IMG/VR virus record: IMGVR_UViG_2600255067_000001
Coordinates: 5,011 to 69,010 of that record
Origin: a virus
Direction: 5' to 3' (one strand)
Length of the DNA stretch: 64,000 bases
Made by a program: the position numbers and the translations under genes. The notes under the pieces were generated by a model that was given only the letters and a program-made list of their open reading frames with translations, was not told where the DNA came from and searched no databases. Shown piece after piece: positions 1 to 64,000 of this stretch; the first letter of the stretch is position 1, and every line of letters begins with the position of its first letter.

Positions 1-9
1 AGGGTTTTC

Positions 10-86
10 TGGGGTGGCTGATGGGACTCGAACCCACGACAACAGGAATCACAATCCTGGACTCTACCAACTGAGCTACAGCCACC
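10..86 (-). tRNA. tRNA-His (anticodon GUG)
   Basis: Reverse complement reads GGTGGCTGTAGCTCAGTTGGTAGAGTCCAGGATTGTGATTCCTG...GGGTTCGAGTCCCATCAGCCACCCCA. It has a cloverleaf, a GTG anticodon in a 7-nt loop, the extra G-1:C73 pair typical of tRNA-His, and an encoded CCA. Confidence 0.85.
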
Positions 87-170
87 ACTGCTACAACTTT
101 TGGCTTGCCTTGAATGGCTCGCCGATGAAGAAGCGAGATTATACAAACACCTTCTGCGTTTGCCTAGCCC

Positions 171-1163
171 TTATTCAAACATTTCGGCGTCTTCTCGCAG
201 ATACTGTCGCGCCTCGTCGAAGATCGCGAGATCACGGGCAGCAAGCTTGCGGTTGTCCGACAGCACACGACGCCAGCCTCGTGCGCCGGCCACGCCACGG
301 TACAAGCCAAGCGCGTGGCGCGTCATCGCGCCGAGATAGGTGCCGCGCGCGAGTTCGGTTGCACAGTACTCGACGAGCCTCGCCTCCACCTCCGCGCGGC
401 TCGGCGCTGCGGCAGTCGAGCCGTAGAAACGCGCATCGACGTCCGCGAGCACATACGGGTTGTGATACGCCTCGCGCCCGAGCATCACACCGTCGACGTG
501 CTCCAGGTGCATCGCCACTTCGTCGAGCGTCTTGATCCCACCGTTGATGACGATCTCGAGTTGCGGAAAGTCGCGCTTTAACCGATACGCGTACTCGTAC
601 TTCAGCGGCGGGATCTCGCGATTCTCCTTTGGGCTCAATCCTTTAAGGATCGCGTTGCGCGCGTGCACGATGAAAACGTTGCAGCCGGCCTCGGCCACCG
701 TGCCGACGAAGTCGCGTACGAAGCCGTATTCCTCGACGGCATCCACGCCGATCCGATGCTTCACCGTGACGGGCACCGACACTACGTCGCGCATCGCCTT
801 CACGCAGTCCGCGACGAGCTGCGGCTCGTTCATCAGGCACGCGCCGAATGCGCCGCGCTGTACCCGCTCGGACGGGCAGCCGCAGTTGAGGTTGATCTCG
901 TCGTAACCCCACTGCTCGCCGAGCCGCGCCGCGCGCGCGAGATCGTCCGGTTCGCTGCCGCCCAGTTGCAGCGCGACGGGCGCCTCCTCGGGCGTAAAGG
1001 CCAGATGGCGAGCGACGTCGCCATAGATCAGCGCGCCCGTCGTCACCATCTCGGTATAGAGCCACGTGTGGCGCGACACGAAACGGTGGAAGGTACGGCA
1101 ATGGCGATCGGTCCAGTCCATCATCGGGGCAATGCTAACGCGCCTTTTCGACCTTTTTTCCAT
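171..1163 (-). CDS. dusA: tRNA-dihydrouridine synthase A (DusA). Codons 1 to about 13 (N-terminus) are supplied by the prophage.
   Basis: 330 aa, full-length Dus TIM-barrel-like sequence (motifs GxxxNxGCP, KHRIG). Its 5' end abuts the prophage integrase, and a second diverged copy of its first ~50 nt sits at the other prophage end. Confidence 0.85.
   Translation of the reverse strand: MEKRSKRRVSIAPMMDWTDRHCRTFHRFVSRHTWLYTEMVTTGALIYGDVARHLAFTPEEAPVALQLGGSEPDDLARAARLGEQWGYDEINLNCGCPSERVQRGAFGACLMNEPQLVADCVKAMRDVVSVPVTVKHRIGVDAVEEYGFVRDFVGTVAEAGCNVFIVHARNAILKGLSPKENREIPPLKYEYAYRLKRDFPQLEIVINGGIKTLDEVAMHLEHVDGVMLGREAYHNPYVLADVDARFYGSTAAAPSRAEVEARLVEYCATELARGTYLGAMTRHALGLYRGVAGARGWRRVLSDNRKLAARDLAIFDEARQYLREDAEMFE
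1118..1128. repeat. attL core (tccatcatcgg) inside the dusA 5' coding region
   Basis: Identical 11-mer at 62773-62783. Flanks match 29/35 (ggtccagtccatcatcggggcaatgctaacgcgcc vs agtccaatccatcatcggcgccacgctgacgcggc). Confidence 0.65.
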
Positions 1164-1319
1164 GAACCTATATCTTTCAACAACTTAGAGCGCTATCAAA
1201 ACGATAACAGACGTGATAACATTTCCGCCATCCGTTAGCATTCATCCGGTCATCCACATAGCAACTGCTGCAACAACTGCTGCAACGTGCTTCAATGGCC
1301 CGGGGGACAAGAGGGCACG

Positions 1320-2474
1320 ATGGCGACTTTCACTCAACGCGGCAACAAGTGGACGGCACAGATTCGAATCGCCGGCCACCCATCCGTCACCAAGACATTT
1401 CCGAAGAAAGCGCACGCTGAGCAATGGGCCAAGCGCACCGAGACGCAGATGCGCGACGGAGCCTTCCAAGACGAAAGGAAACTGTCGAATTTTACCATCG
1501 GTGACCTGATCGACAGGTACGTGAACGATGTCGGCGGTCTGAGGCCGTTCGGAAAGTCCAAGCGTGGTGCGCTGGACATGCTCAAGCGCCACTTGGGCGC
1601 TACCCCGGTGGCAAAGTTCAGCGGCACCACGGTCATTGAATACGCGAAGGCGCGACATCAGCCACGCCCAAAGCGTGGCGGCGCACCGGGCGAGATGGAA
1701 CCCGGTGCCGGGCCCGTCACCATCAGCGTGGAACTGTCGTACCTCGGCACCGTCTTCAAGATCGCGCGCGCCCTATGGGGCATGCCCGCGCCCACGCAGG
1801 CGCTTGACGACGCCCGCGAGACCCTGCGTCACCTCGGGCTCATTGCAAAGTCGAAGGAGCGCGACCGCCGGCCGACGCTCGACGAGATCGAGCGCATCTG
1901 TGACTTCTTCGATGCCAAGCCTCGGCAAAGGATTCCCATGCGGGACATCATCCACTTCGCGATCTGGACGACCATGCGCAGCAGCGAAATCACGCGGCTA
2001 CGTTGGGCCGACCTGAACGAGGCGGACAGAACGATCATTATTCGGGACCGAAAGCACCCCGAGGAAAAGGTCGGCAACGATCAAACGGTGCCCCTGCTCG
2101 GCCCGGCATTCGACCTGGTCATGCGGCAGCCGCGCCGCGCGCTCGCCGCTGAACTGGCGGCAGAAATCGCTCTCAACAAAGACCCGCTGCGCCAGCCGCA
2201 CCCCGACGAACTGATCTTTCCGTATCGGGCCGCGACTATCTCGTCCATCTTCCCGCGCGCCTGCGAGGAACTGAAGATTACCGATTTGCACTTCCACGAT
2301 CTGCGGCACGAGGGCATTTCCAGGCTCTTCGAGATGGGCTATCGAATCGAACAGGTCGCGCTCGTGAGCGGGCACCGCGACTGGAAGATGTTGAAGCGCT
2401 ACACCCAGGTAAAAGCCAAGGACTTGCACCGCCCACCACACCACCAACAGGCGGCGCTGTCCATCGCAGCATAG
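1320..2474 (+). CDS. int: Tyrosine recombinase (phage integrase), DusA-associated type
   Basis: C-terminal catalytic motifs ...HDLRHEGISRLFEMGYRIEQVALVSGHRDWKMLKRYTQ (R..H..R..Y). RBS AGAGGG lies before ATG at 1320 (ORF track 1287..2474). Positioned directly upstream of the dusA 5' end. Confidence 0.85.
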   Translation: MATFTQRGNKWTAQIRIAGHPSVTKTFPKKAHAEQWAKRTETQMRDGAFQDERKLSNFTIGDLIDRYVNDVGGLRPFGKSKRGALDMLKRHLGATPVAKFSGTTVIEYAKARHQPRPKRGGAPGEMEPGAGPVTISVELSYLGTVFKIARALWGMPAPTQALDDARETLRHLGLIAKSKERDRRPTLDEIERICDFFDAKPRQRIPMRDIIHFAIWTTMRSSEITRLRWADLNEADRTIIIRDRKHPEEKVGNDQTVPLLGPAFDLVMRQPRRALAAELAAEIALNKDPLRQPHPDELIFPYRAATISSIFPRACEELKITDLHFHDLRHEGISRLFEMGYRIEQVALVSGHRDWKMLKRYTQVKAKDLHRPPHHQQAALSIAA

Positions 2475-2663
2475 CGGATTCGCTAATACATTATCAAAAC
2501 AGTTTGCATAACTGCACGGACGGAACTAACATGTACGCACACGCATTAGCGTGCCCACGGCAACCACACGCCGTTGCATCGTACAGACGCTCTATGCGGT
2601 AGCCTTTCGGCCGCCGAAATGCGTTCTGGATGAACGGCAATCGGCGACAAAGGAGAAAGAGCG

Positions 2664-3059
2664 ATGTCTGGAACCCATGACGTAGTCACGCGCGAGGCCG
2701 ACGAAGAACGCATCGCGGCATGCCTCGAAGCGTGCGCCGGGCTCAGCACCGAAGCTCTGAAGAACGGCGTTATTCACAAGATGATTTCCACCCTCGACAG
2801 CGCGAACAACGCACTGGAACAGTGGGCGGCTATGGCGATTGCTGGCGTTCCGGCGGGATTCACTCCGGTGATCGTCGGCCTTCCGCAGATCGGGCAGGAT
2901 CACCAGCAGATCATCGAGAAGCGAGGCTCAGAGATTTCGGTAATTGCGTGGCGCCCCATTCCGGGTGAGTCGGTTGGCAGTCCTGATTATCAAGGACAAG
3001 CGGATTCGCCTTCGATTGCCGAACCCAAGCCACCGGGTGGCGAGCGGGTGGCGTCATGA
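2664..3059 (+). CDS. Hypothetical protein
   Basis: 131 aa ORF with RBS AAAGGAGAAAG, high GC3, and an acidic C-terminus. Confidence 0.55.
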   Translation: MSGTHDVVTREADEERIAACLEACAGLSTEALKNGVIHKMISTLDSANNALEQWAAMAIAGVPAGFTPVIVGLPQIGQDHQQIIEKRGSEISVIAWRPIPGESVGSPDYQGQADSPSIAEPKPPGGERVAS

Positions 3060-3286
3060 GCGACGCCCCTATCCCGCTGGGGGATGAATTCCTCCCCACC
3101 GATCCACCGCGGCTGACGCTGCTCGACTACTACGCGGCACATGTGGACGTGCAGATTTACCGCCCCATCGAAACATTGCTGGCGAGGCTTGGACGTCCAC
3201 CGAGCATGAGCGAACTCGCCGCATACGTCGCCGAACTGCGCCTCATGGAGGCACAGGCGATCATGAAGGCTCGGGAGATATCGTGA
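3056..3286 (+). CDS. Hypothetical protein
   Basis: 76 aa ORF, translationally coupled (ATGA overlap) to the upstream gene. Confidence 0.5.
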   Translation: MSDAPIPLGDEFLPTDPPRLTLLDYYAAHVDVQIYRPIETLLARLGRPPSMSELAAYVAELRLMEAQAIMKAREIS

Positions 3287-3627
3287 CGGAGACGAACTGC
3301 AAGGAAGCCGTTCTCGCGGCTCTCGGTCGTTACCCCCTGACCATCGCAGAACTCGTTCATGAGACAGGTTTTGCGAAGCGCACAATCAACGGTGTGATCA
3401 AGGCGCTTCACGAGGCGGAACGTATCCACATCGACCACTTCGAAAACTCGATGACGAGCACGATCTCGAACTCGGTTCCGGCGTACATCCTTGGCAACGG
3501 GGTTGACGCCAAACGACGACGAGCTTCAAACAAGGTTCTCTGTGCGCGGTATCGAGAGAAACTGAGGCAGCAACCGCGAGGCTCATTCCCGCTCGGCGAT
3601 GTCTGGCATAACGTCGCCTCAGCGTAG
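3283..3627 (+). CDS. Hypothetical protein with a winged-helix-like motif (LTIAELVHETGFAKRTINGVIKAL)
   Basis: 114 aa ORF, coupled to the upstream ORF. HTH-like segment. Confidence 0.5.
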   Translation: MTETNCKEAVLAALGRYPLTIAELVHETGFAKRTINGVIKALHEAERIHIDHFENSMTSTISNSVPAYILGNGVDAKRRRASNKVLCARYREKLRQQPRGSFPLGDVWHNVASA

Positions 3628-3629
3628 GT

Positions 3630-4145
3630 TCAGCGGGCCGCAGCAGCTTCGCTCGCGGCCCACTCCTGCCACCGCTTGATCACTGCGGCGTTTGCGCGGC
3701 AACCGGTGAGGTTTTCGGTGTCGGTGCGGGCAACGTCTTGGGCTGGAACGGGCGCTGCATGAGTTCCGCCGGCGGCGTCGGGAAGCGGCATACCTGTGGC
3801 GGCAGCGTCGTAGAGCACGCGGAAAGAGCCAGGAAGATCGGGAGTAGTAGCCGGGACATAGAACGGCACCTTTTGGTAGATGGTTTTTCCTTGGTCGTGG
3901 ATCACCTTCAGTTGCGTGACGACCTTCGTTTGAACCTGCGTCGTCACGGCGCCCTGCTTCGCGTCCACCTTCTGCACAGCCTTCGCCGTTGCGACCTTCT
4001 CTGCTTGCCACTGCGTCGTCACGCGTGCGGCACCGAAATGCCACCCGAGCGCGAACAGCACGAAGGCAACGAGGGCCACGAGAGCGATGCGCCAGTGCGC
4101 GCCGACCGCGCGCAACGCTGCCACGATTGCGGTGATGATGAACAT
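3630..4145 (-). CDS. Rz-like i-spanin (lysis protein B type)
   Basis: 171 aa with an N-terminal hydrophobic anchor and a long periplasmic Q/K/T-rich coiled coil (TTQWQAEKVATAKAVQKVDAKQG...). It is the last gene of the lysis cassette. Confidence 0.55.
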   Translation of the reverse strand: MFIITAIVAALRAVGAHWRIALVALVAFVLFALGWHFGAARVTTQWQAEKVATAKAVQKVDAKQGAVTTQVQTKVVTQLKVIHDQGKTIYQKVPFYVPATTPDLPGSFRVLYDAAATGMPLPDAAGGTHAAPVPAQDVARTDTENLTGCRANAAVIKRWQEWAASEAAAAR

Positions 4146-4147
4146 GG

Positions 4148-4357
4148 TCAGCCCCCGAGTTTCTTGCCGGCGCCCACGGACGCAATCAGCACGCCGACGC
4201 CCACGCCGTACTGTTGCAAATCGAACGGCTTGCCGGTGAGTACCGAGTACACCTCGAGCCCCATGCCGAGCACGAACGCAGCGGCACCGAGCGCATAGGC
4301 CGGTTCCAACGTCTTGTTGTCGTCGCCTGTGACGAGTTCCATCAGTTTTTGCAGCAT
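4148..4357 (-). CDS. Small two-TM membrane protein, putative holin
   Basis: 69 aa, two hydrophobic helices (LGAAAFVLGMGLEVYSV / VGVGVLIASVGAG) and a charged C-terminus. Sits between lysozyme and Rz-like genes. Confidence 0.5.
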   Translation of the reverse strand: MLQKLMELVTGDDNKTLEPAYALGAAAFVLGMGLEVYSVLTGKPFDLQQYGVGVGVLIASVGAGKKLGG

Positions 4358-4364
4358 GACGTCC

Positions 4365-4928
4365 TCAATGGGTCAACTGGCTGTGCATCTCGTCTGCCGA
4401 GAACACGAAGCCGGGGGTGCGCGGAAAGGCCTGGAAGAGCCACACGGGGAGGCTCATGGCGTGGATACCGTGGTCCTTGTGGCGGTGGAATTTCGAGTGC
4501 AGGACGAGCATGTTCGCCATGCTGTCGACGAATGTCTCGGGATGCGCCGGGTCGAAGGCGTGCCAGTCGAAACCGCGCGCGGCTGCGAGCGTGACGATGA
4601 TCCAAAGCAGCGACTGGCGGGCGTCATACGTCTCGCCGGTCGGCTGGTCCGTCTCGATGTCCAGCACCGGCAGAGTGGCAACCTCGCCGATAGCAACGCC
4701 CTTCACGAGGCGCCAGTCGACGGCCCCGCTAAAAGCCCACTCAACGAAGATGTGGTGGTACTCGACGCCCTCCTTCTGGCCGCTGATTGCGCACGGCAAG
4801 CCGGCCGCGTGCCCCGCTTTCTTCGTCGCGCGGAATACGGCCGACTCGGTGCGCGGCGGATGATCGGGATAGAAGACGTCTTCGGTGATGGTGTCGTGGT
4901 GTTCGTGCTCGTGGCTGACGGTCGTCAT
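4365..4928 (-). CDS. Histidine-rich hypothetical protein (MTTVSHEHEHH...EYHHIFVEW...HSKFHRHKDHGIH), possible metal-binding or nuclease
   Basis: High-GC3 ORF beginning at an internal Met of track ORF 4365..5219. Embedded in the lysis cassette and preceded by a hairpin. Confidence 0.45.
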   Translation of the reverse strand: MTTVSHEHEHHDTITEDVFYPDHPPRTESAVFRATKKAGHAAGLPCAISGQKEGVEYHHIFVEWAFSGAVDWRLVKGVAIGEVATLPVLDIETDQPTGETYDARQSLLWIIVTLAAARGFDWHAFDPAHPETFVDSMANMLVLHSKFHRHKDHGIHAMSLPVWLFQAFPRTPGFVFSADEMHSQLTH

Positions 4929-4944
4929 GGGAGGGAGGAATTGA

Positions 4945-4968
4945 AAAAGCCGCCCGGAGGCGGCTTTG
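4945..4968 (-). terminator. Hairpin (gccgcc-tccg-ggcggc) plus T-run between the lysozyme and the His-rich gene. Member of a repeated motif family.
   Basis: aaaaagccgcccggaggcggctttgtgagg. A near-identical element occurs at about 11907-11940. Confidence 0.5.
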
Positions 4969-4990
4969 TGAGGAAGGGAGACGGGATGAG

Positions 4991-5440
4991 CTACGCAGTG
5001 GGCATGACGCCGCTTTCCATCGCTTTGCAGAGGCGTACGGAGCGGTCGCCAACCTGCTTGTACCAGGCCGATGCCTTCATGCCGGCCGCGGCAATGGCGT
5101 AGGCGCCACGCTGGACGGCAGCCAGCGTGTTTTTGAAGCCGAGCAGCTTGTCGACGCCCAGGTTGAAGGCCATGTTGGCAATCACGCGCTGCCGGACCTC
5201 GTCGAGCTTGCGCCACCACGGCAGATGAAGATCGAGCCCGGCGAACGTGACAGTGAGGTCGTGATCCAGAAGTTGGTCAACCTGCGCATCGTTGAGCGGA
5301 AATTTCCACCCCGCAGGCAGCGGCGAGGCGAGCAGGTTGTGCCCTACTCCAGTGGTCGGAATGCCCTTCGTGTCGAGATACTTGACGTAGCGCACGCCCT
5401 CGTCACGACGCAGTTCCTTGTCCATCAAATCGAGGTTCAT
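4991..5440 (-). CDS. Phage lysozyme (T4-lysozyme-like, GH24 endolysin)
   Basis: 149 aa with motifs EGVRYVKYLDTKGIPTTGVGHNL and ANMAFNLGV, characteristic of lysozyme family endolysins. Confidence 0.8.
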   Translation of the reverse strand: MNLDLMDKELRRDEGVRYVKYLDTKGIPTTGVGHNLLASPLPAGWKFPLNDAQVDQLLDHDLTVTFAGLDLHLPWWRKLDEVRQRVIANMAFNLGVDKLLGFKNTLAAVQRGAYAIAAAGMKASAWYKQVGDRSVRLCKAMESGVMPTA

Positions 5441-5757
5441 TTCTTGTCCGCCTTCGCATCGAGCTTGTCGTCGATGCGTTCGAGCTTCGCGAACACGGCC
5501 TTGATGGCGTCGTTGAAGGCGTCGATAGCCTTTTGCATTTGCGTGTTCGGAACGTAGGTTTCGGCCACGTGCAACTTGTGGTCAGCCAGGGCGTCTTTCA
5601 GCGCGACTATCTGCTTGTGAGCGCCCTCAATCGCTTCGTCGCGCTTTACGTCACGCGCATCCGCCTGCGACTGCTGCCGACGGAATAGCCACCAAACAAC
5701 GGTGCCGGCGCCAGTGGCGGCCGTGCACCCGACTGCGGCTACGGAAGCCCAATCCAT
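5437..5757 (-). CDS. Lysis-associated membrane protein (N-terminal TM plus coiled coil; holin, antiholin or spanin-like)
   Basis: 106 aa. Has an N-terminal TM (VAAVGCTAATGAGTVVWWLF) followed by a charged helical region. It is the first gene of the lysis cassette and its end overlaps the lysozyme start. Confidence 0.5.
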   Translation of the reverse strand: MDWASVAAVGCTAATGAGTVVWWLFRRQQSQADARDVKRDEAIEGAHKQIVALKDALADHKLHVAETYVPNTQMQKAIDAFNDAIKAVFAKLERIDDKLDAKADKK

Positions 5758-5876
5758 GCAAATCCCCGAGGAAGTGGCCGCCTAGCGACGGCGCTGGTTA
5801 AAAAACTTGCACACTTTTCTGCACATGTGTTATCGTGCGCCGCATGTTGATAACGCGTTAGCACAAAGGTGAGCAA

Positions 5877-6626
5877 ATGAAAAAAGCAAAGACGGTTGTG
5901 AAGGTGATCGCCGCGGCTGCACTGTGCTGCGCCGGTACGGCACGCGCGGAGAGCTGGTTTCAGTTCGACGGTGGCCCCGCGCTAACGTCCGCGACGAAGG
6001 TTGGCGATGGCATCTACTATTCGCGCGGCTTCAGCCATGACACGCCGAACGGCTCATACGGGTTCCGCGCGGGCATCCAGTTCAACGCCATCGAGCCCGA
6101 TCACTGGATTCCGGGCGTGCGTGCGCACCTTGCCTATTACAACTTCGGCAAGGTGCGCTGGTCGTCAATGAACCCGCAGGACTCCGGGGACTTCACCTCG
6201 GAAGGCAAGGTCGGCGGCTACAACTCAGTCACCCTTTCCTGCAACGACTCGAACTGCGGCACCTTCCGCCGCTTCGACTCGGTCGGTGGCATCCAGGCTA
6301 TCGCGCTGACCGTCGAACCGTACTGGGACGTCGGCGGCGGCTGGCAGATCGGCGTGGAGGCTGGCCCGGCGCTTTACCGCAGCGTGTGGACATCGGTGGC
6401 CACGGCCATGTCGGACGGAAAATTCGGCCCGGCCGGCACGCAGGAGACGCTCACGCACACGCCTCGAATTCAGGCCGGCGCGCTGGCGGGCGTATCGGTA
6501 TCGAGGGGCGCGTATTCCGCGCGGCTGAACTACCTCTACGCTCCGGCGAAGTTCAACGAGAACGGGCGCGACGTGCCATCCGGCCTCAAAGGTGAATGGA
6601 TGCTTTCTCTCAATTACACTTGGTGA
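5877..6626 (+). CDS. Outer-membrane beta-barrel protein with signal peptide (Ail/Lom/OmpX-superfamily-like moron)
   Basis: Signal peptide MKKAKTVVKVIAAAALCCAGTARA, alternating amphipathic strands, and C-terminal ...LSLNYTW aromatic terminus. Own promoter with conserved motif, RBS AAAGGTGAG. Confidence 0.65.
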   Translation: MKKAKTVVKVIAAAALCCAGTARAESWFQFDGGPALTSATKVGDGIYYSRGFSHDTPNGSYGFRAGIQFNAIEPDHWIPGVRAHLAYYNFGKVRWSSMNPQDSGDFTSEGKVGGYNSVTLSCNDSNCGTFRRFDSVGGIQAIALTVEPYWDVGGGWQIGVEAGPALYRSVWTSVATAMSDGKFGPAGTQETLTHTPRIQAGALAGVSVSRGAYSARLNYLYAPAKFNENGRDVPSGLKGEWMLSLNYTW

Positions 6627-6660
6627 GCAAGAAGCGCGTTCTATTCAAACAGAGGTCACG

Positions 6661-6882
6661 ATGTTGATAGCACTGAAAGAAGGATTTCTCACGTTGACAC
6701 CCGAAAACGTTGAGGATCGCGAGAAATTGGCCGCTACCTTCGGCCGACCCGAGTCGGTAGCGGACGATCACGGCTATCGTGAATTCCACGAAAAAGCGAG
6801 AGGTCTTCACATCTCGCTAAACACGGACGGTCAGTCGGTGGATATCGCAGTGGCTGATGCATGGTGGAACTACGATAGCTAA
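6661..6882 (+). CDS. Hypothetical small protein
   Basis: 73 aa starting at internal Met of track ORF 6592..6882, preceded by GAGG. Lies downstream of the OMP gene. Confidence 0.4.
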   Translation: MLIALKEGFLTLTPENVEDREKLAATFGRPESVADDHGYREFHEKARGLHISLNTDGQSVDIAVADAWWNYDS

Positions 6883-6885
6883 GAC

Positions 6886-8025
6886 TTAGGCTTCGACGCT
6901 CCGCATGAGGTCGTCGAAGCTGTTCTCCCAGGTCTGCCGCTGGAATCGCACATGGATCTGTTCTTCGAATCGACAAAGGAGATCCGGGTTTTGTACGAGG
7001 CCGCTGATGATCTCGAACGCCTGCTGATGATCGTACGGGTCGAACATCAATTCAGGAAACGGATTGATTTCGGGCAGGCTTGAAGTGTTCGACGTCACGC
7101 AAACCTTGCCGTAGAACAGGCTCTCGCTCGCCGGCAAGCCCCATCCCTCATAGAACGACGGAAAGACCGTGAACAGGCTGCCACTGATCAGCGCGGCCAG
7201 CTTCTCATTCGTCACATCGTGGCGAATCTCCACGAGGCCGCGCACCGCCGGATCGGTCTGAAAAAGCGTGTACACGTCGCCCGCAATCCAGCCTTGGCGC
7301 CCCACAAGAATCAGCTTCGGGCAGCGCTCGCCGAGCAGCGCAGCCAGGCGACGCCACACGTAATACAGGAGGACGTGATTCTTCCTGATCTCGATCGTGC
7401 CAACCGACAGCACATATGGTCGACCGCCGGCCGCCTCGTCTGCTGGCGTCGCGCCAGCGTCGACCACATCCGATCCCAGCCTGAACACGCGAGTGTCGGC
7501 ATCGTCCGAGAGAATCGCCTTAACGTCGGCAGCGGTGCTCCGCGAGATGCAGGCATACCGGTCGCAGAAAGTGGGTAGCGCGCGCATGAACGCAGCGGCC
7601 CGCGAACCGAACTCAGGCTCGAAAAAATGTGGGAATTTGACCGGTATCAGGTCGCACAGCAGGAACTGCATCACGACGCCCGGGGCTTTACCGCGGAGTG
7701 CCTGCGCTGCCTCCAGGTACCCCGAGTGGTCCCATGCAGCCTCGGAAAACAGAACGCGATCTCCAGAAGCAAGCTGCTCACCGAGAAGCGATCCATGTGG
7801 GGCATCCACATTCGAATATCGCGCGCGGCCAGCTGCGAGAGCCACAAAATATTCTGTGCTTTCAGGAACGATGAACTGCTGGCGCGCGCGGTCAAAGAAG
7901 AAGTGCCCGACATCCGCGCGGCGCAGGCTCTGGAGAAAAACGTTCTGCGAGACGCGCGGTATGCCGTGCGGCTTGGGGCCCCAGTGCTCAAGCAATGAAA
8001 TTTCCAGCCAGACTCGTCCGCCCAT
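6886..8025 (-). CDS. Glycosyltransferase family 1 (GT4-type, EX7E motif)
   Basis: 379 aa with ...FTVFPSFYEGWGLPASESLFYGKVCVTSNTSSLPEI (GT-B C-terminal domain signature). RBS AAGAAGGGG. Sits just downstream of the tail fiber cluster. Confidence 0.75.
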   Translation of the reverse strand: MGGRVWLEISLLEHWGPKPHGIPRVSQNVFLQSLRRADVGHFFFDRARQQFIVPESTEYFVALAAGRARYSNVDAPHGSLLGEQLASGDRVLFSEAAWDHSGYLEAAQALRGKAPGVVMQFLLCDLIPVKFPHFFEPEFGSRAAAFMRALPTFCDRYACISRSTAADVKAILSDDADTRVFRLGSDVVDAGATPADEAAGGRPYVLSVGTIEIRKNHVLLYYVWRRLAALLGERCPKLILVGRQGWIAGDVYTLFQTDPAVRGLVEIRHDVTNEKLAALISGSLFTVFPSFYEGWGLPASESLFYGKVCVTSNTSSLPEINPFPELMFDPYDHQQAFEIISGLVQNPDLLCRFEEQIHVRFQRQTWENSFDDLMRSVEA

Positions 8026-8072
8026 CGCTATCCCCTTCTTGAAAGACGCGAGGATAGCGCATTTCGACTGCC

Positions 8073-8252
8073 CTACTGCGGCGCCGGCAGGTACTGCTGG
8101 GACGTCGCCGGCTGGGCGTCATAGTAGGTCTTCCAGCGTGCGTCGGTCACCTCGACCGTGCCCATGTTCGGCCACACCGCAGGGTCTTGCGGCGAAGCGA
8201 AGTAACCGATGATCGTCTCTTCAGTGCTGTCGGAGAATTGAACGTTGAGCAT
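8073..8252 (-). CDS. Small protein downstream of the tail fiber (possible tail fiber assembly/chaperone protein)
   Basis: 59 aa (below the track cutoff): MLNVQFSDSTEETIIGYFASPQDPAVWPNMGTVEVTDARWKTYYDAQPATSQQYLPAPQ. RBS AAGGA 7 nt upstream, high GC3, 15 nt after the fiber stop. Confidence 0.45.
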   Translation of the reverse strand: MLNVQFSDSTEETIIGYFASPQDPAVWPNMGTVEVTDARWKTYYDAQPATSQQYLPAPQ

Positions 8253-8261
8253 GCTCGGTCC

Positions 8262-10016
8262 TTAGATTTCGTACGAGGTCACGAAGATTTGGAAGGTGGG
8301 TGTGCCGGCCGTGTTCGTCGCGGTGTAGTAGATAGTCTGCGGTGTGCTGATCTGCAACCGATTGTAGGGCTGTGAGATGGACGCAGACGAGCCTGCTGCC
8401 GCAAACAGGTTGCCCTGAACGCCGAATGCGCCACTCGTCGGATACACGCCGAGATTTTCTGTCGATGCCGCGGTAGAAACCATCTGCAGGTTGCCGGAGA
8501 CGTATTTCGCGCATTTCGGTACCAGAGACGAGATGGAAAGCGCGGTCGGAGATGCCTGCGTTGTCGATGAATTGAGTGCCTGTCCCTGAGTGGACGTATA
8601 GCAGCTCAGAGTGCGGTCACTGTGAAATCCAGCGAAGAATTGCCCACTAGAATTGGTCGGCCACGCGCCGATCAGTGCCGTCGCGACCACATTAGCTGGC
8701 AGATTTGCGCCGCTATATACCTGAGTAGCACCACCCGCCGGCTCAAGCTGAAGAAACGCACCCTTGGTGCCATCGCTTTTGATGGCCGCATACACGGCAT
8801 AAAAGCTGTTCGCTGCGAGCGTCGTGCCAGTATCGAGACCACCGAGGCCAGTCGTGCCGCTGGCAACCGTCGCATTGAAGTTCGCGAGGCAGTAACGCAG
8901 GCTGCCGAGCGCGCTTTCCGCCACGATCTCGTCGGCGGTGAATGTGAGGCTGGCGCCGGCGGTGGCGTTGTTGCACTTCAGGTTGCGCGACGAGCCCACG
9001 ACACCCGCGACCTGTCCAAACTGCACGGCGTGCTGACTGGCAGTCGCAGCGCCTGTCTGAAGCGACGCGCCCGTGCACGACTCCAGCACATACGACGTGA
9101 TGTCGGCGCGATAGACGAACAGCGCCCGGCCGTTCGCCACAAGCTCGTTGCCTTGCAGTGCCTGGTGCGCCGCGCCGACCACCGGGGCCGGAGCGATGAC
9201 GCCAGGGTTGGGGGTGAAGGTCGTGGCGCCGGGGTTGGCGCTCTTGATCTTGACCCAAAACTGCTGATTGTCGGCGACGGCCGTCGGTGCGAGCGGGAAC
9301 GTTGCCTGCACCGCGCCGGCCGTGCCGTTGTCGATTCCGTACTCGAGGTTGTTTGTGATCAGCGATTGAAGCAGCGACGTCGGAAGGATCGGTGCGCCGG
9401 TGTACTGGCTGATGTTCGCCGAGGTGATCGTCGCCTGGCCGTAGGCCACCGTCACGACCCACAGGCCGATGCAGCCCGCGTCGACTGCGGGCGTCACCTG
9501 GCTTCCGGTCGCTGCAGCGACGCCCGGCTTCAGCGTCAGCACGACCTGGCCGGCGCGCGTCGTCATGCTCGGCTGACCGTTTCCGCCCGGCCCGCTGAAA
9601 GCCTGCTGCGGATTGCTCGCGTTGTAGAACGGCAGCACGACCGCGTTGGTGTCGACGTCTGCGTAGTTCGCCTCGATCAGGTAGTTGGTCGAGTAGCCTG
9701 CGGTCGTGGGCGCGGCGCACGCGAAAGTCTTCGCGTCGAGCAAGATGCCCTGCTTCACGATCTGATGCGTCGTATCGGCCGCCAGCGACGAGTACGCCGT
9801 GTTGTCGAGGTTCTGTAGCGCGTACAGTTGGCCCGGCTGAACCTGCACGCTCAGCGATGCCGGCGACGTGGGCACGCAGCCTAGCCCGGCAGCGAGGGTT
9901 GACGTGCCGAGCAAGTCTCCGAACACCTTGCCGAGCGCGACGAGCACGTTTCGGTTCGTGTTCAGGAGGTCGGTTTCGAGAGGGACTTGACCCGCGTAGA
10001 CGGTCTGACGATCCAT
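8262..10016 (-). CDS. Tail fiber protein
   Basis: 584 aa. Conserved phage tail fiber N-terminus MDRQTVYAGQVPLETDLLNTNRNVLVALGKV, followed by a long Gly/Ala/Thr/Ser-rich beta-rich shaft. Confidence 0.8.
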   Translation of the reverse strand: MDRQTVYAGQVPLETDLLNTNRNVLVALGKVFGDLLGTSTLAAGLGCVPTSPASLSVQVQPGQLYALQNLDNTAYSSLAADTTHQIVKQGILLDAKTFACAAPTTAGYSTNYLIEANYADVDTNAVVLPFYNASNPQQAFSGPGGNGQPSMTTRAGQVVLTLKPGVAAATGSQVTPAVDAGCIGLWVVTVAYGQATITSANISQYTGAPILPTSLLQSLITNNLEYGIDNGTAGAVQATFPLAPTAVADNQQFWVKIKSANPGATTFTPNPGVIAPAPVVGAAHQALQGNELVANGRALFVYRADITSYVLESCTGASLQTGAATASQHAVQFGQVAGVVGSSRNLKCNNATAGASLTFTADEIVAESALGSLRYCLANFNATVASGTTGLGGLDTGTTLAANSFYAVYAAIKSDGTKGAFLQLEPAGGATQVYSGANLPANVVATALIGAWPTNSSGQFFAGFHSDRTLSCYTSTQGQALNSSTTQASPTALSISSLVPKCAKYVSGNLQMVSTAASTENLGVYPTSGAFGVQGNLFAAAGSSASISQPYNRLQISTPQTIYYTATNTAGTPTFQIFVTSYEI

Positions 10017-10088
10017 TCAATGGGCTCCAGAAATGCAAAAGCCCCGCACTTGGCGGGGCTTTCGTTGAGACGCTGGACGAGCGAGTCG

Positions 10089-10754
10089 TCAGCTTGAGAT
10101 GTTGGTCCAGATGATCGTGCCGACAGGCTTTACGCTGTCGATTGCCGCGTAGATGTCGGCATCCGACACAGCGTCTTGCACGAGCGAGAGGTCGGCGTAC
10201 TCGGCGCGGGATGGTTGCCCATATCCGCCTGGTGAAGAGCCGTAGCCAGCGACCAAAGGAATGCCGGTCCCGATCGGACGATAGGCAACGACGAACGCCT
10301 GATACTGGAGCAGCACAGACCCGTATGCGCCCGCGACGCCATATCCGCTATTCGGGGCACCGTACGCCCCGGTGTCAGCGGGCCGCTGTGGCTCGATCAC
10401 GATGGGCGTTCGGCCGGTTAGGTCTTGAAGAACCTTGATGATCGCGTGCCGTGTTGCTCGCTCGCGAAAAATGTTGATGATGATTCGCGCCCGGAAACTC
10501 GCGTCCGACTGGTTTGATGACCGCATGAGCGCAGAACCGAAAAAGTCCTGCGCTATAGCGTCGAGAAAGCCATCGGTCGCGGTAAGGATGCGCGTTTGAA
10601 GCCGCACGTAACTGATGAGCGAGTACACGTAGGCGTGCCCGCTCGCAAGCCCTGCCGCGACCGCATCACGGATCGCGAATGCCGATTCGAACCATGACGC
10701 GGGGATCAGTCGTGTGAGGCGGGCGAGGATGTCGTTTTGGTCGCCAGTAGCCAT
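10089..10754 (-). CDS. Baseplate/tail protein (Mu gp48 / P2 gpI-like, DUF2313-type)
   Basis: 221 aa, position between the J-like gene and the fiber, Gly/Tyr-rich C-terminal region. Confidence 0.55.
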   Translation of the reverse strand: MATGDQNDILARLTRLIPASWFESAFAIRDAVAAGLASGHAYVYSLISYVRLQTRILTATDGFLDAIAQDFFGSALMRSSNQSDASFRARIIINIFRERATRHAIIKVLQDLTGRTPIVIEPQRPADTGAYGAPNSGYGVAGAYGSVLLQYQAFVVAYRPIGTGIPLVAGYGSSPGGYGQPSRAEYADLSLVQDAVSDADIYAAIDSVKPVGTIIWTNISS

Positions 10755-10762
10755 AGCGCCCC

Positions 10763-11890
10763 TTAGACGATGGTGAGCGTGCCGCTCTTGATGATCTGCT
10801 GTGTCGTCGCAGTGAGGTCCGCCGTGCCACCGTTGAGCGTCACACCGGTGACGTTCGTTACGAGCGGCGATGCGTCATAGGCAATTTGAGCGAGCCGGCT
10901 GTACGAAAGCGAGGCGCCAATCGGCAGCGTGTTGATGTACGCCTGCAACGCTGTCGTGACGAGCGCGATGACTGCGTTATGCGTGGCAGAGTTGCCGGTC
11001 GTGGTCAGCGTCATGCCGACATTCGCTGTCTGGAGAACCGGTGCGAACACCGCGAACGTGCTCGTGATTGGCCGCACGGCATTGATCGCGTTGTAGACCG
11101 TCGAAAGAAACGACGACGGCGGGCTACCCGATCCATCGTCCACCACGACATAGAAGAATCCCATGTTCGTGGCGCCGCCGTACGTCTGATTCTCCGTCAG
11201 GGTGTAACTGACGTTCTGCTGAATGCTCGTGACCGCATATGCGACCGCGCCCTTCGTGGCCTTAGAAAGGCTCGCGATGTACGTCTGGAACCGCGCGCGG
11301 AATGCCACGTCGCTTTCGGCATTCGCGCCATTCGTGAACGGATTCGCGTTCGTGACGGTGTCGACGCCGGGGATCGCTTGATAGAGCGCGTTCACCTGAT
11401 TCGCGAGCATGTTGCCCGCAGCGCCTGCGGTGACGGCCTGCACCGTGACCGTAACGCTAGTCGTTCCCGCCGGTATTACGAACGCGTTCAGCGTTGCGCT
11501 GTATGCGGGGTTCGTTGTATCGGCCACAACAGCGTATTGCTGCGTGCCGTCCGAACTCTGCACCAGCGAGCCGACAGGGATTGTCGCCTGCGATGTCGCG
11601 GTGAAACGAGAGAACGTAACTGGCCCGGACGCATAGGACGCCGGCAAGCGCGTGACCCCGTAATCGGCCATCCACGAATCGAGGTCGCTCCCGCTACAGG
11701 TGGCCGCTCGCGTCAAACTCGCTAGATAGAGCACCAGCCCTTGCAGCCACATCACGATCGCTGCGTTCGCCTCGAGGATCGCGCGAAGCACGGAACCTAC
11801 CGCAGTGTCGATGAGGTTTGAGGCAGCCCCCTGCACTGCTGCAACAGCGTTCTCCACGACTTGCGTGAAGGTCTGTGTCTGGAACGTCAT
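10763..11890 (-). CDS. Baseplate J-like protein (Mu gp47 analogue)
   Basis: 375 aa. The size, position and sequence character match baseplate wedge J family. Confidence 0.65.
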   Translation of the reverse strand: MTFQTQTFTQVVENAVAAVQGAASNLIDTAVGSVLRAILEANAAIVMWLQGLVLYLASLTRAATCSGSDLDSWMADYGVTRLPASYASGPVTFSRFTATSQATIPVGSLVQSSDGTQQYAVVADTTNPAYSATLNAFVIPAGTTSVTVTVQAVTAGAAGNMLANQVNALYQAIPGVDTVTNANPFTNGANAESDVAFRARFQTYIASLSKATKGAVAYAVTSIQQNVSYTLTENQTYGGATNMGFFYVVVDDGSGSPPSSFLSTVYNAINAVRPITSTFAVFAPVLQTANVGMTLTTTGNSATHNAVIALVTTALQAYINTLPIGASLSYSRLAQIAYDASPLVTNVTGVTLNGGTADLTATTQQIIKSGTLTIV

Positions 11891-11956
11891 TTATTGCGAG
11901 GCCCAAAGAAAAAGCCGCCCGAAGGCGGCTTTGTGAGGAGGGGGTAACGGGACGGG

Positions 11957-12361
11957 CTAGTTCGTCACGTCGAAGGCGAGCACCACATTGCTTCCATCCG
12001 ACGCGTCCACGTACTGAATGTTTGCGGACACCCCGCCATCGATCTGCGTTACCGACACTGAGGGAGGGGGCGTGCGCGCTACTGCGCTCTCGAGCAGCAT
12101 TTGCGCCAGGATCACGGACCGGATTGCTTCGAGGTCGGTCGTTTGCCCAACCATGCGCCGCACGCCAGCGCCGTAATCAGGGTGGAAGATGTAATCGCCG
12201 GGGGCGAGGACATTCCCATTTGCATCCTTCAATGCCGGGTTGGTGAGCAGCCGGCGCAGCACGCGTTGCTGTCCGCGGAGCGTGCCGCTCGAAAGCGCGA
12301 GGTCGCCCCCACTCGACACGGAAACGTCCCCGCCGAAGTAATGATTGAGATCGTTGGTCAT
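11957..12361 (-). CDS. Mu gp46-like baseplate protein
   Basis: 134 aa, conserved position downstream of the spike protein. Confidence 0.55.
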   Translation of the reverse strand: MTNDLNHYFGGDVSVSSGGDLALSSGTLRGQQRVLRRLLTNPALKDANGNVLAPGDYIFHPDYGAGVRRMVGQTTDLEAIRSVILAQMLLESAVARTPPPSVSVTQIDGGVSANIQYVDASDGSNVVLAFDVTN

Positions 12362-13020
12362 CAGCCGCCCTTGACCGTTGTCGTGAGGTGCGAGTTCGTC
12401 ATCTGCTGATTCGGCGCCTGCGTCACTGAACCGGTCTCGTTGTGCGTGTGGCTATTGAAGAGCGACATAAATGCAGACGTGATGAAAGCGAGCAGCGACT
12501 GGCCGGCTGCACCGAGATTGATTGATGGGGCTGTGACGTTCGCTGAACCGGCCGCCTGCACGTTCACGTTGCCAGTGGCCTGAATGTTGATGGTCGGGCC
12601 GGTTACGTCCACTTCCGCCTGCCCGTTGATTCCGACTTTGCCGTCGTTCGTCAGACGCATGAACGATCCCGACTGGTGGACCATGCGTAATTCGCCGACT
12701 ACGGATGACGGGGGCCGCTCGGTGTCGTTGTACAAATAGCCGGACACCACCCACTCATCGTTGAACCCTTCGATGGGGTCCAGCACGACTAACTGATCGA
12801 TTGTCGGCAGGCATACCAGCCCCCACCCGTTACCAACCCAATGCGCCTTGACTGAAATCCACCCGCTAGGCGTATTGTCGGGTTGAAAGAGCACCTTCAC
12901 GCTGTACGAGTCCGGGTCAACGCTACTGACCAGTCCATATTTCGATTCGGCCGAGACGCTGCGCTCAAGAGCCGCTTGCTGGCGCACCGCACTGGCTAAT
13001 GCCTTCAGGTGGCGAGTCAT
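12361..13020 (-). CDS. Baseplate spike/assembly protein V (Mu gp45 analogue)
   Basis: 219 aa with OB-fold-like N-terminus and a C-terminal beta-helical repeat (...INGQAEVDVTGPTINIQATGNVNVQAAGSANVTAPSINLGAAG...). Confidence 0.65.
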   Translation of the reverse strand: MTRHLKALASAVRQQAALERSVSAESKYGLVSSVDPDSYSVKVLFQPDNTPSGWISVKAHWVGNGWGLVCLPTIDQLVVLDPIEGFNDEWVVSGYLYNDTERPPSSVVGELRMVHQSGSFMRLTNDGKVGINGQAEVDVTGPTINIQATGNVNVQAAGSANVTAPSINLGAAGQSLLAFITSAFMSLFNSHTHNETGSVTQAPNQQMTNSHLTTTVKGG

Positions 13021-14147
13021 GGGAGGGGAACACTCTCGACGCTATGGTTCTTTGCGGAAAGGGTCATGCGATATCCGTCACGAATGCTCATCGCGCGGAT
13101 CACGCTGTCCGGGTAATAAATCTGATCGAAAACGGTGTCGGTTCCCGTCACGCTGACCAGCGTGCGCGGGGATAACACATCGTCGCCTGGCATCACCGCG
13201 TGCAGACGCATCTCGTGCTTCGAGAGGTCTTGCAGGTATGCATTCGCGCGTGCCTGCGCCTCTGCCTGAGTCAGCCCGGGAATCGAATACGAATAGACCT
13301 GAGCCTGACCATACGGAAGTTGGGCATTGCGGATCACCTTGTTCTTGTTGTGCTGCGCCTGTGCCTTCACGGTGAAGCCCTTCTTCTGCTTCGCGTTCAT
13401 GCTGCGCACATAGACGATGATGTCCTTGGCGACGGTCAGATTGCGTGAAAACTCAAGGTCTTCGACGGTCGCCGTGGGCGAGCCAGTCGTGGCGTCGGGT
13501 TCGGACCACTGGATGACATACGTGTCGTCCTTCGACGGGTCAGGAAGTGGTTCGAAATGCAGCGTTTGCCCTTGCACGTAGCACGCAAAGTTTTCCTTGT
13601 GCGCGAGCCACGTCAGCAAATCCCATTCGGTTTGACTGTCCGACACTTTCACGTGGTCAATCTGGTAGTACGTGCCGACGGGAGTTGTCGTCGTCTTCAC
13701 GACAGCCTGCATGCCGTGGCGCGCGGCAAGAATCTGCGCAACCTGCGACGACGTCTTTGTGGTGAATTGCTCTGCCGTCTTCGCGTCCAAAAACTGGCTC
13801 GTGTAGTCGCGGCCCGACAGTTCGACAACGCCCGCGACGGGCTTGTATTGAACGTCGTCAACGCGCCCGATGATCCAGCTCTTCAGCGAACTCGAATCGT
13901 AATTCGTGGGGTCGGGCGGGAAGCCGGCGAATAGCTCAACGGTCAAGTCCGCCTGCGAAAGCAGCCACGCCTTGTTGCGATCGGCTGGCAGCCAGTTGCA
14001 CGCGAAGTTGACCCGGAACGTATCGGCCTGGTAGAAGCCGTTGTTGTCGACTTCGAAATCGACCCACGCGTCAATGGGCACACCGTTGAGCTTCACGACG
14101 CCGCGAGGCGCGCGTGCCTCGCCAAGGGGCAAAATCGTGTTGAGCAT
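13017..14147 (-). CDS. Baseplate hub / tail protein (Mu gp44, P2 gpD-like)
   Basis: 376 aa, conserved position after the DNA-circulation-like gene. Confidence 0.6.
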   Translation of the reverse strand: MLNTILPLGEARAPRGVVKLNGVPIDAWVDFEVDNNGFYQADTFRVNFACNWLPADRNKAWLLSQADLTVELFAGFPPDPTNYDSSSLKSWIIGRVDDVQYKPVAGVVELSGRDYTSQFLDAKTAEQFTTKTSSQVAQILAARHGMQAVVKTTTTPVGTYYQIDHVKVSDSQTEWDLLTWLAHKENFACYVQGQTLHFEPLPDPSKDDTYVIQWSEPDATTGSPTATVEDLEFSRNLTVAKDIIVYVRSMNAKQKKGFTVKAQAQHNKNKVIRNAQLPYGQAQVYSYSIPGLTQAEAQARANAYLQDLSKHEMRLHAVMPGDDVLSPRTLVSVTGTDTVFDQIYYPDSVIRAMSIRDGYRMTLSAKNHSVESVPLP

Positions 14148-14156
14148 GCGGTTGCG

Positions 14157-15116
14157 TCAGGATTGGAGAATGCCGCCGGACGAGGCCGGCGCGGGCGGGA
14201 TGATGAGGGTATTGATGCCCGACAGCGTCGGGTCTGTGAGTCCGTTCGCGCTCGCGATGTACGTCCACGCCGTCGGGTCGTTGTAGTGCTTCGACGCGAG
14301 CGTGAAAAGGTCGCCGCCGCCGATGGTTTCGGTCTTGTTTGCCGCGAACACCGACGAGACGTTCGCCTGAACACGACCAAGCAGCTTGTCGAGGTTGAAG
14401 AGCGACGTTTGGGCTTGCACGGCGCTCAGCGTCGAAAGAAGGCTGCTCGCCTGCGTGCCGAGCCCAAGGCCGTACGAAATCTTTCCGAGAAGGCCCTGCG
14501 CGGCGATGGTTGCGGAGAATTGCGTCTGGAGCGTCGCAATCGTCGCACGCACGTTGTTGATGGGTTGGAGAACGCCATTCACAACGGACCGAGCGGCCCC
14601 GACGAACGTGTTGACGGATGAGATTGCCGACTGGAGCGTTCCGAAGGCGCTCGTGAGGCTCGGGATGCCGAGCGACGACACGAGGCCGCTTGCGCCAGTC
14701 ATGTCCGTCGACACCGCATCGTCAACGGTCGGCGATGCGATTGTCGTGACGGGGTTCGTGTTGTTCTGCACGACCGCACACGTGATCGTGTACGGGACCA
14801 TGTAGAAGCGCTCATACTCGGGCTCAAACTCTTCGATGAGCACTTGATACGAGAACTCTCCCCACGTCAGCGTGAGAGGGAGCCCCGCGACGCGCAAACC
14901 ATCGACGTATCGCGCGCGGGTTGACGCGTTCGCACCTCGAAACGTGCCGGACCACCGTAGCGGGCGCTCGATCGCGCCCATTGCATCGACCTTGCGCACG
15001 CCACCCACCAACTGATGAGTAACGAGCGCCTGAGAGCCGCCAAACGGGATTTTCTCGGGGACTTCGGTGTCGGAAAACACGAAATCCCCGAGTTGAACGA
15101 CGGTATCGGGTTTCAT
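14157..15116 (-). CDS. Tail protein, Mu gp43 (DNA circulation protein)-like, with LysM-like C-terminus
   Basis: 319 aa. The C-terminus DLFTLASKHYNDPTAWTYIASANGLTDPTLSGINTLIIP resembles a LysM motif. Follows the tape measure gene. Confidence 0.55.
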   Translation of the reverse strand: MKPDTVVQLGDFVFSDTEVPEKIPFGGSQALVTHQLVGGVRKVDAMGAIERPLRWSGTFRGANASTRARYVDGLRVAGLPLTLTWGEFSYQVLIEEFEPEYERFYMVPYTITCAVVQNNTNPVTTIASPTVDDAVSTDMTGASGLVSSLGIPSLTSAFGTLQSAISSVNTFVGAARSVVNGVLQPINNVRATIATLQTQFSATIAAQGLLGKISYGLGLGTQASSLLSTLSAVQAQTSLFNLDKLLGRVQANVSSVFAANKTETIGGGDLFTLASKHYNDPTAWTYIASANGLTDPTLSGINTLIIPPAPASSGGILQS

Positions 15117-17182
15117 CGGTATGGGTAAGGTGCGCCGACCGTCGGCATGGTCTGCCGCGTATCGACAGCCCCCGTGCCGACAGGCGCGTTCATGGAGCCC
15201 ACGATGTAGCGCGCGGCACTATCCGCAATCGCGCGTCCATCGACGAGAGTCTTGTGCTGGAGGTTGATGATGGTCTGCTGCCGCGGCGAGACATTCGGGC
15301 CGTTGTTTCCGCCCGGGGCGCCCCCCGGCGCGGACGGCGGGTTGTCGCCGCCGACCCACGACGAGGGCAGGAACGATTTCAGCTTGTCCCACGCGCGCCC
15401 GAACCAGTTGACGAGATTCGTCAGCCCCTCGCCAATGCTGTCCCATATGCGCTTGAGCAACGGCCATACCACATCCCAATGCTTCCACAACTCATACAGC
15501 CCGAACGCAATGCCGGTGATGATGAGCCCGAGCGGCGTCATGGTGAGGAAGCGGCCGAGCATGAAAATCGCACGGCCGAGCAGCATGAACGGCCCGAAGA
15601 TGCCGCGCGCGATGCCGCCGAGGAATACGAGACCGTTGCCAACCGGCCGCAGCGCGAGGAATGCGATTCGCGACCACTGCGCGATACGCAGCATCGTCGA
15701 GCCGACACGCGTGAACGCGATGGCCGTTGACAGCGCGCGGAACGCCCCGCCGAAGAGCAGAATCTCGCCAGCGACGAGCGTCATGCCGGTCAACGCCGTG
15801 AAGGCGACGACGATACCCTTCGCCAGCCCCGCGTGCTTGTTCAGGAATCCGTTCAGGGCGTCGACGGTCTTGATGAGCCATGTCAGGCCGCGAATGGCGA
15901 GCGGCAGCGCGTGCTCACCCAACGTCTCCATCAGGTTCGCATACTTCGCATGAAGATCGACCTCCTTGCCGCCGAGCGTGCCGCCTGCGGCGTTGACCGA
16001 CTGGCTGATGCCGAGCGCCTTGGCGTTCGCATCGACGGACTTGTGGATCGTCGCGAGCTGCTTGTCGATCAGCGAGAAGAATGCGCCGCCGGTGCTGCCG
16101 AAGATCATCGCGTTTTCGCGCGCGACGGAGTTGCGGTCCTTGATGCCCATACGGTCGTACATGGGCTTGATCTTCGACTCGTAGAACTTCACCGGGTCGC
16201 TCGAAAAGAGCGCCTGGTCGACGAGCGGATTTCCCTTGAACGCCTTGATGCCGCCCTGGCTGTTCCATGTGATCTTCTTGGCGTCCCAAATTCCGTATCG
16301 CGTGAGTTCGTGCGCGACCTGGTTGGGAATCTTGATGATCCCGTTCAGCCGGTTGAATGCCGTGCGCAGCGAGAAGCCGGCCGTGCTGCCCTTCATTTCG
16401 CCGATGATCGGTTCGAGTTCGGCGAACAGCGCCTGATCGCTCAAGCCCTGCGCCGCCACCCCGCCGCGCGCCATGAACTGGCGATACTGCGCCCAATCCA
16501 CGTTGCCGCCCGACGACCGCATGGCCTTCCAGCCCATGTCGGCGATCCGGTTGAAGGCGTCCGCGGACTGCAACCCGCCGCGCATTTCGATGAACCGCAG
16601 CATGTCGAGCGACTGCGTGTGCATGCGGTCGCGCGAGGCGTCGTCGAGCGCGGATGTCGCGAAGTGAATCTTTGCCAGAATCGGCGCGGCCAGTTTCGCG
16701 CCCTCCAGCGCAGCATTACCGGACAGCCCGGCCTCGCGAAACACGCCTTGCGCCTCGGTGAGGAAGCGCATGTTGTCGGTGTAGCTCGATCCGATGATGT
16801 TCATGCTCTTCGCGAACTTCACCGCCTCGCGGTTCGCGGCGTCGCCCATTCCGTACAGCGAGAATTTCGCCACCTCGGTCTGGAAGCGCTTGGCCTCGTC
16901 CAAGGGTGCCTGAAGCGCCTTGAGGCCGAAAATCCCCGTCGCAGTGAGCGCCCCGCCGGCGAGCATCATTCTTTTGATACTCTTGAGCCGGTCCTCGAGT
17001 TGTGCGGCGGTCTTGCCGCTCGCGAGGAAATGACCGGATAGCGCAGCAAGCCCGCTGCTCACGCCGTCTACAAGCGAGAGCTTGACGGCGATTTTGTAGG
17101 CTTCGAACGCCATGAGAAGAAATTTCCTGTTTTCCGCGCGGGAATGGCTCGCGGACAAGACATCCTTTGCGCAATACCCCAA
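15113..17182 (-). CDS. Tail tape measure protein (true start may be the internal Met near 17113)
   Basis: 689 aa, largely helical Ala/Gly/Leu-rich sequence with C-terminal hydrophobic segments. Located between the chaperone and baseplate genes. Confidence 0.75.
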   Translation of the reverse strand: MGYCAKDVLSASHSRAENRKFLLMAFEAYKIAVKLSLVDGVSSGLAALSGHFLASGKTAAQLEDRLKSIKRMMLAGGALTATGIFGLKALQAPLDEAKRFQTEVAKFSLYGMGDAANREAVKFAKSMNIIGSSYTDNMRFLTEAQGVFREAGLSGNAALEGAKLAAPILAKIHFATSALDDASRDRMHTQSLDMLRFIEMRGGLQSADAFNRIADMGWKAMRSSGGNVDWAQYRQFMARGGVAAQGLSDQALFAELEPIIGEMKGSTAGFSLRTAFNRLNGIIKIPNQVAHELTRYGIWDAKKITWNSQGGIKAFKGNPLVDQALFSSDPVKFYESKIKPMYDRMGIKDRNSVARENAMIFGSTGGAFFSLIDKQLATIHKSVDANAKALGISQSVNAAGGTLGGKEVDLHAKYANLMETLGEHALPLAIRGLTWLIKTVDALNGFLNKHAGLAKGIVVAFTALTGMTLVAGEILLFGGAFRALSTAIAFTRVGSTMLRIAQWSRIAFLALRPVGNGLVFLGGIARGIFGPFMLLGRAIFMLGRFLTMTPLGLIITGIAFGLYELWKHWDVVWPLLKRIWDSIGEGLTNLVNWFGRAWDKLKSFLPSSWVGGDNPPSAPGGAPGGNNGPNVSPRQQTIINLQHKTLVDGRAIADSAARYIVGSMNAPVGTGAVDTRQTMPTVGAPYPYR

Positions 17183-17255
17183 GCCCCGGATTCACCCGGT
17201 GCGGCGCAAGTCCGCGGACGACAATCAACCGTTGCGGTTGGTCTGGAAGAACCCG

Positions 17256-17381
17256 ATGCCCGGCTTCATGCGCCTGGCGCTCGGGCTGTTGGGGCTGTTT
17301 TGGATGGCGGTTTTCGCCGTGCTGATCATCGTCACCGTCATCTTCTTTGGCGGCGCACTGTGGGCCGCAATCACCGGGTAA
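17256..17381 (+). CDS. Small membrane peptide encoded antisense within the tail module
   Basis: 41 aa MPGFMRLALGLLGLFWMAVFAVLIIVTVIFFGGALWAAITG. RBS GGAAGAA, high GC3. Occupies the only non-coding gap between the tape measure and the upstream gene. Confidence 0.4.
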   Translation: MPGFMRLALGLLGLFWMAVFAVLIIVTVIFFGGALWAAITG

Positions 17382-17886
17382 CGGTTGCTGATGCGTAGTC
17401 CGCCAGTAATCCGGCTGGCATATCTCCGCCATCGAGCAGGCCGCGCACCAGGGCGCCGATAAGCACCTTGCGGATGACCGGGCCGGCGCGCACGGCCGCT
17501 GGCCCGAGAACCGGACGCGGCGGGATGGGATGCGCTGCGTTCACCGTGCCGAGTTCCTGATAGACCATGATGTCGCTCGTCGAGCCGATTTCCGCCTCAA
17601 GGCCGCGAACAGTGCGGCCAATCGAATCTCGCATCTCACCGCTGCGCAACAGCGGGTCGTTCTCTGTGAAACCGTGTGCGAGCCGGTCCTCTTTCGTGGC
17701 GTCGGCCAGTTCGGGCCACGCGTCAAACGGCCCGACTTGCGGCTGATACTTCCCGATCTCTTCCTTCGCCGTCCGCTCGATGTGCGCAGCGACGCGCTCA
17801 AGGCCCGCATGCAACTGAAGCAACATGCCGCCGTCAAGACGGATCAGATGCGCGGCGAAGGCAGTCAGACTGTTGAATTGCCTCAC
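17371..17886 (-). CDS. Hypothetical tail-associated protein (GTG start overlapping the stop of the frameshifted chaperone extension)
   Basis: 171 aa high-GC3 frame beginning VRQFNSLTAFAAHLIRLDGGMLLQLHAGLERV... The upstream 75 nt of track ORF 17371..17961 have low GC3, so they are not coding in this frame. Confidence 0.5.
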   Translation of the reverse strand: MRQFNSLTAFAAHLIRLDGGMLLQLHAGLERVAAHIERTAKEEIGKYQPQVGPFDAWPELADATKEDRLAHGFTENDPLLRSGEMRDSIGRTVRGLEAEIGSTSDIMVYQELGTVNAAHPIPPRPVLGPAAVRAGPVIRKVLIGALVRGLLDGGDMPAGLLADYASATVTR

Positions 17887-18052
17887 GTCTTCTGCTCCTC
17901 CCACCGCATGGTGTTGAGGTTGAACTTGTTGCCGTGGAATTCGGACATCACGATCGACCACGCGGCGCGATCCACGTCCCCCAATGAGAAAGCGATGTCG
18001 AAGGGGACGCCGTTATGGACGAGCCATAGCGCCTCGCGCAGCGGGACGTTCG

Positions 18053-18463
18053 TCAGCTTTTTTTTAGCGCGTCGCGGTCGGCCGCCGGGTCTTGCGGCGC
18101 GAAGTTGGCTTGCACCGCTTCGAGCACGGCTTCGATGCCGTGCTCGTCGAGCCGCTTGATGAGCGCCTTCACCTCGTTCTTCGTGTTCGGCGTGGACACC
18201 GACTCGCCCTCGATCGAGGCGACGTAGATCAGCGGCAGCACCATCGACATGTAGACCTCGTTGCGCGCGCTCTCGCCGCCGACGGCGTCGATAATCGCGT
18301 ACTGCGCGAGCACGCCCGGCTTCCGCAGGGCGATCGAGCGGCCGACCGAATCCTTGATGACGATTTCCTGTCCCGTCTGACGCATCACCGCCTGCGAAGG
18401 CGTTTCCGCCTTCGGAGCGTCCGACGGTGCGCTGATGGTCGTGTCTCGGAGCTTCGTTGCCAT
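18053..18463 (-). CDS. Tail assembly chaperone (lambda G analogue) with a 3' slippery run
   Basis: 136 aa ending ...DALKKS*. The final codons are CTA AAA AAA AGC TGA. Positioned between the tube and tape-measure genes. Confidence 0.7.
   Translation of the reverse strand: MATKLRDTTISAPSDAPKAETPSQAVMRQTGQEIVIKDSVGRSIALRKPGVLAQYAIIDAVGGESARNEVYMSMVLPLIYVASIEGESVSTPNTKNEVKALIKRLDEHGIEAVLEAVQANFAPQDPAADRDALKKS
18058..18065 (-). other. Programmed -1 ribosomal frameshift site (A AAA AAA heptamer within an A8 run) giving a G-T-like fusion
   Basis: After the slip the -1 frame has high GC3 for about 60 codons (KLTNVPLREALWLVHNGVPFDIAFSLGDVDRAAWSIVMSEFHGNKFNLNTMRWEEQKT*) and ends at about 17883, overlapping the GTG of the next gene. 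Confidence 0.55.
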
Positions 18464-18535
18464 GGTTCTTCCTCGTTTGGTGCGCGTGTGCGCTGAGATG
18501 GGGGTGATGGGCCGCGCGAATGGCGGCCCGGAGGG

Positions 18536-18997
18536 TTACGCGATCTGGATGCGGCGCGACGCCACGAACGACACAACCTGCTTCACGGTCGCGTCGCCCT
18601 TCCAGTCGCCAGCGTCGTCGAACTTCAGCAGCACGCCGAGATAGCGGTACTGGCTGACGCTCCCGCTGGCTTCCGAGATCGTCTCGGTGATGGTGACCGC
18701 CGACTCACCGATGCCCGAGTAAAAGTTCTGCTCGAGCTGCGAGAAGTACTGATCGAGCGTGGCGTCCTGGCGTTCGACCTCGAACTTGCCCTTCCAGCCG
18801 TCGAAGAAGCGCACGAAGCGCGTGACGCCATCGAGACCCTTGACCTTCACCTCGGTCGATTCCTGATTCGACTGGAATCCCGTGATGAGGTTGATTTGCA
18901 GCGGGCCGCTGCCCGTCACAATGTCGAGCGAGATGTCGCGCCCGACCGAAAAGTTGTTGATGCTCATTCGGCTCCCGTAAACGAGAAGAGCCCGCAC
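18536..18997 (-). CDS. Tail tube protein
   Basis: 153 aa, immediately downstream of the sheath gene. Confidence 0.6.
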   Translation of the reverse strand: MRALLVYGSRMSINNFSVGRDISLDIVTGSGPLQINLITGFQSNQESTEVKVKGLDGVTRFVRFFDGWKGKFEVERQDATLDQYFSQLEQNFYSGIGESAVTITETISEASGSVSQYRYLGVLLKFDDAGDWKGDATVKQVVSFVASRRIQIA

Positions 18998-19024
18998 GCG
19001 GCGGGCTCAGGGGTTGCGGACGGT

Positions 19025-20545
19025 TTAGGCGAGGGCCGTCGACTGGCGCACGATCTGCACCGACTGGCCGCCTTCCACGTTGATGAGGAACTTCTCGATG
19101 ACCGAGAGGTATTGCACCTTCACGTCGGCCTGCATGTACCCGAGCGCGACGCGGCTCTGCGGGTTGTTGCCCGCGTCGAGTTGCACGCTGTACGGGACCG
19201 TGCCGAGACTGTTCCCGATCATGCCTTGCTGCTGCATGTTGTCGAGGAAGGTGCTGATCGTGCTGCGCGCCTGGCGTTGCACCGACGGGCTCTGCAGCAG
19301 ACCGACGAACTTGCCCATGCCCGCGTTGAGCGTGTAGGCGATGTAGTTCGTCATCCGCGTGTAGTTGTCGCCGTTGATGACTGCGTTCGACGAACTGTTG
19401 TGGCCGAACCGCGCACCGAAGTACGAGCCGCCCGGCACCGGGTTCGTGATGACGTCGATACCAGCCTGCCCGAGTTGCTGGAGTTCGGCCGCGCTGTACG
19501 TCTGATTGAGGATCGACTTTTGCGTCGCGACCACGCCGTACAGTTGCTTGTTCAGCGAACTGTTCTGCGGCGAGAGGTTCGCGAGCAGGCCGCAGATGTA
19601 ACCTTGCGGCGAGATGAGGCGCGTCTGGCCGTTGACGGTATCGAGGAAGTAAATCCAGTCACCGAACAGCAGCTTGAACGCGTACGAGTCGATGCCGGCC
19701 GTGGCCTTCGCCGACACAGCGTTCGCGACGTTGTCGCCCGCGGGGCCGACGCCGATCATGTAGATGCCCTCGGACAGGCCGAAGGCAATCTGGTTCGTCC
19801 ACGTCGTCGAGTCGTCGCCGTCAACGAGTGCGGCGATGGAGGTGAACGTGTTGCGCAGGCAGTACATGCCCTTGCGCGGGACCGTGTCCTGCCCGATGAG
19901 CACAGAACCCGTGATCGTCGTCGCACCGTCCGTGCCGCCCGTCAGCGTGACCGTCGAGGCGGTGGCCGATGCCGCGATGTTGTCGAACACTTCCGGGTTC
20001 TGACCGGGCAGTGCGATGGTGACCTTCGTCGTGCTTGCGGCCGTGCCCGGCGCCACCGTTGCCTGGATGCTGTTGCCGAGCGTGCCGGTGTACTTGCCGG
20101 TCAGCGTGACGGTTGTCGTCGAAGTGCTCGCCACGACGAGACCGGACGCGCCGCGCATGACCGACGTGCCGTTGTTGATCGCGCTCGCAATCGCCGTCGC
20201 CGCAGCCGCGCTCGCCGCGGTGATGGTTCCGCTCGCCGCGACATCGGTGCCGTCGGTCACGCGCACACACCGGAAGTTGTTTGCGCCCTGAAGCACCGCC
20301 GCTGCGATGAACGTGCCGAGGTCGTACTTGCGAGCCTGGATGGCGCCGAACTTGGCTGCGTAGTCGGCCATCGAGCCGACCGTCGTCGGGCTGTTCACCG
20401 GTCCCCACGTGGCCGTACCGACCGCGCCGAGGATGTTGGTGGGCAGCCCGTTCAGGAGCGTGACGCTCGGCGGCACGATCTGGACGTAGACGTCCGGGAT
20501 GATCAGCGCCGTCGTGTTGATCGACCCTGCTTGAACCACAGGCAT
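19025..20545 (-). CDS. Contractile tail sheath protein
   Basis: 506 aa. N-terminus MPVVQAGSINTTALIIPDVYVQIV..., and the size and composition are typical of myovirus sheath proteins. Confidence 0.75.
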   Translation of the reverse strand: MPVVQAGSINTTALIIPDVYVQIVPPSVTLLNGLPTNILGAVGTATWGPVNSPTTVGSMADYAAKFGAIQARKYDLGTFIAAAVLQGANNFRCVRVTDGTDVAASGTITAASAAAATAIASAINNGTSVMRGASGLVVASTSTTTVTLTGKYTGTLGNSIQATVAPGTAASTTKVTIALPGQNPEVFDNIAASATASTVTLTGGTDGATTITGSVLIGQDTVPRKGMYCLRNTFTSIAALVDGDDSTTWTNQIAFGLSEGIYMIGVGPAGDNVANAVSAKATAGIDSYAFKLLFGDWIYFLDTVNGQTRLISPQGYICGLLANLSPQNSSLNKQLYGVVATQKSILNQTYSAAELQQLGQAGIDVITNPVPGGSYFGARFGHNSSSNAVINGDNYTRMTNYIAYTLNAGMGKFVGLLQSPSVQRQARSTISTFLDNMQQQGMIGNSLGTVPYSVQLDAGNNPQSRVALGYMQADVKVQYLSVIEKFLINVEGGQSVQIVRQSTALA

Positions 20546-20561
20546 ATAGCGTTCTCCAATG

Positions 20562-20586
20562 AAAAAAGCCCGCTCGAAGGCGGGCT
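20562..20586 (-). terminator. Hairpin plus T-run just upstream of the sheath gene (attenuator/terminator)
   Basis: agcccgctcgaaggcgggct with flanking A-run on the plus strand. Followed on the minus strand by RBS GGAGAA and the sheath ATG. Confidence 0.5.
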
Positions 20587-20612
20587 ATGCGTGTCTTGCG
20601 GGGAGCGACCGG

Positions 20613-20798
20613 TTACGGCGCTTTGGTCTTGCGGAGGGGTTTGGTGGCGGGTGCGGCGTCGACGGGATCGGGGACGTTCACCTTGACGACGCGCGCCTCG
20701 TGTTCGGAGGCGAGCACCTTGGCGACGTAGTCGGGATCGGCGATCAAGTCGCCCACCTCGTAGTCGCCGAAAGCGTGCTTTACGACGAGTCCAATCAT
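20613..20798 (-). CDS. Small hypothetical protein
   Basis: 61 aa MIGLVVKHAFGDYEVGDLIADPDYVAKVLASEHEARVVKVNVPDPVDAAPATKPLRKTKAP. RBS GAGG. Internal start of track ORF 20613..21107, whose upstream part is not protein-like. Confidence 0.45.
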   Translation of the reverse strand: MIGLVVKHAFGDYEVGDLIADPDYVAKVLASEHEARVVKVNVPDPVDAAPATKPLRKTKAP

Positions 20799-20809
20799 GC
20801 AAACCTCGG

Positions 20810-21658
20810 TCAGAGATAGGTCGTGAACACTGCCGACGAGCCATCCACGCCTGCGACCTGTGGCGTAGTGTTTAGCTGCCCGACGGCGATCTGCGCGGCT
20901 TGCTGGCTGATCGTCGTCGCGAAGTCGACGGTGTAGAGCGAGTCGCGCCGGTATGCGCTCGCCTTTTGCAGCTTGTCGGTGTCGAAACCGTTGGCGTAGA
21001 TGAGGCGCGCGCCGAATCCGTCGGGCATCGAGAGGAAACGCATGTCGGACAGGAACGCATCGAACGCCGTGACAACCGCGACGCGCGCGGCCGGCGTCGG
21101 TGCCCACACCGTCACCTGAACGGTGTGCTCCTGTCGCCGCACTTCGCGCGCGACTGTGCCGAATGCGCTGATGCGCGCGGTAATCCCGCGCGCCGACGAC
21201 GGCAGGTTGATCACCGGCCCGGCGCTTGTCGTGCCCGGCACCTGCGCCGCAATGAGTGTCGCGAGAGCTGCGGCGACGCTGTTCAGCGTGTCGCTGCCCT
21301 GCACGGCATAGACGAATGGCTTTCCGTTCGCCAGCACGGCGACCGTTTGCGGGGTTGCCACGGCGCCGCCGATGGTGATGGACGTGCCGTTGACTGTGGC
21401 AGTAAGCGTCTGCGTGGGTGCGACGACGGTTTGCCAGTCGCCCGGGTGCCGCGTCGTGTTGCGGCCGTTCGGGTGCGGAAAGATCGAGACGTGCGCGGCG
21501 CCGGCCGCCATATCCGCGTCGAGCGTTGCGGGGTCGGGCCAGCCTGGGTACACCTTCACCGGAAAGCCCGGGACCGATTGCGCACTTGTGCCGTTCGGAT
21601 AGAGGAAGCCGCTGATCACTCCCGCGAGCACGTTGCCCACGTCGGAGAGGTCAGCCAT
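20810..21658 (-). CDS. Hypothetical virion/tail-associated protein
   Basis: 282 aa ORF in the head-tail joining region. Confidence 0.55.
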   Translation of the reverse strand: MADLSDVGNVLAGVISGFLYPNGTSAQSVPGFPVKVYPGWPDPATLDADMAAGAAHVSIFPHPNGRNTTRHPGDWQTVVAPTQTLTATVNGTSITIGGAVATPQTVAVLANGKPFVYAVQGSDTLNSVAAALATLIAAQVPGTTSAGPVINLPSSARGITARISAFGTVAREVRRQEHTVQVTVWAPTPAARVAVVTAFDAFLSDMRFLSMPDGFGARLIYANGFDTDKLQKASAYRRDSLYTVDFATTISQQAAQIAVGQLNTTPQVAGVDGSSAVFTTYL

Positions 21659-21872
21659 CGATCACCGCCTCCCCATCGACGCGCACGATCGGGTTCGCGA
21701 ACGTGATGCGCGCCTCGCCGATCTTGTCGGTCTCGATACTCCATTCGACGCGCGTGATGCACCCCTCAATCTGCTTGCCGTCGGCGTCGAGCACGCGCGT
21801 TCCATGCGGGGTGCCATCGCTGAGGATGGAGATGCGTTTGTCGATAGACATCAGAGTTCCAGTAGCTTGCAC
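21651..21872 (-). CDS. Hypothetical small protein (likely start at Met-8, about 21851)
   Basis: 73 aa, coupled to neighbours. Confidence 0.45.
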   Translation of the reverse strand: MQATGTLMSIDKRISILSDGTPHGTRVLDADGKQIEGCITRVEWSIETDKIGEARITFANPIVRVDGEAVIDG

Positions 21873-22192
21873 AGGGCTGAAAAACCGAACACGTTCGGAT
21901 AGGCGCCGAGCACTTCGAACCGGCGTCCGAGGTCATCGCTGATCACATAGCGCTCGCTGAGGAGCGACAGGTCTGTCGAGCGAAAGAAGATGCGCCACTC
22001 GGTCGTGGGAACGTCGCCGGGCAACCCGGCGGGATTCACTGCCTTGCTCTTGACGAGCTGAATCGAAGCCGCGATGCCGCTCGCAATCTGCTGCAACGTG
22101 CCCTGCGTGGCGCCTCCGTAGCCGATGGCCCCGACGCCGGTCTGATTCGCTGGCCGGCTGATCGCAATGACGCGGTCGTAGATCGCGCTCAT
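21851..22192 (-). CDS. Hypothetical head-tail connector region protein
   Basis: 113 aa ORF. Confidence 0.5.
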   Translation of the reverse strand: MSAIYDRVIAISRPANQTGVGAIGYGGATQGTLQQIASGIAASIQLVKSKAVNPAGLPGDVPTTEWRIFFRSTDLSLLSERYVISDDLGRRFEVLGAYPNVFGFSALCKLLEL

Positions 22193-23100
22193 GCGAAGCC
22201 CTTCGCGGTGTACGGCGCGAGTTGCGCCTTGGTGTCCTGATCGAAGATCGTGTCGGCGAAGCGCTCAATACTCGTGTCGCCAGCTTGGTACTTCTTGAGC
22301 CCTCCCTGGAGGATCGACGATGTCGAACTCGCACTGATGAGCGCAGCACACGCGTTCTTCACGATGGTGGGCAGCGCCTGGTAGCTGAAGCCCGCGACGT
22401 AATGGATGCGGACCTCGCTGTAGTACGCCAGATAGACGCTCGACGGCATCCAGTATTGCCCGGTGCCGCGATCGAGCGATCCAACCGTCGGGTCGAACAC
22501 TTCCCACAGCGGCGGACCGCCGAACTGGCTGAGCGACGCGAGCAGGTTGAAATCGTCCATGAGCGACGTTCCGGCGTCGCCGCGGCGCCCATATCCGAAA
22601 CGGCCAGCGCCAGAGATGACGCGCGCCGTCGGGTTCTGCGAGAGGCGCACGACGGGGCGCTCGGTGGGCACGTAAAGCTGCTCCGTTACCACCATGCCGG
22701 TGTCCATCGTCGCGCCCTGCGCGTGCGCGAACTGCACTTTGCGGAATGTCAGAGTGTTGCCGCTGATGCCGCTCACGACGACCGCTTCGCACGCGTTCGC
22801 GGTAGCTCGGTCAAGCAAGATCACATCGCCCGACTGGATGTTCAAGTCGGCAGGCGGGACAGGCAGCGTCACGGGAACTGCGTTACCCGGCGCGATGGCC
22901 GTGGGCAGCGCAAACGTGAAGTCTGGATTCTTGCCAGCCATGAAGGCCGGCACGCTGTTCGCGTCAGGCGACCACATGAGGCCGTCGGGTCGACGCAAGT
23001 ACGCGTCAACAAGCGCGGATGCCTGCGTCACCTGTCCGACGGTCGCGTTCGGCACCCCGAAAGTGGCGTAGTCCGCTGGTTGCAGGTACATGGAGGGCAT
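22189..23100 (-). CDS. Hypothetical structural protein
   Basis: 303 aa ORF, coupled (ATGA) to downstream gene. Confidence 0.5.
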   Translation of the reverse strand: MPSMYLQPADYATFGVPNATVGQVTQASALVDAYLRRPDGLMWSPDANSVPAFMAGKNPDFTFALPTAIAPGNAVPVTLPVPPADLNIQSGDVILLDRATANACEAVVVSGISGNTLTFRKVQFAHAQGATMDTGMVVTEQLYVPTERPVVRLSQNPTARVISGAGRFGYGRRGDAGTSLMDDFNLLASLSQFGGPPLWEVFDPTVGSLDRGTGQYWMPSSVYLAYYSEVRIHYVAGFSYQALPTIVKNACAALISASSTSSILQGGLKKYQAGDTSIERFADTIFDQDTKAQLAPYTAKGFA

Positions 23101-23103
23101 GTG

Positions 23104-23400
23104 TCAGGTGCGGTAAAGGACGACGCCGACGGCTGCGGCCGTCGCGGTCTTGACGACGCGGTAGATGCCGGGCACGGTGATCGCGATAGCCGGAACGGTC
23201 TGCGTCATCTGCGCGGCAATCGCGGCCGGCGCGTTCTGCCAGTTGCCGCTCGCGTCCTGAATCTGGACGGTCGCCGTTTCGGACGCGCCGAGACCACCGG
23301 CAACCAGCGTGCAGGGGCCGTCGGCGACGCCCTGCTGAAACGGGTTCGATGTAACCCCGGCAGTGACCGGCGCAACGATGATTTGCGCGAGGACGCTCAT
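23104..23400 (-). CDS. Hypothetical small structural protein
   Basis: 98 aa, Ala/Val/Gly-rich. Confidence 0.45.
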   Translation of the reverse strand: MSVLAQIIVAPVTAGVTSNPFQQGVADGPCTLVAGGLGASETATVQIQDASGNWQNAPAAIAAQMTQTVPAIAITVPGIYRVVKTATAAAVGVVLYRT

Positions 23401-23624
23401 GCTGCGACGCCTTGCGGGACGATGAGCGGCGAGCGCTGCGCGACGCCCTGATCGACGAGGTATCGGCCGAGCGCGGGCTCGACATCGGCGACACCTTCGG
23501 TGAAGACGGTCGCGAACATCTTCGGGCGTCCGTCCGCCTCGCAGAAGTCCGATGTCGGGAACTCGCGCCCCGGCTGCGAATAGATGGTGTGCTTGCCCTT
23601 GCCGCCCGGAAGGTAAATCTTCAT
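23397..23624 (-). CDS. Hypothetical small protein
   Basis: 75 aa starting MKIYLPGGKGK..., RBS GGGAGAGGAAACGAGC. Internal start of track ORF 23397..23732. Confidence 0.45.
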   Translation of the reverse strand: MKIYLPGGKGKHTIYSQPGREFPTSDFCEADGRPKMFATVFTEGVADVEPALGRYLVDQGVAQRSPLIVPQGVAA

Positions 23625-23745
23625 GCTCGTTTCCTCTCCCAAAAAGGAAGGGGCCGCGCTGTGGCGGCCCCTGATGCGTTGACGCTTCGTCTGTTTTCGT
23701 ACGCGCATGTGTTCCTCCTCACACGCTGTCACGCGCTAGGCGCGC

Positions 23746-24738
23746 TTACGGACGCTGGATGGCGACGACCGCGTGCGCGTAGGACGCGCCCTTGAAGATC
23801 ACCGCGTCGAACTTCACGCCCACGAACTGGCCGGCGAGGTTGCCGGTCAGGCCGAGTTGGAACAGACGCGGGTTCGGGTTGAACTCCCGGCCCGAAATCA
23901 CGGGGATTTCGACGTCCTTCTCGCTCATGATCACGGCGTAGTAGTTCTTGTTGCCCGCCGCGGGCGCCGAGAAGCCGTATGCGGCCGCCGTGTCCGTCGG
24001 CATGAACGGATCGCCGATGAGCGGCAGCTTGCCCGCCTGCGTGGCAATCGCCGCGACCGTGACGCCTGCGGTGATTTCCATGCTGTCGAGCGTGATCTTC
24101 GACGCCTTCGCTTCCTGGTCGACGTAGTCGGCCGCAATCGGGTTGAGGTAGATCGCGGTCGGACGCACCACGTACGTCGGGTTCGCGACCATCTGCGCGA
24201 CTTGTGCCTTCAGGCCGTCGATGATCGAGGCGCCCGGGGCGATGGTGGCGGTCAGCGTGATCTGCGCGAGGCCGCCCATCCACTCGAGCGTAGTCGGCGC
24301 CGTGAGTGACGTGTCGGTGCCCTTCCACAGCATCGAGGCGCGCTTCACCTCGATCGAGTTGATGATGTCGTCCACGTCCTTGGCGACGACACTCGCGAAC
24401 TGGCCTTGCTGCTCGGTCACGTCCTTGTCGAACAGGGAGAGGTTCGACTGGTTCGTCACCGCCTTGATGAACGCCGGGCGTTCGACGCGGGTCGGGCCAG
24501 TCGGCGTCGCCGAGAGGTTGCGCGGGTCGACAGCCGCGGCGGTGCCGATTGCCGTCTGTTCGAAGTAGCGGTGCGGGTGGCCGGTCGCGGGAACCTGCGG
24601 GATGCGGTTCAGCGCGGCCGAGGTGCGACGGACCACGTCCATGATCTCGCGTTCGAAGATCGGGATTTCGATGGCACCGGTGCCGAGGTAATCGGCCGCG
24701 GCGCTCAGGTCCATCATCTTGGCTTGGTTTGCTGCCAT
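23746..24738 (-). CDS. Major capsid protein (HK97 fold)
   Basis: 330 aa. It follows the protease/scaffold gene after an attenuator hairpin, and its composition and length are typical of HK97-like MCPs. Confidence 0.75.
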   Translation of the reverse strand: MAANQAKMMDLSAAADYLGTGAIEIPIFEREIMDVVRRTSAALNRIPQVPATGHPHRYFEQTAIGTAAAVDPRNLSATPTGPTRVERPAFIKAVTNQSNLSLFDKDVTEQQGQFASVVAKDVDDIINSIEVKRASMLWKGTDTSLTAPTTLEWMGGLAQITLTATIAPGASIIDGLKAQVAQMVANPTYVVRPTAIYLNPIAADYVDQEAKASKITLDSMEITAGVTVAAIATQAGKLPLIGDPFMPTDTAAAYGFSAPAAGNKNYYAVIMSEKDVEIPVISGREFNPNPRLFQLGLTGNLAGQFVGVKFDAVIFKGASYAHAVVAIQRP

Positions 24739-24756
24739 TCAGGGCTCTCCAAATGG

Positions 24757-24780
24757 AAAAGGCCCGCGCGATGGCGGGCC
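24757..24780 (-). terminator. Intrinsic attenuator hairpin between the scaffold/protease and capsid genes
   Basis: ggcccgcgcgatggcgggcc followed on the minus strand by TTTTCC, then RBS GGAGAG and the capsid ATG. Confidence 0.55.
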
Positions 24781-24826
24781 TTCTTGATGCGTTGGTGTGG
24801 TGTGCGGCTTGCGCCGCGCGTTCGGC

Positions 24827-26284
24827 TTACTGCTTGCCGACGGGCAGCACGCCTGCGCTCATGAGTTTCAGCTTGGCGGTGAGTGCGGCGTGGCCGGTAA
24901 CGCCGGCAGCCTCGAGCGTCTTGTCGACCTCGGCGACCGTGAGTTCGCCCTTTTCGGCCTGCTCGCCGAGACCGTGCTTCGCGAGCAGCGTCTTGATTTC
25001 CGGCGAGAGCGTCTTGCGCTCCGGTTCCGTCGACTTGTTGAACGCCGCCGCCTTCAGGTCGGTGACGAGGGTCGTCAGGTTCGCGACGGACGCGGACAGT
25101 TCGGCGACTTGCTTGTCGGGCTCGCCCTTACCTGCATCGGCGCCCTTGCCGGCACCAGCACCGGCCGCGCCCGCGGCGCCCGCTTCCATCGTGCGCGACA
25201 GGTAGTCGTGGTCGCGGTAGATGTGCGGGATGTTGCCCATGACGGCCTCGGCTTCCATGCTCGCGGCCATGTGGCGCAGCACGTTGGCGTGTCCGTTCGT
25301 CGGGTGCGTGCCGATGCCAGCCGCTTCCATCGACGCAGCGCACGAACGCAGCGCTTCGGCATGCGGGCGCACCTTGTCGCGCGTCGCCGCCGCCTCGATC
25401 GCCTTCTCGTTGAGCTTCGCGAGCGCTTCGCTCGTCGAGGCTTGACCGGCTGCGAGAGTCTTCATCTGCTCGGTGAGCGTCGAGACTGCCTGCATCAGTT
25501 GCTTGATTTCTTCCATCGTTGGTTCCTGAACGGCTTTCGAAGCCTGTAGAGAGGTGGTGGTGTAGGCGGCCTTGTCCTTCAGCAGCACAGCGGCGCCGGT
25601 GAAAACGATCCGATCAACGTGCCAGGTTTCGGCGTTGACGTCTCGAATGGCCGCCTTGGCCTCGTACGAGAAGCCGAGCCGGTCCTTGTTCGCCTTGATC
25701 CAGACGCATTCGTCGGGGAAGTCGTTCGCGTAGAAGAAGCCCCCGATGTGAACGGCGTTGCCGTTGACCGTGCCGTCGGTAATGAGACCGATCTTCGACT
25801 GGTTGTCGTGCCCGTCGAAGTTGGGCGTGAAGTCGACGCACATGCCGAGCAGACTGCCGAGCGCCGCCTCGGCGACTTCGGCCGGGATGAACGTACGGTG
25901 CCCATCAGCGCCGCCCGGCGGGTTGTCGGATGGCTCGTCGACCCGCGTCAGGACGCCAGTGAACGGCATCTTGTTCGGGTGCTCCGGGTCGGGCACCGCA
26001 ATGCTCATCGCCGAAAGTTCGAACGACGCGCTGATCTCGCGTGACGCCTGCACGCCCTTCGGCGTGTGCCAGCCCTTCGTGTCGATCCCGAGTTCGCGCG
26101 CGCGCCGGATGATGCGCTCGCGCGCCGTGCGCCGCTCGTCGCGGGTCAGCCCTTCAGTGCGGTCGACCATATCCCACGCGAGCCGCACGTGCGCCTCGTC
26201 GTGGATCGGCAACAGTCGTTTGCCCGGAACGGCGAAATCGCTACCCCGCATGTTGTCGCGGCGGGTCTCGCCGAGTTTCGCCAT
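24827..26284 (-). CDS. Prohead protease / scaffolding fusion protein
   Basis: 485 aa. N-terminal domain (..GHDNQSKIGLITDG..) then a long Ala/Glu/Lys-rich helical scaffold-like C-terminal half. Located between portal-region genes and the capsid. Confidence 0.6.
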   Translation of the reverse strand: MAKLGETRRDNMRGSDFAVPGKRLLPIHDEAHVRLAWDMVDRTEGLTRDERRTARERIIRRARELGIDTKGWHTPKGVQASREISASFELSAMSIAVPDPEHPNKMPFTGVLTRVDEPSDNPPGGADGHRTFIPAEVAEAALGSLLGMCVDFTPNFDGHDNQSKIGLITDGTVNGNAVHIGGFFYANDFPDECVWIKANKDRLGFSYEAKAAIRDVNAETWHVDRIVFTGAAVLLKDKAAYTTTSLQASKAVQEPTMEEIKQLMQAVSTLTEQMKTLAAGQASTSEALAKLNEKAIEAAATRDKVRPHAEALRSCAASMEAAGIGTHPTNGHANVLRHMAASMEAEAVMGNIPHIYRDHDYLSRTMEAGAAGAAGAGAGKGADAGKGEPDKQVAELSASVANLTTLVTDLKAAAFNKSTEPERKTLSPEIKTLLAKHGLGEQAEKGELTVAEVDKTLEAAGVTGHAALTAKLKLMSAGVLPVGKQ

Positions 26285-26293
26285 GCGCGCTCC

Positions 26294-26722
26294 TTATAGG
26301 AAGTACTTCAGTTCGTCGACCAGGTCCTGCACGTCGGCGTGCGCTGCGGAGAGCACGTGCTGCTCGATTGCCGTCACCATGTGGCGGAACTCGGCCAGCT
26401 TCACGTGGATTCGGTTGAGCACGCTCTGGCTCGCCGTGTCGCCCGACTTCTCGGCCGTGGCGAGGAGGTCCGACACGTGCGATGCGAGCGTCTTGCGCAC
26501 GCCCACGACTGCGGCTTCGACGGCGTCGCCCACATCGGCGAGCGTCGCGTCGGCAACCGCCGGCGTGTCGGGCACCGGGGGCGTCTCGCTCGCGTTGCCC
26601 TTCGCCATGTCCTGAGCGCCGGTGTTGAGCGTCACCTCCTTCTTCGCGGCATCCTCGGCGCCGGTGTCGGGCGCGCCGCTTTGCTTCGCCGGGGTGGCCG
26701 GCGTGTTCGATTGCTTTGCCAT
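26294..26722 (-). CDS. Hypothetical head protein
   Basis: 142 aa ORF with acidic/Ala-rich N-terminus. Confidence 0.5.
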   Translation of the reverse strand: MAKQSNTPATPAKQSGAPDTGAEDAAKKEVTLNTGAQDMAKGNASETPPVPDTPAVADATLADVGDAVEAAVVGVRKTLASHVSDLLATAEKSGDTASQSVLNRIHVKLAEFRHMVTAIEQHVLSAAHADVQDLVDELKYFL

Positions 26723-26755
26723 GTCGCTTCCGTTTGGGTTGAGCGAAGCCGCGCG

Positions 26756-26947
26756 TTACAGCGCTGCCTTGATCGCGGTGATGGCGGTGTCGGCCGCGCT
26801 GTCGCCGGTAGCGGCGAGCGCCGCGAGCCGGTTCTTGAGGTCCGCTGCGGCGACCTCGGCCGCCTGAATCAGGCCGGCGAGTTGCGGGTTCTTCGCCTGC
26901 TCGGCGGCGATGCGCCGGGTCGTGAGGGTCGATTGGTTCGTTGCCAT
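26756..26947 (-). CDS. Hypothetical small protein
   Basis: 63 aa Ala-rich helical ORF. Confidence 0.4.
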   Translation of the reverse strand: MATNQSTLTTRRIAAEQAKNPQLAGLIQAAEVAAADLKNRLAALAATGDSAADTAITAIKAAL

Positions 26948-26956
26948 TGCGGCTCC

Positions 26957-27259
26957 TTACGCGGTGATCGTGATGTCGATCGTGCCCGCCGCAATCGAGT
27001 TCGCAGCGAGGCGCGGGTTCAGCGTCACAGTGAAGCCCGACTGCGTCTTGCCGGTCGCGAACCAGGTTGCGTCCTGGCCGGGCTGCACGACGACGTTGTA
27101 CTTCGCCGGGAGGTTCAGGCCGGTGACGGGGACGTTCACCGCCGCGCCGGCCGCGCCTGCGCCGTTGGCAACGCCGTACAGCGTCCCGAGGAATACACGG
27201 TCGGTCGACTGCGGCGGCACGCCACCGGGCAGCGATACGGTGTGGTAATCGAAGCTCAT
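26957..27259 (-). CDS. Hypothetical head (decoration-like) protein
   Basis: About 100 aa starting MSFDYHTVSLPGG... (internal Met of track ORF 26957..27277). Hairpin terminator-like element just upstream. Confidence 0.45.
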   Translation of the reverse strand: MSFDYHTVSLPGGVPPQSTDRVFLGTLYGVANGAGAAGAAVNVPVTGLNLPAKYNVVVQPGQDATWFATGKTQSGFTVTLNPRLAANSIAAGTIDITITA

Positions 27260-27320
27260 TCGCGCTCCAGAATGCAAAAAGCCGCCTCACGGGCGGCCAT
27301 TGCGGGTTGATGGGATGGTG

Positions 27321-27593
27321 CTAGTGCGTGCTCGCGGCGGTCTCGGCGGTGGCCTCGCCGGTCAGTTCTTCGAACGTCGCGCGCGGGATCACGCGGGTAA
27401 CGTGCTCGGTCGGATAGCGGTCGAAGTGATGCTCGACGACTCGCATGTCGCGGGCCTCGGCAGTGATGCGCAGCGCCACCGCGAGCGCACGTTGGTGCGT
27501 GTGCGCGGTGACACACGCGCCGCTGTACACGGCTGCCGCGATAGCCTCGCACCGGTCCTTGGTCAGTTCGACCCATTCGGGCTTGTTGGTCAC
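27321..27593 (-). CDS. Hypothetical protein
   Basis: 90 aa, GTG start. Confidence 0.45.
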   Translation of the reverse strand: MTNKPEWVELTKDRCEAIAAAVYSGACVTAHTHQRALAVALRITAEARDMRVVEHHFDRYPTEHVTRVIPRATFEELTGEATAETAASTH

Positions 27594-27781
27594 GCGAACC
27601 TCTTCAGTTCCATGGCCGAGATGACGAAGTGCGGCAGCACTGCGGGCAGCGCGACCTTGACCTCGACCATCTCGCCGAGCTGTCGGCCGCTCTCGATCAC
27701 GACTCCCTCGGGCGCGTGCCGGTTGAGCAGCGCGATTTCTTCTGCGGTCAGCGCGCGGCCTTCCTGTTCGTTATCGTCCAT
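27590..27781 (-). CDS. Hypothetical small protein
   Basis: 63 aa, coupled to neighbours. Confidence 0.4.
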   Translation of the reverse strand: MDDNEQEGRALTAEEIALLNRHAPEGVVIESGRQLGEMVEVKVALPAVLPHFVISAMELKRFA

Positions 27782-28034
27782 GTAGCTCCCGTTGTGTCAC
27801 GCGCGGCCCGGCGACCACGCGCCCGTTTGAATCGCGCCAGAACTCAAACGCCTCGCCATCCGACCATTCCCACACGCAGTGCGTGCCGCCGTTGAGCGTC
27901 GGGTGCTCGAACATCGTCCCGCTGTGCAGCCAGCGACGGTTGCCGCTGTCGCTCTGATACGCCTCGTAATGAGGCTTCCACGTGAACGTCGACGGCACCA
28001 CGTGCGCCCAAGGGTCTCGCGCACTCTTCCGCAT
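27771..28034 (-). CDS. Hypothetical protein
   Basis: 87 aa MRKSARDPWAHVVPSTFTWKPHYEAYQSDSGNRRWLHSGTMFEHPTLNGGTHCVWEWSDGEAFEFWRDSNGRVVAGPRVTQRELHGR. This is the high-GC3 C-terminal part of track ORF 27771..28577, which is otherwise spurious. Confidence 0.5.
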   Translation of the reverse strand: MRKSARDPWAHVVPSTFTWKPHYEAYQSDSGNRRWLHSGTMFEHPTLNGGTHCVWEWSDGEAFEFWRDSNGRVVAGPRVTQRELHGR

Positions 28035-28036
28035 GC

Positions 28037-29374
28037 TCACTCCTTCGTTGCAAGGTCCGGGTTCATCTGCTTGGCGCCCTGCGCGCCCTTGATGGCGATC
28101 TGCACGTCGGCATAGGTCATGTCGCCCCATGCGCTCTCGATCGGTTCGAGCCCCTTCCGCGCGCGGTACATGTTCGGCGTCGTCGCGTTGTTCTGGTACT
28201 CGGTCTTGTAGATGTCCGCCGTCGCCTTCTCGTCCTCGCGGTCGATGTCGGGAAACGTCAGTTCGATCTGCGAGAAGCCGAGCCGCCCTTCGATAGACGA
28301 GCGGTTGATGTGCGCGCGCAACAGGTGCGCTGTGGGCTTGATCGTGCCGTCCCAATCGCGGTCGTAGCTGACCTCGGCGGTGTCGCGGTTGACGTCGCGC
28401 TCGATGGCGAGGTTCATCGGCGAGATGCCGAACGCCGCCGCGATCTCGCGCTTGAGCATGTCCTGGTATTCGAGGAACAGCGCCCTGTCGTCGGCGCCGC
28501 GCAGGTTGACCGCCTGCACCGCTTCGAACGACGTGATGGGCGTCATGCCCTGCCCTTCGATGTCGTTGCGCCACCAATCGCGGAACTGCCGCAGCTTGTT
28601 GTCGTCGAGCAGCGGGGCCGACGAGCCCTGCTTACCGGAGCCCCCGAAGTTGAGCAGCATGCCGGGCGATGCGTTCGACGCGACGTTGCCCGCGTACGCG
28701 CCCACACCGAGCAGGCGGCTCACGGTCTGGAACGCCACCTCCAGCGCGCCCCAACTGAACGGCGTATCGGTCGTCGGGTCGCCGCGACCGTAGACGAGGT
28801 CTTCCGCCGCGATGGGGATGCCCGTGGCGCCCCCGACGTTGCCCGCGCCGAGCGTTTGCATGTAGCGCGCCGTCTTCGGGTTGCCGTCCCATCCCGCGAA
28901 TACCTGGATGGACAGTGAGTCGGTGGGCCACATCCACAGCGGCCGGTTCGCATCGCCGCCGACGGCGTGCTCGTAGGCGAACGCCCCGCCGATCAGCAAG
29001 TCAGCGATCAACTGCTCGGTGAACGACCGGAAACTGTCCTCGTTGTTCGGCTTGTTCAGGCAGTCAGCGACGACGCGCATCTGCTGTTCGAGCACCTTGC
29101 TCGGCTTCACGCCTTCTTTCGGCCGCACGTCCCACCGCAACTCTGCGATGGGCAGCTTCACGGTGTTGATGGCGCGCCGCGCGTACGGCGTGCGCGCGAA
29201 GTTGCGCAGGTTCGACGGCGACGGCTTGAGCAGCGGCCGGTCCTTCCGGTATTGCTGGCCGCCGATGTTGAACAGCCGGGCGTATGCCTGCGTGTGCCGC
29301 TCCGGCTGCAGGCGTCGGCGCGCGGCGAACAGCATCGCGCGGGCGCGGTCGCCTAGCGTCTTCTGTACTGGCAT
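28037..29374 (-). CDS. Portal protein
   Basis: About 445 aa (track ORF 28037..29443 with GTG; Met-24 MPVQKTLGDRA... avoids overlap with the terminase). Immediately downstream of the large terminase. Confidence 0.7.
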   Translation of the reverse strand: MPVQKTLGDRARAMLFAARRRLQPERHTQAYARLFNIGGQQYRKDRPLLKPSPSNLRNFARTPYARRAINTVKLPIAELRWDVRPKEGVKPSKVLEQQMRVVADCLNKPNNEDSFRSFTEQLIADLLIGGAFAYEHAVGGDANRPLWMWPTDSLSIQVFAGWDGNPKTARYMQTLGAGNVGGATGIPIAAEDLVYGRGDPTTDTPFSWGALEVAFQTVSRLLGVGAYAGNVASNASPGMLLNFGGSGKQGSSAPLLDDNKLRQFRDWWRNDIEGQGMTPITSFEAVQAVNLRGADDRALFLEYQDMLKREIAAAFGISPMNLAIERDVNRDTAEVSYDRDWDGTIKPTAHLLRAHINRSSIEGRLGFSQIELTFPDIDREDEKATADIYKTEYQNNATTPNMYRARKGLEPIESAWGDMTYADVQIAIKGAQGAKQMNPDLATKE

Positions 29375-29382
29375 GTGGTGTC

Positions 29383-30816
29383 CTAGATGCTGCCCCATGC
29401 AGGGGACTGCTGTGTGAAGAGCGAGGAGAACGCACGCGAGCACGCGTCGACCTGGTCGTCGTGCGCCCCGTTCGGGAACATCCGCATCTCAGCGATCAGC
29501 GCGTCGTTCCACGGCGCGCGCAGCATGTACACGTTGCCCGCTTCCATCTGCGAGGCGAGCGGCGCCGCGCGCGTTGTTTTCGGGCCTGTCTCGACAGACG
29601 CCGAGATGATGTAACCGGCCAGCTTCTGCACGAAGTAGCGCGACTGCATCTTGCCGGCCTGCCCAGGGTCTTGCGGGATCGAGATGCGCACGCCGTGCCC
29701 ATCGCGCGCCGCGGTGTTCTTGAGCGACATCTCGACATCGAACGGCGACATCTGGCCGCGCACGATGTCGGTGATGAACACGCGACCGAGCGCGTCCGTT
29801 GCGAGCTTGGCACCGACCGTGTAGTCGGGATCGCCGCTCGTCGACTCGCCCTCTTCGGTGCCCGCGAAGTCCCACCCGCGCGCTTCGGTGAGGTCATACG
29901 GGAGCGCGTCGACGATGGTGATGCGGTCCGGCTTGAAGATGCCGCCCTCGGCGGGCGACGGCTGCTGCTGATACTGGCCGGAGAAGACGTACGGCTTCTT
30001 CTTCTCCATCACGCGCAGCGCGTCGATGCTGTGTTTCCACGGCCACAGCGCATCGCCCACCTTGCCGCCCGCCATCTCCGGCCACGAACCATCGTTGATC
30101 GCCGGGATGCACAGGTGCTCCCACTCCTCGCCGTTGCCGCCATCGAGCAGCCATCCGGCCAGGTCTCGCTCATGCAGGCGCTGCATGATGAGAATCTTCG
30201 GCGTGTTCGGGTTGTTGACGCGCGACTCCAGCGTGTTCTGAAACCACTCGATCACGCCCTCGCGGATCGTGTCGCTACTCGCCTCGTCGGCCTTGTGCGG
30301 GTCGTCGATGACGATGGCGCCCGCGAAACCGTCGCGCGCCTTGCCCGCGCCGAAGCCCGTTATCGTGCCGCCGGAGCCTGTAGCATAGAAAGAGCCGCCC
30401 GCCGTGGTCTTCCAGTCGTCCTTGGCTGTAGCGTCAGCAGCCAGATGCACATCAGGGAAAATCTCGCCAAACGCTTCATGCGTCAGTAGCTCCTTTACGC
30501 CTGCGCTGTTCTTCGCAGCCAGCTTGGCCGAATAGCTGGTATGGATGAACTCGCTGTCGGGCGCCATCCCCATCGCCCACGCGCAGAAGTTCATCACCGC
30601 GATCTCGGTTTTCGAGTACCGCGGCGGGATGTTGATGATCAGGTTCCGCGTTTCGCCCCGATAGACGCGCATGAGCGCATCACAGACGACCTGGTGATGC
30701 CAATTCCGCTTCCATTGGAAGTTGCGGCGCCGCTTGAACATGTAGCGGCTGAAGAAGTACAGGTCGCCCCGGGCTGCGTCGCGGATCGCTTGCAGTTCGA
30801 CCGGGTCAATACTCAT
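29383..30816 (-). CDS. Terminase large subunit
   Basis: 477 aa. N-terminal ATPase region (..IINIPPRYSKTEIAV.., ..GAIVIDDPHKADEASS..) and C-terminal nuclease-like region (..GAHDDQVDACSRAF..). Confidence 0.85.
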   Translation of the reverse strand: MSIDPVELQAIRDAARGDLYFFSRYMFKRRRNFQWKRNWHHQVVCDALMRVYRGETRNLIINIPPRYSKTEIAVMNFCAWAMGMAPDSEFIHTSYSAKLAAKNSAGVKELLTHEAFGEIFPDVHLAADATAKDDWKTTAGGSFYATGSGGTITGFGAGKARDGFAGAIVIDDPHKADEASSDTIREGVIEWFQNTLESRVNNPNTPKILIMQRLHERDLAGWLLDGGNGEEWEHLCIPAINDGSWPEMAGGKVGDALWPWKHSIDALRVMEKKKPYVFSGQYQQQPSPAEGGIFKPDRITIVDALPYDLTEARGWDFAGTEEGESTSGDPDYTVGAKLATDALGRVFITDIVRGQMSPFDVEMSLKNTAARDGHGVRISIPQDPGQAGKMQSRYFVQKLAGYIISASVETGPKTTRAAPLASQMEAGNVYMLRAPWNDALIAEMRMFPNGAHDDQVDACSRAFSSLFTQQSPAWGSI

Positions 30817-31309
30817 CCAGAACCCGCCGCACGACCTTCTCGTACTCGTCGGGCGTCACAGCCGCGGCGATGTGCGCGTGAGCGTGTGCATGCGCGTGCG
30901 GGATCGGCGCGCCGTTCGGCCCGGACGCCTCAACGCGAGTCTTGTTCGTGAACGCCCCGCCCGCCTCTTTCGCGGCCTGCTCGAGCGCCTGCAGCGCGAC
31001 GACCGTGTTCCCGCTCGTCTCAGCCTTCACGAGGATGCGTTCGATCCGGCGCAGCCGCACGGCCGCGTTCGCGATAGGCACCTGGCTGATGTCAGCCAGA
31101 AACGCCTCGCGCGTGCGCTGGAACACCTCCCGCCACTTCTTCGACAGCCCCTTGCCGATCGCCTTGTTCGGGTCGTATGCCTCAACCTGCTGCCGGCTCA
31201 CCACGAGGCCGAATTCCTCTTTGACTGCCCCCGCCACCTGACTAGGCGTGTCGTAGCACGCGAGCGCGCGCACGATGAACAGCTTCACGTCGTCGTTGAG
31301 CGTTGCCAT
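30806..31309 (-). CDS. DUF2280-type putative terminase small subunit
   Basis: 167 aa. N-terminus MATLNDDVKLFIVRALACYDTPSQVAGAVKEEFG... typical of the family found upstream of TerL. Contains an in-frame HAHAHAHAH repeat. Confidence 0.55.
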   Translation of the reverse strand: MATLNDDVKLFIVRALACYDTPSQVAGAVKEEFGLVVSRQQVEAYDPNKAIGKGLSKKWREVFQRTREAFLADISQVPIANAAVRLRRIERILVKAETSGNTVVALQALEQAAKEAGGAFTNKTRVEASGPNGAPIPHAHAHAHAHIAAAVTPDEYEKVVRRVLDEY

Positions 31310-31351
31310 GTTGAAAGAATCCGTCTAAGAGGTGTCAAATCGCGAGTCGGT

Positions 31352-32008
31352 CTATAAGCAAGTCCCGCAACAGTGTTCAATCTGGAAGTCGCCGAACTCC
31401 GGCGTCGCATTTGCTGCTTCAACCAGCTTCGAGGTCTGCCCCGCCGCGTTGCCCGCCCCGTACCTTCTAACCACCCCGACGAACTCCTCTACGTCGTGGC
31501 CCTTTATGGCGAAGACGGGGAGTCCTGTCCGTTGGTTGAAGCGAGGCGCGCCGAACACGTCAAGTGCCTGCGCACAGTGGTACAGCTCATGCTCGATGAG
31601 CGCGCACCATGAGGCGTCGCTCATCCCCCGCGCTATCCGCGCGTCAATCGTGATGACGAAGTCGGGGATGTCACCGAACCATTCGCACATCTGCATCTCT
31701 TGCCTAGCCCTTCCCCACGCACTGGCGCGGAACATCGGCTGTTCGGCGGTCGCGGCCACTCGCCGCATCTGCTTCTCATTCGTTACTTCCGTCCACAGCG
31801 CGCCGATGTGAGCATCGCGTAGGTGGGCGTGGTCTTCGTTGTAGAGCGGCGAGTCGGGGTCGAGAAAGACCTCGTTCAGCCACGCCACCACTTGGGGCGC
31901 CGCGAGAAACGCCTTGCTCATCTCCTCCGGCGGCATCGGGCGCGCCGGGATGTCGAGCGTGGGCGTCTCCGGCGCCTTGTTGCGCTTTTTCCTCTCTCCC
32001 ATCGCCAC
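31352..32008 (-). CDS. HExxH-motif protein (putative Zn-metallopeptidase-like), first gene of the leftward late operon
   Basis: 218 aa with ALIEHELYHC (HExxH) and a Cys-rich C-terminus (IEHCCGTCL). Confidence 0.45.
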   Translation of the reverse strand: MAMGERKKRNKAPETPTLDIPARPMPPEEMSKAFLAAPQVVAWLNEVFLDPDSPLYNEDHAHLRDAHIGALWTEVTNEKQMRRVAATAEQPMFRASAWGRARQEMQMCEWFGDIPDFVITIDARIARGMSDASWCALIEHELYHCAQALDVFGAPRFNQRTGLPVFAIKGHDVEEFVGVVRRYGAGNAAGQTSKLVEAANATPEFGDFQIEHCCGTCL

Positions 32009-32021
32009 CTCAAAAAACCGC

Positions 32022-32050
32022 TTGCGTTTCTGCTAATGCGTTCGCATAAT
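32022..32050 (+). promoter_or_regulatory. Candidate rightward early promoter (TTGCGT-17-CATAAT) in the divergent control region, overlapping the conserved motif
   Basis: cTTGCGTttctgctaatgcgttcgCATAATgcacacatcg. A shared ATAATGCACACAT element also forms the -10 and start region of the TA-module promoter at about 34786. Confidence 0.4.
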
Positions 32051-32086
32051 GCACACATCGACAACGCAAACGCACCGGAGTCAGCC

Positions 32087-32242
32087 ATGCAGCACTACAT
32101 CGTCGTCATGGAAAACGTGGCAATGGGCCGCACGAACGTCCACATGCACGCCGTCAGCGCCGAGGCCGCGCGCGACAAGGTCATCGAATACTGGCTGACC
32201 ATGGGCGAAATCGCTCAGTGCGTTTCCGTCTTCGCCGCCTGA
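32087..32242 (+). CDS. Small hypothetical protein (first rightward gene)
   Basis: 51 aa MQHYIVVMENVAMGRTNVHMHAVSAEAARDKVIEYWLTMGEIAQCVSVFAA, RBS GGAG. Confidence 0.4.
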   Translation: MQHYIVVMENVAMGRTNVHMHAVSAEAARDKVIEYWLTMGEIAQCVSVFAA

Positions 32243-32272
32243 CCACCGAACCAACGCACGAAGGGGATGAAG

Positions 32273-32401
32273 ATGGAATTCACAGCAAACGTAAAGACGG
32301 CGCGCGGTACCGAGAGCGTTACGGTTCGCGCTTCCAGCAAAGAAGCCGCAATCCTGAAGCTTCTGCGCCTCGGCTATCTCGCAGTTAACTGGATTCTCTA
32401 A
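32273..32401 (+). CDS. Small hypothetical protein
   Basis: 42 aa MEFTANVKTARGTESVTVRASSKEAAILKLLRLGYLAVNWIL, RBS AAGGGGATGAAG. Confidence 0.35.
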   Translation: MEFTANVKTARGTESVTVRASSKEAAILKLLRLGYLAVNWIL

Positions 32402-32420
32402 CCACCCCTCCCGCTACGGC

Positions 32421-32792
32421 ATGGAGATCGAAATGAACGCAACCAAGAACCTGCCCGAACTCGAAGCCTGCGGCTGGTTCGTGCGCACGAAGCGAACGGC
32501 GGCCGATCCGGCTGGCTGGCTTGTCGCCGACTGCTCGGCTATGGGCGGGCGCGGCGCCGAATTCGCGAAGCTGTTCGCGGCTTCCCGGGCAATGGCTGAC
32601 GCGCTCCTCATCGCGCTCGAAGGCGTTCCCGAGATTCAGTCCAGCGTCCGCCTCACCATGGAAGCGGCGCTTGTTCGGGCCGGCTTGATGACGGTCGAGC
32701 CGCAGCCGGAGCGCGCCGGTGCCGACGATTCGCTCGGCCACATGCACGCGCCGGTTCGGCACATCCGCATCTGCGGCGACGGAATCGACTGA
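32421..32792 (+). CDS. Hypothetical protein
   Basis: 123 aa ORF. Confidence 0.5.
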   Translation: MEIEMNATKNLPELEACGWFVRTKRTAADPAGWLVADCSAMGGRGAEFAKLFAASRAMADALLIALEGVPEIQSSVRLTMEAALVRAGLMTVEPQPERAGADDSLGHMHAPVRHIRICGDGID

Positions 32793-32918
32793 ACAGATCA
32801 ACTGCTCGCGTAGCTCAAGGAGAGCACCCGCTTCTTAAGCGGAAGGCGCGTCGGCGACGGCCGAACGGTTCGATTCCCGCCGCGGGCACCAATTTTCACC
32901 ACGCCCCAAGGAGGCACC

Positions 32919-33188
32919 ATGAGCACCACCGCATCAGGCATCGCCATGCAAGAAGTCGAGTCGTCGCAAATCCACAGCATCGGCCACGACCCGGCGCGCA
33001 ACGTTCTCGCCATCCGCTTCCGTTCGAAGCGCGGCCAGGGCTCGCTGTACGAATACCGGAACGTCACTGAGGCGACCTTCGAGGCGTTCCGCACCGCCGA
33101 GTCCATCGGCCGTTACTTCGGGCAGCACATCAAGCCGAACAAAGAGCTTTACCCCTTCGATAAGGTCGAAGAGCCCGTCGCGGCATGA
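32919..33188 (+). CDS. KTSC-domain protein
   Basis: 89 aa ...IHSIGHDPARNVLAIRF...GSLYEYRNVTEATFEAFRTAESIGRYFGQHIK matches the KTSC fold signature. RBS AAGGAGG. Confidence 0.6.
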   Translation: MSTTASGIAMQEVESSQIHSIGHDPARNVLAIRFRSKRGQGSLYEYRNVTEATFEAFRTAESIGRYFGQHIKPNKELYPFDKVEEPVAA

Positions 33189-33403
33189 CCGCGCCCAACT
33201 GGCGCGAGGCAGTGATCACGATCAACGGTCACTGCCTCACTGACGCGCAAAGCACTACCGTGCGCACGGCTCTCGAATCGCTGGCGATGAGCCTGAACGG
33301 CGATGCGCCGCTCGGCGACGACGAGCACGGCCGGCGCATGACTGCGGCATACCGGGCGCGGCTCGAAGAGATTCGCACCTTTCTCTACGGAGCATCCGCA
33401 TGA
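33185..33403 (+). CDS. Hypothetical small protein
   Basis: 72 aa, coupled. Confidence 0.45.
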   Translation: MTAPNWREAVITINGHCLTDAQSTTVRTALESLAMSLNGDAPLGDDEHGRRMTAAYRARLEEIRTFLYGASA

Positions 33404-33930
33404 CAGCCATGCAACACGCCTTCGACCGCGCGAGCGGCGAAAAGACGCCGTGGAATCCTTCACGCCGGGCCATCGCGCGCGTGAAGAATCCCCTTCCGGC
33501 ACCTACCGAATGCCCGCGTTGCGGGGGTGGCCCTGTCGAGGTCGTTCGAAACGCAGAAATCTACGGCCGCGACTATGGCGAATGGCCGTGGACGTACCTT
33601 TGTCGGCACTGCCGGGCCTACGTCGGCATGCACCCGTTCACTGCTATCCCGCTCGGCACGCTCGCCGACGCCCCGACGCGCGAGGCCCGCAAGCGCGCCA
33701 AGGCCGCGTTCAATCCGCTATGGCAGTCGGGCGAGATGACGCGCACCGAGGCTTATGCGTGGCTCGCCGCTCGCCTCGGCATCGCTGCGGCTGCGTGTCA
33801 CATCGGATGGTTCGACGTCGCCATGTGCCAGGCGGTCGAGCACGCTTGCCTCACAACGTCAGCGCGGGGGCGGACTCGGTCCACGTACGAACCGAAGCAG
33901 CCTCTCCGACGCCATGCTGAATCAACGTGA
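33400..33930 (+). CDS. Zinc-finger (CPRCGG...CRHCRAY) phage protein, DUF3268-like
   Basis: Treble-clef-like CxxC...CxxC near the N-terminus. The 3' end overlaps the convergent phosphatase gene, so the true stop may be earlier. Confidence 0.5.
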   Translation: MTAMQHAFDRASGEKTPWNPSRRAIARVKNPLPAPTECPRCGGGPVEVVRNAEIYGRDYGEWPWTYLCRHCRAYVGMHPFTAIPLGTLADAPTREARKRAKAAFNPLWQSGEMTRTEAYAWLAARLGIAAAACHIGWFDVAMCQAVEHACLTTSARGRTRSTYEPKQPLRRHAEST

Positions 33931-34570
33931 GCCGCGCGTCTCGCGTGGCATGGCCGGCGCCGGTGTCGATGTAGTGACGGGAGAACGCGCAGAACGGCGA
34001 CCGCACCGGCGTATGCCCCACGTATGTTAGCGACAACCCTTCGCGCGGCGGCACGGACTTACCACTCACCAGATCGCGGCCCCACAGCATGCGCATAGCG
34101 ACGTACGGCTCGAAATCCCCCTCGTCAAGCTCCGCATCGGTGCCGAAAAACTCGGCGTGCATCAGGTTGAACCGCTCGGCGCCATCGCCGACGACAATCG
34201 CGAGGGGCAATTCGCCAAGGCGGTCAGATACCTGTCGCAGTTCGGTCATGTCGCATCCTCGCGCCCATGCGCCGCCGTTCGCAACCCACCATTCCCAATG
34301 ACGGGCACTCGGATCGCTCACCACCGTGCGAAGCATCTCCTCGTGGTTGCCGCGCACCGCGTGGAACCACGGGCAGTCGAGCAACGTGAGAGCGCCACCG
34401 GAATCCGGTCCGCGGTCGATCAGGTCACCAACCGAGAAAAGCCGGTCGAACCGCGTATCGAACGCGACTCGACAAAGCAGTTCGTGCAGGGCCTCGGTGC
34501 AGCCGTGGATGTCGCCGACGATGAAGTCTCGTCCAGCGACGTTCGCCGGCAAGCGCTCAACTTGCGGCAT
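33851..34570 (-). CDS. Ser/Thr protein phosphatase (lambda-phosphatase-like metallophosphoesterase)
   Basis: 239 aa with GDIHGC, GDLIDRGPDS and GNHE motifs. Confidence 0.8.
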   Translation of the reverse strand: MPQVERLPANVAGRDFIVGDIHGCTEALHELLCRVAFDTRFDRLFSVGDLIDRGPDSGGALTLLDCPWFHAVRGNHEEMLRTVVSDPSARHWEWWVANGGAWARGCDMTELRQVSDRLGELPLAIVVGDGAERFNLMHAEFFGTDAELDEGDFEPYVAMRMLWGRDLVSGKSVPPREGLSLTYVGHTPVRSPFCAFSRHYIDTGAGHATRDARLTLIQHGVGEAASVRTWTESAPALTL

Positions 34571-34706
34571 GGCATCCCCCGCTCAGCACACCGTAAATCG
34601 GTGTCGGCGGTACGGTGTAGCCGAGCCGCCCGCGAATCATGATCAAGTCGTCAAGCGTGCGCGGCTTTGCCCACGCGCGAATCGCCGCCAACAGTTTTCC
34701 AAGCAT
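34557..34706 (-). CDS. Small protein upstream of, and overlapping, the phosphatase gene
   Basis: 49 aa MLGKLLAAIRAWAKPRTLDDLIMIRGRLGYTVPPTPIYGVLSGGCHAAS. RBS GTGGAGGACGGCG. The stop overlaps the phosphatase start. Confidence 0.4.
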   Translation of the reverse strand: MLGKLLAAIRAWAKPRTLDDLIMIRGRLGYTVPPTPIYGVLSGGCHAAS

Positions 34707-34765
34707 CGCCGTCCTCCACGACAAACGAAAACTTATCTTCGCCAGCGGAAATTCTTATTTCTCGC

Positions 34766-34794
34766 TTGACAAAGCCTTATACAAAACTAATAAT
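34766..34794 (+). promoter_or_regulatory. Sigma-70-like promoter TTGACA-16-TAATAAT for the toxin-antitoxin operon, giving a leaderless or near-leaderless mRNA
   Basis: cgcTTGACAaagccttatacaaaacTAATAATgcacacATG. The ATG lies 7 nt after the -10 element. Confidence 0.5.
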
Positions 34795-34800
34795 GCACAC

Positions 34801-35055
34801 ATGAACTCGATCCGCTGGTCACCGAAAGCAATGAAGCAGGTTCGCAAGCTGGACCGCAAAGACGGCGCTACGATTACGAAGGCCGTCGATGTGCTGGTGG
34901 CGTTCCCGAACTGCTCGAACATCAAGGCGCTGACGAACCACGAATACGGGTACCGCCTTCGGGTCGGCAACTACCGAGTGTTTTTCAACTACGACGGCGC
35001 GGTGCACGTCGTCTCTGTCGAAGAGGTCAAGAAACGCGATGAGCGCACGTACTGA
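34801..35055 (+). CDS. RelE/ParE-superfamily toxin (HigB-like, toxin-first arrangement)
   Basis: 84 aa ...GYRLRVGNYRVFFNYDGAVHVVSVEEVKKRDE typical of RelE/ParE toxins. Confidence 0.7.
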   Translation: MNSIRWSPKAMKQVRKLDRKDGATITKAVDVLVAFPNCSNIKALTNHEYGYRLRVGNYRVFFNYDGAVHVVSVEEVKKRDERTY

Positions 35056-35374
35056 ACCCCAAATCATTCGAGACGCCGCAGGGCGTCCGACTTTCGCCGT
35101 CATCCCCTACGGCGAATATCAGGAACTCGTCGGCAAGGCAGCCGAAGAGCCGTATATCCCGCACGCTGTCGTCAAGCGCGTGGTCGAAGACGGCGTTACG
35201 CCTGTGCGCGCGTGGCGTGAGCACCTTGAACTGACGCAAGCCGATGTCGCCTCGCGGCTCGGCATCTCGCAATCGGCCTACGCTCAGCAAGAGACTGCGG
35301 AGAAGCCGCGCAAATCGACGCTGAAGAAGATCGCGGACGCGCTCGGCATCTCGGTTAAGGTGCTCGACGTCTGA
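35039..35374 (+). CDS. HigA-like antitoxin with C-terminal XRE-type HTH
   Basis: 111 aa. It overlaps the toxin 3' end. HTH segment LTQADVASRLGISQSAYAQQE. The N-terminus (PTFAVIPYGEYQEL) is Phd/YefM-like. Confidence 0.65.
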   Translation: MSARTEPQIIRDAAGRPTFAVIPYGEYQELVGKAAEEPYIPHAVVKRVVEDGVTPVRAWREHLELTQADVASRLGISQSAYAQQETAEKPRKSTLKKIADALGISVKVLDV

Positions 35375-35453
35375 AGCTGGAGCGGGCTGCGAGAGTCGAA
35401 CTCGCGTAGACGGCTTGGAAGGCCGCAGCCTGACCACCTCGGCCAAGCCCGCA

Positions 35454-35531
35454 TGGTGCCCCCGGCATGGATTCGAACCCGCGACCCTTCCCTTACAGGG
35501 GGAACGCTCTGCCGTGCTGAGCTACGAGGGC
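35454..35531 (-). pseudogene. tRNA-Thr(UGU)-like sequence with a disrupted T-arm (probable pseudo-tRNA)
   Basis: Reverse complement GCCCTCGTAGCTCAGCACGGCAGAGCGTTCCCCCTGTAAGGGAAGGGTC GCGGGTTCGAATCCATGCCGGGGGCACCA. Acceptor, D and anticodon arms are good, but the T-stem cannot pair (GCGGG vs CCATG) and position 33 is C. Confidence 0.35.
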
Positions 35532-35535
35532 AAAC

Positions 35536-35611
35536 TGGCTGACCGAGCAGGGATTGAACCCGCCTCACGTGGATTAACAGTCCGGCCGCACACCGTTGTG
35601 CGTTTCGGTCA
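35536..35611 (-). tRNA. tRNA-Asn(GUU)-like (possibly degenerate)
   Basis: Reverse complement TGACCGAAACGCACAACGGTGTGCGGCCGGACTGTTAATCCACGTGAGGCGGGTTCAATCCCTGCTCGGTCAGCCA. Acceptor, D and T arms pair, discriminator is G73 and CCA is present. The anticodon stem has 2 mismatches and position 8 is A. Confidence 0.45.
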
Positions 35612-36297
35612 TCAAAATCGAAGAGAGCGGTCGGATTTGAACCGACGAGCGTCGCGTGGGTCCACCGCTTCGCATCCCAACCTGCTCGCAGCGTCCTGCT
35701 GGCATTCGCTCTCACGACTGCCGTTAGCTCCGCGTCCTACTTCATTCGGACTGCGCGCGGACAGAGGCGCGCCACCCTGCCGCCGGCATGCGTGAAAGCG
35801 CCCTTAACGACGGGCCGCCGGCGCGCTATGGACGCCTCACCCGGGATGTCATCCCCGGCAGTGTGCTGCGACACCTCTTGGTCTATGGCGCCGTCATCTG
35901 GTTAGCGAGGGTGGGTGCTCCTCAACCATCGGGCAAGTCTGAACCCATGCGGACCTGTCGTGCCGCTATCAACGCTGCGCCGAAACGCAGATACCGCGTG
36001 CTCAATGTGCCGTCCGGGGGTGCTCTGTGCAGCCGACCTGCACGTGACGGCATTAGCTCTCACAGAGGAGTTCGTGCGGAGAGGTCGCACGTTGCGCACC
36101 GTGGTCATTCCCGCTTGAGGTCCGCACGAACCCCTCTGTGAGAGCGCCGGGTGATCCGCATTCCGACCGGCCCGGCGCCAGTCCTCATATCCGCTGCGGT
36201 TCAGCGTTCCCGAGCCTTTCGGCCTTTTCACGGGGCATTGCGCGATCGTGGAGGCTTCCGCCTCCCGTTCTTCGCGCCAGTCGCTCACAGGTGTGAG

Positions 36298-45336: not shown

Positions 45337-46137
45337 ATGCAGAATCCGATTCGCAGCCTCTTTGCCACCGCAGCGTCCGTCGTTGCCGTGGTACTCGCCA
45401 TCATGTCTGTCCACGTCGTGCCCGCCGGGCATCGTGGAGTCGTCAAGCTGTTCGGAGACGTTCAAGACGCGCCGTTGCCGGAGGGCATCCACTTCCTCAA
45501 CCCGCTCGCGCGAGTGGTCGACTTCAATGTGCGCTTCCAGAGCGCAACAGCAACGAAGGCCGAAGGCGGCACCGCCGATTTGCAGGAGGTCTACGAAGAC
45601 ATCACCGTGAACTATGAATACGATCCGGCACACGCACCCTACGTGTACAACAATTTCGGTGACGACGCCGACATCGAGTCGAAGTTCATCATCCCGGCCC
45701 TGTACGAATCGTTCAAGGCCGTGACCTCGCAGTACACCGCTGAACAACTCGTGACGCAGCGCGCGAAAGTCTCGCAGGACATCGTGCAGAAGCTTCAATC
45801 GAAGCTTGCGAAGTACCGCATCATCGTCTCGGACATCAACGTCCAGAATTTCCACTTCGACTCTCAGTTCGCGGCTGCCGTGCGTCAGAAGGTCGTCGCA
45901 GGACAGAACCGGCTCACCGCCGAGCAGCAGCTCGAGACGGCCAAGGTGACGGCGCAGCAACGCATCGTCGAAGCCGAGGGCCAGGCGAAGGCAATTGCGA
46001 TTCAGGCTCAGGCGATCCAGCAACAGGGCGGACAGGAGTACGTCGCCCTCGAAGCAGTGAAGAAGTGGGATGGCAAGTTGCCGGCGCAGTGGTCCGGTGC
46101 CGCAATCCCGTTCGTCAACTTCGCAACGCAGAAGTAA
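45337..46137 (+). CDS. SPFH / band-7 (prohibitin, HflK/C-like) membrane protein
   Basis: 266 aa with N-terminal TM (AASVVAVVLAIMSV), an SPFH core (VVPAGHRGVVKLFG...) and a C-terminal coiled coil (AEQQLETAKVTAQQRIVEAEGQAKAIAIQAQA). Confidence 0.75.
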   Translation: MQNPIRSLFATAASVVAVVLAIMSVHVVPAGHRGVVKLFGDVQDAPLPEGIHFLNPLARVVDFNVRFQSATATKAEGGTADLQEVYEDITVNYEYDPAHAPYVYNNFGDDADIESKFIIPALYESFKAVTSQYTAEQLVTQRAKVSQDIVQKLQSKLAKYRIIVSDINVQNFHFDSQFAAAVRQKVVAGQNRLTAEQQLETAKVTAQQRIVEAEGQAKAIAIQAQAIQQQGGQEYVALEAVKKWDGKLPAQWSGAAIPFVNFATQK

Positions 46138-46163
46138 CCCGCAGAAAAATCGTGCACACCCTC

Positions 46164-46215
46164 TTGCACATGTGTTATCACGCTGCTATTCTGCTAACCC
46201 ATTAGCGCACGGGTG
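46164..46215 (+). promoter_or_regulatory. Sigma-70-like promoter (TTGCAC-17-TATTCT) with conserved motif copies flanking
   Basis: cTTGCACatgtgttatcacgctgcTATTCTgctaacccattagcgcacgggtgtgcac. Confidence 0.4.
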
Positions 46216-46568
46216 TGCACAGCAATCCCACCCACCGCGCCCGAGTGAGGCTTCAGCCGGTGAGCCGTGCGCGTCCATCGCGTTAATCATCCGGCCTGTT
46301 TCGGACCGCTGCGGACGGCAGCGGCATGTGCGGGGCGCGTCGCGCCTCTTCTTAGGGAGATGGGGATATGGGAATCCTGATCGGTGTGTCTTTCGTGGCC
46401 GGCGCCTGCTTCGGCGCCATTGTCATCAGCCTGTTGCGTGACGGCGCGGAGACGTTGCGCGAGGGATCGTAACGCCGTGGACATCGGCACATGGTTGTGC
46501 GTCGCTGGCGCGGTCGTCGTGGCCGCAGCCATCGGCGCGCTGCTCGGATGGTTGAGCGCGAGGAAGAA

Positions 46569-47228
46569 ATGACGGAAGCGATATCGAAGCCTCTGAAGGC
46601 TTACCAGGTCACCGAAGACTACGAAGGCCACGGCTGCGTGGTGTTCGCCACCAATTCGGCAACAGCGCGCCGCGAAGGCGCGAGCGAAATCGGCGTCGAG
46701 TGGGAAAGCATCGAGTCATGCCGCCGCGCGCCGCATTTCGACAAATACGCGCCCGGCCCGGTCCCGATGGAGGAAATGATCAAAGCCGGATGGTGGTTCG
46801 AGTGCCTTGGCTGCGGGCAGCGCGTGTCGGACGACTACGAATACGACGACGAGGGCAACGAGATCGCGTCCGGCGCGTACGTCGTCCGCAAGTCGCATGT
46901 GTTCTGCAACCAAGAATGCCTCGCGCGCCACGACGCGCGCAAGCGCATGAACGTCGCGGCGCAGAACGCACTCATCGAACTTGTCGAGGCGAAGTTTCCC
47001 GGCTGCACGCTGCAAAGCGTGTACGTCTACGGCGAAAAGCTGATGCCGAGCGACAAGCGCAGCGGCACTCGGTGCCGCGCCAATTTCACGTTCCCCGGAG
47101 CCAAGTACGGCGCCACCTACATCTTCGGCGAAGGCGATGTCGCGCACGTGTCGCAAATCGACGTGCCGGCCTTCGTCGCCCTCTACCGCAAGTCTGAAGT
47201 ACCTACCGATCAGGAGCAAACCGCGTGA
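46569..47228 (+). CDS. Hypothetical Cys-rich protein
   Basis: 219 aa (internal Met of track ORF 46491..47228), ...WWFECLGCGQRVSDD...VFCNQECLARHD... putative Zn-binding. Confidence 0.5.
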   Translation: MTEAISKPLKAYQVTEDYEGHGCVVFATNSATARREGASEIGVEWESIESCRRAPHFDKYAPGPVPMEEMIKAGWWFECLGCGQRVSDDYEYDDEGNEIASGAYVVRKSHVFCNQECLARHDARKRMNVAAQNALIELVEAKFPGCTLQSVYVYGEKLMPSDKRSGTRCRANFTFPGAKYGATYIFGEGDVAHVSQIDVPAFVALYRKSEVPTDQEQTA

Positions 47229-47602
47229 AGCCGTTCGACCTTGAAGCCGCCAAGCGCGGCGAGCCGCTTGTTACGCGCGACGGCCGTAAGGCCGTGTTCA
47301 TCGCGCACGTTCCCGAATTCGATAAAGCGCACCGCGTCGTCTGCCGCATCGAAAGAATTGCATCCCCCGTAACCTACTACGAAGACGGTCGTGCGTTACA
47401 TCGCGAGCCAAACGGCTCCGATCTGTTCATGGCGCCGAAGAAGCAAACCGTCTATTTGAACGTGTACGGGAACTCGGGTCTGTTTGCACAACGGAACAAT
47501 TCGGCCGCCGTGTTCCAGACGAAAGCGGACGCACAAATTAACGCCGATAACAACGCCGCCGGAATCGTCGTTCGGGCTGTCCCCATCGAAATCGAGGTGT
47601 AG
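47225..47602 (+). CDS. Hypothetical protein
   Basis: 125 aa ORF, ATGA-coupled. Confidence 0.5.
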   Translation: MKPFDLEAAKRGEPLVTRDGRKAVFIAHVPEFDKAHRVVCRIERIASPVTYYEDGRALHREPNGSDLFMAPKKQTVYLNVYGNSGLFAQRNNSAAVFQTKADAQINADNNAAGIVVRAVPIEIEV

Positions 47603-47944
47603 CCATGGTCTACCCGCGCTCTCAACTGAAACGCTGGTACGTCTATGTCGGCGACAAGCTCGTCGCTGTCGTGAATGCCATCACGGATCGCGGCGCCGTC
47701 GCACAGGCATCGGACCTTACCGGGCACGCCGCGGCGAATCTCTGCGCGCAGACGACGATTCGCCAGCGCTGATCACCGTGCACCACAAGTCCATCCCATA
47801 CCGCGACACGCGGGCCGCGCCCGGATCGCAGTTGCACGAAGCCCTGACGGCCGGCGACAGAAAGCGCGCCGACGCCATCTACCACGAATGCGAGCGCGAA
47901 CTGGCGAAGCTGGAGCGCCGCGCACCGAAGCAGGAGAAAACGCC

Positions 47945-48232
47945 TTGAAGAACGAAACCGTGGCGCCATCGGGTGCCGCCGTCGAGCCGCCGAAAAGCCC
48001 GCACGACGATGTCCTGTTCACCGACTTCGCGCCCACCGTGCACGACATGTACGTCGCTGCAGCGTTGAGCGGGCTGATCGCGTCGCTCGCGGATAAGAAC
48101 CTTCGTGAATTGCGCGGCCTCAACGCAGCACACCAAGGCGTGACCCCGGGCGTGATCACGATCCGCGACGCGTTCGATTATGCCGACGAATGCATGGCCG
48201 AGCGCAAGCGTCGCGCGGAGAGGCGAGCATGA
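47945..48232 (+). CDS. Hypothetical protein (TTG or GTG start)
   Basis: About 95 aa, high-GC3 3' portion of track ORF 47675..48232. Confidence 0.4.
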   Translation: MKNETVAPSGAAVEPPKSPHDDVLFTDFAPTVHDMYVAAALSGLIASLADKNLRELRGLNAAHQGVTPGVITIRDAFDYADECMAERKRRAERRA

Positions 48233-48603
48233 GCACCATTAAAAATCCCGAGCCGGCGCGGATTCTTCAGCAAGTCCCGGTGACGCGCGACGAAAACGGC
48301 TATTGGTCGCACCCCGATCTATTGCACTTCTGGCAAGTCGAGATGGACGGGGCCGAGCGCTGCACGCCGGAGCAATGGGCCGATCTTGAGCGGCGCGCCG
48401 GCATCAAAACGCAAATCGTCTACCTTGAAACCGAGCGGATGGAGCATCCAGCCTATGTCTCGTACTTCGACAACGGCAGCCCCGATATCTCGGCATGGAA
48501 CCCGGCACCGCCGCCTGGATGGTGGATCATCGACATCTGCGACGCTGAAGACAGTCCGTTCGCTGTGTGGGCAACGCACGCTTGTGCAGAGGTGACCAAA
48601 TGA
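48229..48603 (+). CDS. Hypothetical protein
   Basis: 124 aa MSTIKNPEPARILQQVPVTRDENGYWSHPDLLHFWQ..., RBS GAGAGG. Confidence 0.5.
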   Translation: MSTIKNPEPARILQQVPVTRDENGYWSHPDLLHFWQVEMDGAERCTPEQWADLERRAGIKTQIVYLETERMEHPAYVSYFDNGSPDISAWNPAPPPGWWIIDICDAEDSPFAVWATHACAEVTK

Positions 48604-49484
48604 ACGACGACAAGCAGCCGGTGGCATTCATGTACCGCGACGGAGGTGCTTGGGAACTGGCCTTCGCTGACGACAAGGGCGAACTGTCAGTTCCGCATGC
48701 ACGGAAATACGCGCTTTATACCTATCCCGCCCATACCGAGAGCGCAGCGCCGGTCGATATGGTGCTGTTCTGCCCGAAGTGCGGCGTACAGCACATCGAC
48801 GGGCCGGAATGGCACAACGAAGCAGATGCGAGTATCGGCCTGCAAATCAAAGAAGTCGTCACATGGACCAACCCACCGCACCGTTCGCACCTGTGCCATC
48901 ACTGCGGCTTCATCTGGCGCCCGGCCGACGTGCCCACCAACGGTGTCGCGAGCATCAAAACATGCGGTAAGAACGATTCGCCGCCTCCCGCATCCTCGCC
49001 GGTGAGCGCAGCGCCGGTTGGCGCATACCCGTCTCGGCTTTTCAACGAGTCCGATGAATCACTCGCGCGGCGCGTAGATTCGTGGCACAGACGCAATCCC
49101 GCACCCTCGCCGGTGAGCGCGGATAGTGCAGCGCTCGCAGTGCTTAAGAGACTCGTTGCCTTGAAAGATCACAAGGACGAATACGGCAAAACGGAGCACT
49201 ACGAACAGTGGCAACCGGTAGCGTGGGAAGACGCGCGCGTTGTGATAGCTCCCGCACCCTCACCGGTGAGCGGGGCGGATGAGCGGGCGGCGCATATTTC
49301 CGATTATCTGAGCGCGCCGGGAATGTGGGCTCAGGTCTATTGCTGCGCGGTGTTTGTTCGTGGGTGGCCGTCCGACATGGCGCGCGGCGCCGCTGACGTG
49401 GCTGTCAAGGAGTTCGGTGATGCTGCGTGCAAGACGGTTGTGGATTTGACCAATACGCTTGATGAAGTGCTTCGGGTGGACTGA
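48600..49484 (+). CDS. Zinc-ribbon protein with three PAPSPVS repeats
   Basis: 294 aa, CPKCG...CHHCG zinc ribbon, followed by three direct repeats (cccgcaccctcRccggtgagcg) about 120-155 bp apart. Confidence 0.5.
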   Translation: MNDDKQPVAFMYRDGGAWELAFADDKGELSVPHARKYALYTYPAHTESAAPVDMVLFCPKCGVQHIDGPEWHNEADASIGLQIKEVVTWTNPPHRSHLCHHCGFIWRPADVPTNGVASIKTCGKNDSPPPASSPVSAAPVGAYPSRLFNESDESLARRVDSWHRRNPAPSPVSADSAALAVLKRLVALKDHKDEYGKTEHYEQWQPVAWEDARVVIAPAPSPVSGADERAAHISDYLSAPGMWAQVYCCAVFVRGWPSDMARGAADVAVKEFGDAACKTVVDLTNTLDEVLRVD

Positions 49485-49485
49485 C

Positions 49486-49944
49486 ATGGAAAAGCTCAAC
49501 GAACTGTTGCGCGAGTACGCGCAATCCATCCGCCGAGACGATAGCACCGGATTTATGCACGCCGATGCTATTCGAGAACTGTTCCACGCCCGCGCCGCAC
49601 TCGCCCAAACCCCTACCGGGCAGCAGGCGTTGAGTGGAGCCCAAGCCAGTCCAATCGCAGAGGTATGGCCGGTTACGGGAGCAGGTTCGATGGACCTGCA
49701 AGGCAATCTCGGTGTGACCATGCCATGCGCGGCAGCACTGCAAGCAGTAGCGCTCACGGGGGCGCTTGAACAGGCTATTCGATGGTTCAAGAAAAACCCC
49801 GACAATGGCGACGAAATATTTCGCTGTGGTTTTAACGGCGCAATCGACGTTGTTCTCAACCTTCTCGCCGCTACCCCGGCGCCGGCAACAGCAGATGCGC
49901 GGGATGCCCTTCTCCGCACCAAGGGCAATGAGGGCGGCGAATGA
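49486..49944 (+). CDS. Hypothetical protein
   Basis: 152 aa MEKLNELLREYAQSIRRDD... Confidence 0.45.
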   Translation: MEKLNELLREYAQSIRRDDSTGFMHADAIRELFHARAALAQTPTGQQALSGAQASPIAEVWPVTGAGSMDLQGNLGVTMPCAAALQAVALTGALEQAIRWFKKNPDNGDEIFRCGFNGAIDVVLNLLAATPAPATADARDALLRTKGNEGGE

Positions 49945-49965
49945 GCAAGAGAGAGTACCCGCGCA

Positions 49966-50238
49966 TTGGATCGGGCCATGAAGCGCGGCATGTGCTCGTG
50001 CTGCCGAAAGACGGCCGCGCGACGCGTCGATATTCAGGTCAACTGGTTTCGAGGCGACGACGAGGTGCTTAACCTTTGTTCTGACCACTATGCCGGAATG
50101 AAGATGGCGAGTCTCAGCTTCTCGCACCTATTCGAATTGGCTGAGTCCCAAAAGGCTCTGCGCCGCAAAGAAAACGAAATCGCGCGCGAGCGTGCAGCAC
50201 AACGGAAAGCCATTAAAGCGGGGGAAGCCAATGCCTGA
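49966..50238 (+). CDS. Hypothetical CxxC protein
   Basis: 90 aa MDRAMKRGMCSCCRKTAARR... Confidence 0.4.
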   Translation: MDRAMKRGMCSCCRKTAARRVDIQVNWFRGDDEVLNLCSDHYAGMKMASLSFSHLFELAESQKALRRKENEIARERAAQRKAIKAGEANA

Positions 50239-50446
50239 CAGTCGCGATACGAAAGACGAAATCAAGTCGGTTCGCATGTTCAGCAAAGACGGCGGCGACT
50301 GGATTATCAAATGCCGCCACTGCCAAAACATCATCGGCGTCGACGACGGCGATACCGATGGAACGCCGCGCGGAGAGCAGTACAAATGCCGCTGTGGCGG
50401 ATGGAATTCGGTGTCCTATAGCGCAGCATACGTTAAGGAGCTATGA
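50231..50446 (+). CDS. Small zinc-ribbon protein
   Basis: 71 aa ...IIKCRHCQNIIGVDDGDTDGTPRGEQYKCRCGGWNSV..., RBS GGGGGAAG. Confidence 0.45.
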   Translation: MPDSRDTKDEIKSVRMFSKDGGDWIIKCRHCQNIIGVDDGDTDGTPRGEQYKCRCGGWNSVSYSAAYVKEL

Positions 50447-50886
50447 CTGTGGACGAACTGATTAAAGAACTGCGCGAGGCGCTATACGGCCCTGCACAAT
50501 GGGGCGACACGGTACTGATGAGCCGTGCGATCGACTCCCTCACCAGCCAGCAATCGCGCATCGCCGAACTGGAGGACGAGGTTAAGGCGCTGCGTACTGC
50601 CGAACACGTTGGAATACTGACGATCCGCCGCTTTCGAGGTTCCGACAGCATGGTGAACACAGACTTCGACTACTACGGCAATCTCCCGGATGGGTCGTAT
50701 CAGTGCTACGTCGCCCCTCCCGCTGAACCGGTTCTGTTGACGGATGGAACTGCCAGCAACTCATACGCGACTGCTGAACGTGAGCACCTTGGCGACCCCG
50801 ACAAACGCACCGGCATTTACGCGCGCCGGCCGACCCGATACGAATACCGAGACACGGGACCACTTGAGACAGGAGACGCACAATGA
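50443..50886 (+). CDS. Hypothetical protein
   Basis: 147 aa ORF. Confidence 0.5.
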   Translation: MTVDELIKELREALYGPAQWGDTVLMSRAIDSLTSQQSRIAELEDEVKALRTAEHVGILTIRRFRGSDSMVNTDFDYYGNLPDGSYQCYVAPPAEPVLLTDGTASNSYATAEREHLGDPDKRTGIYARRPTRYEYRDTGPLETGDAQ

Positions 50887-51395
50887 GCATCGCTTTCCGC
50901 GCCATGCAATTCGCCCGCCACGTGCATCGCGATCAAAAGCGGAAGTACACCGGCAATCCGTACACCGATCACCTTGCCGAGGTGGCGGGGATCGTGGCTA
51001 CTGTTGAGGGAAACTACATGGTCGGGGCCGGCGTGATTGTGGCAGTGGCATGGCTTCATGACTGTGTAGAAGATAAAGGCGTCAGCAAAGAAGAATTGAC
51101 GCGGCGGTTCGGGCATTGGGTGGCGGATGGTGTCATGCTGCTGTCCGACTTGGAGACCGGCAATCGGGCCGAGCGCAAGGCTGCGTCGCGTGCGCGGCTC
51201 GCCAATGCGCCGGCCTGGGTGCAGACCATCAAGTGCGCCGACCTCATCAGCAACACGTCGAGCATCGTCCAGCACGACCCAAAGTTCGCGGTCACCTACC
51301 TCGAAGAGAAACGGCTACTGCTCGACGTGCTGACCAAGGCCGATCCGCGCCTCGTCGAGATCGCGCGCACTCAGGCTACGCAGGTGCCGGCATGA
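50883..51395 (+). CDS. HD-domain phosphohydrolase (RelA/SpoT-type (p)ppGpp hydrolase-like)
   Basis: 170 aa, N-terminal HRDQKRKYTGNPYTDHLAEVA (H...HD metal-binding motif of HD_4 / small alarmone hydrolases). Confidence 0.6.
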   Translation: MSIAFRAMQFARHVHRDQKRKYTGNPYTDHLAEVAGIVATVEGNYMVGAGVIVAVAWLHDCVEDKGVSKEELTRRFGHWVADGVMLLSDLETGNRAERKAASRARLANAPAWVQTIKCADLISNTSSIVQHDPKFAVTYLEEKRLLLDVLTKADPRLVEIARTQATQVPA

Positions 51396-51739
51396 CTGTC
51401 TACGTTGATGACATGTACCGCTACCCGGTCGGCCAGTACGGCCGGATGAAGATGTCGCACTTGATCGCGGACACCGACGAGGAGCTTCACGCGATGGCGC
51501 GCGCCATCGGCGTGGCGCGAAGGTGGTGGCAAGCGCCGCCGCGGCACGACAGCCACTACGACATCTGCATGAGCATGCGCGACAAAGCGGTAAGCCTCGG
51601 CGCCGTTGCGATCACTCTGCGGCAGTGCTCGGCGATGAACATGCTCCGGCGCGTCACCGGCGCGCTCGGCGCTCCGCACGATGCCGAGGAATGGGCGACC
51701 ACCAACCGGCGGCCGAAGCCCGAGCACGTGCCCCCCTGA
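51392..51739 (+). CDS. DUF4031-family protein
   Basis: 115 aa MTVYVDDMYRYPVGQYGRMKMSHLIADTDEELHAMARAIGV... characteristic DUF4031 N-terminus. Confidence 0.55.
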   Translation: MTVYVDDMYRYPVGQYGRMKMSHLIADTDEELHAMARAIGVARRWWQAPPRHDSHYDICMSMRDKAVSLGAVAITLRQCSAMNMLRRVTGALGAPHDAEEWATTNRRPKPEHVPP

Positions 51740-51804
51740 TTCTCTCCGCATGAGCGCTTCGCACTCGCTATACTGTACAAAAACACAGTATTGCGAGTGC
51801 AGCC

Positions 51805-52077
51805 ATGGCATACGGCCTCCCCGACTTCCGCCCCCTTCACGTCTCCGCGCTACGCGCCCTGTGGCGGAAATATCCGCGCAACCGTGATGTACAAGACCTG
51901 ATCCTCGAGGTCATGCGCTCGCGCCGCGTTCTGGCCCGCATTGAGCGTTTGAGGGTCACGATAGATCGCGTCTGGAAGGACGATGTCGGCAGCCAGCTCG
52001 TGGCGCTTGAAGAGCTTCGGTGCCTGCTTCAGGATGAGCGCACGCGCGTCGGCATCCTCTCCGACCGGGAACGTTGA
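51805..52077 (+). CDS. Hypothetical protein
   Basis: 90 aa ORF. Confidence 0.4.
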   Translation: MAYGLPDFRPLHVSALRALWRKYPRNRDVQDLILEVMRSRRVLARIERLRVTIDRVWKDDVGSQLVALEELRCLLQDERTRVGILSDRER

Positions 52078-52382
52078 AGGGCCGCGACAAGGCGCTTCAC
52101 GAAATGAACAAAGTCATTGTCGATAACATGACGCGACGACTAGGTCAGGAGCCTTGACTATTGCCGCGCGCCCGCGCCAGAAGGGGCTCCGGACATGCAA
52201 GGGCCAAAGTGGCGGGTGGCGCGGCGCTTTTTTAGCACCGAGCCCGTGAAAAAAAATTTAAAGGGGTTTAGGATCAATGTCGGTGTCAGATGTATCGCAC
52301 CCAAAGAAAGCGCGGCCCGTCCGAACGTTTGGCGACAGAGGACGAGCCGCGTCCCTTTAACCCTTCGACAGGGAGAACTGCC

Positions 52383-52469
52383 ATGAGCAGCTACTGCCTC
52401 GCGATGTCGTCGATTTATTTCGCGGCATCGGTGGTGTACGCACTGATGGCCGTGATGGGTCACGGCTAA
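52383..52469 (+). CDS. Candidate hydrophobic micro-protein
   Basis: 28 aa MSSYCLAMSSIYFAASVVYALMAVMGHG, RBS GGAGAA, in a 0.5 kb gap. Confidence 0.25.
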   Translation: MSSYCLAMSSIYFAASVVYALMAVMGHG

Positions 52470-52615
52470 AGTGCGGAACCCGCGCGAGCGAGTTTCACGC
52501 TGCTCATTTCTAGAGTAGCACCGTTTGCGCGCTGTAGAAAAATATCCCCGCTGTCACTAGATAATTTTCCGCTGGCAGCGGGCTCTCCATAGCAACCATC
52601 TTACCGCGAATGTTC

Positions 52616-52662
52616 TTGCATACGCGTTATCACTGCGCTAGTATCATGCTAACGCATGTGCG
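52616..52662 (+). promoter_or_regulatory. Sigma-70-like promoter (TTGCAT-17-TAGTAT) followed immediately by conserved motif GCTAACGCATGTGCG
   Basis: cTTGCATacgcgttatcactgcgcTAGTATcatgctaacgcatgtgcgtgaac. Confidence 0.45.
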
Positions 52663-52682
52663 TGAACATTATCGAGGTGGAG

Positions 52683-52982
52683 ATGGACTGCGCTGTCATG
52701 TACGACCTTGGCCGGCACCTGGCACAAGTGGATCGCGAAGACGCCTATGAGGAATGGCTCGAAACAGCGGTCTGCGCTCGTCAGGACCGCATGGACGGCA
52801 TGGGCGTTGACCAGCTCGCCGAGACGCTGACGGACCTCGTCGGCGGCACGCCTGAATTCGACGCATTGTTCGACACCGACGGGAACCTCCTGCCCGGTGC
52901 CGAGCGCACCTTGCGCACATGGGTTAGCAGAGACGAAACCATCCGCAGCATCCGGCTTCGCCTCACTCGCAGTGCCCACTAA
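52683..52982 (+). CDS. Hypothetical protein
   Basis: 99 aa, RBS GAGGTGGAG. Confidence 0.45.
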   Translation: MDCAVMYDLGRHLAQVDREDAYEEWLETAVCARQDRMDGMGVDQLAETLTDLVGGTPEFDALFDTDGNLLPGAERTLRTWVSRDETIRSIRLRLTRSAH

Positions 52983-53004
52983 AACCACGGCAGAGGTAAC
53001 CAAC

Positions 53005-54060
53005 ATGAACGCACTACTTCCGAAGCGGGCGCAGGAAGCATTGCCCGCTTTGCAAATGAACGAATCCGAATTGATGGCGGTACTACGCAATTCGCTCTAT
53101 CCCGGCGCGGCCGATGACTCGATCAAGATGGTGCTCGGCTACTGCAAAGCGGCTGGCCTTGATCCGATGCAGAAGCCGGTGCACATCGTGCCGATGCAGG
53201 TGTCGACAGGACGCCAGAACGAAGACGGTTACGACATCAAGGAAAAGCGCGATGTCATCATGCCGGGCATCGGTTTGTACCGTACCCAAGCCGCGCGCTC
53301 AGGCCAATACGCTGGCGTTTCAGAGCCCGAATTCGGGCCGCTGCGCACGATGAAATATCGGACGCAGATTTGGACCGACGGGCCGAACGGCAAGCGAGCC
53401 AAGTCGTGGATCGACGCGGACCTTGAATACCCGGAATGGTGCCGAGTCACTGTCCGGCGGTTGCTCGGGAATACGGTCGTCGAGTTCACCGCGCGCGAGT
53501 ATTGGACCGAGAACTACGCGACCAAGTCGGCGAGCAGCGATGAGCCCAACGCCATGTGGAAGCGTCGCCCGTATGCCCAACTCGCAAAGTGCGCGGAAGC
53601 GCAAGCCTTGCGCAAAGCATTCCCGGAATTCGGCGCGCAACCAACGGCCGACGAGATGGAAGGAAAGCACTTCGACGACGATGCCCCGATCGTCAGAAGC
53701 GCCGCAGATTCTGCCGTGGACGTGCCCATGCCAACAGCACGCGCCGCACTGACGGAGCAGTCCGGCGAAGTGCTCGAAATGCCGCTCAGCAACGCGAAAC
53801 GCGAGGAGGTGCCCGCAGAGCAGCAGCGCGAGCCCGCACAAGCAGCAACGGCGAGCACTGCGTCGCGCGCATCCACTGCGGCGCGGCCTCCCGCCGAAGC
53901 AAAGCCGGTCAGCGAGAGCGTGATGCGGATTCTCAAAACGAAGCTGGATGTCAACGGCAAGAACGAACTCGACCTCAAGGCGCGGTTCGGTTTCGGCTTC
54001 GAAGCCATCACCTCGGCGAACTACAACGAGATCGCTCAATGGGCGGAAGGGCGGGCGTGA
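53005..54060 (+). CDS. RecT-family ssDNA annealing protein
   Basis: 351 aa, ...MWKRRPYAQLAKCAEAQALRKAFPE... RecT signature. Confidence 0.75.
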   Translation: MNALLPKRAQEALPALQMNESELMAVLRNSLYPGAADDSIKMVLGYCKAAGLDPMQKPVHIVPMQVSTGRQNEDGYDIKEKRDVIMPGIGLYRTQAARSGQYAGVSEPEFGPLRTMKYRTQIWTDGPNGKRAKSWIDADLEYPEWCRVTVRRLLGNTVVEFTAREYWTENYATKSASSDEPNAMWKRRPYAQLAKCAEAQALRKAFPEFGAQPTADEMEGKHFDDDAPIVRSAADSAVDVPMPTARAALTEQSGEVLEMPLSNAKREEVPAEQQREPAQAATASTASRASTAARPPAEAKPVSESVMRILKTKLDVNGKNELDLKARFGFGFEAITSANYNEIAQWAEGRA

Positions 54061-54659
54061 TGCTCGAGTTCGACGAACCGACGCACACCTACCGCCTTGA
54101 CGGCCGGATAGTTCCGTCCGTCACGCGGTTGTTGGACAGCGCGCGGCTCATTGATCTGTCGGGCATCCCCCCCGAAACGCTTGAGCGCAAGCGGTTGATC
54201 GGCTCGGCGGTGCACAAGGCGTGCGAACTGGACGACCTCGGCGTGCTCGACGAGTCGAGCATCGCGCCGGTGATCGAGCCGTACTTCTCGGCCTATCGCA
54301 AGTTCAAGCGCGAGACCGGCTTCGTGCCGCTCCTGATCGAGCACCGCGTCGCGCATCCGGCGCTCGGTTACGCCGGAACGCTGGATCGTACGGGCCTTGT
54401 GCTCGATGTGCCCGAGCAGATCGACCTCAAGACCACGAGCGCCCTGTCGCCTGCCGTCGGCGTGCAAACCGCGGCCTATGAGGCAGCGCTGTATTCCGAC
54501 CCGTCCTATGACGGGCCTCGCAACCTGGGGCGAAAGGCGCTGCAGCTTCGCAACGATGGGACGTATCGCCTCGAAACCTACAAAGACCCGCGCGACTTCG
54601 CTGTGTTCGCGGCTCTTGCAACCGTCTACCACTGGAAGGAGAAGAACAATGTCCGCTGA
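54060..54659 (+). CDS. PD-(D/E)XK exonuclease (YqaJ/lambda-Exo-like partner of RecT)
   Basis: 199 aa, catalytic triad context ...GTLDRTGLVLDVPEQIDLKTT (D..E.K). Start overlaps RecT stop. Confidence 0.6.
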   Translation: MLEFDEPTHTYRLDGRIVPSVTRLLDSARLIDLSGIPPETLERKRLIGSAVHKACELDDLGVLDESSIAPVIEPYFSAYRKFKRETGFVPLLIEHRVAHPALGYAGTLDRTGLVLDVPEQIDLKTTSALSPAVGVQTAAYEAALYSDPSYDGPRNLGRKALQLRNDGTYRLETYKDPRDFAVFAALATVYHWKEKNNVR

Positions 54660-55377
54660 AGCCACGCTTACGGAAGCGCCAGCAATCCCGCAAACCATCA
54701 CCCTCGGCGCGCCGAACATCGCGCTCATCGGTCAGTCGTCGGCTTCGCTGAAAGTCGCTCAGGCGTACGTGATTGACAGCACCGAAGTGGCCGAACTCGC
54801 GTCGCAAGACCTCGGGCGCGTCAAGTCGCTGTTCAAGAGCGTCGAAGAAGAGCGTCGCAAGATCGTCGATCCGCTCAACACTGCCGTGAAGGCGGTCAAC
54901 GACCTCTTCCGGCCCGCGACGCAGTACCTCGAACAAGCCGAAAGCACGCTGAAACGCGGACTGCTGGCTTGGAACCAAAAAGTCGAGCGCGAGGCGCGGG
55001 AGGAGCAGGCTGCGGCCGAAGCCACTGCACGCGCCGAACGTGAGCGGCTGCAATCGCAGGCAACGGAACTCGCGGCCCAAGGCCATACCGAGGCCGCCGA
55101 AGCTGTGCGCGAGACGGCGCAAGTCATCACCGCGCCCGTGGTGGCCGCGCCGAAAGCGAAGGTCACCGGCATCTCGTCGCGCGGCACGTGGAAGGCAAAG
55201 GTCACCGACAAGATGACGCTCATCAAGTTCGTCGCCGAGCACCCGGAGTTCGAGCACTTGCTCGACGCGAACATGCAGCAGCTCAACGCGCTCGCGAAGG
55301 CCATGAAGGAGAAGATGAAGGTCGGCGGCGTCGAGCCCTTCGAGGAGAAGAGCATCGCGTCTCGCGCCGCGGCCTAA
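54649..55377 (+). CDS. Hypothetical coiled-coil protein in the recombination module
   Basis: 242 aa, RBS GGAGAAG, long helical Ala/Glu-rich centre. Confidence 0.5.
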   Translation: MSAEATLTEAPAIPQTITLGAPNIALIGQSSASLKVAQAYVIDSTEVAELASQDLGRVKSLFKSVEEERRKIVDPLNTAVKAVNDLFRPATQYLEQAESTLKRGLLAWNQKVEREAREEQAAAEATARAERERLQSQATELAAQGHTEAAEAVRETAQVITAPVVAAPKAKVTGISSRGTWKAKVTDKMTLIKFVAEHPEFEHLLDANMQQLNALAKAMKEKMKVGGVEPFEEKSIASRAAA

Positions 55378-55380
55378 CAG

Positions 55381-55782
55381 GTGCAGGCCACGTTCATATT
55401 GCGCGGCGACGGGCACGCCAAGCGGCTCTACGCGTTCCTGAAGGCGCACTGGCGGGCGATGGCGGCGGCAGGTAAGCCGCTTGCCGTCGAGGTGCGCCCG
55501 TACAAGGACAAGCGGACCATCGAGCAGAACAAAAAACTGCACGCCATGATCCGCGACATTGCTGAGCAGGCATGGGTCAGCGGGCGCCAGCACAACGAGG
55601 AGGAATGGAAGGAGTACATACGACGTCGTTTTATTGGCGTCGAGGACTTCCATCTTCCAAACGGTTGCCGCATTGAACGCGGCATCTCAACCACTTCCCT
55701 TGACATAGAGGAGTTCGCCAAACTGATCACCATGGTTGAAGCATGGGCGGTCACCGACCTCGGCGTTGAGTTCACTGAATGA
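55381..55782 (+). CDS. ninB: NinB/Orf-family recombination protein
   Basis: 133 aa ...PYKDKRTIEQNKKLHAMIRDIAEQ... NinB signature. Confidence 0.7.
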   Translation: MQATFILRGDGHAKRLYAFLKAHWRAMAAAGKPLAVEVRPYKDKRTIEQNKKLHAMIRDIAEQAWVSGRQHNEEEWKEYIRRRFIGVEDFHLPNGCRIERGISTTSLDIEEFAKLITMVEAWAVTDLGVEFTE

Positions 55783-55949
55783 CTACACATAGCACCCGCC
55801 CGGCGTCCATCGCGAAGTTTCGCGAGACGACATCCAAGATGGTCCCGTTCAACTGGTCACAGCGCACATGCAAGGCATGCCGTCGGCGCCGATCCATCGG
55901 CCAGTTTCCAGACGGCGGCGATATCTGCCTCTCCTGCACCAAGGGTTAG
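55779..55949 (+). CDS. Small Cys4 zinc-ribbon protein
   Basis: 56 aa ...RTCKACRRRSIGQFPDGGDICLSCTKG, ATGA-coupled to ninB. Confidence 0.4.
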   Translation: MTTHSTRPASIAKFRETTSKMVPFNWSQRTCKACRRRRSIGQFPDGGDICLSCTKG

Positions 55950-55990
55950 AATTAGCGCTGCCGTGGTTGCGCCTCAAAGCGCAAACACTT

Positions 55991-56018
55991 GGGGACCGTC
56001 TAGGCGGTCCCTTTTTTT
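55991..56018 (+). terminator. Rho-independent terminator
   Basis: ggggaccgtctaggcggtccc followed by ttttttt. Confidence 0.7.
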
Positions 56019-56027
56019 CATACTTTT

Positions 56028-56068
56028 TTGCTAACGTTGTTGCACACACGTTATTTCGTTGCTAATAT
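56028..56068 (+). promoter_or_regulatory. Tandem overlapping sigma-70-like promoters (TTGCTA-17-TTATTT and TTGCAC-17-TAATAT) with conserved motif
   Basis: tTTGCTAacgttgttgcacacacgTTATTTcgttgcTAATATtcg. Confidence 0.45.
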
Positions 56069-56125
56069 TCGTTCCATCACAACCGGTGCAAAAAGCACCA
56101 CAAACCACGGCAAAAAGGAACGACG

Positions 56126-56356
56126 ATGAACAACAAGAACTTCCGCATAATATCGAGCCCGCTCAGGCCCGTAAGCTACCTGCTCGCGACCGGCGGCGTA
56201 GGCTTCGGGTATGAGGCAGACGGGCACGTCATGATTGAAGCGGGTGGCACGTTCGCACCCATCGAGGTCGAGAAGTATTTGCAGGACAACGGCGCGGCAT
56301 TCGAAGTCGCTCGTACGCACGGCCTCAAGGCCGGCCGCGCCCGGTTCAACGCGTGA
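56126..56356 (+). CDS. Hypothetical protein
   Basis: 76 aa, RBS AAAAAGGAA. Confidence 0.45.
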   Translation: MNNKNFRIISSPLRPVSYLLATGGVGFGYEADGHVMIEAGGTFAPIEVEKYLQDNGAAFEVARTHGLKAGRARFNA

Positions 56357-56364
56357 GGTCCGCC

Positions 56365-56637
56365 ATGACGACCACTCGCGAACAGTTCTATCAGGTGCGC
56401 CGCGCGCACCGCGAGATGCGCAGCGCGCTCAAGCTCCAGTGCGCATCGGCCTCTCGCATGGCGTTCCGTGCCGCAATCATGCGCATGGCGCCGATCAGCC
56501 TGCCTATCGACGTGGCCCGCGCCGCAGTCGAAAGCATAATACCGGGGCACGACTGGTTCCCTTCCCTCACGCAAGCAATCGAGCGTCAACAACGACGCGC
56601 GCTTTCGCTCGCCAGTCGTGCTAACGCGTGTGCATGA
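56365..56637 (+). CDS. Hypothetical protein
   Basis: 90 aa MTTTREQFYQVRRAHREMRSALKLQ... Confidence 0.4.
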   Translation: MTTTREQFYQVRRAHREMRSALKLQCASASRMAFRAAIMRMAPISLPIDVARAAVESIIPGHDWFPSLTQAIERQQRRALSLASRANACA

Positions 56638-56673
56638 TCGTTACCAACCTGCGTTAAAGAGAGGATCACCACG

Positions 56674-57276
56674 ATGAAGATCAATGCAACAGCGTCGGCG
56701 TTCAAGGCGCTCCAGATAATAGCCCCGCGCGACGACATCCGTTACTACCTGAACGGTGTCTATGTCGAAGCGAAAGCGGGCGAAACGAGACTTGTCGCGA
56801 CGGACGGCCACCGCCTGGCGGTCTACCGCATCGAGTGCAATAACGATGTTCCAGACGGTCAAGCTGTATCGCTGATCGTGCCGAACTCCGTAATTGAACG
56901 CCTGCGCGTTAGCCGCACGTCGCCCGATGAAGTCGAAATCGGGTGGCTTGACGACGGGCGCGCCTACGTCTCGCACGACGATGTCCGCATCGCGTTCACA
57001 CCGACCGAAGGCAAGTTTCCCGACTACCGCAAGGTGATACCGCGGACCTTCACCAACACGCCAGGCAACTACAACCCGAGCTACCTCGCGGACTTCCAGA
57101 AGGTCGGCGCGGCACTGAAGCGGCAGCGCGGCCTTTCCAATGTCTACGTCGCTATGCGACAGAACGGCGAAAGCGGCGCATTGGTCACGGTCGCTGGGCT
57201 CGACAACTTCGCTGGCGTCGTGATGCCGCAGCGAATCGGCGATTCGCCATCCGTTGCATGGGCGACGATGCAATGA
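56674..57276 (+). CDS. Truncated DNA polymerase III beta-clamp homologue (DnaN domain II plus a minimal domain III)
   Basis: 200 aa. DIRYYLNGVYVEAKAGETRLVATDGHRLAV and GKFPDYRKVIPR align with the E. coli DnaN domain II motifs DVRYYLNGMLFE...LRTVATDGHRLAV and GRFPDYRRVLPK. The C-terminal VVMPQRI matches the DnaN terminus VVMPMRL. Confidence 0.65.
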   Translation: MKINATASAFKALQIIAPRDDIRYYLNGVYVEAKAGETRLVATDGHRLAVYRIECNNDVPDGQAVSLIVPNSVIERLRVSRTSPDEVEIGWLDDGRAYVSHDDVRIAFTPTEGKFPDYRKVIPRTFTNTPGNYNPSYLADFQKVGAALKRQRGLSNVYVAMRQNGESGALVTVAGLDNFAGVVMPQRIGDSPSVAWATMQ

Positions 57277-57377
57277 CGCCCTTCCTCTGCGAACTGGAAC
57301 GCCGTCACCCCATCGCATTCGCGATTGGCGGCGCACTCATCATCACTGCGGTCGTGCTGCTCGCGACCGCCACCTGA
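57273..57377 (+). CDS. Candidate hydrophobic micro-protein between the clamp-like gene and rtcB
   Basis: 34 aa MTPFLCELERRHPIAFAIGGALIITAVVLLATAT, ATGA overlap with the upstream stop, high GC3. Confidence 0.3.
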   Translation: MTPFLCELERRHPIAFAIGGALIITAVVLLATAT

Positions 57378-57385
57378 GACCCACC

Positions 57386-58582
57386 ATGAAGCAAGTCATT
57401 CACGAAGACGGCGCGCGGCCCGTCAAGGTCTGGACGAACGAAATCGAGGACGAAGCGTTGCAGCAGGCGAAGAACCTCGCTCGACTGCCGTTCATCCACC
57501 ACAACGGCGTGTCGCTCATGCCCGACGTCCACGCCGGCAAAGGTTCGACCATCGGCTCGGTGATTGCGACCGAGAAGGCGATCATCCCGGCGGCCGTGGG
57601 CGTCGATATCGGTTGCGGCATGAACGCTGTGCGACTTTCGCTGAAGGCGTCGGACCTCCCGGAAAGTCTCACCGCTATCCGGCATCAGATCGAGCGCGAC
57701 ATTCCGCTCGGCGCGGGCGGCCAGCATCAGCGGCCCGAAGACGTGCCGGCGATGCCTACAGCCTTCCTCGAGATGTTGTCGATGATCGCGGCGAAGCATC
57801 CCGGCATCGGCCGAGGTCTTGAAGCGAAGGCGGCGAAGCAGCTCGGTTCACTCGGTTCGGGAAACCACTTCATCGAACTCTGCCTCGACGAGAACGAAGA
57901 CGTGTGGGTGATGCTGCACAGCGGATCGCGCGGCATCGGCAACATGATCGGGACGTACTTCATCGAGCGTGCGAAGAAAGCCATGCGTGGATGGTTCGTC
58001 AACCTTCCCGACGCGGACCTCGCCTATCTGCCCGAAGACACCGACGACTTCAACGCCTATGTGCAGGCAGTCGAATGGGCGCAGGAATACGCCCTCGCCA
58101 ATCGGGCCGTGATGATGGATCGCGTCATTGCGGCACTGCGCCGCCATATCCCCGTCGAGTTCACGATCACGCAGGAAGCGATCAACTGCCACCACAACTA
58201 CATCGCGCGCGAGAACCACTTCGGCCGCAACCTGTGGGTGACTCGCAAGGGTGCGATTCGCGCGCGCGAAGGCGACCTCGGCATCATCCCCGGCTCGATG
58301 GGCCAGCGGAGCTACATCGTGCGCGGCAAGGGCGAATTGCAGTCGTACTGCTCGTGCTCGCACGGCGCCGGCCGACGCATGAGTCGCGCGAAGGCGCGGA
58401 AGCTCTTCAGCGTCGACGACCTCAAAGCGCAGACGGATGGCGTCGAGTGCCGCAAAGACGACGCCGTGCTCGACGAAATCCCGGCGGCCTACAAGGACAT
58501 CGACACGGTGATGGAGAACCAGCGCGACCTGGTCGAAGTCGTGCACGTGCTGAAGCAGGTTCTCTGCGTCAAGGGGGCCTAA
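57386..58582 (+). CDS. rtcB: RtcB RNA ligase
   Basis: 398 aa with MPDVHAGKG, GSGNHF, HSGSRG, NCHHNY and SCSHGAGR metal/GTP-binding motifs diagnostic of RtcB. Confidence 0.85.
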   Translation: MKQVIHEDGARPVKVWTNEIEDEALQQAKNLARLPFIHHNGVSLMPDVHAGKGSTIGSVIATEKAIIPAAVGVDIGCGMNAVRLSLKASDLPESLTAIRHQIERDIPLGAGGQHQRPEDVPAMPTAFLEMLSMIAAKHPGIGRGLEAKAAKQLGSLGSGNHFIELCLDENEDVWVMLHSGSRGIGNMIGTYFIERAKKAMRGWFVNLPDADLAYLPEDTDDFNAYVQAVEWAQEYALANRAVMMDRVIAALRRHIPVEFTITQEAINCHHNYIARENHFGRNLWVTRKGAIRAREGDLGIIPGSMGQRSYIVRGKGELQSYCSCSHGAGRRMSRAKARKLFSVDDLKAQTDGVECRKDDAVLDEIPAAYKDIDTVMENQRDLVEVVHVLKQVLCVKGA

Positions 58583-58585
58583 GCC

Positions 58586-58774
58586 ATGGGAGCCCGAAGC
58601 CTCTTTTCTCTCGCCGGCGCGGTCATTGCGGCAGCCGGCAAAGCGTGGCGCAACGCCGTGCCGCGCCCCGCCCTTCCGGCGCCGACTACCAGGACCAAGC
58701 GCGTCCGTCCGCGCCGGGTCACCTACGAACAGCGCGTGCGTGATCGCCTGCGCGCATCTGGAAAGGTGATGTGA
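58586..58774 (+). CDS. Small basic protein
   Basis: 62 aa, RBS AAGGGGG, Arg/Pro-rich C-terminus. Confidence 0.4.
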   Translation: MGARSLFSLAGAVIAAAGKAWRNAVPRPALPAPTTRTKRVRPRRVTYEQRVRDRLRASGKVM

Positions 58775-59265
58775 TGCCCGCGAGCAAAAAGCCACGTAAG
58801 CGGTATCGCCCGCGCGCTGCGGGCGCGGACATAGCAATGGGGCCGATAGGGCGCGCGATGCAAGCGCGCATTGACCGCGAGCCCATGACCGAAGATCAAG
58901 CGCGAGACCTCGGCATCGCCTACCACGTCGCGCTCGAGTGCATGCTCCGCGGCACGGGAGACGAAGAGTCGTGGTCGACGGTCACGTGCTCGCTGAACAT
59001 CGCGCTCGTGCTCGCCGAGCGCGGCATCGGCGCCGAGTACGAGCCGACTCTCGTACGCGCACTTGATGGCGCGTTCCGCGCGAAGCTGCGAGCACAACGG
59101 ACGGCCCGGTGGGCATACGACGGCGACGCCATCAACGACATCCGCGAAGCGTTCGCGCTCCACGACGAGCAGATGAAAGTCGCTCTCGTCGGCGAGGTGC
59201 GCGCGGCGCTTCGCGAGGTGCATCGGCGCATCGACGCCGGCAACGTGTACCGGGAGGCAGCATGA
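58771..59265 (+). CDS. Hypothetical protein
   Basis: 164 aa ORF with basic N-terminus. Confidence 0.5.
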   Translation: MMPASKKPRKRYRPRAAGADIAMGPIGRAMQARIDREPMTEDQARDLGIAYHVALECMLRGTGDEESWSTVTCSLNIALVLAERGIGAEYEPTLVRALDGAFRAKLRAQRTARWAYDGDAINDIREAFALHDEQMKVALVGEVRAALREVHRRIDAGNVYREAA

Positions 59266-60338
59266 CCATGACGAAAGGGCGGATCGAGCGCGCGGGCCGC
59301 GTCGTGTTCCACGATTCCGAATTACGCGTGTGGGAAGAAGGCATTCCGCGCGAATGGAATGCTGCGCGCGCGTGGGAACGCCAGTTCAAGCGCGACGTGT
59401 TCGCACGCATTGTGCAGACGCTCAACCGACTCGGCTGGACATGCGTTGTCCCGCCAGAGATGGTCAAGCAGTATGGCAAGAACTTTGCCGAAGACTACCG
59501 ATACTGCCGCAAGGGCGATCTGCAGGCCGAGCTTTCCCTCTCGGGGCGCTGCATCGAATTCGAGATGTGGCAGGACGTGCAGAACGGTAGCAATCCGAAC
59601 GGCGGCAAGTACGACTTCGACAAAGCATCCCGTATGACGTACCTGCAGCGCCTCGAGATGGAGCGCACGCGCCGGCGCATCCGCGACTATCTGTGCAACG
59701 TCTTCACCGGTTACGAATTCGAGTCGCCTCGAAATCCCGAGATTGGCGTGATGGGCATGACAGCCGAGGAATATGCCGAGCATAGCCGTCGCACGAGTGG
59801 CCATTATGTGCCCGAACTTGGCCGCGCTCGCATTTACCCTGGATCGCGCAACGATATTGCACGCGATGGCGGCACCATCGAGCACGGCGCTAAGGTATGG
59901 GCGATTGACCGCAAAGGCCGAATCGTCACCGGAACGGCCTACTACAGCCTGAATAACAACTGGCACATTGTCACCGGCAAATACGGGCTGCTCTATGCAC
60001 ACACGGGCGAGATATTCGCGAGCCGCCCCGACAACCTGCGGGTAAAACGCAACATGCGTGAGCGCCGCAAGCGACTTGAGCGCGAACTTGCGAAGGCGGT
60101 CGAGCAGATGAACTACGAGAGGGCCGCGACGCTGCGCGACATTCTATTTCCTGGCAACCCTGATCTGTTCAACGTATGGCACGACGAGCACCAGATGTAC
60201 CACTGCTCGGATTTCTGCGGTTATACGCGCGATCAATCGAAGGCCGGAAAGTTCACGGCCGACGAGGTCCGCGAATGGAACCGTGCGCCGAACAAGGTCA
60301 TACCGATCAGGCGAGAAGCCGAGATGGAGGCAGCGTGA
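59262..60338 (+). CDS. Hypothetical protein with UVR-like motif
   Basis: 358 aa (MTMTKGRIERAG...). ...RERRKRLERELAKAVEQMNYERAATLRDILF resembles the UvrB/UvrC UVR motif. Confidence 0.5.
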   Translation: MTMTKGRIERAGRVVFHDSELRVWEEGIPREWNAARAWERQFKRDVFARIVQTLNRLGWTCVVPPEMVKQYGKNFAEDYRYCRKGDLQAELSLSGRCIEFEMWQDVQNGSNPNGGKYDFDKASRMTYLQRLEMERTRRRIRDYLCNVFTGYEFESPRNPEIGVMGMTAEEYAEHSRRTSGHYVPELGRARIYPGSRNDIARDGGTIEHGAKVWAIDRKGRIVTGTAYYSLNNNWHIVTGKYGLLYAHTGEIFASRPDNLRVKRNMRERRKRLERELAKAVEQMNYERAATLRDILFPGNPDLFNVWHDEHQMYHCSDFCGYTRDQSKAGKFTADEVREWNRAPNKVIPIRREAEMEAA

Positions 60339-60742
60339 TCGACTTCTTAGGAGGTACCGCCACGAACCAGCCATCTCAAGCCGCCCCTGCGCTGACGTTC
60401 GAAAAGATGTGCGCCGACATCAAGAAGGTGATGGACGAACTCGACGCATGCGAACCGACGCGAGAAGCATCGCTACCTTTCGGCATCCCGATTTTCGAGA
60501 ATCGGTGCGTGGCCGCTGACTTTGCGCGGCCGGCGAGGGTCCACAAGCGACGCCGCTGGATGAGCGACGCCTACCACCGGCGGGTGCAGAAGAAGTGGAC
60601 GAAGCGCTTCGGCTATCAGCCGGACGAAACCGTCGTCTACCTAGTCAATCCGCCAGCGCTTGGCATCGCAGCCGGACCGTGTCTGATCATGAGTCCGGTC
60701 GCGCTCGCGAAGGTCCGCGCAGCACAGGGAGCCATCGTATGA
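60335..60742 (+). CDS. Hypothetical protein (GTG start)
   Basis: 135 aa, RBS GGAGG, GTGA overlap with the upstream gene. Confidence 0.45.
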   Translation: MIDFLGGTATNQPSQAAPALTFEKMCADIKKVMDELDACEPTREASLPFGIPIFENRCVAADFARPARVHKRRRWMSDAYHRRVQKKWTKRFGYQPDETVVYLVNPPALGIAAGPCLIMSPVALAKVRAAQGAIV

Positions 60743-60867
60743 AAACCATCTTGGCAGTTGTCGGCGGCGGCATCCTCGCGCTCGCCACGCTCGGCTTGAT
60801 CGGCGTCGGGCACTTCCGCATCTACTACGGCGACAAGCCGTTGACGTGCTGGCGAGGTGAGGCATGA
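60739..60867 (+). CDS. Small membrane peptide
   Basis: 42 aa MKTILAVVGGGILALATLGLIGVGHFRIYYGDKPLTCWRGEA. Confidence 0.35.
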   Translation: MKTILAVVGGGILALATLGLIGVGHFRIYYGDKPLTCWRGEA

Positions 60868-61103
60868 GCACGCGCACACTCATCGAGATTAACCACGATC
60901 TGCTGCACCGGCTGCAGGACGACCCGTCGATTATGGCGCGCATCCTGGACGACCTCGGCTGCACGCGATACAACGCCGAACTGAACCGCGCGAACGAAGA
61001 AGGGAAGCCGCTCCAGCTCGCGAGCGGCGTCACGCTCGTTCTTCAGCGGCATCACTCGGAATACATCACGGTCAAGACCCGATACGTCAAGGTGAGGCTA
61101 TGA
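60864..61103 (+). CDS. Hypothetical protein
   Basis: 79 aa ORF. Confidence 0.45.
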   Translation: MSTRTLIEINHDLLHRLQDDPSIMARILDDLGCTRYNAELNRANEEGKPLQLASGVTLVLQRHHSEYITVKTRYVKVRL

Positions 61104-61471
61104 GCAAGACCAATGAGTTTCCGAGCCCGCTCAACGAAGGGCCTCCCTATGACCCTGTACTAGCGCGACTAGCTGTTGAGAGCGTGCGCGCGGCCCATGC
61201 CGCAAAGCGTCCGTATGTCCACATCGAGGACGCCATCGAATTGCTGAAGTGGGTTTGCTTGCCAAGCGAAATTGGCGGTAACCCGCTGCCCGCCATGATC
61301 GAGCGGGCTCGACAACTGGTGACCGCGGAGAGAGCGATTAAGTGGCGCCCCGATCATTTCGAATCGCAGACCGTACGGTACTACCAACTCACGGAAGACG
61401 ACTTGACCAAGCTTCTGTCGCTGATGCGAGCCGATGCTATTAATCAGGTGAAAAATGGGGTGTTGCCGTGA
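61100..61471 (+). CDS. Hypothetical protein
   Basis: 123 aa ORF. Confidence 0.5.
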   Translation: MSKTNEFPSPLNEGPPYDPVLARLAVESVRAAHAAKRPYVHIEDAIELLKWVCLPSEIGGNPLPAMIERARQLVTAERAIKWRPDHFESQTVRYYQLTEDDLTKLLSLMRADAINQVKNGVLP

Positions 61472-61827
61472 AGTCCTTCCCCATCTACCCCGAGACGTTC
61501 GCCGCGATGTGCACCGATCGCGCCGGCCAGAAGTATCGGCCGAGCAACGGCACCGAGGGCGAGGTCTTCTTCGACGCGTGGTGTCGGCAGTGCGCGCGGG
61601 ACCGGTCAATGAGCGAAGGCGAAAGCGTAGACGAGTGCGACGACAACGAAGTGTGCGGGATCATTGCGCGCACGTTCGCTCACGACATCGACGACCCGGA
61701 ATATCCGCGCGAGTGGCAATACGGGCCGGACGGCCAGCCGCGCTGCACGGCGTACGTTGAAGCGGGACGACCAGTTCCGCCGCCGCGGTGTACGCGCACC
61801 GCGGACATGTTCGGAGGGGGCGATTGA
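61468..61827 (+). CDS. Hypothetical Cys-rich protein
   Basis: 119 aa ...FDAWCRQCARDRS...CDDNEVCG... Confidence 0.45.
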   Translation: MKSFPIYPETFAAMCTDRAGQKYRPSNGTEGEVFFDAWCRQCARDRSMSEGESVDECDDNEVCGIIARTFAHDIDDPEYPREWQYGPDGQPRCTAYVEAGRPVPPPRCTRTADMFGGGD

Positions 61828-62054
61828 TGCGATCAAGCGGCCTGAAACATGAACTGGAAGGTCTGAGGCGGAACATCGCCCGGACCGATGCCAACATGGG
61901 GGAACTGGCAAGCGACTTTTGGGCGAACGGCGGTGTGTGCTGCCCATCCTGCGGTGTGCCGGGCTATTCCGAATTGGAACTCAAGCAGGAGCGCCGCGAG
62001 CAGCGTGTGAAGGAGATCATTGCCAAGCTGAAGCGGGACGGAGGGAGCGAGTAA
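61827..62054 (+). CDS. Small CxxC protein
   Basis: 75 aa ...GGVCCPSCGVPGYSE... Confidence 0.4.
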   Translation: MRSSGLKHELEGLRRNIARTDANMGELASDFWANGGVCCPSCGVPGYSELELKQERREQRVKEIIAKLKRDGGSE

Positions 62055-62356
62055 TGCAAGACGACATGTTCGCCGATCTGCTTGCCCCGGCACCCGAGCC
62101 CGAAGTACCGCCGGCACCGGCTGCGCCGGATATCACGGTCGACGATCTGCCAGAGAAGCTGAGAGCGCAGCCGTTGGCGATGCACGCGCGCAAGCCCGAA
62201 GGTGGCCCACAACTCGACGAGTGGACCCGCGTTACTCAGCGACTCTATCTGCTGTGGCTCGTCGGGACGCTGGCGCGCAACACCTATAGGGATTCGAGCA
62301 TCGTCAACGCGCGCCAGGTGCTGAGGAAGCTTAACGGCCTCGGGGGCGAATGGTGA
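62054..62356 (+). CDS. Hypothetical protein
   Basis: 100 aa, Pro/Ala-rich N-terminus. Confidence 0.45.
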   Translation: MQDDMFADLLAPAPEPEVPPAPAAPDITVDDLPEKLRAQPLAMHARKPEGGPQLDEWTRVTQRLYLLWLVGTLARNTYRDSSIVNARQVLRKLNGLGGEW

Positions 62357-62613
62357 ACGCCCTCTTCCTGCTCATGGGCCGCTTCGACTGTCGGCCGATG
62401 CTCACGCTCGACGAGGTGTGCGAGGCCGTCGGCTACGAGAAAAACACCGCCTACAACGACCTGAGCAACGGGCTCTTCCCGATACCACTACGCAAGCAGG
62501 GAAAGCGACTGTTCGCGGACGTGCGGGACGTTGCCGAATACCTTGACGCGATGCGCGAGAAGGTGAAGGCCGCGCATACGGCGCACCGTCAAAAGATGGG
62601 TCTCGACCAGTGA
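62350..62613 (+). CDS. AlpA-family regulator / excisionase (Xis-like)
   Basis: 87 aa ...MLTLDEVCEAVGYEKNTAYNDLSNGLFPIP...KRLF..DVAEYL (AlpA/MerR-like HTH). Last prophage gene, adjacent to attR. Confidence 0.65.
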   Translation: MVNALFLLMGRFDCRPMLTLDEVCEAVGYEKNTAYNDLSNGLFPIPLRKQGKRLFADVRDVAEYLDAMREKVKAAHTAHRQKMGLDQ

Positions 62614-62640
62614 CGCGGCAGTGTCGGTCTGTCCAACCAA

Positions 62641-62668
62641 GGCCCGGCTATACGCCGGGCTTTTTCTT
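62641..62668 (+). terminator. Rho-independent terminator after the xis-like gene
   Basis: ggcccggctatacgccgggc followed by tttttc. Confidence 0.6.
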
Positions 62669-62772
62669 TCCCACTGCAGCATGGCGCTACGACTGTGGCA
62701 AAACTGCTACAACAGCGCAAAAAAATCTGGCAGAGCCTTATCTGACGCGGCTCTCACGACTCATTCAGTCCA

Positions 62773-62830
62773 ATCCATCATCGGCGCCACGCTGACGCGG
62801 CGAGGACTGGGGGAGCGGGAAAGAGACATA
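62773..62830 (-). pseudogene. dusA: attR core plus displaced original 5' end of dusA (remnant encoding ...RSPSPRRVSVAPMMDWTE*)
   Basis: The reverse complement translates in frame to a DusA N-terminus paralogous to the phage-supplied MEKRSKRRVSIAPMMDWTD. The 11-bp core is identical to attL. Confidence 0.6.
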
Positions 62831-63285
62831 GGAAAAGCAGATGGGACAGCGGGTGAGCCGGCGGAGCGCACAACCCGGCTGCATAACCCGGCTGCACAAC
62901 CGGGCTGCAAACCGGACCGCACGACACTAATCAGCCCGTAATTCTACCGCAAGCCGTGCAGGCGACTTCCCCGCGCCAAGATCTGTCACTTTCGCCGCAC
63001 AACGGCGCTCGACACGGATTGCCGCACTGCAAAACCCCTCTCCCAGTATGTAATCTGCCTGCGTCGAAAAACGCGGTTTTTGGGGCTGAATCACCGGAAA
63101 CGCATGCTGGCATTGGTCTCCAGCATTGTTTCCCGGTCTAGAACAGTAAATTCGGATTATCGTGATTATTTTCCAATAGTAGGTGTTTACACTGAGCATC
63201 ACTGACGTAGCTCACGGGCACTACCGCACCACCCTCGGCGCCGCGTCATTCCGAAATGCAGTTGAACCTGATTGGAGTTGACACC

Positions 63286-63564
63286 ATGAAGACCAAGACC
63301 CTCGCCGCCCTGCTCGTTGCAGCCTCCGCCTCCATCGCCGCTCCGGCTTTCGCCAGCGGTTACGGCCCCGCACCGTACTACAGCCCGGCCGTCGGCGCGC
63401 CGGCTTCGCAGCAAGGCCAGAACAGCCAGACGCTCGCAGCGGAAGCCGTACAAGCCCGCTCGAACGAAACCGCCTACGGCGGCGTGTCGAGCACTTCGTC
63501 GCAAGCCGGTAGCGCCCGTTCGCTGGAACGCGGTCCGCAATCGGTCTACTTCGGCGCGCACTGA
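63286..63564 (+). CDS. Small secreted protein (host, DUF4148-like)
   Basis: Signal peptide MKTKTLAALLVAASASIAAPAFA, then a Gly/Ala/Ser/Gln-rich mature region. Confidence 0.5.
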   Translation: MKTKTLAALLVAASASIAAPAFASGYGPAPYYSPAVGAPASQQGQNSQTLAAEAVQARSNETAYGGVSSTSSQAGSARSLERGPQSVYFGAH

Positions 63565-63751
63565 TCGCCGTCGGGTCACCGCACAAAGCGTCCCCATGTT
63601 GATCGAGCCACCCGCGAACCGGGCGCCATAAGCGTCGGGGTCGCGGACACACGAAAAGGGCTGCTCGCGCAGATCGCGCGGCAGCCCTTTTCCCTTACTG
63701 ACGTAATTGCAAGCGGACAATCCCTTTCTTTTCCGCACACCCCGCGCCTGC

Positions 63752-64000
63752 CTACCACGCCTTAACGAGTTCCCGGTCGATCACGTCGCGCGCCGCCTCA
63801 AGCCCGGCCTCGGCGGCCGCGCGTTCGGTCGGCCACAGCCGGTCGATGTGTACGAGCCGCCAGTCGAGCGCAACAGCGCCGTCTTTCAGCACGCGAAAAT
63901 GCGCCTTTACGCCTGTCATGACCTGCTCGACCGCTACCTCGATGTCGTGATTCCGGTAGCGCTCGGCGTAATCGCCCATGTCGATACCTTTAGGCTCCAT
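63752..64000 (-). CDS. Hypothetical protein (host; start at window edge, may be partial)
   Basis: 82 aa ORF running to position 64000. Confidence 0.4.
   Translation of the reverse strand: MEPKGIDMGDYAERYRNHDIEVAVEQVMTGVKAHFRVLKDGAVALDWRLVHIDRLWPTERAAAEAGLEAARDVIDRELVKAW

What the first reader, a model, noticed from the sequence alone, without database searches (positions are those of the whole stretch)
1100..62840. Prophage integrated in the 5' end of dusA, with a phage-supplied replacement N-terminus and the original 5' end displaced 61.7 kb away
dusA here starts MEKRSKRRVSIAPMMDWTDRHCRTF and is immediately flanked by a tyrosine integrase. At 62766-62830 the reverse strand encodes a second diverged copy, ...RSPSPRRVSVAPMMDWTE*, which terminates at a stop inside the repeat. 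The two share an 11-bp identical core (tccatcatcgg) and 29/35 identity overall. This matches the described behaviour of DusA-associated integrases, which restore the disrupted gene with phage-encoded codons. Here dusA expression must come from a promoter inside the prophage (1164-1286), which is inference. The element is complete and plausibly inducible.
Basis: partly seen in the sequence, partly recalled or inferred. Interest (0 to 1): 0.55.

Follow-up and report, generated by a model that had tools for sequence, protein, structure and literature searches.

The report
Prophage inserted in dusA gene start
A 61.7-kb tailed prophage sits inside the start of the tRNA-modification gene dusA of Paraburkholderia kururiensis and supplies a substitute gene start, which is a clear but ordinary example of a behaviour described in 2015.

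Summary
dusA (171-1163, minus strand) starts with a foreign N-terminus, MEKRSKRRVSIA. A tyrosine integrase (1320-2474) lies divergently beside it. The original dusA start, MSLSRSPSPRRVSVAPMMDWTE*, survives at 62761-62829 (minus strand). The two att copies share the 11-bp core TCCATCATCGG (1117-1127 and 62774-62784) and 29 of 35 bases.

Deleting 1128-62784 in silico gives a sequence colinear with the unoccupied dusA locus of two other P. kururiensis genomes. Their DusA begins with exactly the remnant's residues.

The integrase has the catalytic residues. It is 36-38% identical to the integrases of phages BcepMigl, BcepIL02 and H66, which Farrugia et al. 2015 list among the phage-genome hits to the DusA-associated integrase. 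BcepMigl and two unintegrated viral contigs carry an intact attP with a short dusA mimic (...APMMDWT(D/E)*) divergent from the integrase gene. In the two viral contigs it lies just after an excisionase/PrtN-like gene.

The interior is a full myovirus-type prophage. A 99.7% identical copy over the 11 kb held occurs in at least one other read set.

The phage promoter for dusA and inducibility are not shown.

Verdict: a correct finding and a new member of a known kind, so low interest.

The parts
10..85 (-). Host tRNA-His(GTG), downstream neighbour of dusA. It marks host DNA on the left of the element.
   Evidence: ARAGORN; Rfam tRNA, 65 bits.
171..1163 (-). dusA as it now stands (330 aa). Codons 1 to about 13 (1128-1163) are phage DNA, the core encodes P-M-M-D, and the rest is host DNA.
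   Evidence: Pfam Dus 9e-83. Aligns with T. thermophilus Dus 3b0p from residue 8 onward. Native alleles are 333 aa.
1117..1127 (.). attL core TCCATCATCGG (dusA side). The wider semi-conserved repeat is 1108-1144.
1128..1319 (.). Phage arm between the core and the integrase start. It holds the replacement dusA start codons (1128-1163). It also holds two TGCTAACG motifs in inverted orientation (1133-1140 and 1233-1240), GTTATC(AC) motifs (1203, 1214) and a tandem CAACTGCTGCAA x2 (1262-1285), which may be arm-type integrase sites. Any promoter for dusA and for int should lie here.
   Evidence: No sigma-70 consensus hit in this stretch.
1320..2474 (+). Tyrosine integrase related to DusA-associated integrases (384 aa from the ATG at 1320; a GTG at 1287 is also possible).
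   Evidence: Pfam Phage_integrase 8e-22. R220, H326, R329, H352 and Y361 are invariant in the alignment with the BcepMigl, H66 and PS6 integrases. tblastn gives 36-39% identity over at least 95% of its length.
3630..5757 (-). Lysis region: spanin-like signal-peptide protein (3630-4145), endolysin (4991-5440) and small ORFs.
   Evidence: PHROGs. Pfam Phage_lysozyme on the 149-aa homologue in L085.
6886..8025 (-). Group-1 glycosyltransferase next to the tail-fibre gene; a possible lysogenic-conversion gene.
   Evidence: Pfam Glycos_transf_1 1.5e-12.
8262..20545 (-). Contractile-tail module: tail fibre (8262-10016), baseplate proteins (10089-14147), tape measure (15113-17182) and sheath (19025-20545).
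   Evidence: PHROGs. DNA match to the Ralstonia phage sheath gene.
20810..32008 (-). Head and packaging module: putative major capsid (23746-24738, weak hit), portal (28037-29443), large terminase (29383-30816), DUF2280 protein (30806-31309), which I take to be the small terminase from its position and my recollection of that family, and phage metallopeptidase (31352-32008).
   Evidence: PHROGs; Pfam.
32804..36374 (.). Four prophage tRNA genes: Lys-CTT 32804-32891(+), Gly-TCC 35378-35452(-), Thr-TGT 35454-35531(-) and Met-CAT 36298-36374(-). The span also holds a NinI-like phosphatase (33851-34570, -) and a RelE/ParE-like toxin with an HTH partner (34639-35374, +).
36977..62356 (+). Early, replication and recombination region: DnaD/O-like initiator (38345-39493), two DNA methyltransferases (40123-42310), SPFH protein (45337-46137), RecT-like annealing protein (52897-54060), exonuclease (54397-55377), RusA (56674-57276) and RtcB RNA ligase (57254-58582).
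   Evidence: PHROGs; Pfam; DNA matches.
62350..62613 (+). Excisionase / PrtN-like HTH protein, the last phage gene before attR. It is followed by a terminator-like hairpin at 62639-62663.
   Evidence: PHROG excisionase 5e-9. Pfam HTH_17 and PyocinActivator both fall below their gathering cut-offs. Homologues lie directly upstream of attP in L081 and L082. Hairpin.
62703..62713 (+). ACTGCTACAAC, a copy of the repeat found twice next to int. Candidate arm-type integrase site on the other attP arm.
   Evidence: The pattern has 5 copies against 0.05 expected.
62774..62784 (.). attR core TCCATCATCGG. The wider repeat is 62765-62801.
62761..62829 (-). Displaced original 5' end of dusA: 22 codons, MSLSRSPSPRRVSVAPMMDWTE, ending at a phage-supplied stop codon.
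   Evidence: Read from the sequence. The first 21 residues are identical to native P. kururiensis DusA P0003.
62941..62953 (-). TTGCGGTAGAAT on the dusA strand, the counterpart of the TTGCGGTAAAAT element conserved upstream of native dusA in related species. I read it as the probable native dusA promoter -10 region, now driving only the remnant.
   Evidence: Sequence; conserved element in L001-L019. The promoter reading is inference.

Best explanation
A temperate contractile-tailed phage of about 61.66 kb is integrated in Paraburkholderia kururiensis by a DusA-associated-type tyrosine integrase. The phage attP sits between its excisionase/PrtN-like gene and its divergent integrase gene. It is a short imitation of the dusA 5' end: start codon, MEKRSKRRVSIAPMMDWTE, then a stop. 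Strand exchange with the chromosomal attB took place inside the shared 11-bp CCGATGATGGA, which covers the codons for P-M-M-D. The result is that the phage-borne start codons are fused in frame to the body of dusA, so a near-native 330-aa DusA is encoded with the first beta-strand motif RVS(I/V)AP kept. The native 22-codon start, still behind its own promoter, is stranded 61.7 kb away and closed by the phage stop codon. Shown here: the structure, the precise junctions, the empty allele, the intact attP in relatives and the integrase relationship. Inferred: that the hybrid dusA is expressed from a phage-supplied promoter in 1164-1319, that the Xis/PrtN-like protein directs excision, and that the prophage is still inducible.
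For: Identity of dusA and the integrase. Both N-termini. The repeat is far beyond chance and occurs only twice.

Eleven related Paraburkholderia species have an uninterrupted dusA with an MS...SPRRVSVAPMMDWTDRHCR start. They also have the window's right-flank homologue directly upstream.

Conspecific empty sites: the native 333-aa DusA of P. kururiensis begins with the remnant's 21 residues. The in-silico excised window aligns in one colinear block (2341 nt, 95.8%) with L083 and L084.

Mapping of the crossover: lysogens L085 and L086, whose relatives have the T allele, show GGATTGGAC at attL. The window has C on the host side (attL) and T on the phage side (attR), with a G/C difference on the other side of the core. 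Exchange therefore lay within the 11 bp.

Intact attP with a dusA mimic lies about 150-200 bp upstream of, and divergent from, int in IMG/VR contigs L081 and L082 (int 49-50% identical; Xis homologue adjacent) and in the isolated phage BcepMigl.

The integrase is 36-39% identical over at least 95% of its length to those of BcepMigl, BcepIL02 and H66, and the catalytic R, H-x-x-R, H and Y are conserved. Farrugia et al. 2015 (PMC4482086) name those phage genomes among the hits to the A. baumannii DusA-associated integrase. The paper also describes the replaced 5' end, the att repeats over the same codons, and PrtN homologues in 64% of islands.

A full virion, lysis, replication and recombination gene set is present. 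The copy in a second strain is 99.7% identical over 11 kb with the same gene sizes.
Against: No sigma-70 consensus promoter was detected between dusA and int, so expression of the hybrid dusA is unproven. NCBI-derived gene calls for this genome also include a 317-aa version starting at the internal MMDW (P0006). No CI-like repressor was recognised: the only HTH regulator found looks like the partner of a RelE/ParE-like toxin. The major capsid assignment is weak (Pfam E 0.006, below cut-off). No read-level or contig-level attP junction of this particular phage was found. Excision is suggested only indirectly, by contig breaks.
Confidence: 0.93

Rival explanations
1. The element is a defective or domesticated prophage, or a tailocin-like remnant or genomic island, that once used the dusA site but can no longer excise or form particles.
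For: No repressor or lysogeny switch was identified. The capsid assignment is weak. Farrugia et al. report that about half of dusA islands are non-phage islands or remnants, with very low excision frequencies.
Against: Terminase, portal, sheath, tape measure, baseplate, fibre, lysis, replication, integrase and Xis genes are all present as long intact ORFs. A 99.7% identical copy with identical gene lengths occurs in another read set, and conspecific strains lack the element, which points to recent mobility. Contigs from several read sets break exactly where attR and attB would share k-mers.
Confidence: 0.12
2. The two dusA-like copies arose by a local duplication or by target-site duplication of a transposable element. 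On this reading the similarity is not an att pair made by site-specific recombination.
For: The copies are direct repeats flanking a foreign segment, as a target-site duplication would be.
Against: The copies differ at 6 of 35 positions in a pattern that separates cleanly into a host-like and a phage-like half on each side of the core. The phage-like halves are found joined as attP in unintegrated phage genomes. No transposase is present: phrog_513, labelled 'transposase', is a phage metallopeptidase by Pfam. A tyrosine integrase sits beside the site.
Confidence: 0.01
3. The phage-supplied codons are not translated. DusA starts at the internal ATG-ATG (MMDW), so the 'replacement N-terminus' is only integrase-binding DNA that happens to resemble dusA.
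For: A 317-aa gene call starting at MMDW exists for this genome and for others (P0006, P0010). Neither the native nor the phage start has a clear Shine-Dalgarno sequence (read). In L082 no in-frame ATG was seen in the 60 nt examined upstream of the MMDW codons (my reading of the translation).
Against: The residues R-x-S-(V/I/T)-A-P before MMDW are conserved in native DusA across genera. They align with residues 5-10 of the solved T. thermophilus Dus. Farrugia et al. identify them as beta-strand 1 of the TIM barrel. The phage copies in the window and in L081, L031 and L033 keep both the frame and an upstream ATG.
Confidence: 0.08

Closest known systems
dusA-specific prophages and genomic islands with DusA-associated integrases (Farrugia, Elbourne, Mabbutt and Paulsen, Nucleic Acids Res 2015; PMC4482086). 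Examples: Prophage 03 of Pseudomonas protegens Pf-5, D1279779_RGP05 of Acinetobacter baumannii, and the phage lysogens listed for Burkholderia cenocepacia H111 and B. gladioli BSR3.
   Same: The integrase is divergent from and adjacent to the 5' end of dusA. The att repeats cover the same codons: the A. baumannii att sites ...CCTATGATGGATTGGAC and ...CCAATGATGGACTGGAC correspond to CCGATGATGGAYTGGAC here. The 5' end is replaced by element-borne codons that keep beta-strand 1. The remnant 5' end closes soon after MMDWT. A PrtN-like gene lies at the far end. The size is in the reported range, and about half of the reported elements are prophages.
   Different: The host species (P. kururiensis) and this particular phage genome are not in that paper's list as far as the text search showed. 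No close DNA relative exists among 50,697 phage records. The integrase has two lineage-specific insertions, of 12-14 and 22 residues, relative to the three phage integrases aligned with it. Excision was not tested here.
Burkholderia phage BcepMigl / BcepIL02 (Lessievirus) integrase and attP
   Same: The integrase is 37-38% identical over 96% of its length. BcepMigl carries, about 200 bp upstream of and divergent from int, a short ORF ending ...CCAPMMDWTD*, which is the same dusA-mimic attP design.
   Different: I recall these as podovirus-type phages, and that is not checked here. Outside the integrase, the megablast searches found no DNA match to BcepMigl or BcepIL02. The window's prophage has a contractile tail.
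Phages and islands that integrate within protein-coding genes and restore the disrupted end. From my own knowledge: phage 21 in icd, and the dusA-targeting SGI1-related islands of Vibrio (PMC8409611, listed but not read).
   Same: The principle is the same: attP carries a copy of the target gene's end, so the gene stays intact after integration.
   Different: In my recollection (not checked here), phage 21 restores a 3' end and so does not need to supply a promoter or start codon. Here the 5' end, the start codon and presumably the promoter must come from the element.

Membership tests
DusA-associated integrase (DAI) family / dusA-specific mobile elements (Farrugia et al. 2015) | The integrase is a tyrosine recombinase with the R-H-R-H tetrad and the nucleophilic tyrosine. 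| tested here: met
   Pfam Phage_integrase 8e-22. R220, H326, R329, H352 and Y361 are invariant in the alignment with the BcepMigl, H66 and PS6 integrases.
DusA-associated integrase (DAI) family / dusA-specific mobile elements (Farrugia et al. 2015) | Sequence relationship to recognised DAIs. The paper retrieved members by BLASTP, with identities down to 22.8%, and names phages BcepMigl, BcepIL02 and H66 among the phage-genome hits. | tested here: met
   tblastn: BcepMigl 38.0% (5e-65), BcepIL02 36.9% (2e-63), H66 36.4% (1e-65), each over 96% of the query. The best phage hit is annotated 'shufflon-specific DNA recombinase', which fits the Rci relationship reported in the paper. No phylogeny against the original 258 sequences was built.
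DusA-associated integrase (DAI) family / dusA-specific mobile elements (Farrugia et al. 2015) | The integrase gene lies next to the 5' end of dusA. | tested here: met
   The dusA start is at 1163(-) and the int start at 1320(+), 156 bp apart and divergent. The same arrangement occurs with 36-39% identical integrases in L031, L033 and L063.
DusA-associated integrase (DAI) family / dusA-specific mobile elements (Farrugia et al. 2015) | The element is flanked by semi-conserved direct repeats (21-bp consensus) in the conserved 5' region of dusA. | tested here: met
   The repeats at 1108-1144 and 62765-62801 have an 11-bp identical core. They cover the same APMMDWT codons as the published A. baumannii attL and attR. 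The WebLogo consensus itself is a figure and could not be read.
DusA-associated integrase (DAI) family / dusA-specific mobile elements (Farrugia et al. 2015) | The 5' end of dusA is replaced by element-derived sequence, and the wild-type 5' end is regenerated on excision. | tested here: met
   The N-terminus MEKRSKRRVSIA replaces the native MSLSRSPSPRRVSVA. In-silico excision reproduces the conspecific empty allele. Physical excision was not tested.
DusA-associated integrase (DAI) family / dusA-specific mobile elements (Farrugia et al. 2015) | Excision as a circular intermediate with re-formation of attB (shown by PCR in the paper). | not testable with these tools
   Only indirect evidence exists. 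Logan contigs from DRR591296, DRR638551, DRR638555 and DRR638558 all end at the position expected for a k=31 graph branch between attR and attB. Either excision or a mixture of strains would explain this.
DusA-associated integrase (DAI) family / dusA-specific mobile elements (Farrugia et al. 2015) | A PrtN homologue is present. This is frequent (64% of islands) but not defining. | tested here: inconclusive
   The product of 62350-62613 scores 22.5 bits on Pfam PyocinActivator against a cut-off of 24.2, and 23.5 bits on HTH_17 against a cut-off of 27. It matches PHROG excisionase at 5e-9.

The most novel reading that the evidence does not exclude
The phage does more than repair dusA: it takes over its control. 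The 156-bp spacer that now precedes dusA carries two copies of TGCTAACG plus GTTATC(AC) motifs. These same motifs mark promoter-like intergenic regions across the prophage (9 copies of TGCTAACG against 1.3 expected). DusA synthesis, and hence D20/D20a modification of tRNA, could therefore be tied to the phage's own regulator and its lysogeny or lysis state. The phage also carries four tRNA genes and an RtcB RNA ligase, so it may manipulate the host tRNA pool in a coordinated way. None of this is shown. The motifs may just as well serve only int regulation or integrase arm binding.
Probability: 0.1. Interest if true: 0.5.

Novelty: new member of a known kind. Interest (0 to 1): 0.2.

Why it matters
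The finding gives exact boundaries for a 61.66-kb prophage in P. kururiensis, assembly GCA_000739795.1, as located. It adds a cleanly documented case to the dusA-targeting integrase family. A natural C/T polymorphism confines the strand exchange to an 11-bp segment, and conspecific empty and occupied alleles are both available. It does not change what is known about how such elements work. Its practical value lies in annotation: the true dusA start, the prophage limits and the attP design. It also provides a tractable system for asking whether the hybrid dusA is expressed from phage DNA.

Tried and rejected
1. Megablast of the whole element against 50,697 phage records found only scattered gene-sized matches at 72-92% identity (sheath, methyltransferase, RtcB, tRNAs). 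No known phage could be used as an annotated template.

2. The sigma-70 consensus scan found nothing between dusA and int. The only hit in 1000-2700 is at 2497-2468(-), beyond the integrase stop. The promoter claim stays an inference.

3. I considered a crossover in the 5-bp TGGAC to the right of the core, because conspecific empty alleles have T where the window's attL has C. I rejected it: lysogens L085 and L086 show that the same phage gives T at attL in T-allele hosts, so the C is the window strain's own allele.

4. I considered a composite of two elements. I rejected it because there is a single integrase, no third att-like site, and the PHROG 'transposase' is a phage metallopeptidase.

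5. I looked for an attP junction of this very phage through contigs encoding its Xis and integrase. Only integrated forms, or contigs that stop at the att site, were found.

6. P0007 contigs were fetched in the hope of finding attL/attB branch points. They turned out to be ordinary empty sites in metagenomes.

7. Rfam scans of the ORF-poor stretch 35.4-37.0 kb found nothing beyond the four tRNAs.

Full report
**1. What is at the coordinates**

The window is Paraburkholderia kururiensis DNA.
- An identical DusA (P0001) and the same excisionase-like gene lie on contig BBJI01000001.1 of GCA_000739795.1.
- At the left end lie tRNA-His (10-85, minus strand) and dusA (171-1163, minus strand; Pfam Dus 9e-83).
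- dusA translates to MEKRSKRRVSIAPMMDWTDRHCRTF....
- A tyrosine recombinase gene starts 156 bp upstream in the divergent direction (1320-2474; Pfam Phage_integrase 8e-22).
- Near the right end, the reverse strand of 62761-62829 reads MSLSRSPSPRRVSVAPMMDWTE followed by a stop (sequence).

The repeat is as described.
- The 11-mer TCCATCATCGG occurs exactly twice, at 1117-1127 and 62774-62784.
- Over 1108-1142 against 62765-62799 the copies are 29/35 identical, by my count from the alignment printed.
- Thirty shuffles of the window never came closer than 12 mismatches to the 35-mer tested, against 7 observed.
- No third copy exists even with three mismatches allowed in the 17-mer.

**2. Is it an insertion, and is it precise?**

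A scan of species-representative genomes with DusA returned eleven Paraburkholderia species at 85-89% identity.
- In these, dusA is uninterrupted and starts MS...SPRRVSVAPMMDWTDRHCR.
- It is preceded by the homologue of the window's right flank.

Closer evidence came from the protein database.
- P. kururiensis strains carry a 333-aa DusA (P0003-P0005) whose first 21 residues are exactly those of the remnant.
- I fetched two such loci: L083 from GCA_003986935.1 and L084 from GCA_965118185.1.
- The window with 1128-62784 deleted aligns with each in a single colinear block. For L083 this is 2341 nt at 95.8% identity.
- The junction reads ...GTCAGCGTGGCGCCGATGATGGA(C/T)TGGACCGATCGCC....

With one core copy counted, the element is 61,657 bp.

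**3. Where the strands were exchanged**

On the dusA strand the two copies differ immediately on both sides of CCGATGATGGA.
- attL has ...TTGCC|core|CTGGACCGATCG.
- attR has ...GTGGCG|core|TTGGACTGAATGA.

The conspecific empty alleles have T, not C, after the core. That raised the possibility of an exchange further right.

Two more lysogens settle the point. L085 comes from read set SRR31136033 and is 99.7% identical over 11 kb. L086 comes from DRR591306. In their T-allele hosts attL reads GGATTGGACCG.

The C in the window is therefore the host strain's own allele, and the T at attR is the phage's. The exchange is confined to the 11-bp core. This is inference from natural markers, not an experiment.

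**4. The phage origin of the new N-terminus**

Relatives of the integrase in IMG/VR (L081 and L082, 49-50% identity) lie on viral contigs of 63.9 and 46.8 kb that are not integrated.
- About 150 bp upstream of int, on the opposite strand, each carries a short dusA imitation...RMSIAPMMDWT* in L081 and ...RLSTAPMMDWTE* in L082.
- A homologue of the window's last gene, 46-52% identical, lies directly before it.

The isolated Burkholderia phage BcepMigl has an integrase 38% identical to this one. It has the same device, MTNSEVKSVTYSYWRFCCAPMMDWTD*.

Occupied dusA loci in two other genera, Massilia and Herbaspirillum, and in an uncultured betaproteobacterium (L031, L033, L063), show 36-39% identical integrases in the same position. 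Their dusA N-termini also look foreign.

The attP design of Xis, then a dusA mimic with its own stop, then a divergent int is thus seen directly in relatives. For this phage it is reconstructed as window 62614-62784 joined to 1128-1319.

**5. Comparison with what is known**

Farrugia et al. 2015 (PMC4482086) described this behaviour.
- A family of tyrosine recombinases sits at the 5' end of dusA in over 200 genomes.
- Semi-conserved att repeats lie in a conserved dusA region.
- The dusA 5' end is replaced by island sequence, which keeps beta-strand 1 of the TIM barrel.
- The native gene is regenerated on excision.
- prtN homologues occur in 64% of islands, and about half the elements are prophages.
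- Hits in phage genomes include BcepMigl, BcepIL02 and H66.

The published A. baumannii att sites (...CCTATGATGGATTGGAC and ...CCAATGATGGACTGGAC) cover the same codons as the repeats here.

The window's integrase fits the family.
- It is 36-38% identical over 96% of its length to those three phage integrases.
- It keeps R220, H326, R329, H352 and Y361.
- It has two lineage-specific insertions.
- The last phage gene matches PHROG excisionase (5e-9). It matches Pfam PyocinActivator and HTH_17 only below their cut-offs.

All defining features that can be tested in silico are met. Physical excision cannot be tested here. I therefore file the element as a new member of this known kind.

**6. Is the prophage complete?**

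Reading from int, the minus strand carries four blocks.
- A lysis block (spanin-like protein, endolysin).
- A glycosyltransferase.
- Tail genes: fibre, baseplate proteins, tape measure and sheath.
- Head and packaging genes: a weakly supported capsid gene, portal, large terminase and a DUF2280 protein that I take to be the small terminase.

The plus strand from about 32.4 kb carries:
- four tRNA genes within this region (three of them on the minus strand), a RelE/ParE-like toxin with an HTH partner, and a replication initiator;
- two DNA methyltransferases and an SPFH protein;
- RecT, an exonuclease and RusA;
- RtcB and the excisionase-like gene.

There is one integrase and no transposase. The ORFs are long and intact, and the second lysogen has identical gene lengths over the part held.

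I did not recognise a CI-type repressor, so 'inducible' remains plausible rather than shown.

One indirect hint of excision or mixed occupancy exists. Contigs from four or more read sets that carry the right end of this prophage all stop at the equivalent of 62797. That is exactly 30 nt after the first base that attR shares with an empty attB. It is the point where a k=31 assembly graph would branch if both alleles were present.

**7. Expression of the hybrid dusA**

That element is TTGCGGTAAAAT in relatives and TTGCGGTAGAAT at 62941-62953 here.

However, the consensus scan found no sigma-70 match in 1164-1319.

The spacer does contain motifs that recur in the prophage's intergenic, promoter-like regions.
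- TGCTAACG has 9 copies against 1.3 expected, two of them in the spacer.
- GTTATC(AC) motifs are also present.
- A tandem CAACTGCTGCAA has a relative on the other attP arm. The pattern ACTGCTRCAAC has 5 copies against 0.05 expected.

These are candidate regulator and arm-type integrase sites. Their function is inference.

**8. Verdict**

The element is a well-preserved dusA-specific myovirus-type prophage. It has no close relative among the deposited phage genomes searched, but its integration mechanism is already described. Interest is low for the integration itself. The most that could be new is phage control over dusA expression, which the evidence neither supports strongly nor excludes.

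Noticed in passing
window 57254-58582 (+), with tRNAs at 32804-32891 (+), 35378-35452 (-), 35454-35531 (-) and 36298-36374 (-): The prophage encodes an RtcB-type RNA ligase (phrog_1075, E 5e-156) and four tRNAs (Lys-CTT, Gly-TCC, Thr-TGT, Met-CAT). It also encodes a NinI-like phosphatase (33851-34570) and an HD phosphohydrolase (50883-51395). Together these look like a tRNA replacement and repair kit of the kind thought to counter host anticodon nucleases. The tRNA-Lys is unusually long (88 nt).
   Followed up: partly
window 35375-36977: This stretch of about 1.6 kb has almost no convincing ORF. Besides the three called tRNAs it contains tRNA-like segments (about 35536-35700) that neither ARAGORN nor Rfam calls, and long GC-rich hairpins (for example about 36040-36150). 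It ends in a cluster of five GCTAAC/GTTAGC motifs at 36814-36956, just before the early genes. It may hold degenerate tRNAs, small RNAs or the lysogeny-switch operators.
   Followed up: partly
window 1133, 1233, 5856, 36840, 36905, 43022, 52647, 56029, 56619: TGCTAACG occurs 9 times against 1.3 expected. Six copies are intergenic; those at 1133, 43022 and 56619 fall within the first or last few codons of a called gene. None lies in the 28-kb late-gene block. At about 46150-46200 and 52610-52655 the related GCTAAC follows a TTGCAY-N17-TA(T/G)T(C/A)T promoter-like pair with GTTATCAC in the spacer. This is probably the operator or promoter signature of a phage regulator. Two copies lie between dusA and int.
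   Followed up: partly
window 87-97, 1264-1286, 11835-11845, 62703-62713: ACTGCTRCAAC occurs 5 times against 0.05 expected. Three copies lie on the two attP arms and are plausible arm-type integrase sites. One copy lies in host DNA directly upstream of tRNA-His, and it is also present in prophage-free P. kururiensis strains (L083, L087). That host copy is unexplained.
   Followed up: partly
L095-L098 (Logan contigs from DRR591296, DRR638555, DRR638551, DRR638558), equivalent to window 62797: All these contigs end at the same base, 13 nt past the att core. This is the position expected for a k=31 de Bruijn branch between attR and an empty attB. Occupied and empty dusA alleles therefore seem to coexist in those read sets, either through spontaneous excision or through mixed strains.
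   Followed up: partly
window 34639-35374 (+): A RelE/ParE-like toxin (Pfam ParE_toxin 3.6e-6; phrog_1213) is followed by an HTH regulator (phrog_7241). The toxin-first order is HigBA-like. This is a toxin-antitoxin pair carried inside the prophage.
   Followed up: no
window 6886-8025 (-), 40123-42310 (+): A group-1 glycosyltransferase lies beside the tail-fibre gene and may modify the cell surface in lysogens. Two adjacent DNA methyltransferases are also present; one resembles cytosine-specific enzymes of Caulobacter and cyanophage genomes at 77-78% DNA identity.
   Followed up: no
L084 4339-5556 and L087 2839-4002 (other P. kururiensis strains): In prophage-free strains a different integrase (P4-type, with an Arm-DNA-bind_3 domain) sits just beyond tRNA-His, downstream of dusA. 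The dusA/tRNA-His neighbourhood is thus a double hotspot for mobile elements in this species. The window starts at tRNA-His, so its state there is unknown.
   Followed up: no
window 62840-62935: Between the remnant dusA start and the promoter-like TTGCGGTAGAAT lie three tandem copies of about 15 bp of the form CCGGCTGCAYAAC. L083 and L084 are offset from the window by about 14-15 nt in this stretch and appear to carry one copy fewer, so the native dusA leader varies in length within the species.
   Followed up: no

Follow-up and report, generated by a model that had tools for sequence, protein, structure and literature searches.

The recurrence of a short sequence across the intergenic regions of a prophage raises the question of whether its copies belong to one regulatory system and, if so, which protein reads them. 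The window, the whole 64,000-nt stretch of DNA analyzed here, derives from a Paraburkholderia kururiensis prophage of more than 62 kb. The initial annotation described a repeated 15-base motif and proposed a dispersed operator or promoter family for one phage regulator, with three candidates: an HTH repressor (Rep), a cro-like protein and a 44796 protein (g168). The repetition is real. Allowing up to two mismatches and considering both strands, GMTAACRCRTRTGCA occurs 16 times, compared with 1.22 ± 1.07 in 100 dinucleotide-preserving shuffles (largest value 4). A position weight matrix (PWM) made from the window copies finds 15 sites at a score of at least 15, versus 0.6 in shuffles, and a second PWM, trained on 62 sites from related phages only with the window left out, re-finds 23 window matches at a score of at least 12, versus 0.87 in shuffles. 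Strong sites are intergenic in 14 of 15 cases, while intergenic sequence makes up ~14% of the window (binomial 1.4e-11). All of the positions originally listed carry copies (2536, 5820/5849, 32031 as a variant, 36832/36905/36917, 37921 as a weak copy, 40158, 42306, 43023, 46165, 46192, 52617, 52648, 56029/56041, and 56620). Two additional matches are intragenic, one at 52914 that is conserved in relatives and a weak one at 59436 that is probably due to chance. In total, putative operators occupy ~18 places over the prophage, mostly over promoters (Table 1).

The unit of the motif is a 16-bp imperfect palindrome, tGMTAACG/CRTnnGCA, and not a free-standing asymmetric 15-mer; the sequence first described corresponds to its half or core. 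One half is TGMTAAC, and the other is either the same, the fully symmetric variant being TGCTAACGCGTTAGCA, or a two-base variant, TGCAYAY. Conservation of this variant half is stricter than a role as a tolerated weak half-site would demand, and it may double as a -35 element or as the site of another protein. Copies are present in both orientations. Matches to TTGC-N19-TANNNT number six in the window versus 2.7 expected, a count that is not significant in itself (6 of 100 shuffles reach 6), and a motif copy overlaps or adjoins five of the six, all on the plus strand (2504, 36904, 46164, 52616, and 56040). The promoters that had been quoted are present in the sequence, but their description as clear sigma-70 promoters was somewhat generous: a strict TTGACA/TATAAT scan calls only 36904 among them, because TTGCAY matches just three of the six positions of the -35 hexamer. 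The usual layout is a copy covering the -35/spacer with another at ~+1, at a distance of 28-31 bp, and in three promoter regions the centers of paired copies are 27-30 bp apart. Other copies lie in short gene junctions (5-40 bp) without a promoter. Almost all copies had been described as lying upstream of rightward early or accessory genes, but they are also found before the leftward lysis cassette and in the promoterless junctions.

Table 1. Features of the window; "operator" denotes a putative Rep operator, and L numbers denote related phage loci.
Feature	Position	Strand	Context
Palindromic operator variant CGCTAATACATTATCA	2481-2496	.	Directly upstream of P2504 -35; PWM score 19.0
Promoter TTGCAT-17-TAACAT (P2504)	2504-2532	+	Faces 2664-3627 operon
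Operator cGCTAATGCGTGTGCG	2536-2551	-	4 nt past P2504 -10, ~+1; motif scan and both PWMs
Operator GATAACACATGTGCA	5820-5835	-	Between lysis cassette (leftward, 5757) and OMP gene; 0 mismatches
Palindromic operator TGATAACGCGTTAGCA	5848-5863	.	14 nt before OMP gene start; 28 bp center-to-center from 5820 site
Promoter TTGCGT-17-CATAAT	32022-32050	+	Read directly; divergent junction with structural operon
Operator variant TGCTAATGCGTTCGCA	32031-32046		In spacer of 32022 promoter; PWM-supported; perfect palindrome TGCTAACGCGTTAGCA at this position in relatives
Operator tGCTAACGCGTGTGCT	36832-36847	-	Downstream of rep-operon terminator; PWM score 25.8; conserved in L001, L129, L130, L131, L139, L141
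Promoter TTGCTA-17-TATACT	36904-36932	+	Made of overlapping motif copies 36905-36920 and 36917-36932; conserved in relatives
Weak motif copy	36942-36956		Beside 36904 promoter
Rep, 142-aa XRE/Cro-CI-type HTH prophage repressor	37412-37840	-	Proposed motif binder; recognition helix AGTSQSYLSQ
P_rep, TTGACG-17-AATAAT	37883-37911	-	Repressor-operon promoter; -35 and -10 conserved in relatives
Weak operator CGCTAATGCTTTCGCA	37921-37936	+	rep/cro spacer, directly upstream of P_rep -35; PWM score 9
Half-site TGCTAAC	37956-37962		Before cro ribosome-binding site
cro-like 80-aa protein	37976-38218	+	Divergent from rep; does not track operator type
Operator aGATAACGCATATGCA	40157-40172	+	37-bp gap between DUF6475 and N6-methyltransferase genes; no promoter recognized; 0 mismatches, score 26.6
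Operator TGCTAATGCATGTGCGTTATT	42305-42325	.	20-bp palindrome made of two overlapping copies; before RecA-dependent nuclease/HTH_39 genes; block conserved in 6 loci, sequence upstream of it diverges
Operator TGCTAACGCATATGCA	43022-43037	+	Spans HTH_39 stop codon and next gene's start codon; no promoter recognized; conserved in L001, L129, L130, L139
g168, AlpA/Q-like antiterminator	44796-45302	+	Sequence and predicted-structure matches; neighbor, not the motif's specificity determinant
Promoter TTGCAC-17-TATTCT (P46164)	46164-46192	+	Downstream of g168/Band_7; same layout in all relatives
Operator TGATAACACATGTGCA	46165-46180	-	Covers -35 and spacer of P46164; score 27.8
Palindromic operator TGCTAACCCATTAGCG	46192-46207	.	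~+1 of P46164; 27 bp center-to-center from 46165-46180 copy
Promoter TTGCAT-17-TAGTAT (P52616)	52616-52644	+	TTGC-N19-TANNNT match
Operator TGATAACGCGTATGCA	52617-52632	-	Covers -35 and spacer of P52616
Operator TGCTAACGCATGTGCG	52647-52662	+	~+1 of P52616; 30 bp center-to-center from 52617-52632 copy; the two copies are near-perfect inverted repeats in L139, L141
Intragenic copy GCTAACCCATGTGCG	52914-52929	-	Inside 52656-52982 gene; also in L139, L141; coding and operator constraint inseparable
Overlapping promoters TTGCTA-17-TTATTT and TTGCAC-17-TAATAT	56029-56068	+	Directly after terminator 55991-56012
Operators	56029-56044 (weak), 56041-56056		In 56029-56068 promoter region; conserved in L139, L141
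Operator TGCTAACGCGTGTGCA	56619-56634	+	40 nt before sliding-clamp-like gene (56674); no promoter recognized; 0 mismatches, score 26.5

Conservation in the Burkholderia and Cupriavidus relatives resembles a footprint: flanks have diverged while the sites stay at matching positions in L001, L129, L130/131, L139, and L141 (75-90% protein identity), as well as in the Cupriavidus prophages L133-135 (Rep 49% identical). Among 80 viral loci recovered via the unrelated neighboring gene DUF6475, at least five strong sites were found in four, which are exactly those with a Rep homologue of at least 48% identity, while the remaining 76 had 0-1 sites. No motif sites were found in three loci encoding distant Rep-like proteins with different helices, and the motif was likewise not found in L002. 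A contig retrieved by the exact DNA motif alone (L016) encodes a Rep homologue adjoining the motif.

The most informative comparison was provided by 13 loci recovered via a g168 homologue. Every related locus whose Rep keeps the helix TSQSYLSQ carries the motif; within this set of 13, such loci have 5-10 strong sites each, or 4 in the case of L229, whose contig stops short of where rep would lie. L230/231, with the Rep helix VGRVYITH, have no strong motif sites; L230 has 10 matches to TGATAACNNGTTATCA (0.2 expected), a dispersed 16-bp palindrome of the form TGAKAAC-NN-GTTMTCA. L232/234, with the helix TNENYLSS, have 0-1 strong motif sites, and L234 has 11 matches to TGCGAATNNATTCGCA (1.6 expected), a dispersed 16-bp palindrome of the form TGCKAAT-NN-ATTCGCA. 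In relative position the alternative palindromes match the motif copies, among others over the -35/spacer of the promoter that follows g168. In L136 and L138, which are other elements with distant Rep homologues that keep the helix, inverted TGMTAAY half-sites lie directly upstream of rep. This co-variation between motif and recognition helix is the decisive evidence, and it is the reason for choosing Rep as the binder. Judged from these sequence comparisons, the motif is likely to be a dispersed operator family of the prophage's own XRE-type repressor. The idea of an operator or promoter family for one phage regulator is therefore supported, the comparison selecting the HTH repressor among the three candidates.

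The properties of Rep are those of a phage repressor. It matches a PHROG transcriptional repressor (E 6.5e-15) and, by profile, 'Phage repressor protein CI' (7nkv, E 2e-4), and its AlphaFold2 (AF2) model, which retrieves SinR, 434, P22 C2, and Salmonella phage Rep in Foldseek (probability 0.85-1.0), has the predicted fold of dimeric operator-binding repressors. An XRE/Cro-CI-type HTH domain is followed by two helices and a disordered tail, and no LexA-like cleavage domain was seen in this 142-aa protein, which has no Pfam match. Ten homologues, 42-100% identical, all keep the recognition helix unchanged. A Rep dimer would bind the 16-bp imperfect palindrome, whose symmetry fits. The putative operators cover the -35 hexamer and spacer, or ~+1, of five or six promoters (2504, 32022, 36904, 46164, 52616, and 56040), where bound Rep would exclude RNA polymerase, and the paired copies, roughly three helical turns apart, would allow cooperative binding on one DNA face. 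The copies in promoterless junctions (40157, 43022, and 56619) may act as roadblocks to read-through or may just add to local Rep occupancy.

Some features count against reading the copies as Rep operators. Copies had been attributed to the repressor/cro spacer, but it contains no strong ones, only the weak copy at 37921 and the half-site at 37956, whereas the best operators of a classical repressor are in this spacer. The GCTAAT/GCTAAC halves of the spacer are conserved in L001, L129, and L130, and no cro promoter could be assigned with confidence. TGMTAAY elements are also spaced 8, 14, and 21 bp apart; a single rigid dimer does not account for these spacings. Among the operator-associated genes, the OMP moron and the int-proximal operon resemble lysogenic-conversion genes, for which expression, and not repression, would be expected in a lysogen.

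All motif-bearing loci have rep, the cro-like gene, and g168 together, and the case against the latter two thus rests on sequence co-variation and not on presence or absence. It seems unlikely that the cro-like protein, instead of Rep, is the main binder and shuts many early promoters as infection proceeds. Its gene diverges from rep in the manner of lambdoid switches, whose Cro and CI use common operators, a homologue is found in every motif-bearing locus for which that region is available, and by our reading its sequence resembles small Cro/YdaS-type HTH proteins, although it has no Pfam or PHROG match. However, variation in cro-like sequence is as great within the set of motif-bearing loci as between this set and the two other operator groups, and the protein of L228, from the motif group, has most of its putative DNA-reading segment in common with that of L230, from the TGAKAAC group; furthermore, L136 and L138 both have half-sites beside rep, and L138 lacks a cro-like gene. 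Operators used jointly by Rep and Cro would be compatible with Rep as the binder. The 44796 protein, g168, is not region-4- or sigma-like as had been suggested, but an AlpA/Q-type antiterminator by sequence match (phmmer to 7xya_G, E 0.77 over 125 aa) and predicted structure (AF2 pLDDT 76.5; Foldseek 7xya_G, probability 1.00, TM 0.67-0.71, E 3.5e-4; next match E 0.76). The promoter copies could accordingly be imagined as its loading sites, given that AlpA's own element is located in the -35/-10 interval (PMC9371919), that GTTAKC is in the spacer of P46164, P52616, and P56040, and that P46164 is directly downstream of g168 and followed by a ~170-nt leader and a terminator-like hairpin (46328-46345). 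We regard this as very improbable: among Cupriavidus-type relatives the g168 HTH (HKRTIQRYEP) is identical across all three operator groups and does not track operator type, whereas the window g168 has an HTH unlike that of the Cupriavidus homologues and yet the motif is identical. The sites are also dyad-symmetric, numerous, and present at ~+1 and in promoterless junctions, while AlpA recognizes a 6-bp element in monomeric form (PMC9371919). Another element at P46164 may still serve g168; TTTGC before the -10 is shared, for the most part, by the Cupriavidus-type promoters of all operator groups. HTH_39 was rejected as a candidate, being absent from motif-bearing Cupriavidus loci.

Alternatively, there may be no dedicated phage regulator, the copies having arisen through duplication of a single promoter cassette or being sites of a host protein. 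A 35-nt block with 83% identity is common to 5800-5834 and 46145-46179, suggesting common descent of these two sequences, and TTGC-type -35 hexamers form part of the motif. This explanation is nevertheless very unlikely, as copies occur in both orientations, at ~+1, and in promoterless junctions, and neither L002 nor the 76 DUF6475 loci carry the array. In heteroimmune relatives, a different consensus has replaced the motif at all sites together; this implicates a trans-acting factor encoded with the immunity region. Retention of the motif across phages of Paraburkholderia, Burkholderia, and Cupriavidus, with other variants in related phages, argues against a host factor. We attach similarly little weight to specificity being set by another small immunity-region product, such as the 49-codon ORF/RNA at 36975-37124 or the 83-aa protein whose gene lies downstream of rep. 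Both are uncharacterized and adjoin rep and the 36832-36956 operator cluster, but neither product has a recognizable DNA-binding domain, no homologue of the 83-aa protein could be detected in motif-bearing Cupriavidus loci, and the co-variation maps neatly onto the Rep recognition helix.

With Rep as the probable binder, the system can be compared with known ones. The lambdoid phages (lambda, 434, P22) likewise have an XRE-type HTH repressor gene divergent from a small cro-like gene and palindromic operators of ~16 bp that overlap -35/-10 elements, but their operators cluster at OL/OR beside the repressor gene, whereas the strong copies here are at 2.5, 5.8, 32, 36.8, and 40-56.6 kb, the rep/cro spacer holds only a weak copy, and Rep is without the LexA-like domain. 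In the Streptomyces phage phiC31, many intergenic places of the early region carry copies of a 17-bp palindromic repressor site, although host, repressor family, and site sequence are unrelated to those of this prophage. Many operators of phage P1 overlap promoters and some are paired. Its C1 repressor has 22 operators with a 17-bp consensus scattered over the genome (PMC8546580), so that, as proposed here, one immunity repressor controls many operons via dispersed operators. Unlike the 16-bp imperfect palindromes and Cro/CI fold of this prophage, the operators of P1 are asymmetric (ATTGCTCTAATAAATTT) and its C1 is not XRE-type; profile searches revealed no sequence relationship between Rep and C1, and no evidence was found here of an antirepressor/antisense RNA immunity circuit such as that of P1. 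Cluster A mycobacteriophages (L5, Bxb1, TipsytheTRex) have more than 20 repressor sites in promoters and short intergenic gaps, and their immunity groups differ in site consensus (PMC9283540, PMC6550527), much as three repressor-helix groups here have three operator variants and some sites lie in promoterless 5-40 bp junctions. Their stoperators are 13 bp long and asymmetric, are bound by a monomer that has two DNA-binding domains, and are oriented along the direction of transcription (PMC9283540), whereas the sites described here are dyad-symmetric and the one after DUF6475 flips between lineages (window 40158, plus; L225 5994, minus); a stoperator-like block to elongation is a candidate role for them. 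We found no published description of dispersed-operator control for this phage group, but control of this kind is known from phage P1 and mycobacteriophage L5. In this prophage, it would silence many separate early, accessory, and lysis units in the lysogen, and not only PL/PR-like promoters beside the repressor gene.

The 15-base repeat that the initial annotation had described in the intergenic regions of the window is over-represented there. Its consensus has 16 matches with at most two mismatches where 1.2 are expected, a weight matrix recovers 15 sites at a score of at least 15 against 0.6 in shuffles, and a matrix trained on 62 sites from other phages only gives 23 window hits at a score of at least 12 (0.87 expected). 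Fourteen of the 15 strong sites are intergenic, in a window of which intergenic DNA makes up 14% (P = 1.4e-11). All of the positions listed initially carry a copy, those at 32031 and 37921 being variants and the latter weak. About 18 sites span 2.5-56.6 kb across 12 intergenic regions, a distribution that places many predicted repressor sites at separate transcription units across the genome. Within the rightward early region, six sites lie on the plus and six on the minus strand. A k-mer enrichment test under a maximum-order Markov model failed to pick out the motif, and an exact-motif scan of viral contigs returned mostly chance single matches, the exceptions being a known relative and the contig L016.

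Alignment of 56 distinct sites, drawn from the window and from its relatives, adds one base 5′ of the motif and reveals dyad symmetry, the unit reading t-G-M-T-A-A-C-G followed by C-R-T-n-n-G-C-A. Positions 1-3 mirror 16-14 and positions 6-8 mirror 11-9, so that six of eight mirrored pairs are complementary in typical sites and the halves differ only at the central two bases (TA on the left, AY on the right when read on the other strand). The operator is thus dyad-symmetric and falls within the approximately 14-18 bp of XRE/Cro-CI-type repressor sites. A minority of sites are perfect or near-perfect palindromes of the left half, for example TGATAACGCGTTAGCA at 5848 and TGCTAACCCATTAGCG at 46192 and, in relatives, TGCTAACGCGTTAGCA. 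The motif proposed at the outset is therefore real, but its asymmetric unit is better described as one consensus half-site joined to a conserved variant half-site. Conservation of the variant half, TGCAYAY, is stricter than a merely tolerated half-site would require, and TGMTAAY hexamers also recur at spacings of 8, 14 and 21 bp. Together with the weakness of the operators in the spacer between the repressor gene (rep) and cro, these features are compatible with the involvement of another protein or with an additional function.

The motif had also been described as built into TTGC-type promoters. Five of the six TTGC-N19-TANNNT elements in the window carry or abut a copy, all of them rightward (2504, 36904, 46164, 52616 and 56040), although the count alone is not significant (2.7 expected, with 6 of 100 shuffles reaching six). 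The copies lie either over the -35/spacer or at about +1, and the operator thus overlaps the core promoter, as with XRE/Cro-CI-type repressors. At 32022, a variant copy lies within the spacer of TTGCGT-17-CATAAT. In a recurrent design, one operator covers the -35 hexamer and spacer (TTGCAYAYGYGTTATC) and is followed by the -10 and by a second operator 0-4 nt past it, with centers 27-30 bp apart (46165/46192, 52617/52647 and 5820/5848); in Cupriavidus and B. pseudomallei relatives the start-to-start distances are 29 and 31 bp, and at the RecT-operon promoter of B. pseudomallei and B. cenocepacia relatives the two copies are near-perfect inverted repeats. Because TTGCAY matches the -35 consensus at only three of six positions, a strict sigma-70 scan, which showed no enrichment, missed these putative promoters. 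The copies at 40157, 43022 and 56619 occupy gaps of 5-100 bp between co-directional genes, where no promoter was recognized; that at 43022 overlaps the stop codon of one gene and the start codon of the next. The motif-built promoter at 36904 faces a 49-codon ORF (36975-37124, containing CKEC) or a small RNA, which ends at the same hairpin (37090-37113) as the leftward rep operon, and a possible leftward promoter (CATAAT near 36964) opposes it, with starts approximately 18 bp apart.

Sites are conserved at matching positions in relatives while the adjacent non-coding sequence has diverged. This holds for a related viral contig (L001/L143/L223, Rep identity 82%), a metagenomic contig (L129, 87%) and prophages of B. 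multivorans (L130/131), B. pseudomallei (L139/140) and B. cenocepacia (L141/142). Shared copies lie 3′ of the rep terminator and of g168 (44796-45302), and 5′ of the RecA-dependent nuclease gene, the RecT operon and a sliding-clamp-like gene. Two further positions are before the methyltransferases, in L129 and L141, and at the HTH_39 junction, where no copy was detected in L141. The Cupriavidus prophages L133-135 have few early genes in common with the window and a Rep of 49% identity, and their motif is unchanged. Further searches added little: a profile of the RecA-dependent nuclease against genome contigs yielded no confirmed relatives, g219 against viral contigs yielded one distant locus (L002) in which the motif is absent, and HTH_39 against viral contigs yielded nothing.

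Four proteins were weighed as binders of the motif: HTH_39, g168, the cro-like protein and Rep, the HTH repressor encoded at 37412-37840. Two strong sites flank the HTH_39 gene (42680-43027), but that gene is absent from the motif-bearing Cupriavidus loci. In a first unbiased set of 80 viral loci, retrieved through the neighboring DUF6475 gene, the four loci with at least five strong sites were exactly those with a Rep homologue of at least 48% identity, and the other 76 had none or one. Three loci whose remote Rep-like proteins have different recognition helices had no sites. A second unbiased set comprised 13 loci retrieved through g168 homologues. Seven of these encode a Rep with the recognition helix TSQSYLSQ and carry 5-10 strong sites each; an eighth, L229, carries four on a contig that stops short of the rep position, and L233, which also falls short of the rep region, has no strong sites. 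The two loci with helix VGRVYITH (L230/231) have no strong motif sites, and in L230 TGATAACNNGTTATCA is matched ten times (0.2 expected). Of the two TNENYLSS loci (L232/234), L234 matches TGCGAATNNATTCGCA at eleven places (1.6 expected). TSQSYLSQ is thus paired with the window motif, VGRVYITH with TGAKAAC-NN-GTTMTCA and TNENYLSS with TGCKAAT-NN-ATTCGCA. The alternative palindromes are found at corresponding positions: 3′ of the rep operon and of cro, within the rep/cro spacer, over the -35/spacer of the promoter 3′ of g168, and as pairs further downstream. Separately, the first large gene 3′ of that promoter in L232 and L234, which represent one presumably heteroimmune relative, contains a 27-bp unit repeated six times in tandem (11018-11190).

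All ten database homologues of Rep, the most distant at 42% identity, keep its recognition helix unchanged. This invariance and the co-variation over both locus sets indicate that the operator tracks the DNA-reading helix of Rep, which favors the HTH repressor among the regulators suggested by the initial annotation. The cro-like protein, in contrast, varies as much within the TSQSYLSQ group as between groups. Site consensus appears to shift with repressor specificity among these related phages, which would be expected to be heteroimmune. L016, found through the DNA motif alone, encodes a Rep homologue beside it, and in L136 and L138, two loci in other elements whose remote Rep homologues keep the helix, inverted TGMTAAY half-sites lie directly 5′ of rep.

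The protein at 44796 had been put forward as a region-4-like regulator. It is instead an AlpA/Q-type antiterminator and not a relative of sigma region 4: its sole PDB sequence match is AlpA, over 125 residues (E 0.77), and its AlphaFold model (pLDDT 76.5) retrieves AlpA chains at probability 1.00 and TM 0.67-0.71, with the next match at E 0.76. Since AlpA recognizes, as a monomer, a 6-bp element located between the -35 and the -10 (PMC9371919), g168 was initially a serious rival for the promoter-spacer copies. GTTAKC is present in the spacers of the promoters at 46164, 52616 and 56040, with a leader containing a terminator-like hairpin at 46164 only. However, the g168 HTH segment CERIAEKVGVHKRTIQRYEP is identical across the three operator groups in Cupriavidus-type loci and a different g168 HTH accompanies the same motif elsewhere, so the element does not co-vary with the helix by which g168 reads DNA. 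Other explanations were rejected. Methyltransferase targets would not be expected to be confined to intergenic DNA, an RNA-level 5′-leader element is at odds with untranscribed copies in -35 regions and with the presence of both orientations, and GMTAAC as the -10 or -35 of an alternative sigma factor lacks a conserved partner hexamer 5′ of single sites.

The region 44796-46367 has a Q-type late-promoter-like layout: g168, a Band_7 gene inserted in some phages, the promoter at 46164 and a leader of approximately 170 nt. A 50-nt block of the leader (46247-46296) shows almost no differences between P. kururiensis, B. pseudomallei, B. cenocepacia and a metagenomic relative, and is followed by a hairpin of variable sequence and then by the terminator-like hairpin (46328-46345), just 5′ of the gene for a 34-aa membrane protein. 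The leader region has no Rfam match, and Cupriavidus relatives are without a leader of this type.

Rep matches PHROG repressor families (E 6.5e-15) and, by PDB profile, phage CI (E 2e-4); no Pfam match was found at E<=0.01. Its AF2 model has helices at 3-51, and Foldseek retrieves SinR, 434, P22 C2 and C.AhdI at probabilities of 0.85-1.0, with weak E-values (0.04-0.4). Sequence and model indicate a five-helix Cro/CI (XRE) HTH domain at the N terminus, followed by two more helices and a disordered tail. The rep/cro spacer contains a good leftward rep promoter (TTGACG-17-AATAAT), and its only operators are the weak CGCTAATGCTTTCGCA (score 9), just upstream of the rep -35, and a half-site TGCTAAC preceding the ribosome-binding site of cro, whose own promoter could not be placed. 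Just 3′ of cro, a consensus-like minus-strand promoter (TTGAAA-17-TAGCAT, 38243-38271) points antisense into cro and adjoins a weak motif-like site (38214-38228).

We propose that a Rep dimer would bind each 16-mer and, at no fewer than five or six promoters, occlude the start site together with the -35/spacer, that the roughly three helical turns between paired sites would favor cooperative binding, and that many separate units would be silenced in the lysogen as a result. More speculatively, sites at promoter-less junctions may stop read-through. A Pfam search found no LexA-like cleavage domain in Rep, so induction probably proceeds via an antirepressor or another route, for which no factor was identified. 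That Rep acts beyond a block of initiation seems to us unlikely. If it did, the junction operators at 40157, 43022 and 56619 could be elongation roadblocks, TGCAYAY could be a dual-use element serving as -35 hexamer and repressor half-site at once, and Rep, sigma-70 and the AlpA-like antiterminator could compete directly for one 16-bp stretch at the 46164 promoter. Such roadblocks would represent a stoperator-like function exerted in a Gram-negative myovirus prophage by a symmetric dimeric XRE repressor.

Almost the entire window is a single prophage of more than 62 kb. Its Rep protein has an exact match on P. kururiensis contig BBJI01000001 (GCA_000739795.1), Megablast found no close relative among GenBank phages, and an Rfam scan of the whole window returned tRNAs and nothing else. 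The RtcB RNA ligase (57254-58582) and the four tRNAs look like a tRNA-repair or replacement kit against host anticodon nucleases. Beside tRNA-Met lies a 25-nt inverted repeat of 96% complementarity (36056-36080/36121-36145), followed by 132 nt (36145-36276) for which an unrelated Burkholderia phage, Bcep22, has an unannotated counterpart of 92% identity. The prophage also encodes a ParE-toxin and HTH_3-antitoxin pair (34766-35374; Pfam assignments from the source annotation) with a near-consensus promoter, TTGACA-17-AATAAT, at 34766-34794. GC-rich hairpins flanked by A and T runs recur at several gene ends and look like one family of bidirectional terminators. The 48567-49484 gene contains three copies of a 29-nt repeat (48985-49277; spacing 111 and 153 nt; 83-86% identity to the reference copy), which implies a repeated peptide module in its product. 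An operator lies directly 5′ of the 56674-57276 gene, whose 200-aa product has B. pseudomallei and B. cenocepacia prophage homologues with a DNA polymerase III beta (sliding clamp) domain.

Features of the prophage and its flank, in window coordinates
Feature	Position	Direction	Content
Host dus gene	171-1163		Pfam Dus
Tyrosine integrase	1287-2474
Lysis cassette	5757 to 3630	leftward	lysozyme at 4991-5440
Outer-membrane-protein gene	5877-6626	rightward
Myovirus structural operon	32008 to 6886	leftward	terminase, portal, sheath, tape measure
Small genes and four tRNAs	between structural operon and repressor gene	rightward (small genes)
tRNAs	32804-32891, 35378-35452, 35454-35531, 36298-36374		Lys-CTT (unusually long, 88 nt), Gly-TCC, Thr-TGT, Met-CAT
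Repressor gene	37412-37840	leftward
Long early region	runs beyond 64000	rightward	replication, two methyltransferases, RecA-dependent nuclease, HTH_39, RusA, Band_7, RecT, NinB, RtcB
GC-rich hairpins (AAAAAGCCCGCTCGAAGGCGGGCT-like)	4943-4978, 11908-11943, 20563-20586, 24757-24780, 37090-37113

Dispersed operators are known from phage P1, whose C1 repressor has 22 of them (PMC8546580), and from cluster A mycobacteriophages, with operators and stoperators whose consensus varies from one immunity group to another (PMC9283540, PMC6550527). The arrangement described here is similar, but it differs from both families in its XRE-type protein, its dyad-symmetric sites and a site orientation that is independent of transcription direction; 3′ of the DUF6475 gene, for example, orientation flips between lineages. 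Family and structure searches with Rep gave XRE-type repressors only, with no homology to C1 or gp71. The sites do not fit the definition of stoperators (asymmetric, monomer-bound, with orientation tied to transcription), since they are pseudo-palindromic and occur in both orientations, and while the mycobacteriophage protein is monomeric and two-domain, Rep is proposed to be a symmetric dimeric XRE repressor. The distance of the strong operators from the repressor gene sets the system apart from lambdoid switches. We found no published description of the motif or phage family: literature searches with the motif strings matched 16S rRNA sequences only, and those on Burkholderia prophage operators retrieved nothing on either.

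These results provide a testable regulatory map for large temperate phages of an uncharacterized family that occurs in Paraburkholderia, Burkholderia (B. pseudomallei, B. cenocepacia and B. multivorans among others) and Cupriavidus. A single small repressor seems to keep a dozen transcription units silent, among them those for lysis, for methyltransferases, for recombination, for tRNA repair (RtcB) and for an outer-membrane-protein moron. The three pairs of repressor helix and operator form a natural specificity series that makes specificity directly testable. With these pairs, sequence alone could suffice for predicting superinfection immunity groups, and they could also be mined for orthogonal repressor-operator parts for Burkholderia genetics. 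Few dispersed-operator immunity systems have been described, and this one would add a dyad-symmetric, XRE-based example.

Follow-up and report, generated by a model that had tools for sequence, protein, structure and literature searches.

A gene for a shortened β clamp, a micro-ORF and a gene for the RNA ligase RtcB lie one behind the other in a temperate prophage of Paraburkholderia kururiensis that is more than 60 kb long. An earlier note on this DNA suggested that the clamp and RtcB might be a functional pair, joined by tethering, as decoys or in a shared module. The pairing is instead an accident of gene insertion and not a machine that links clamp to RNA repair: rtcB is an insertion or deletion of ~1.2 kb between the micro-ORF and the gene designated p164, and it comes and goes independently of the clamp. 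The best explanation of the whole, which we hold to be probable, does without a single machine and recognizes three separate things: an independently mobile rtcB cassette, a clamp derivative that would form no ring and keep only the partner-binding pocket, and a micro-peptide.

The window analysed here is a stretch of 64,000 nucleotides (positions 5,011 to 69,010 of IMG/VR record IMGVR_UViG_2600255067_000001). That it is phage DNA, as the earlier note had it, is confirmed by an integrase gene (1287-2471), structural genes, RecT and NinB. When the window is compared with isolated phages by megablast, the only matches are to rtcB, to methyltransferase genes and to one sheath gene; the prophage is without a close sequenced phage relative. 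None of the window ORFs scanned was recognized as a DNA polymerase, and the initiator gene is O-like/DnaD-like; the prophage therefore probably replicates by way of the host replisome. The trio belongs to a string of accessory genes downstream of the recombination module (RecT, exonuclease and NinB), from which it is separated by a hairpin that presumably marks a transcription-unit boundary. On the + strand, 62639-62663 is the next site that resembles a terminator; the interval from 52 to 64 kb of the window yielded no σ70-like promoter, and the accessory string with clamp, micro-ORF and rtcB would be delayed-early. None of the nine genes from 56126 to 60742 matches a PADLOC defence model at E<=0.01. 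The features of the region, and two others referred to below, are:

32804 to 36374: prophage-internal tRNA cluster (Lys-CTT, Gly-TCC, Thr-TGT, Met-CAT)
33851 to 34570: metallophosphoesterase gene, within the span of the tRNA cluster
55991 to 56012, + strand: terminator-like GC-rich hairpin with T-run, between the RecT-exonuclease-NinB module and the downstream accessory string
56126 to 56356, + strand: p76, conserved hypothetical protein of 76 aa, 72-78% identical in related prophages and always upstream of the clamp in the prophage lineage; no Pfam or PHROG match
56365 to 56637, + strand: p90, conserved hypothetical protein of 90 aa, directly upstream of the clamp, 60-76% identical in related prophages; no Pfam or PHROG match
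56674 to 57276, + strand: short β clamp of 200 aa (phrog_3007), made up of DnaN domain II and one half of domain III, with the residues of the clamp-binding-motif pocket kept
57273 to 57377, + strand: micro-ORF of 34 aa, charged N-terminus followed by a hydrophobic helix, its start overlapping the clamp stop
57386 to 58582, + strand: rtcB, RNA ligase of 398 aa (PF01139), a ~1.2 kb cassette present or absent across the prophage lineage
58586 to 58774, + strand: p62, small ORF of 62 aa found in some rtcB-carrying relatives only, a second, nested indel (missing from the B. pseudomallei prophage L023)
58771 to 59265, + strand: p164 (phrog_20828), directly after the micro-ORF in relatives that lack rtcB

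Does rtcB go with the clamp? A genome-contig search with the clamp protein gave only distant matches (at most 39% identity) and no close prophages; close prophage relatives were obtained from the protein database and by exact-protein look-ups. In four of them, two from B. multivorans (L202 and L203) and two from B. anthina (L204 and L205), the gene order is RecT-exonuclease-p242-NinB-p76-p90-clamp-micro-ORF-p164, just as in the window but without rtcB. The proteins encoded by this row of genes are 60-80% identical to those of the window, the exceptions being RecT (36-38%) and the micro-ORF product (55-62%). DNA alignment with the rtcB-less relatives stops at window position 57129 and restarts at 58782; the window is longer here by about 1.38 kb. 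Co-conservation of the clamp-like ORF with rtcB in related prophages had been set beforehand as a test of their connection, and in B. multivorans and B. anthina it is absent. The same separation is seen more widely: RtcB lies within 6 kb of the short clamp at one of 80 short-clamp viral loci in IMG/VR, and a clamp-family ORF lies within 5 kb at two of 80 IMG/VR loci with a close RtcB, one of the two being the same contig as the first. (The flanking genes p164 and p76, used as further queries, gave too few loci to add information.) Joint action of a clamp fragment and an RNA ligase is thus not borne out, and nothing here points to a new kind of system.

The 34-codon hydrophobic ORF of the earlier note is real (MTPFLCELERRHPIAFAIGGALIITAVVLLATAT). 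Its product has a charged N-terminus of the pattern F/L-E-R-R/Q-H-P and then one hydrophobic helix; it is conserved beside the clamp in five lineages, those lacking rtcB included, and it travels with the clamp and not with RtcB. It is judged to be coding because its frame, the overlap of its start and its motif are kept in five lineages; dN/dS spans 0.37-0.71 in frame against 0.37-1.03 in the shifted frame, for what is a reading frame of 33 codons only. Translational coupling had been proposed for all three genes: the clamp and the micro-ORF do overlap, in ATGA; the micro-ORF stop and the rtcB ATG are 8 nt apart, and rtcB has no obvious Shine-Dalgarno sequence. Loci outside the lineage show no enrichment of small hydrophobic ORFs behind the clamp (5 of 87, compared with 17 of 428 control genes). 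The micro-ORF product is probably a small single-helix membrane peptide, and its translational coupling to the clamp is peculiar to this lineage.

The identification of RtcB stands. The PF01139 match is full length (E 1.1e-129, profile positions 1-426 of 426), phrog_1075 is matched at E 2.4e-155, and the protein shares 54% identity with E. coli RtcB; VDIGCG, GNHF, LHSGSRG, CHHNY and SHGAGR are all unaltered in the pairwise alignment. These segments we take to hold the catalytic residues; the residues for metal binding and guanylylation in E. coli RtcB are reported, from mutagenesis in the Shuman laboratory, as D75, C78, H168, H185, H281, H337 and R341 (E. coli numbering). The protein is a canonical RtcB, predicted to join RNA 3'-phosphate or 2',3'-cyclic-phosphate ends to 5'-OH ends in a reaction that depends on GTP and Mn2+. 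Assignment to the RtcB2-PrfH ribosome-rescue type is rejected: the TIGR03073 score, 144 bits, is below the cut-off of 271.8, and the neighbours yield no release-factor match. In contrast to the rtcBA operon of E. coli, no RtcA or RtcR was recognized among the scanned neighbours of the window gene. This is an ordinary phage accessory RNA ligase. RtcB occurs in 624 phage records, and homologs of 77-81% identity are found in unrelated phages with unrelated flanks, for instance Bordetella phage PHB04 (gp041, 77%); there, as in BcepSauron and the mycobacteriophages, it is likewise a stand-alone accessory gene.

Family resemblance suggests that the most likely task of RtcB is to rejoin phage or host tRNA and rRNA after cleavage by those ribotoxins whose products end in 2',3'-cyclic phosphate and 5'-OH. 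An anti-defence role in RNA repair is already a standard reading for phage RtcB (PMC7824862) and, from established knowledge, a plausible one here. The proposed logic is that of T4 Pnkp/Rnl1 repair of PrrC-cut tRNA-Lys, in which a phage ligase reverses the work of a host anticodon nuclease, with the difference that RtcB joins a 3'-phosphate or 2',3'-cyclic phosphate directly to a 5'-OH and dispenses with a kinase/phosphatase step. The prophage's own tRNAs might be among the substrates; their genes, which the earlier note had placed next to rtcB, do not adjoin it: the cluster is about 21 kb upstream. The presence of rtcB in some, and its absence from other, otherwise identical prophage modules provides a clean natural pair of phages for asking whether RtcB protects against tRNA-cutting defences.

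The clamp ORF is, as the earlier note proposed, DnaN domain II with part of domain III and no domain I; Pfam, profile alignment and predicted fold concur. PF02767 is its sole DnaN-domain Pfam match (residues 7-117; PF00712 and PF02768 are not matched), and its profile aligns to DnaN only at 143-252 and 338-367. The maximal ORF is 200 aa, where the three-domain architecture of DnaN (E. coli b3701) takes ~366, and its TIGR00663 score of 77.4 bits is below the DnaN equivalog threshold of 137.65. The predicted model is a compact fold of 1.5 clamp domains (pLDDT 95), to which short phage proteins in BFVD compare with TM-scores up to 0.83. It is a member of phage family phrog_3007 (E 1.4e-30; residues 1-188 on profile positions 1-186 of 190), which occurs in 270 phage records; 393 database homologs were found, mostly of 188-240 aa. 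Named members (Bcep781 gp15, BcepC6B gp31, Shigella phage EP23 p08 and the "putative beta-clamp protein" of Serratia phage Eta) are of the same length class and share its motifs; their genes adjoin those for a polymerase or a primase, or else stand by themselves in the midst of head genes, and none is accompanied by RtcB or by an ERRHP micro-peptide. The remark of the earlier note that such a truncated clamp has no described role holds for the searchable literature, in which nothing relevant on a characterized truncated phage clamp was found.

What has been kept, and what has been given up, is instructive. Taking the list of DnaN pocket residues from PMC11139829, at least 93% of 120 family members have the same residue as E. 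coli at R152, L155, G174, H175, L177, P242, V247, V360, M362 and P363, in a family whose mean column conservation is 0.51. In subsite I, 10 of 12 residues are as in E. coli in at least 71% of the 120 homologs, eight of these in at least 93%; P363 is invariant, N320 is kept in 74% and Y323 in 63%. Pocket positions are enriched among the most conserved columns (Fisher p 1.3e-4), an enrichment that is in part ascertainment, because the pocket is the most conserved part of DnaN and is what makes homologs detectable. By these residue counts, both subsites of the pocket for clamp-binding motifs are retained at the level of sequence. Of the canonical dimer interface, the part contributed by domain I (I78, F106) is gone with that domain, and this loss is secure. 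Loss of the domain III part (I272/L273) is only probable: the best-scoring alignment deletes DnaN 252-311, these two residues included, and an alternative scores only 1 bit less. E. coli deletion constructs compared with the family HMM score closely (99.5, 98.6 and 96.6 bits), and by sequence alone the retained half may be either the second module of domain III (III_B, carrying N320/Y323) or a III_A/III_B chimera. With the domain I part of the head-to-tail dimer interface missing, and probably the domain III part as well, a ring of the DnaN type is not to be expected.

The family appears, then, to keep exactly the partner-binding pocket of DnaN and to drop the ring. It would have derived from DnaN by shedding domain I together with one half of domain III, most probably the one with the I272/L273 ring-interface helix, so as to leave domain II and the adjoining half of domain III, which together would form the hydrophobic pocket for QLxLF-type motifs. 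Pocket kept and ring parts lost point to a pocket-only clamp derivative that would form no ring and would bind motif-bearing proteins. Candidate partners are the host Pol III α, ε or δ subunits, Hda, MutS/L and translesion polymerases and, in phages that encode one, the phage's own polymerase; the short clamp might serve as an adaptor or competitor in phage DNA replication or recombination, not in RNA repair. The genes typically found near the short clamp accord with such a role: DNA polymerase A, RepB-primase/DUF5906, an AAA_25 helicase, exonucleases and RdgC. A working analogy may be possible with the herpesvirus proteins HSV-1 UL42, HCMV UL44 and KSHV PF-8, which have the clamp fold, form no closed ring and bind polymerase peptides. 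More tentatively, and with some doubt about the proposition as a whole, one can conceive of an uncharacterized class, spread over at least 270 phages and hundreds of viral contigs, of monomeric, ringless, pocket-only clamps that capture or redirect host clamp-binding proteins (Pol III core, clamp-loader δ, Hda, MutS/L, translesion polymerases) and that, in the Burkholderia/Paraburkholderia lineage, are coupled to a membrane peptide, RtcB being unrelated. If short clamps do bind these motifs, they would represent a common and unstudied phage route to interfering with the host replisome or borrowing it; if the pocket-only class is real, it would offer a new route to replisome hijack or mismatch-repair evasion. 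The clamp pocket is also a current antibiotic target.

Would such a protein inhibit or recruit? A special case of the preferred explanation, predicting inhibition rather than recruitment, has the short clamp as a decoy for host takeover or against repair, a soluble pocket titrating clamp-loader δ, Hda, MutS/MutL and translesion polymerases; host replication or mismatch repair would thereby be shut down and phage recombination favoured. This is possible, if on the doubtful side. It accords with a conserved pocket stripped of ring elements, with the affinity of δ for monomeric β, about 50 times that for the dimer (PMC11139829), with the neighbourhood (RecT, exonuclease and NinB here, an adjoining RdgC in Achromobacter) and with a moron-like placement in many lytic phages, where its gene stands singly, on the opposite strand, within the head gene cluster. 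That placement, a point against the preferred explanation, suits an accessory gene for host takeover or anti-defence and a replication factor equally well. Against the decoy, a general sponge would harm the phage, which seems to depend on the host replisome itself.

A further possibility, that phages use the short clamp as a genuine processivity factor (an oligomer, for example of four 1.5-domain subunits making up six domains; a ring shared with host DnaN; or a UL42-like protein that binds DNA without encircling it and keeps a polymerase on the template), is unlikely, and a shade more so than the decoy. In several phages the short-clamp gene directly follows the gene for a family A DNA polymerase, which speaks for such a function, as do the retained clamp fold and pocket. 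Against it stand the window, with no polymerase detected, Bcep781 and EP23, in which the short-clamp gene is far from the replication genes, and the missing canonical ring interface (domain I and probably I272/L273).

Far less credit is due to a single anti-defence module of half clamp, micro-peptide and RtcB, with the clamp tethering RtcB to replisomes or acting with it as a decoy. In its favour, the window has the three genes side by side with little space between them, and they also adjoin one another in B. pseudomallei prophages and one metagenomic relative with clamps of 61-68% identity. Clamp and rtcB being neighbours in three sublineages of the Burkholderia/Paraburkholderia lineage, a lineage-specific functional link is conceivable; yet the whole 8 kb region is syntenic, so that the adjacency looks inherited rather than selected. 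The retention of clamp and micro-ORF in syntenic prophages without rtcB largely refutes the single module, and co-occurrence is as scant as the IMG/VR counts have it whether one looks inside or outside the lineage. Nor does RtcB carry a clamp-binding motif: no canonical one was found near a terminus of any of 14 neighbouring proteins, RtcB among them (RecT having been scanned from a wrong start). The single motif-like match seen, an internal QAELSL in p358, is not meaningful.

That the clamp-like ORF is all that is left, without function, of a host dnaN once captured, a decay that the earlier note had allowed for and that two thirds of the ring-forming parts missing and the Bcep781 annotation "DNA Pol III b subunit fragment" might suggest, is scarcely credible, being refuted by the constant length (190-240 aa) and invariant motifs of a family conserved across hundreds of phages, and ill-matched to a compact fold predicted with high confidence and a gene whose Shine-Dalgarno sequence is intact and whose GC3 is normal for coding DNA.

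The short-clamp family has been in the databases for more than twenty years under conflicting labels, "DNA polymerase III beta" and "RusA-like resolvase". The latter, carried by phrog_3007 in PHROG and RefSeq as "RusA-like Holliday junction resolvase", is rejected: there is no RusA (PF05866) Pfam match at E<=1, and the fold is that of a β clamp.

Three consecutive genes of the window encode a 200-aa DnaN-derived protein (the short clamp), a 34-aa hydrophobic peptide (the micro-ORF) and the RNA ligase RtcB. The earlier note read this sequence correctly as half clamp, 34-codon hydrophobic ORF and RtcB, and its analysis of the domains was good. It went on to propose that clamp and RtcB work as a pair. 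A protein of Paraburkholderia kururiensis (GCA_000739795.1, contig BBJI01000001) matches the clamp-like protein at 100% identity, and the window is a piece of that chromosome, mostly prophage, laid out as follows (neighbouring phage proteins are named by their length in amino acids).

10-85: tRNA-His
171-1160 (-): host dus
1287-2471: integrase
~8-32 kb (-): block taken as structural genes, one segment of which matches a Ralstonia phage sheath gene
32.8-36.4 kb: four prophage tRNA genes
3' of the tRNA genes (+): long early region
38345-39493: O-like/DnaD-like replication initiator, in the early region
3' of the hairpin at 55991-56012, up to 62639: tightly packed string of p76, p90, clamp (56674-57276, +), micro-ORF (57273-57377, +), rtcB (57386-58582, +), p62, p164, p358 and others
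62639: next terminator-like site, ending the string

The scanned ORFs of the window include no phage DNA polymerase, and replication therefore probably uses the host replisome. A strong intrinsic-terminator-like hairpin (55991-56012, +; GGGGACCGTCTAGGCGGTCCCT followed by T7) separates the recombination module from the p76-clamp-rtcB string; its placement ahead of the string suggests expression by read-through or antitermination.

Do clamp and RtcB form a functional unit? In B. pseudomallei prophages and one metagenomic contig (clamp identity 61-68%) clamp, micro-ORF and rtcB are likewise consecutive, but this adjacency says little because the entire 8 kb region is syntenic with the window. The question is decided by prophages in B. 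multivorans (GCA_904849795.1) and in B. anthina (CP071825.1), which carry RecT, exonuclease, p242, NinB, p76, p90, clamp, micro-ORF and p164 in the order of the window (60-80% protein identity for most, lower for RecT and the micro-ORF) and lack rtcB: p164 lies directly 3' of a 36-aa micro-ORF. At the DNA level they align with the window up to 57129 and again from 58782, the ~1.38 kb extra in the window being accounted for by rtcB (~1.2 kb) and p62 (~0.19 kb); the B. pseudomallei counterpart carries rtcB and lacks p62. Since the rtcB-less relatives keep both clamp and micro-ORF, rtcB is a small cassette that a prophage either has or lacks, and the micro-ORF goes with the clamp; rtcB and p62 are two nested cassettes of this kind in otherwise collinear modules. 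The proposed pairing is thus not supported, and the adjacency of clamp and RtcB, each of which belongs to a known kind of protein, is an inherited juxtaposition created by accessory-gene insertion. The rtcB-less loci and the window constitute natural rtcB-minus and rtcB-plus phage pairs. (Also conserved 3' of p164 in related prophages is p358 (59262-60338, +; phrog_7674, E 4e-128), which has a UvrB/UvrC-type UVR motif.)

A wider census agrees with the independence of rtcB from the clamp. Of the 80 best IMG/VR short-clamp loci, one has RtcB within 6 kb, and it is a Burkholderia prophage of the same lineage; in the other direction, a clamp-family ORF lies within 5 kb in two of 80 viral loci whose RtcB is 64-81% identical, one being that same Burkholderia contig. 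The second is an unrelated phage (L129) in which the clamp-family ORF (1600-2316) lies 3' of a PolB-like exonuclease gene, with rtcB (5001-6185) not adjacent: it is 2.7 kb farther, just before DUF4224 and integrase genes. Outside this lineage the neighbours of the short clamp are in most cases DNA-metabolism genes: it is found in a DUF2800/Enc34-SSB/polymerase module, directly 3' of the family A polymerase, it is found both near a RepB-primase/DUF5906 protein and opposite the large terminase (21-25 of 80 viral loci), and it adjoins RdgC in Achromobacter. In Bcep781 (4977-5558) and Shigella phage EP23 (4998-5510), both lytic siphoviruses, it is the lone opposite-strand gene within the head-morphogenesis cluster, placed like a moron and distant from replication genes.

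The start codon of the micro-ORF overlaps the clamp stop in an ATGA, and the ORF ends 8 nt 5' of the rtcB ATG; the earlier note calls all three genes translationally coupled, but the second junction is a gap, not an overlap. An open frame of 33-36 codons whose start overlaps the clamp stop is kept in five lineages, all sharing the core F/L-E/D-R-R/Q-H-P-x-x-F-x-I-x-G-A-L followed by a hydrophobic tail (dN/dS is <1, the length being too short for this to be informative). The peptide is probably real, a small membrane peptide restricted to this lineage. Behind clamps elsewhere, small hydrophobic ORFs occur no more often (5 of 87 loci) than behind control genes (17 of 428). Three unrelated short-clamp loci (L094, L100, L105) carry a single-helix membrane ORF of 54-66 aa that begins between 3 nt before and 12 nt after the clamp stop. 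No Shine-Dalgarno sequence is evident before rtcB, and for that reason ribosomes may have to reinitiate after the micro-ORF to translate it.

RtcB itself matches PF01139 over its full length (E 1e-129), shares 54% identity with E. coli RtcB and is unchanged from it in the segments that we take to carry the catalytic residues; the RtcB2 subtype is ruled out. Enzymes of the family join 5'-OH ends to 3'-phosphate or 2',3'-cyclic-phosphate ends. An RtcB annotation appears in 624 phage records, the hosts being for the most part actinobacteria and firmicutes, the genes 5' of phage RtcBs are very heterogeneous, and Bordetella phage PHB04 has one at 77% identity among unrelated genes. Phage RtcBs have already been interpreted as countermeasures against RNA-cutting effectors (PMC7824862), a role that would fit a mobile cassette in a phage with four tRNA genes. 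(These belong to the same prophage, as the earlier note had it, but lie 21 kb from rtcB rather than beside it.) Nothing in the window points to a substrate or cognate nuclease, the scanned neighbouring genes include no recognised RtcA, RtcR or PrfH, and no gene of the p76-clamp-rtcB string matches a known defence system.

What retains interest is the short-clamp family, which is uncharacterised and conserves a partner-binding pocket. Of the DnaN domain models, the 200-aa protein matches the central one alone (PF02767, E 3.4e-15); a profile of 51 homologs aligns to solved beta clamps at ~143-252 and the last ~30 residues, bearing out the earlier description of a half clamp devoid of domain I, and finds no short homolog among solved structures. 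It belongs over its full length to phrog_3007 (E 1.4e-30), whose proteins of 190-240 aa share the invariant motifs DIRYYLNGV, ATDGH, FPDYR, HNG and GVVMP and occur in 270 phage records, chiefly from phages of enterobacteria, Ralstonia and Burkholderia. The label "RusA-like Holliday junction resolvase" on phrog_3007 and many RefSeq phage records (NC_005887.1, NC_004333.2, NC_016566.1 and others) is rejected for this protein and looks like a propagated annotation error, because there is no RusA sequence match and the fold is that of a beta clamp; the Bcep781 record already names its member "DNA Pol III b subunit fragment". No functional study of the family turned up in the searchable literature, consistent with the earlier remark that it has no described role.

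Mapped onto E. coli DnaN, the best conserved columns among 120 members line the cleft for clamp-binding motifs, as defined in a 2024 review (PMC11139829). R152, L155, G174, H175, L177, P242, V247, V360, M362 and P363 are unchanged from E. coli in 93-100% of members, and T172, R246, N320 and R365 are retained in 71-76%; mean conservation across all columns is 0.51, and the 35 most conserved columns take in 10 of the 18 pocket positions (Fisher p 1.3e-4). With domain I the family lacks one half of the ring interface; the top-scoring alignment also deletes DnaN 252-311, with I272/L273 of the other half, an alternative alignment scoring nearly equal. Judged from these alignments, phrog_3007 reads as a non-ring clamp derivative with a pocket that would bind proteins carrying clamp-binding motifs. 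It may recruit such proteins, as an adaptor or UL42-like processivity factor, or it may compete for them as a decoy; none of the neighbouring phage proteins scanned, RtcB included, has a canonical motif.

The early region also encodes RecT, two exonuclease-like proteins, NinB and two adjoining DNA methyltransferases (40123-42310, +), one of N6/N4 and one of C5 type, whose role is probably anti-restriction; the C5 region has 77-78% DNA identity to Caulobacter and Pseudanabaena phage genes. An HD_4 (RelA/SpoT-type HD hydrolase) domain protein (50883-51395, +) is a possible nucleotide-signal hydrolase, and 45337-46137 (+) codes for a member of the SPFH/Band 7 family. Within the tRNA cluster, between tRNA-Lys (32804) and tRNA-Gly/Thr (35378-35531), lies a calcineurin-like metallophosphoesterase gene (33851-34570, -) whose product, given its tRNA neighbours, could be an RNA-end healing enzyme.
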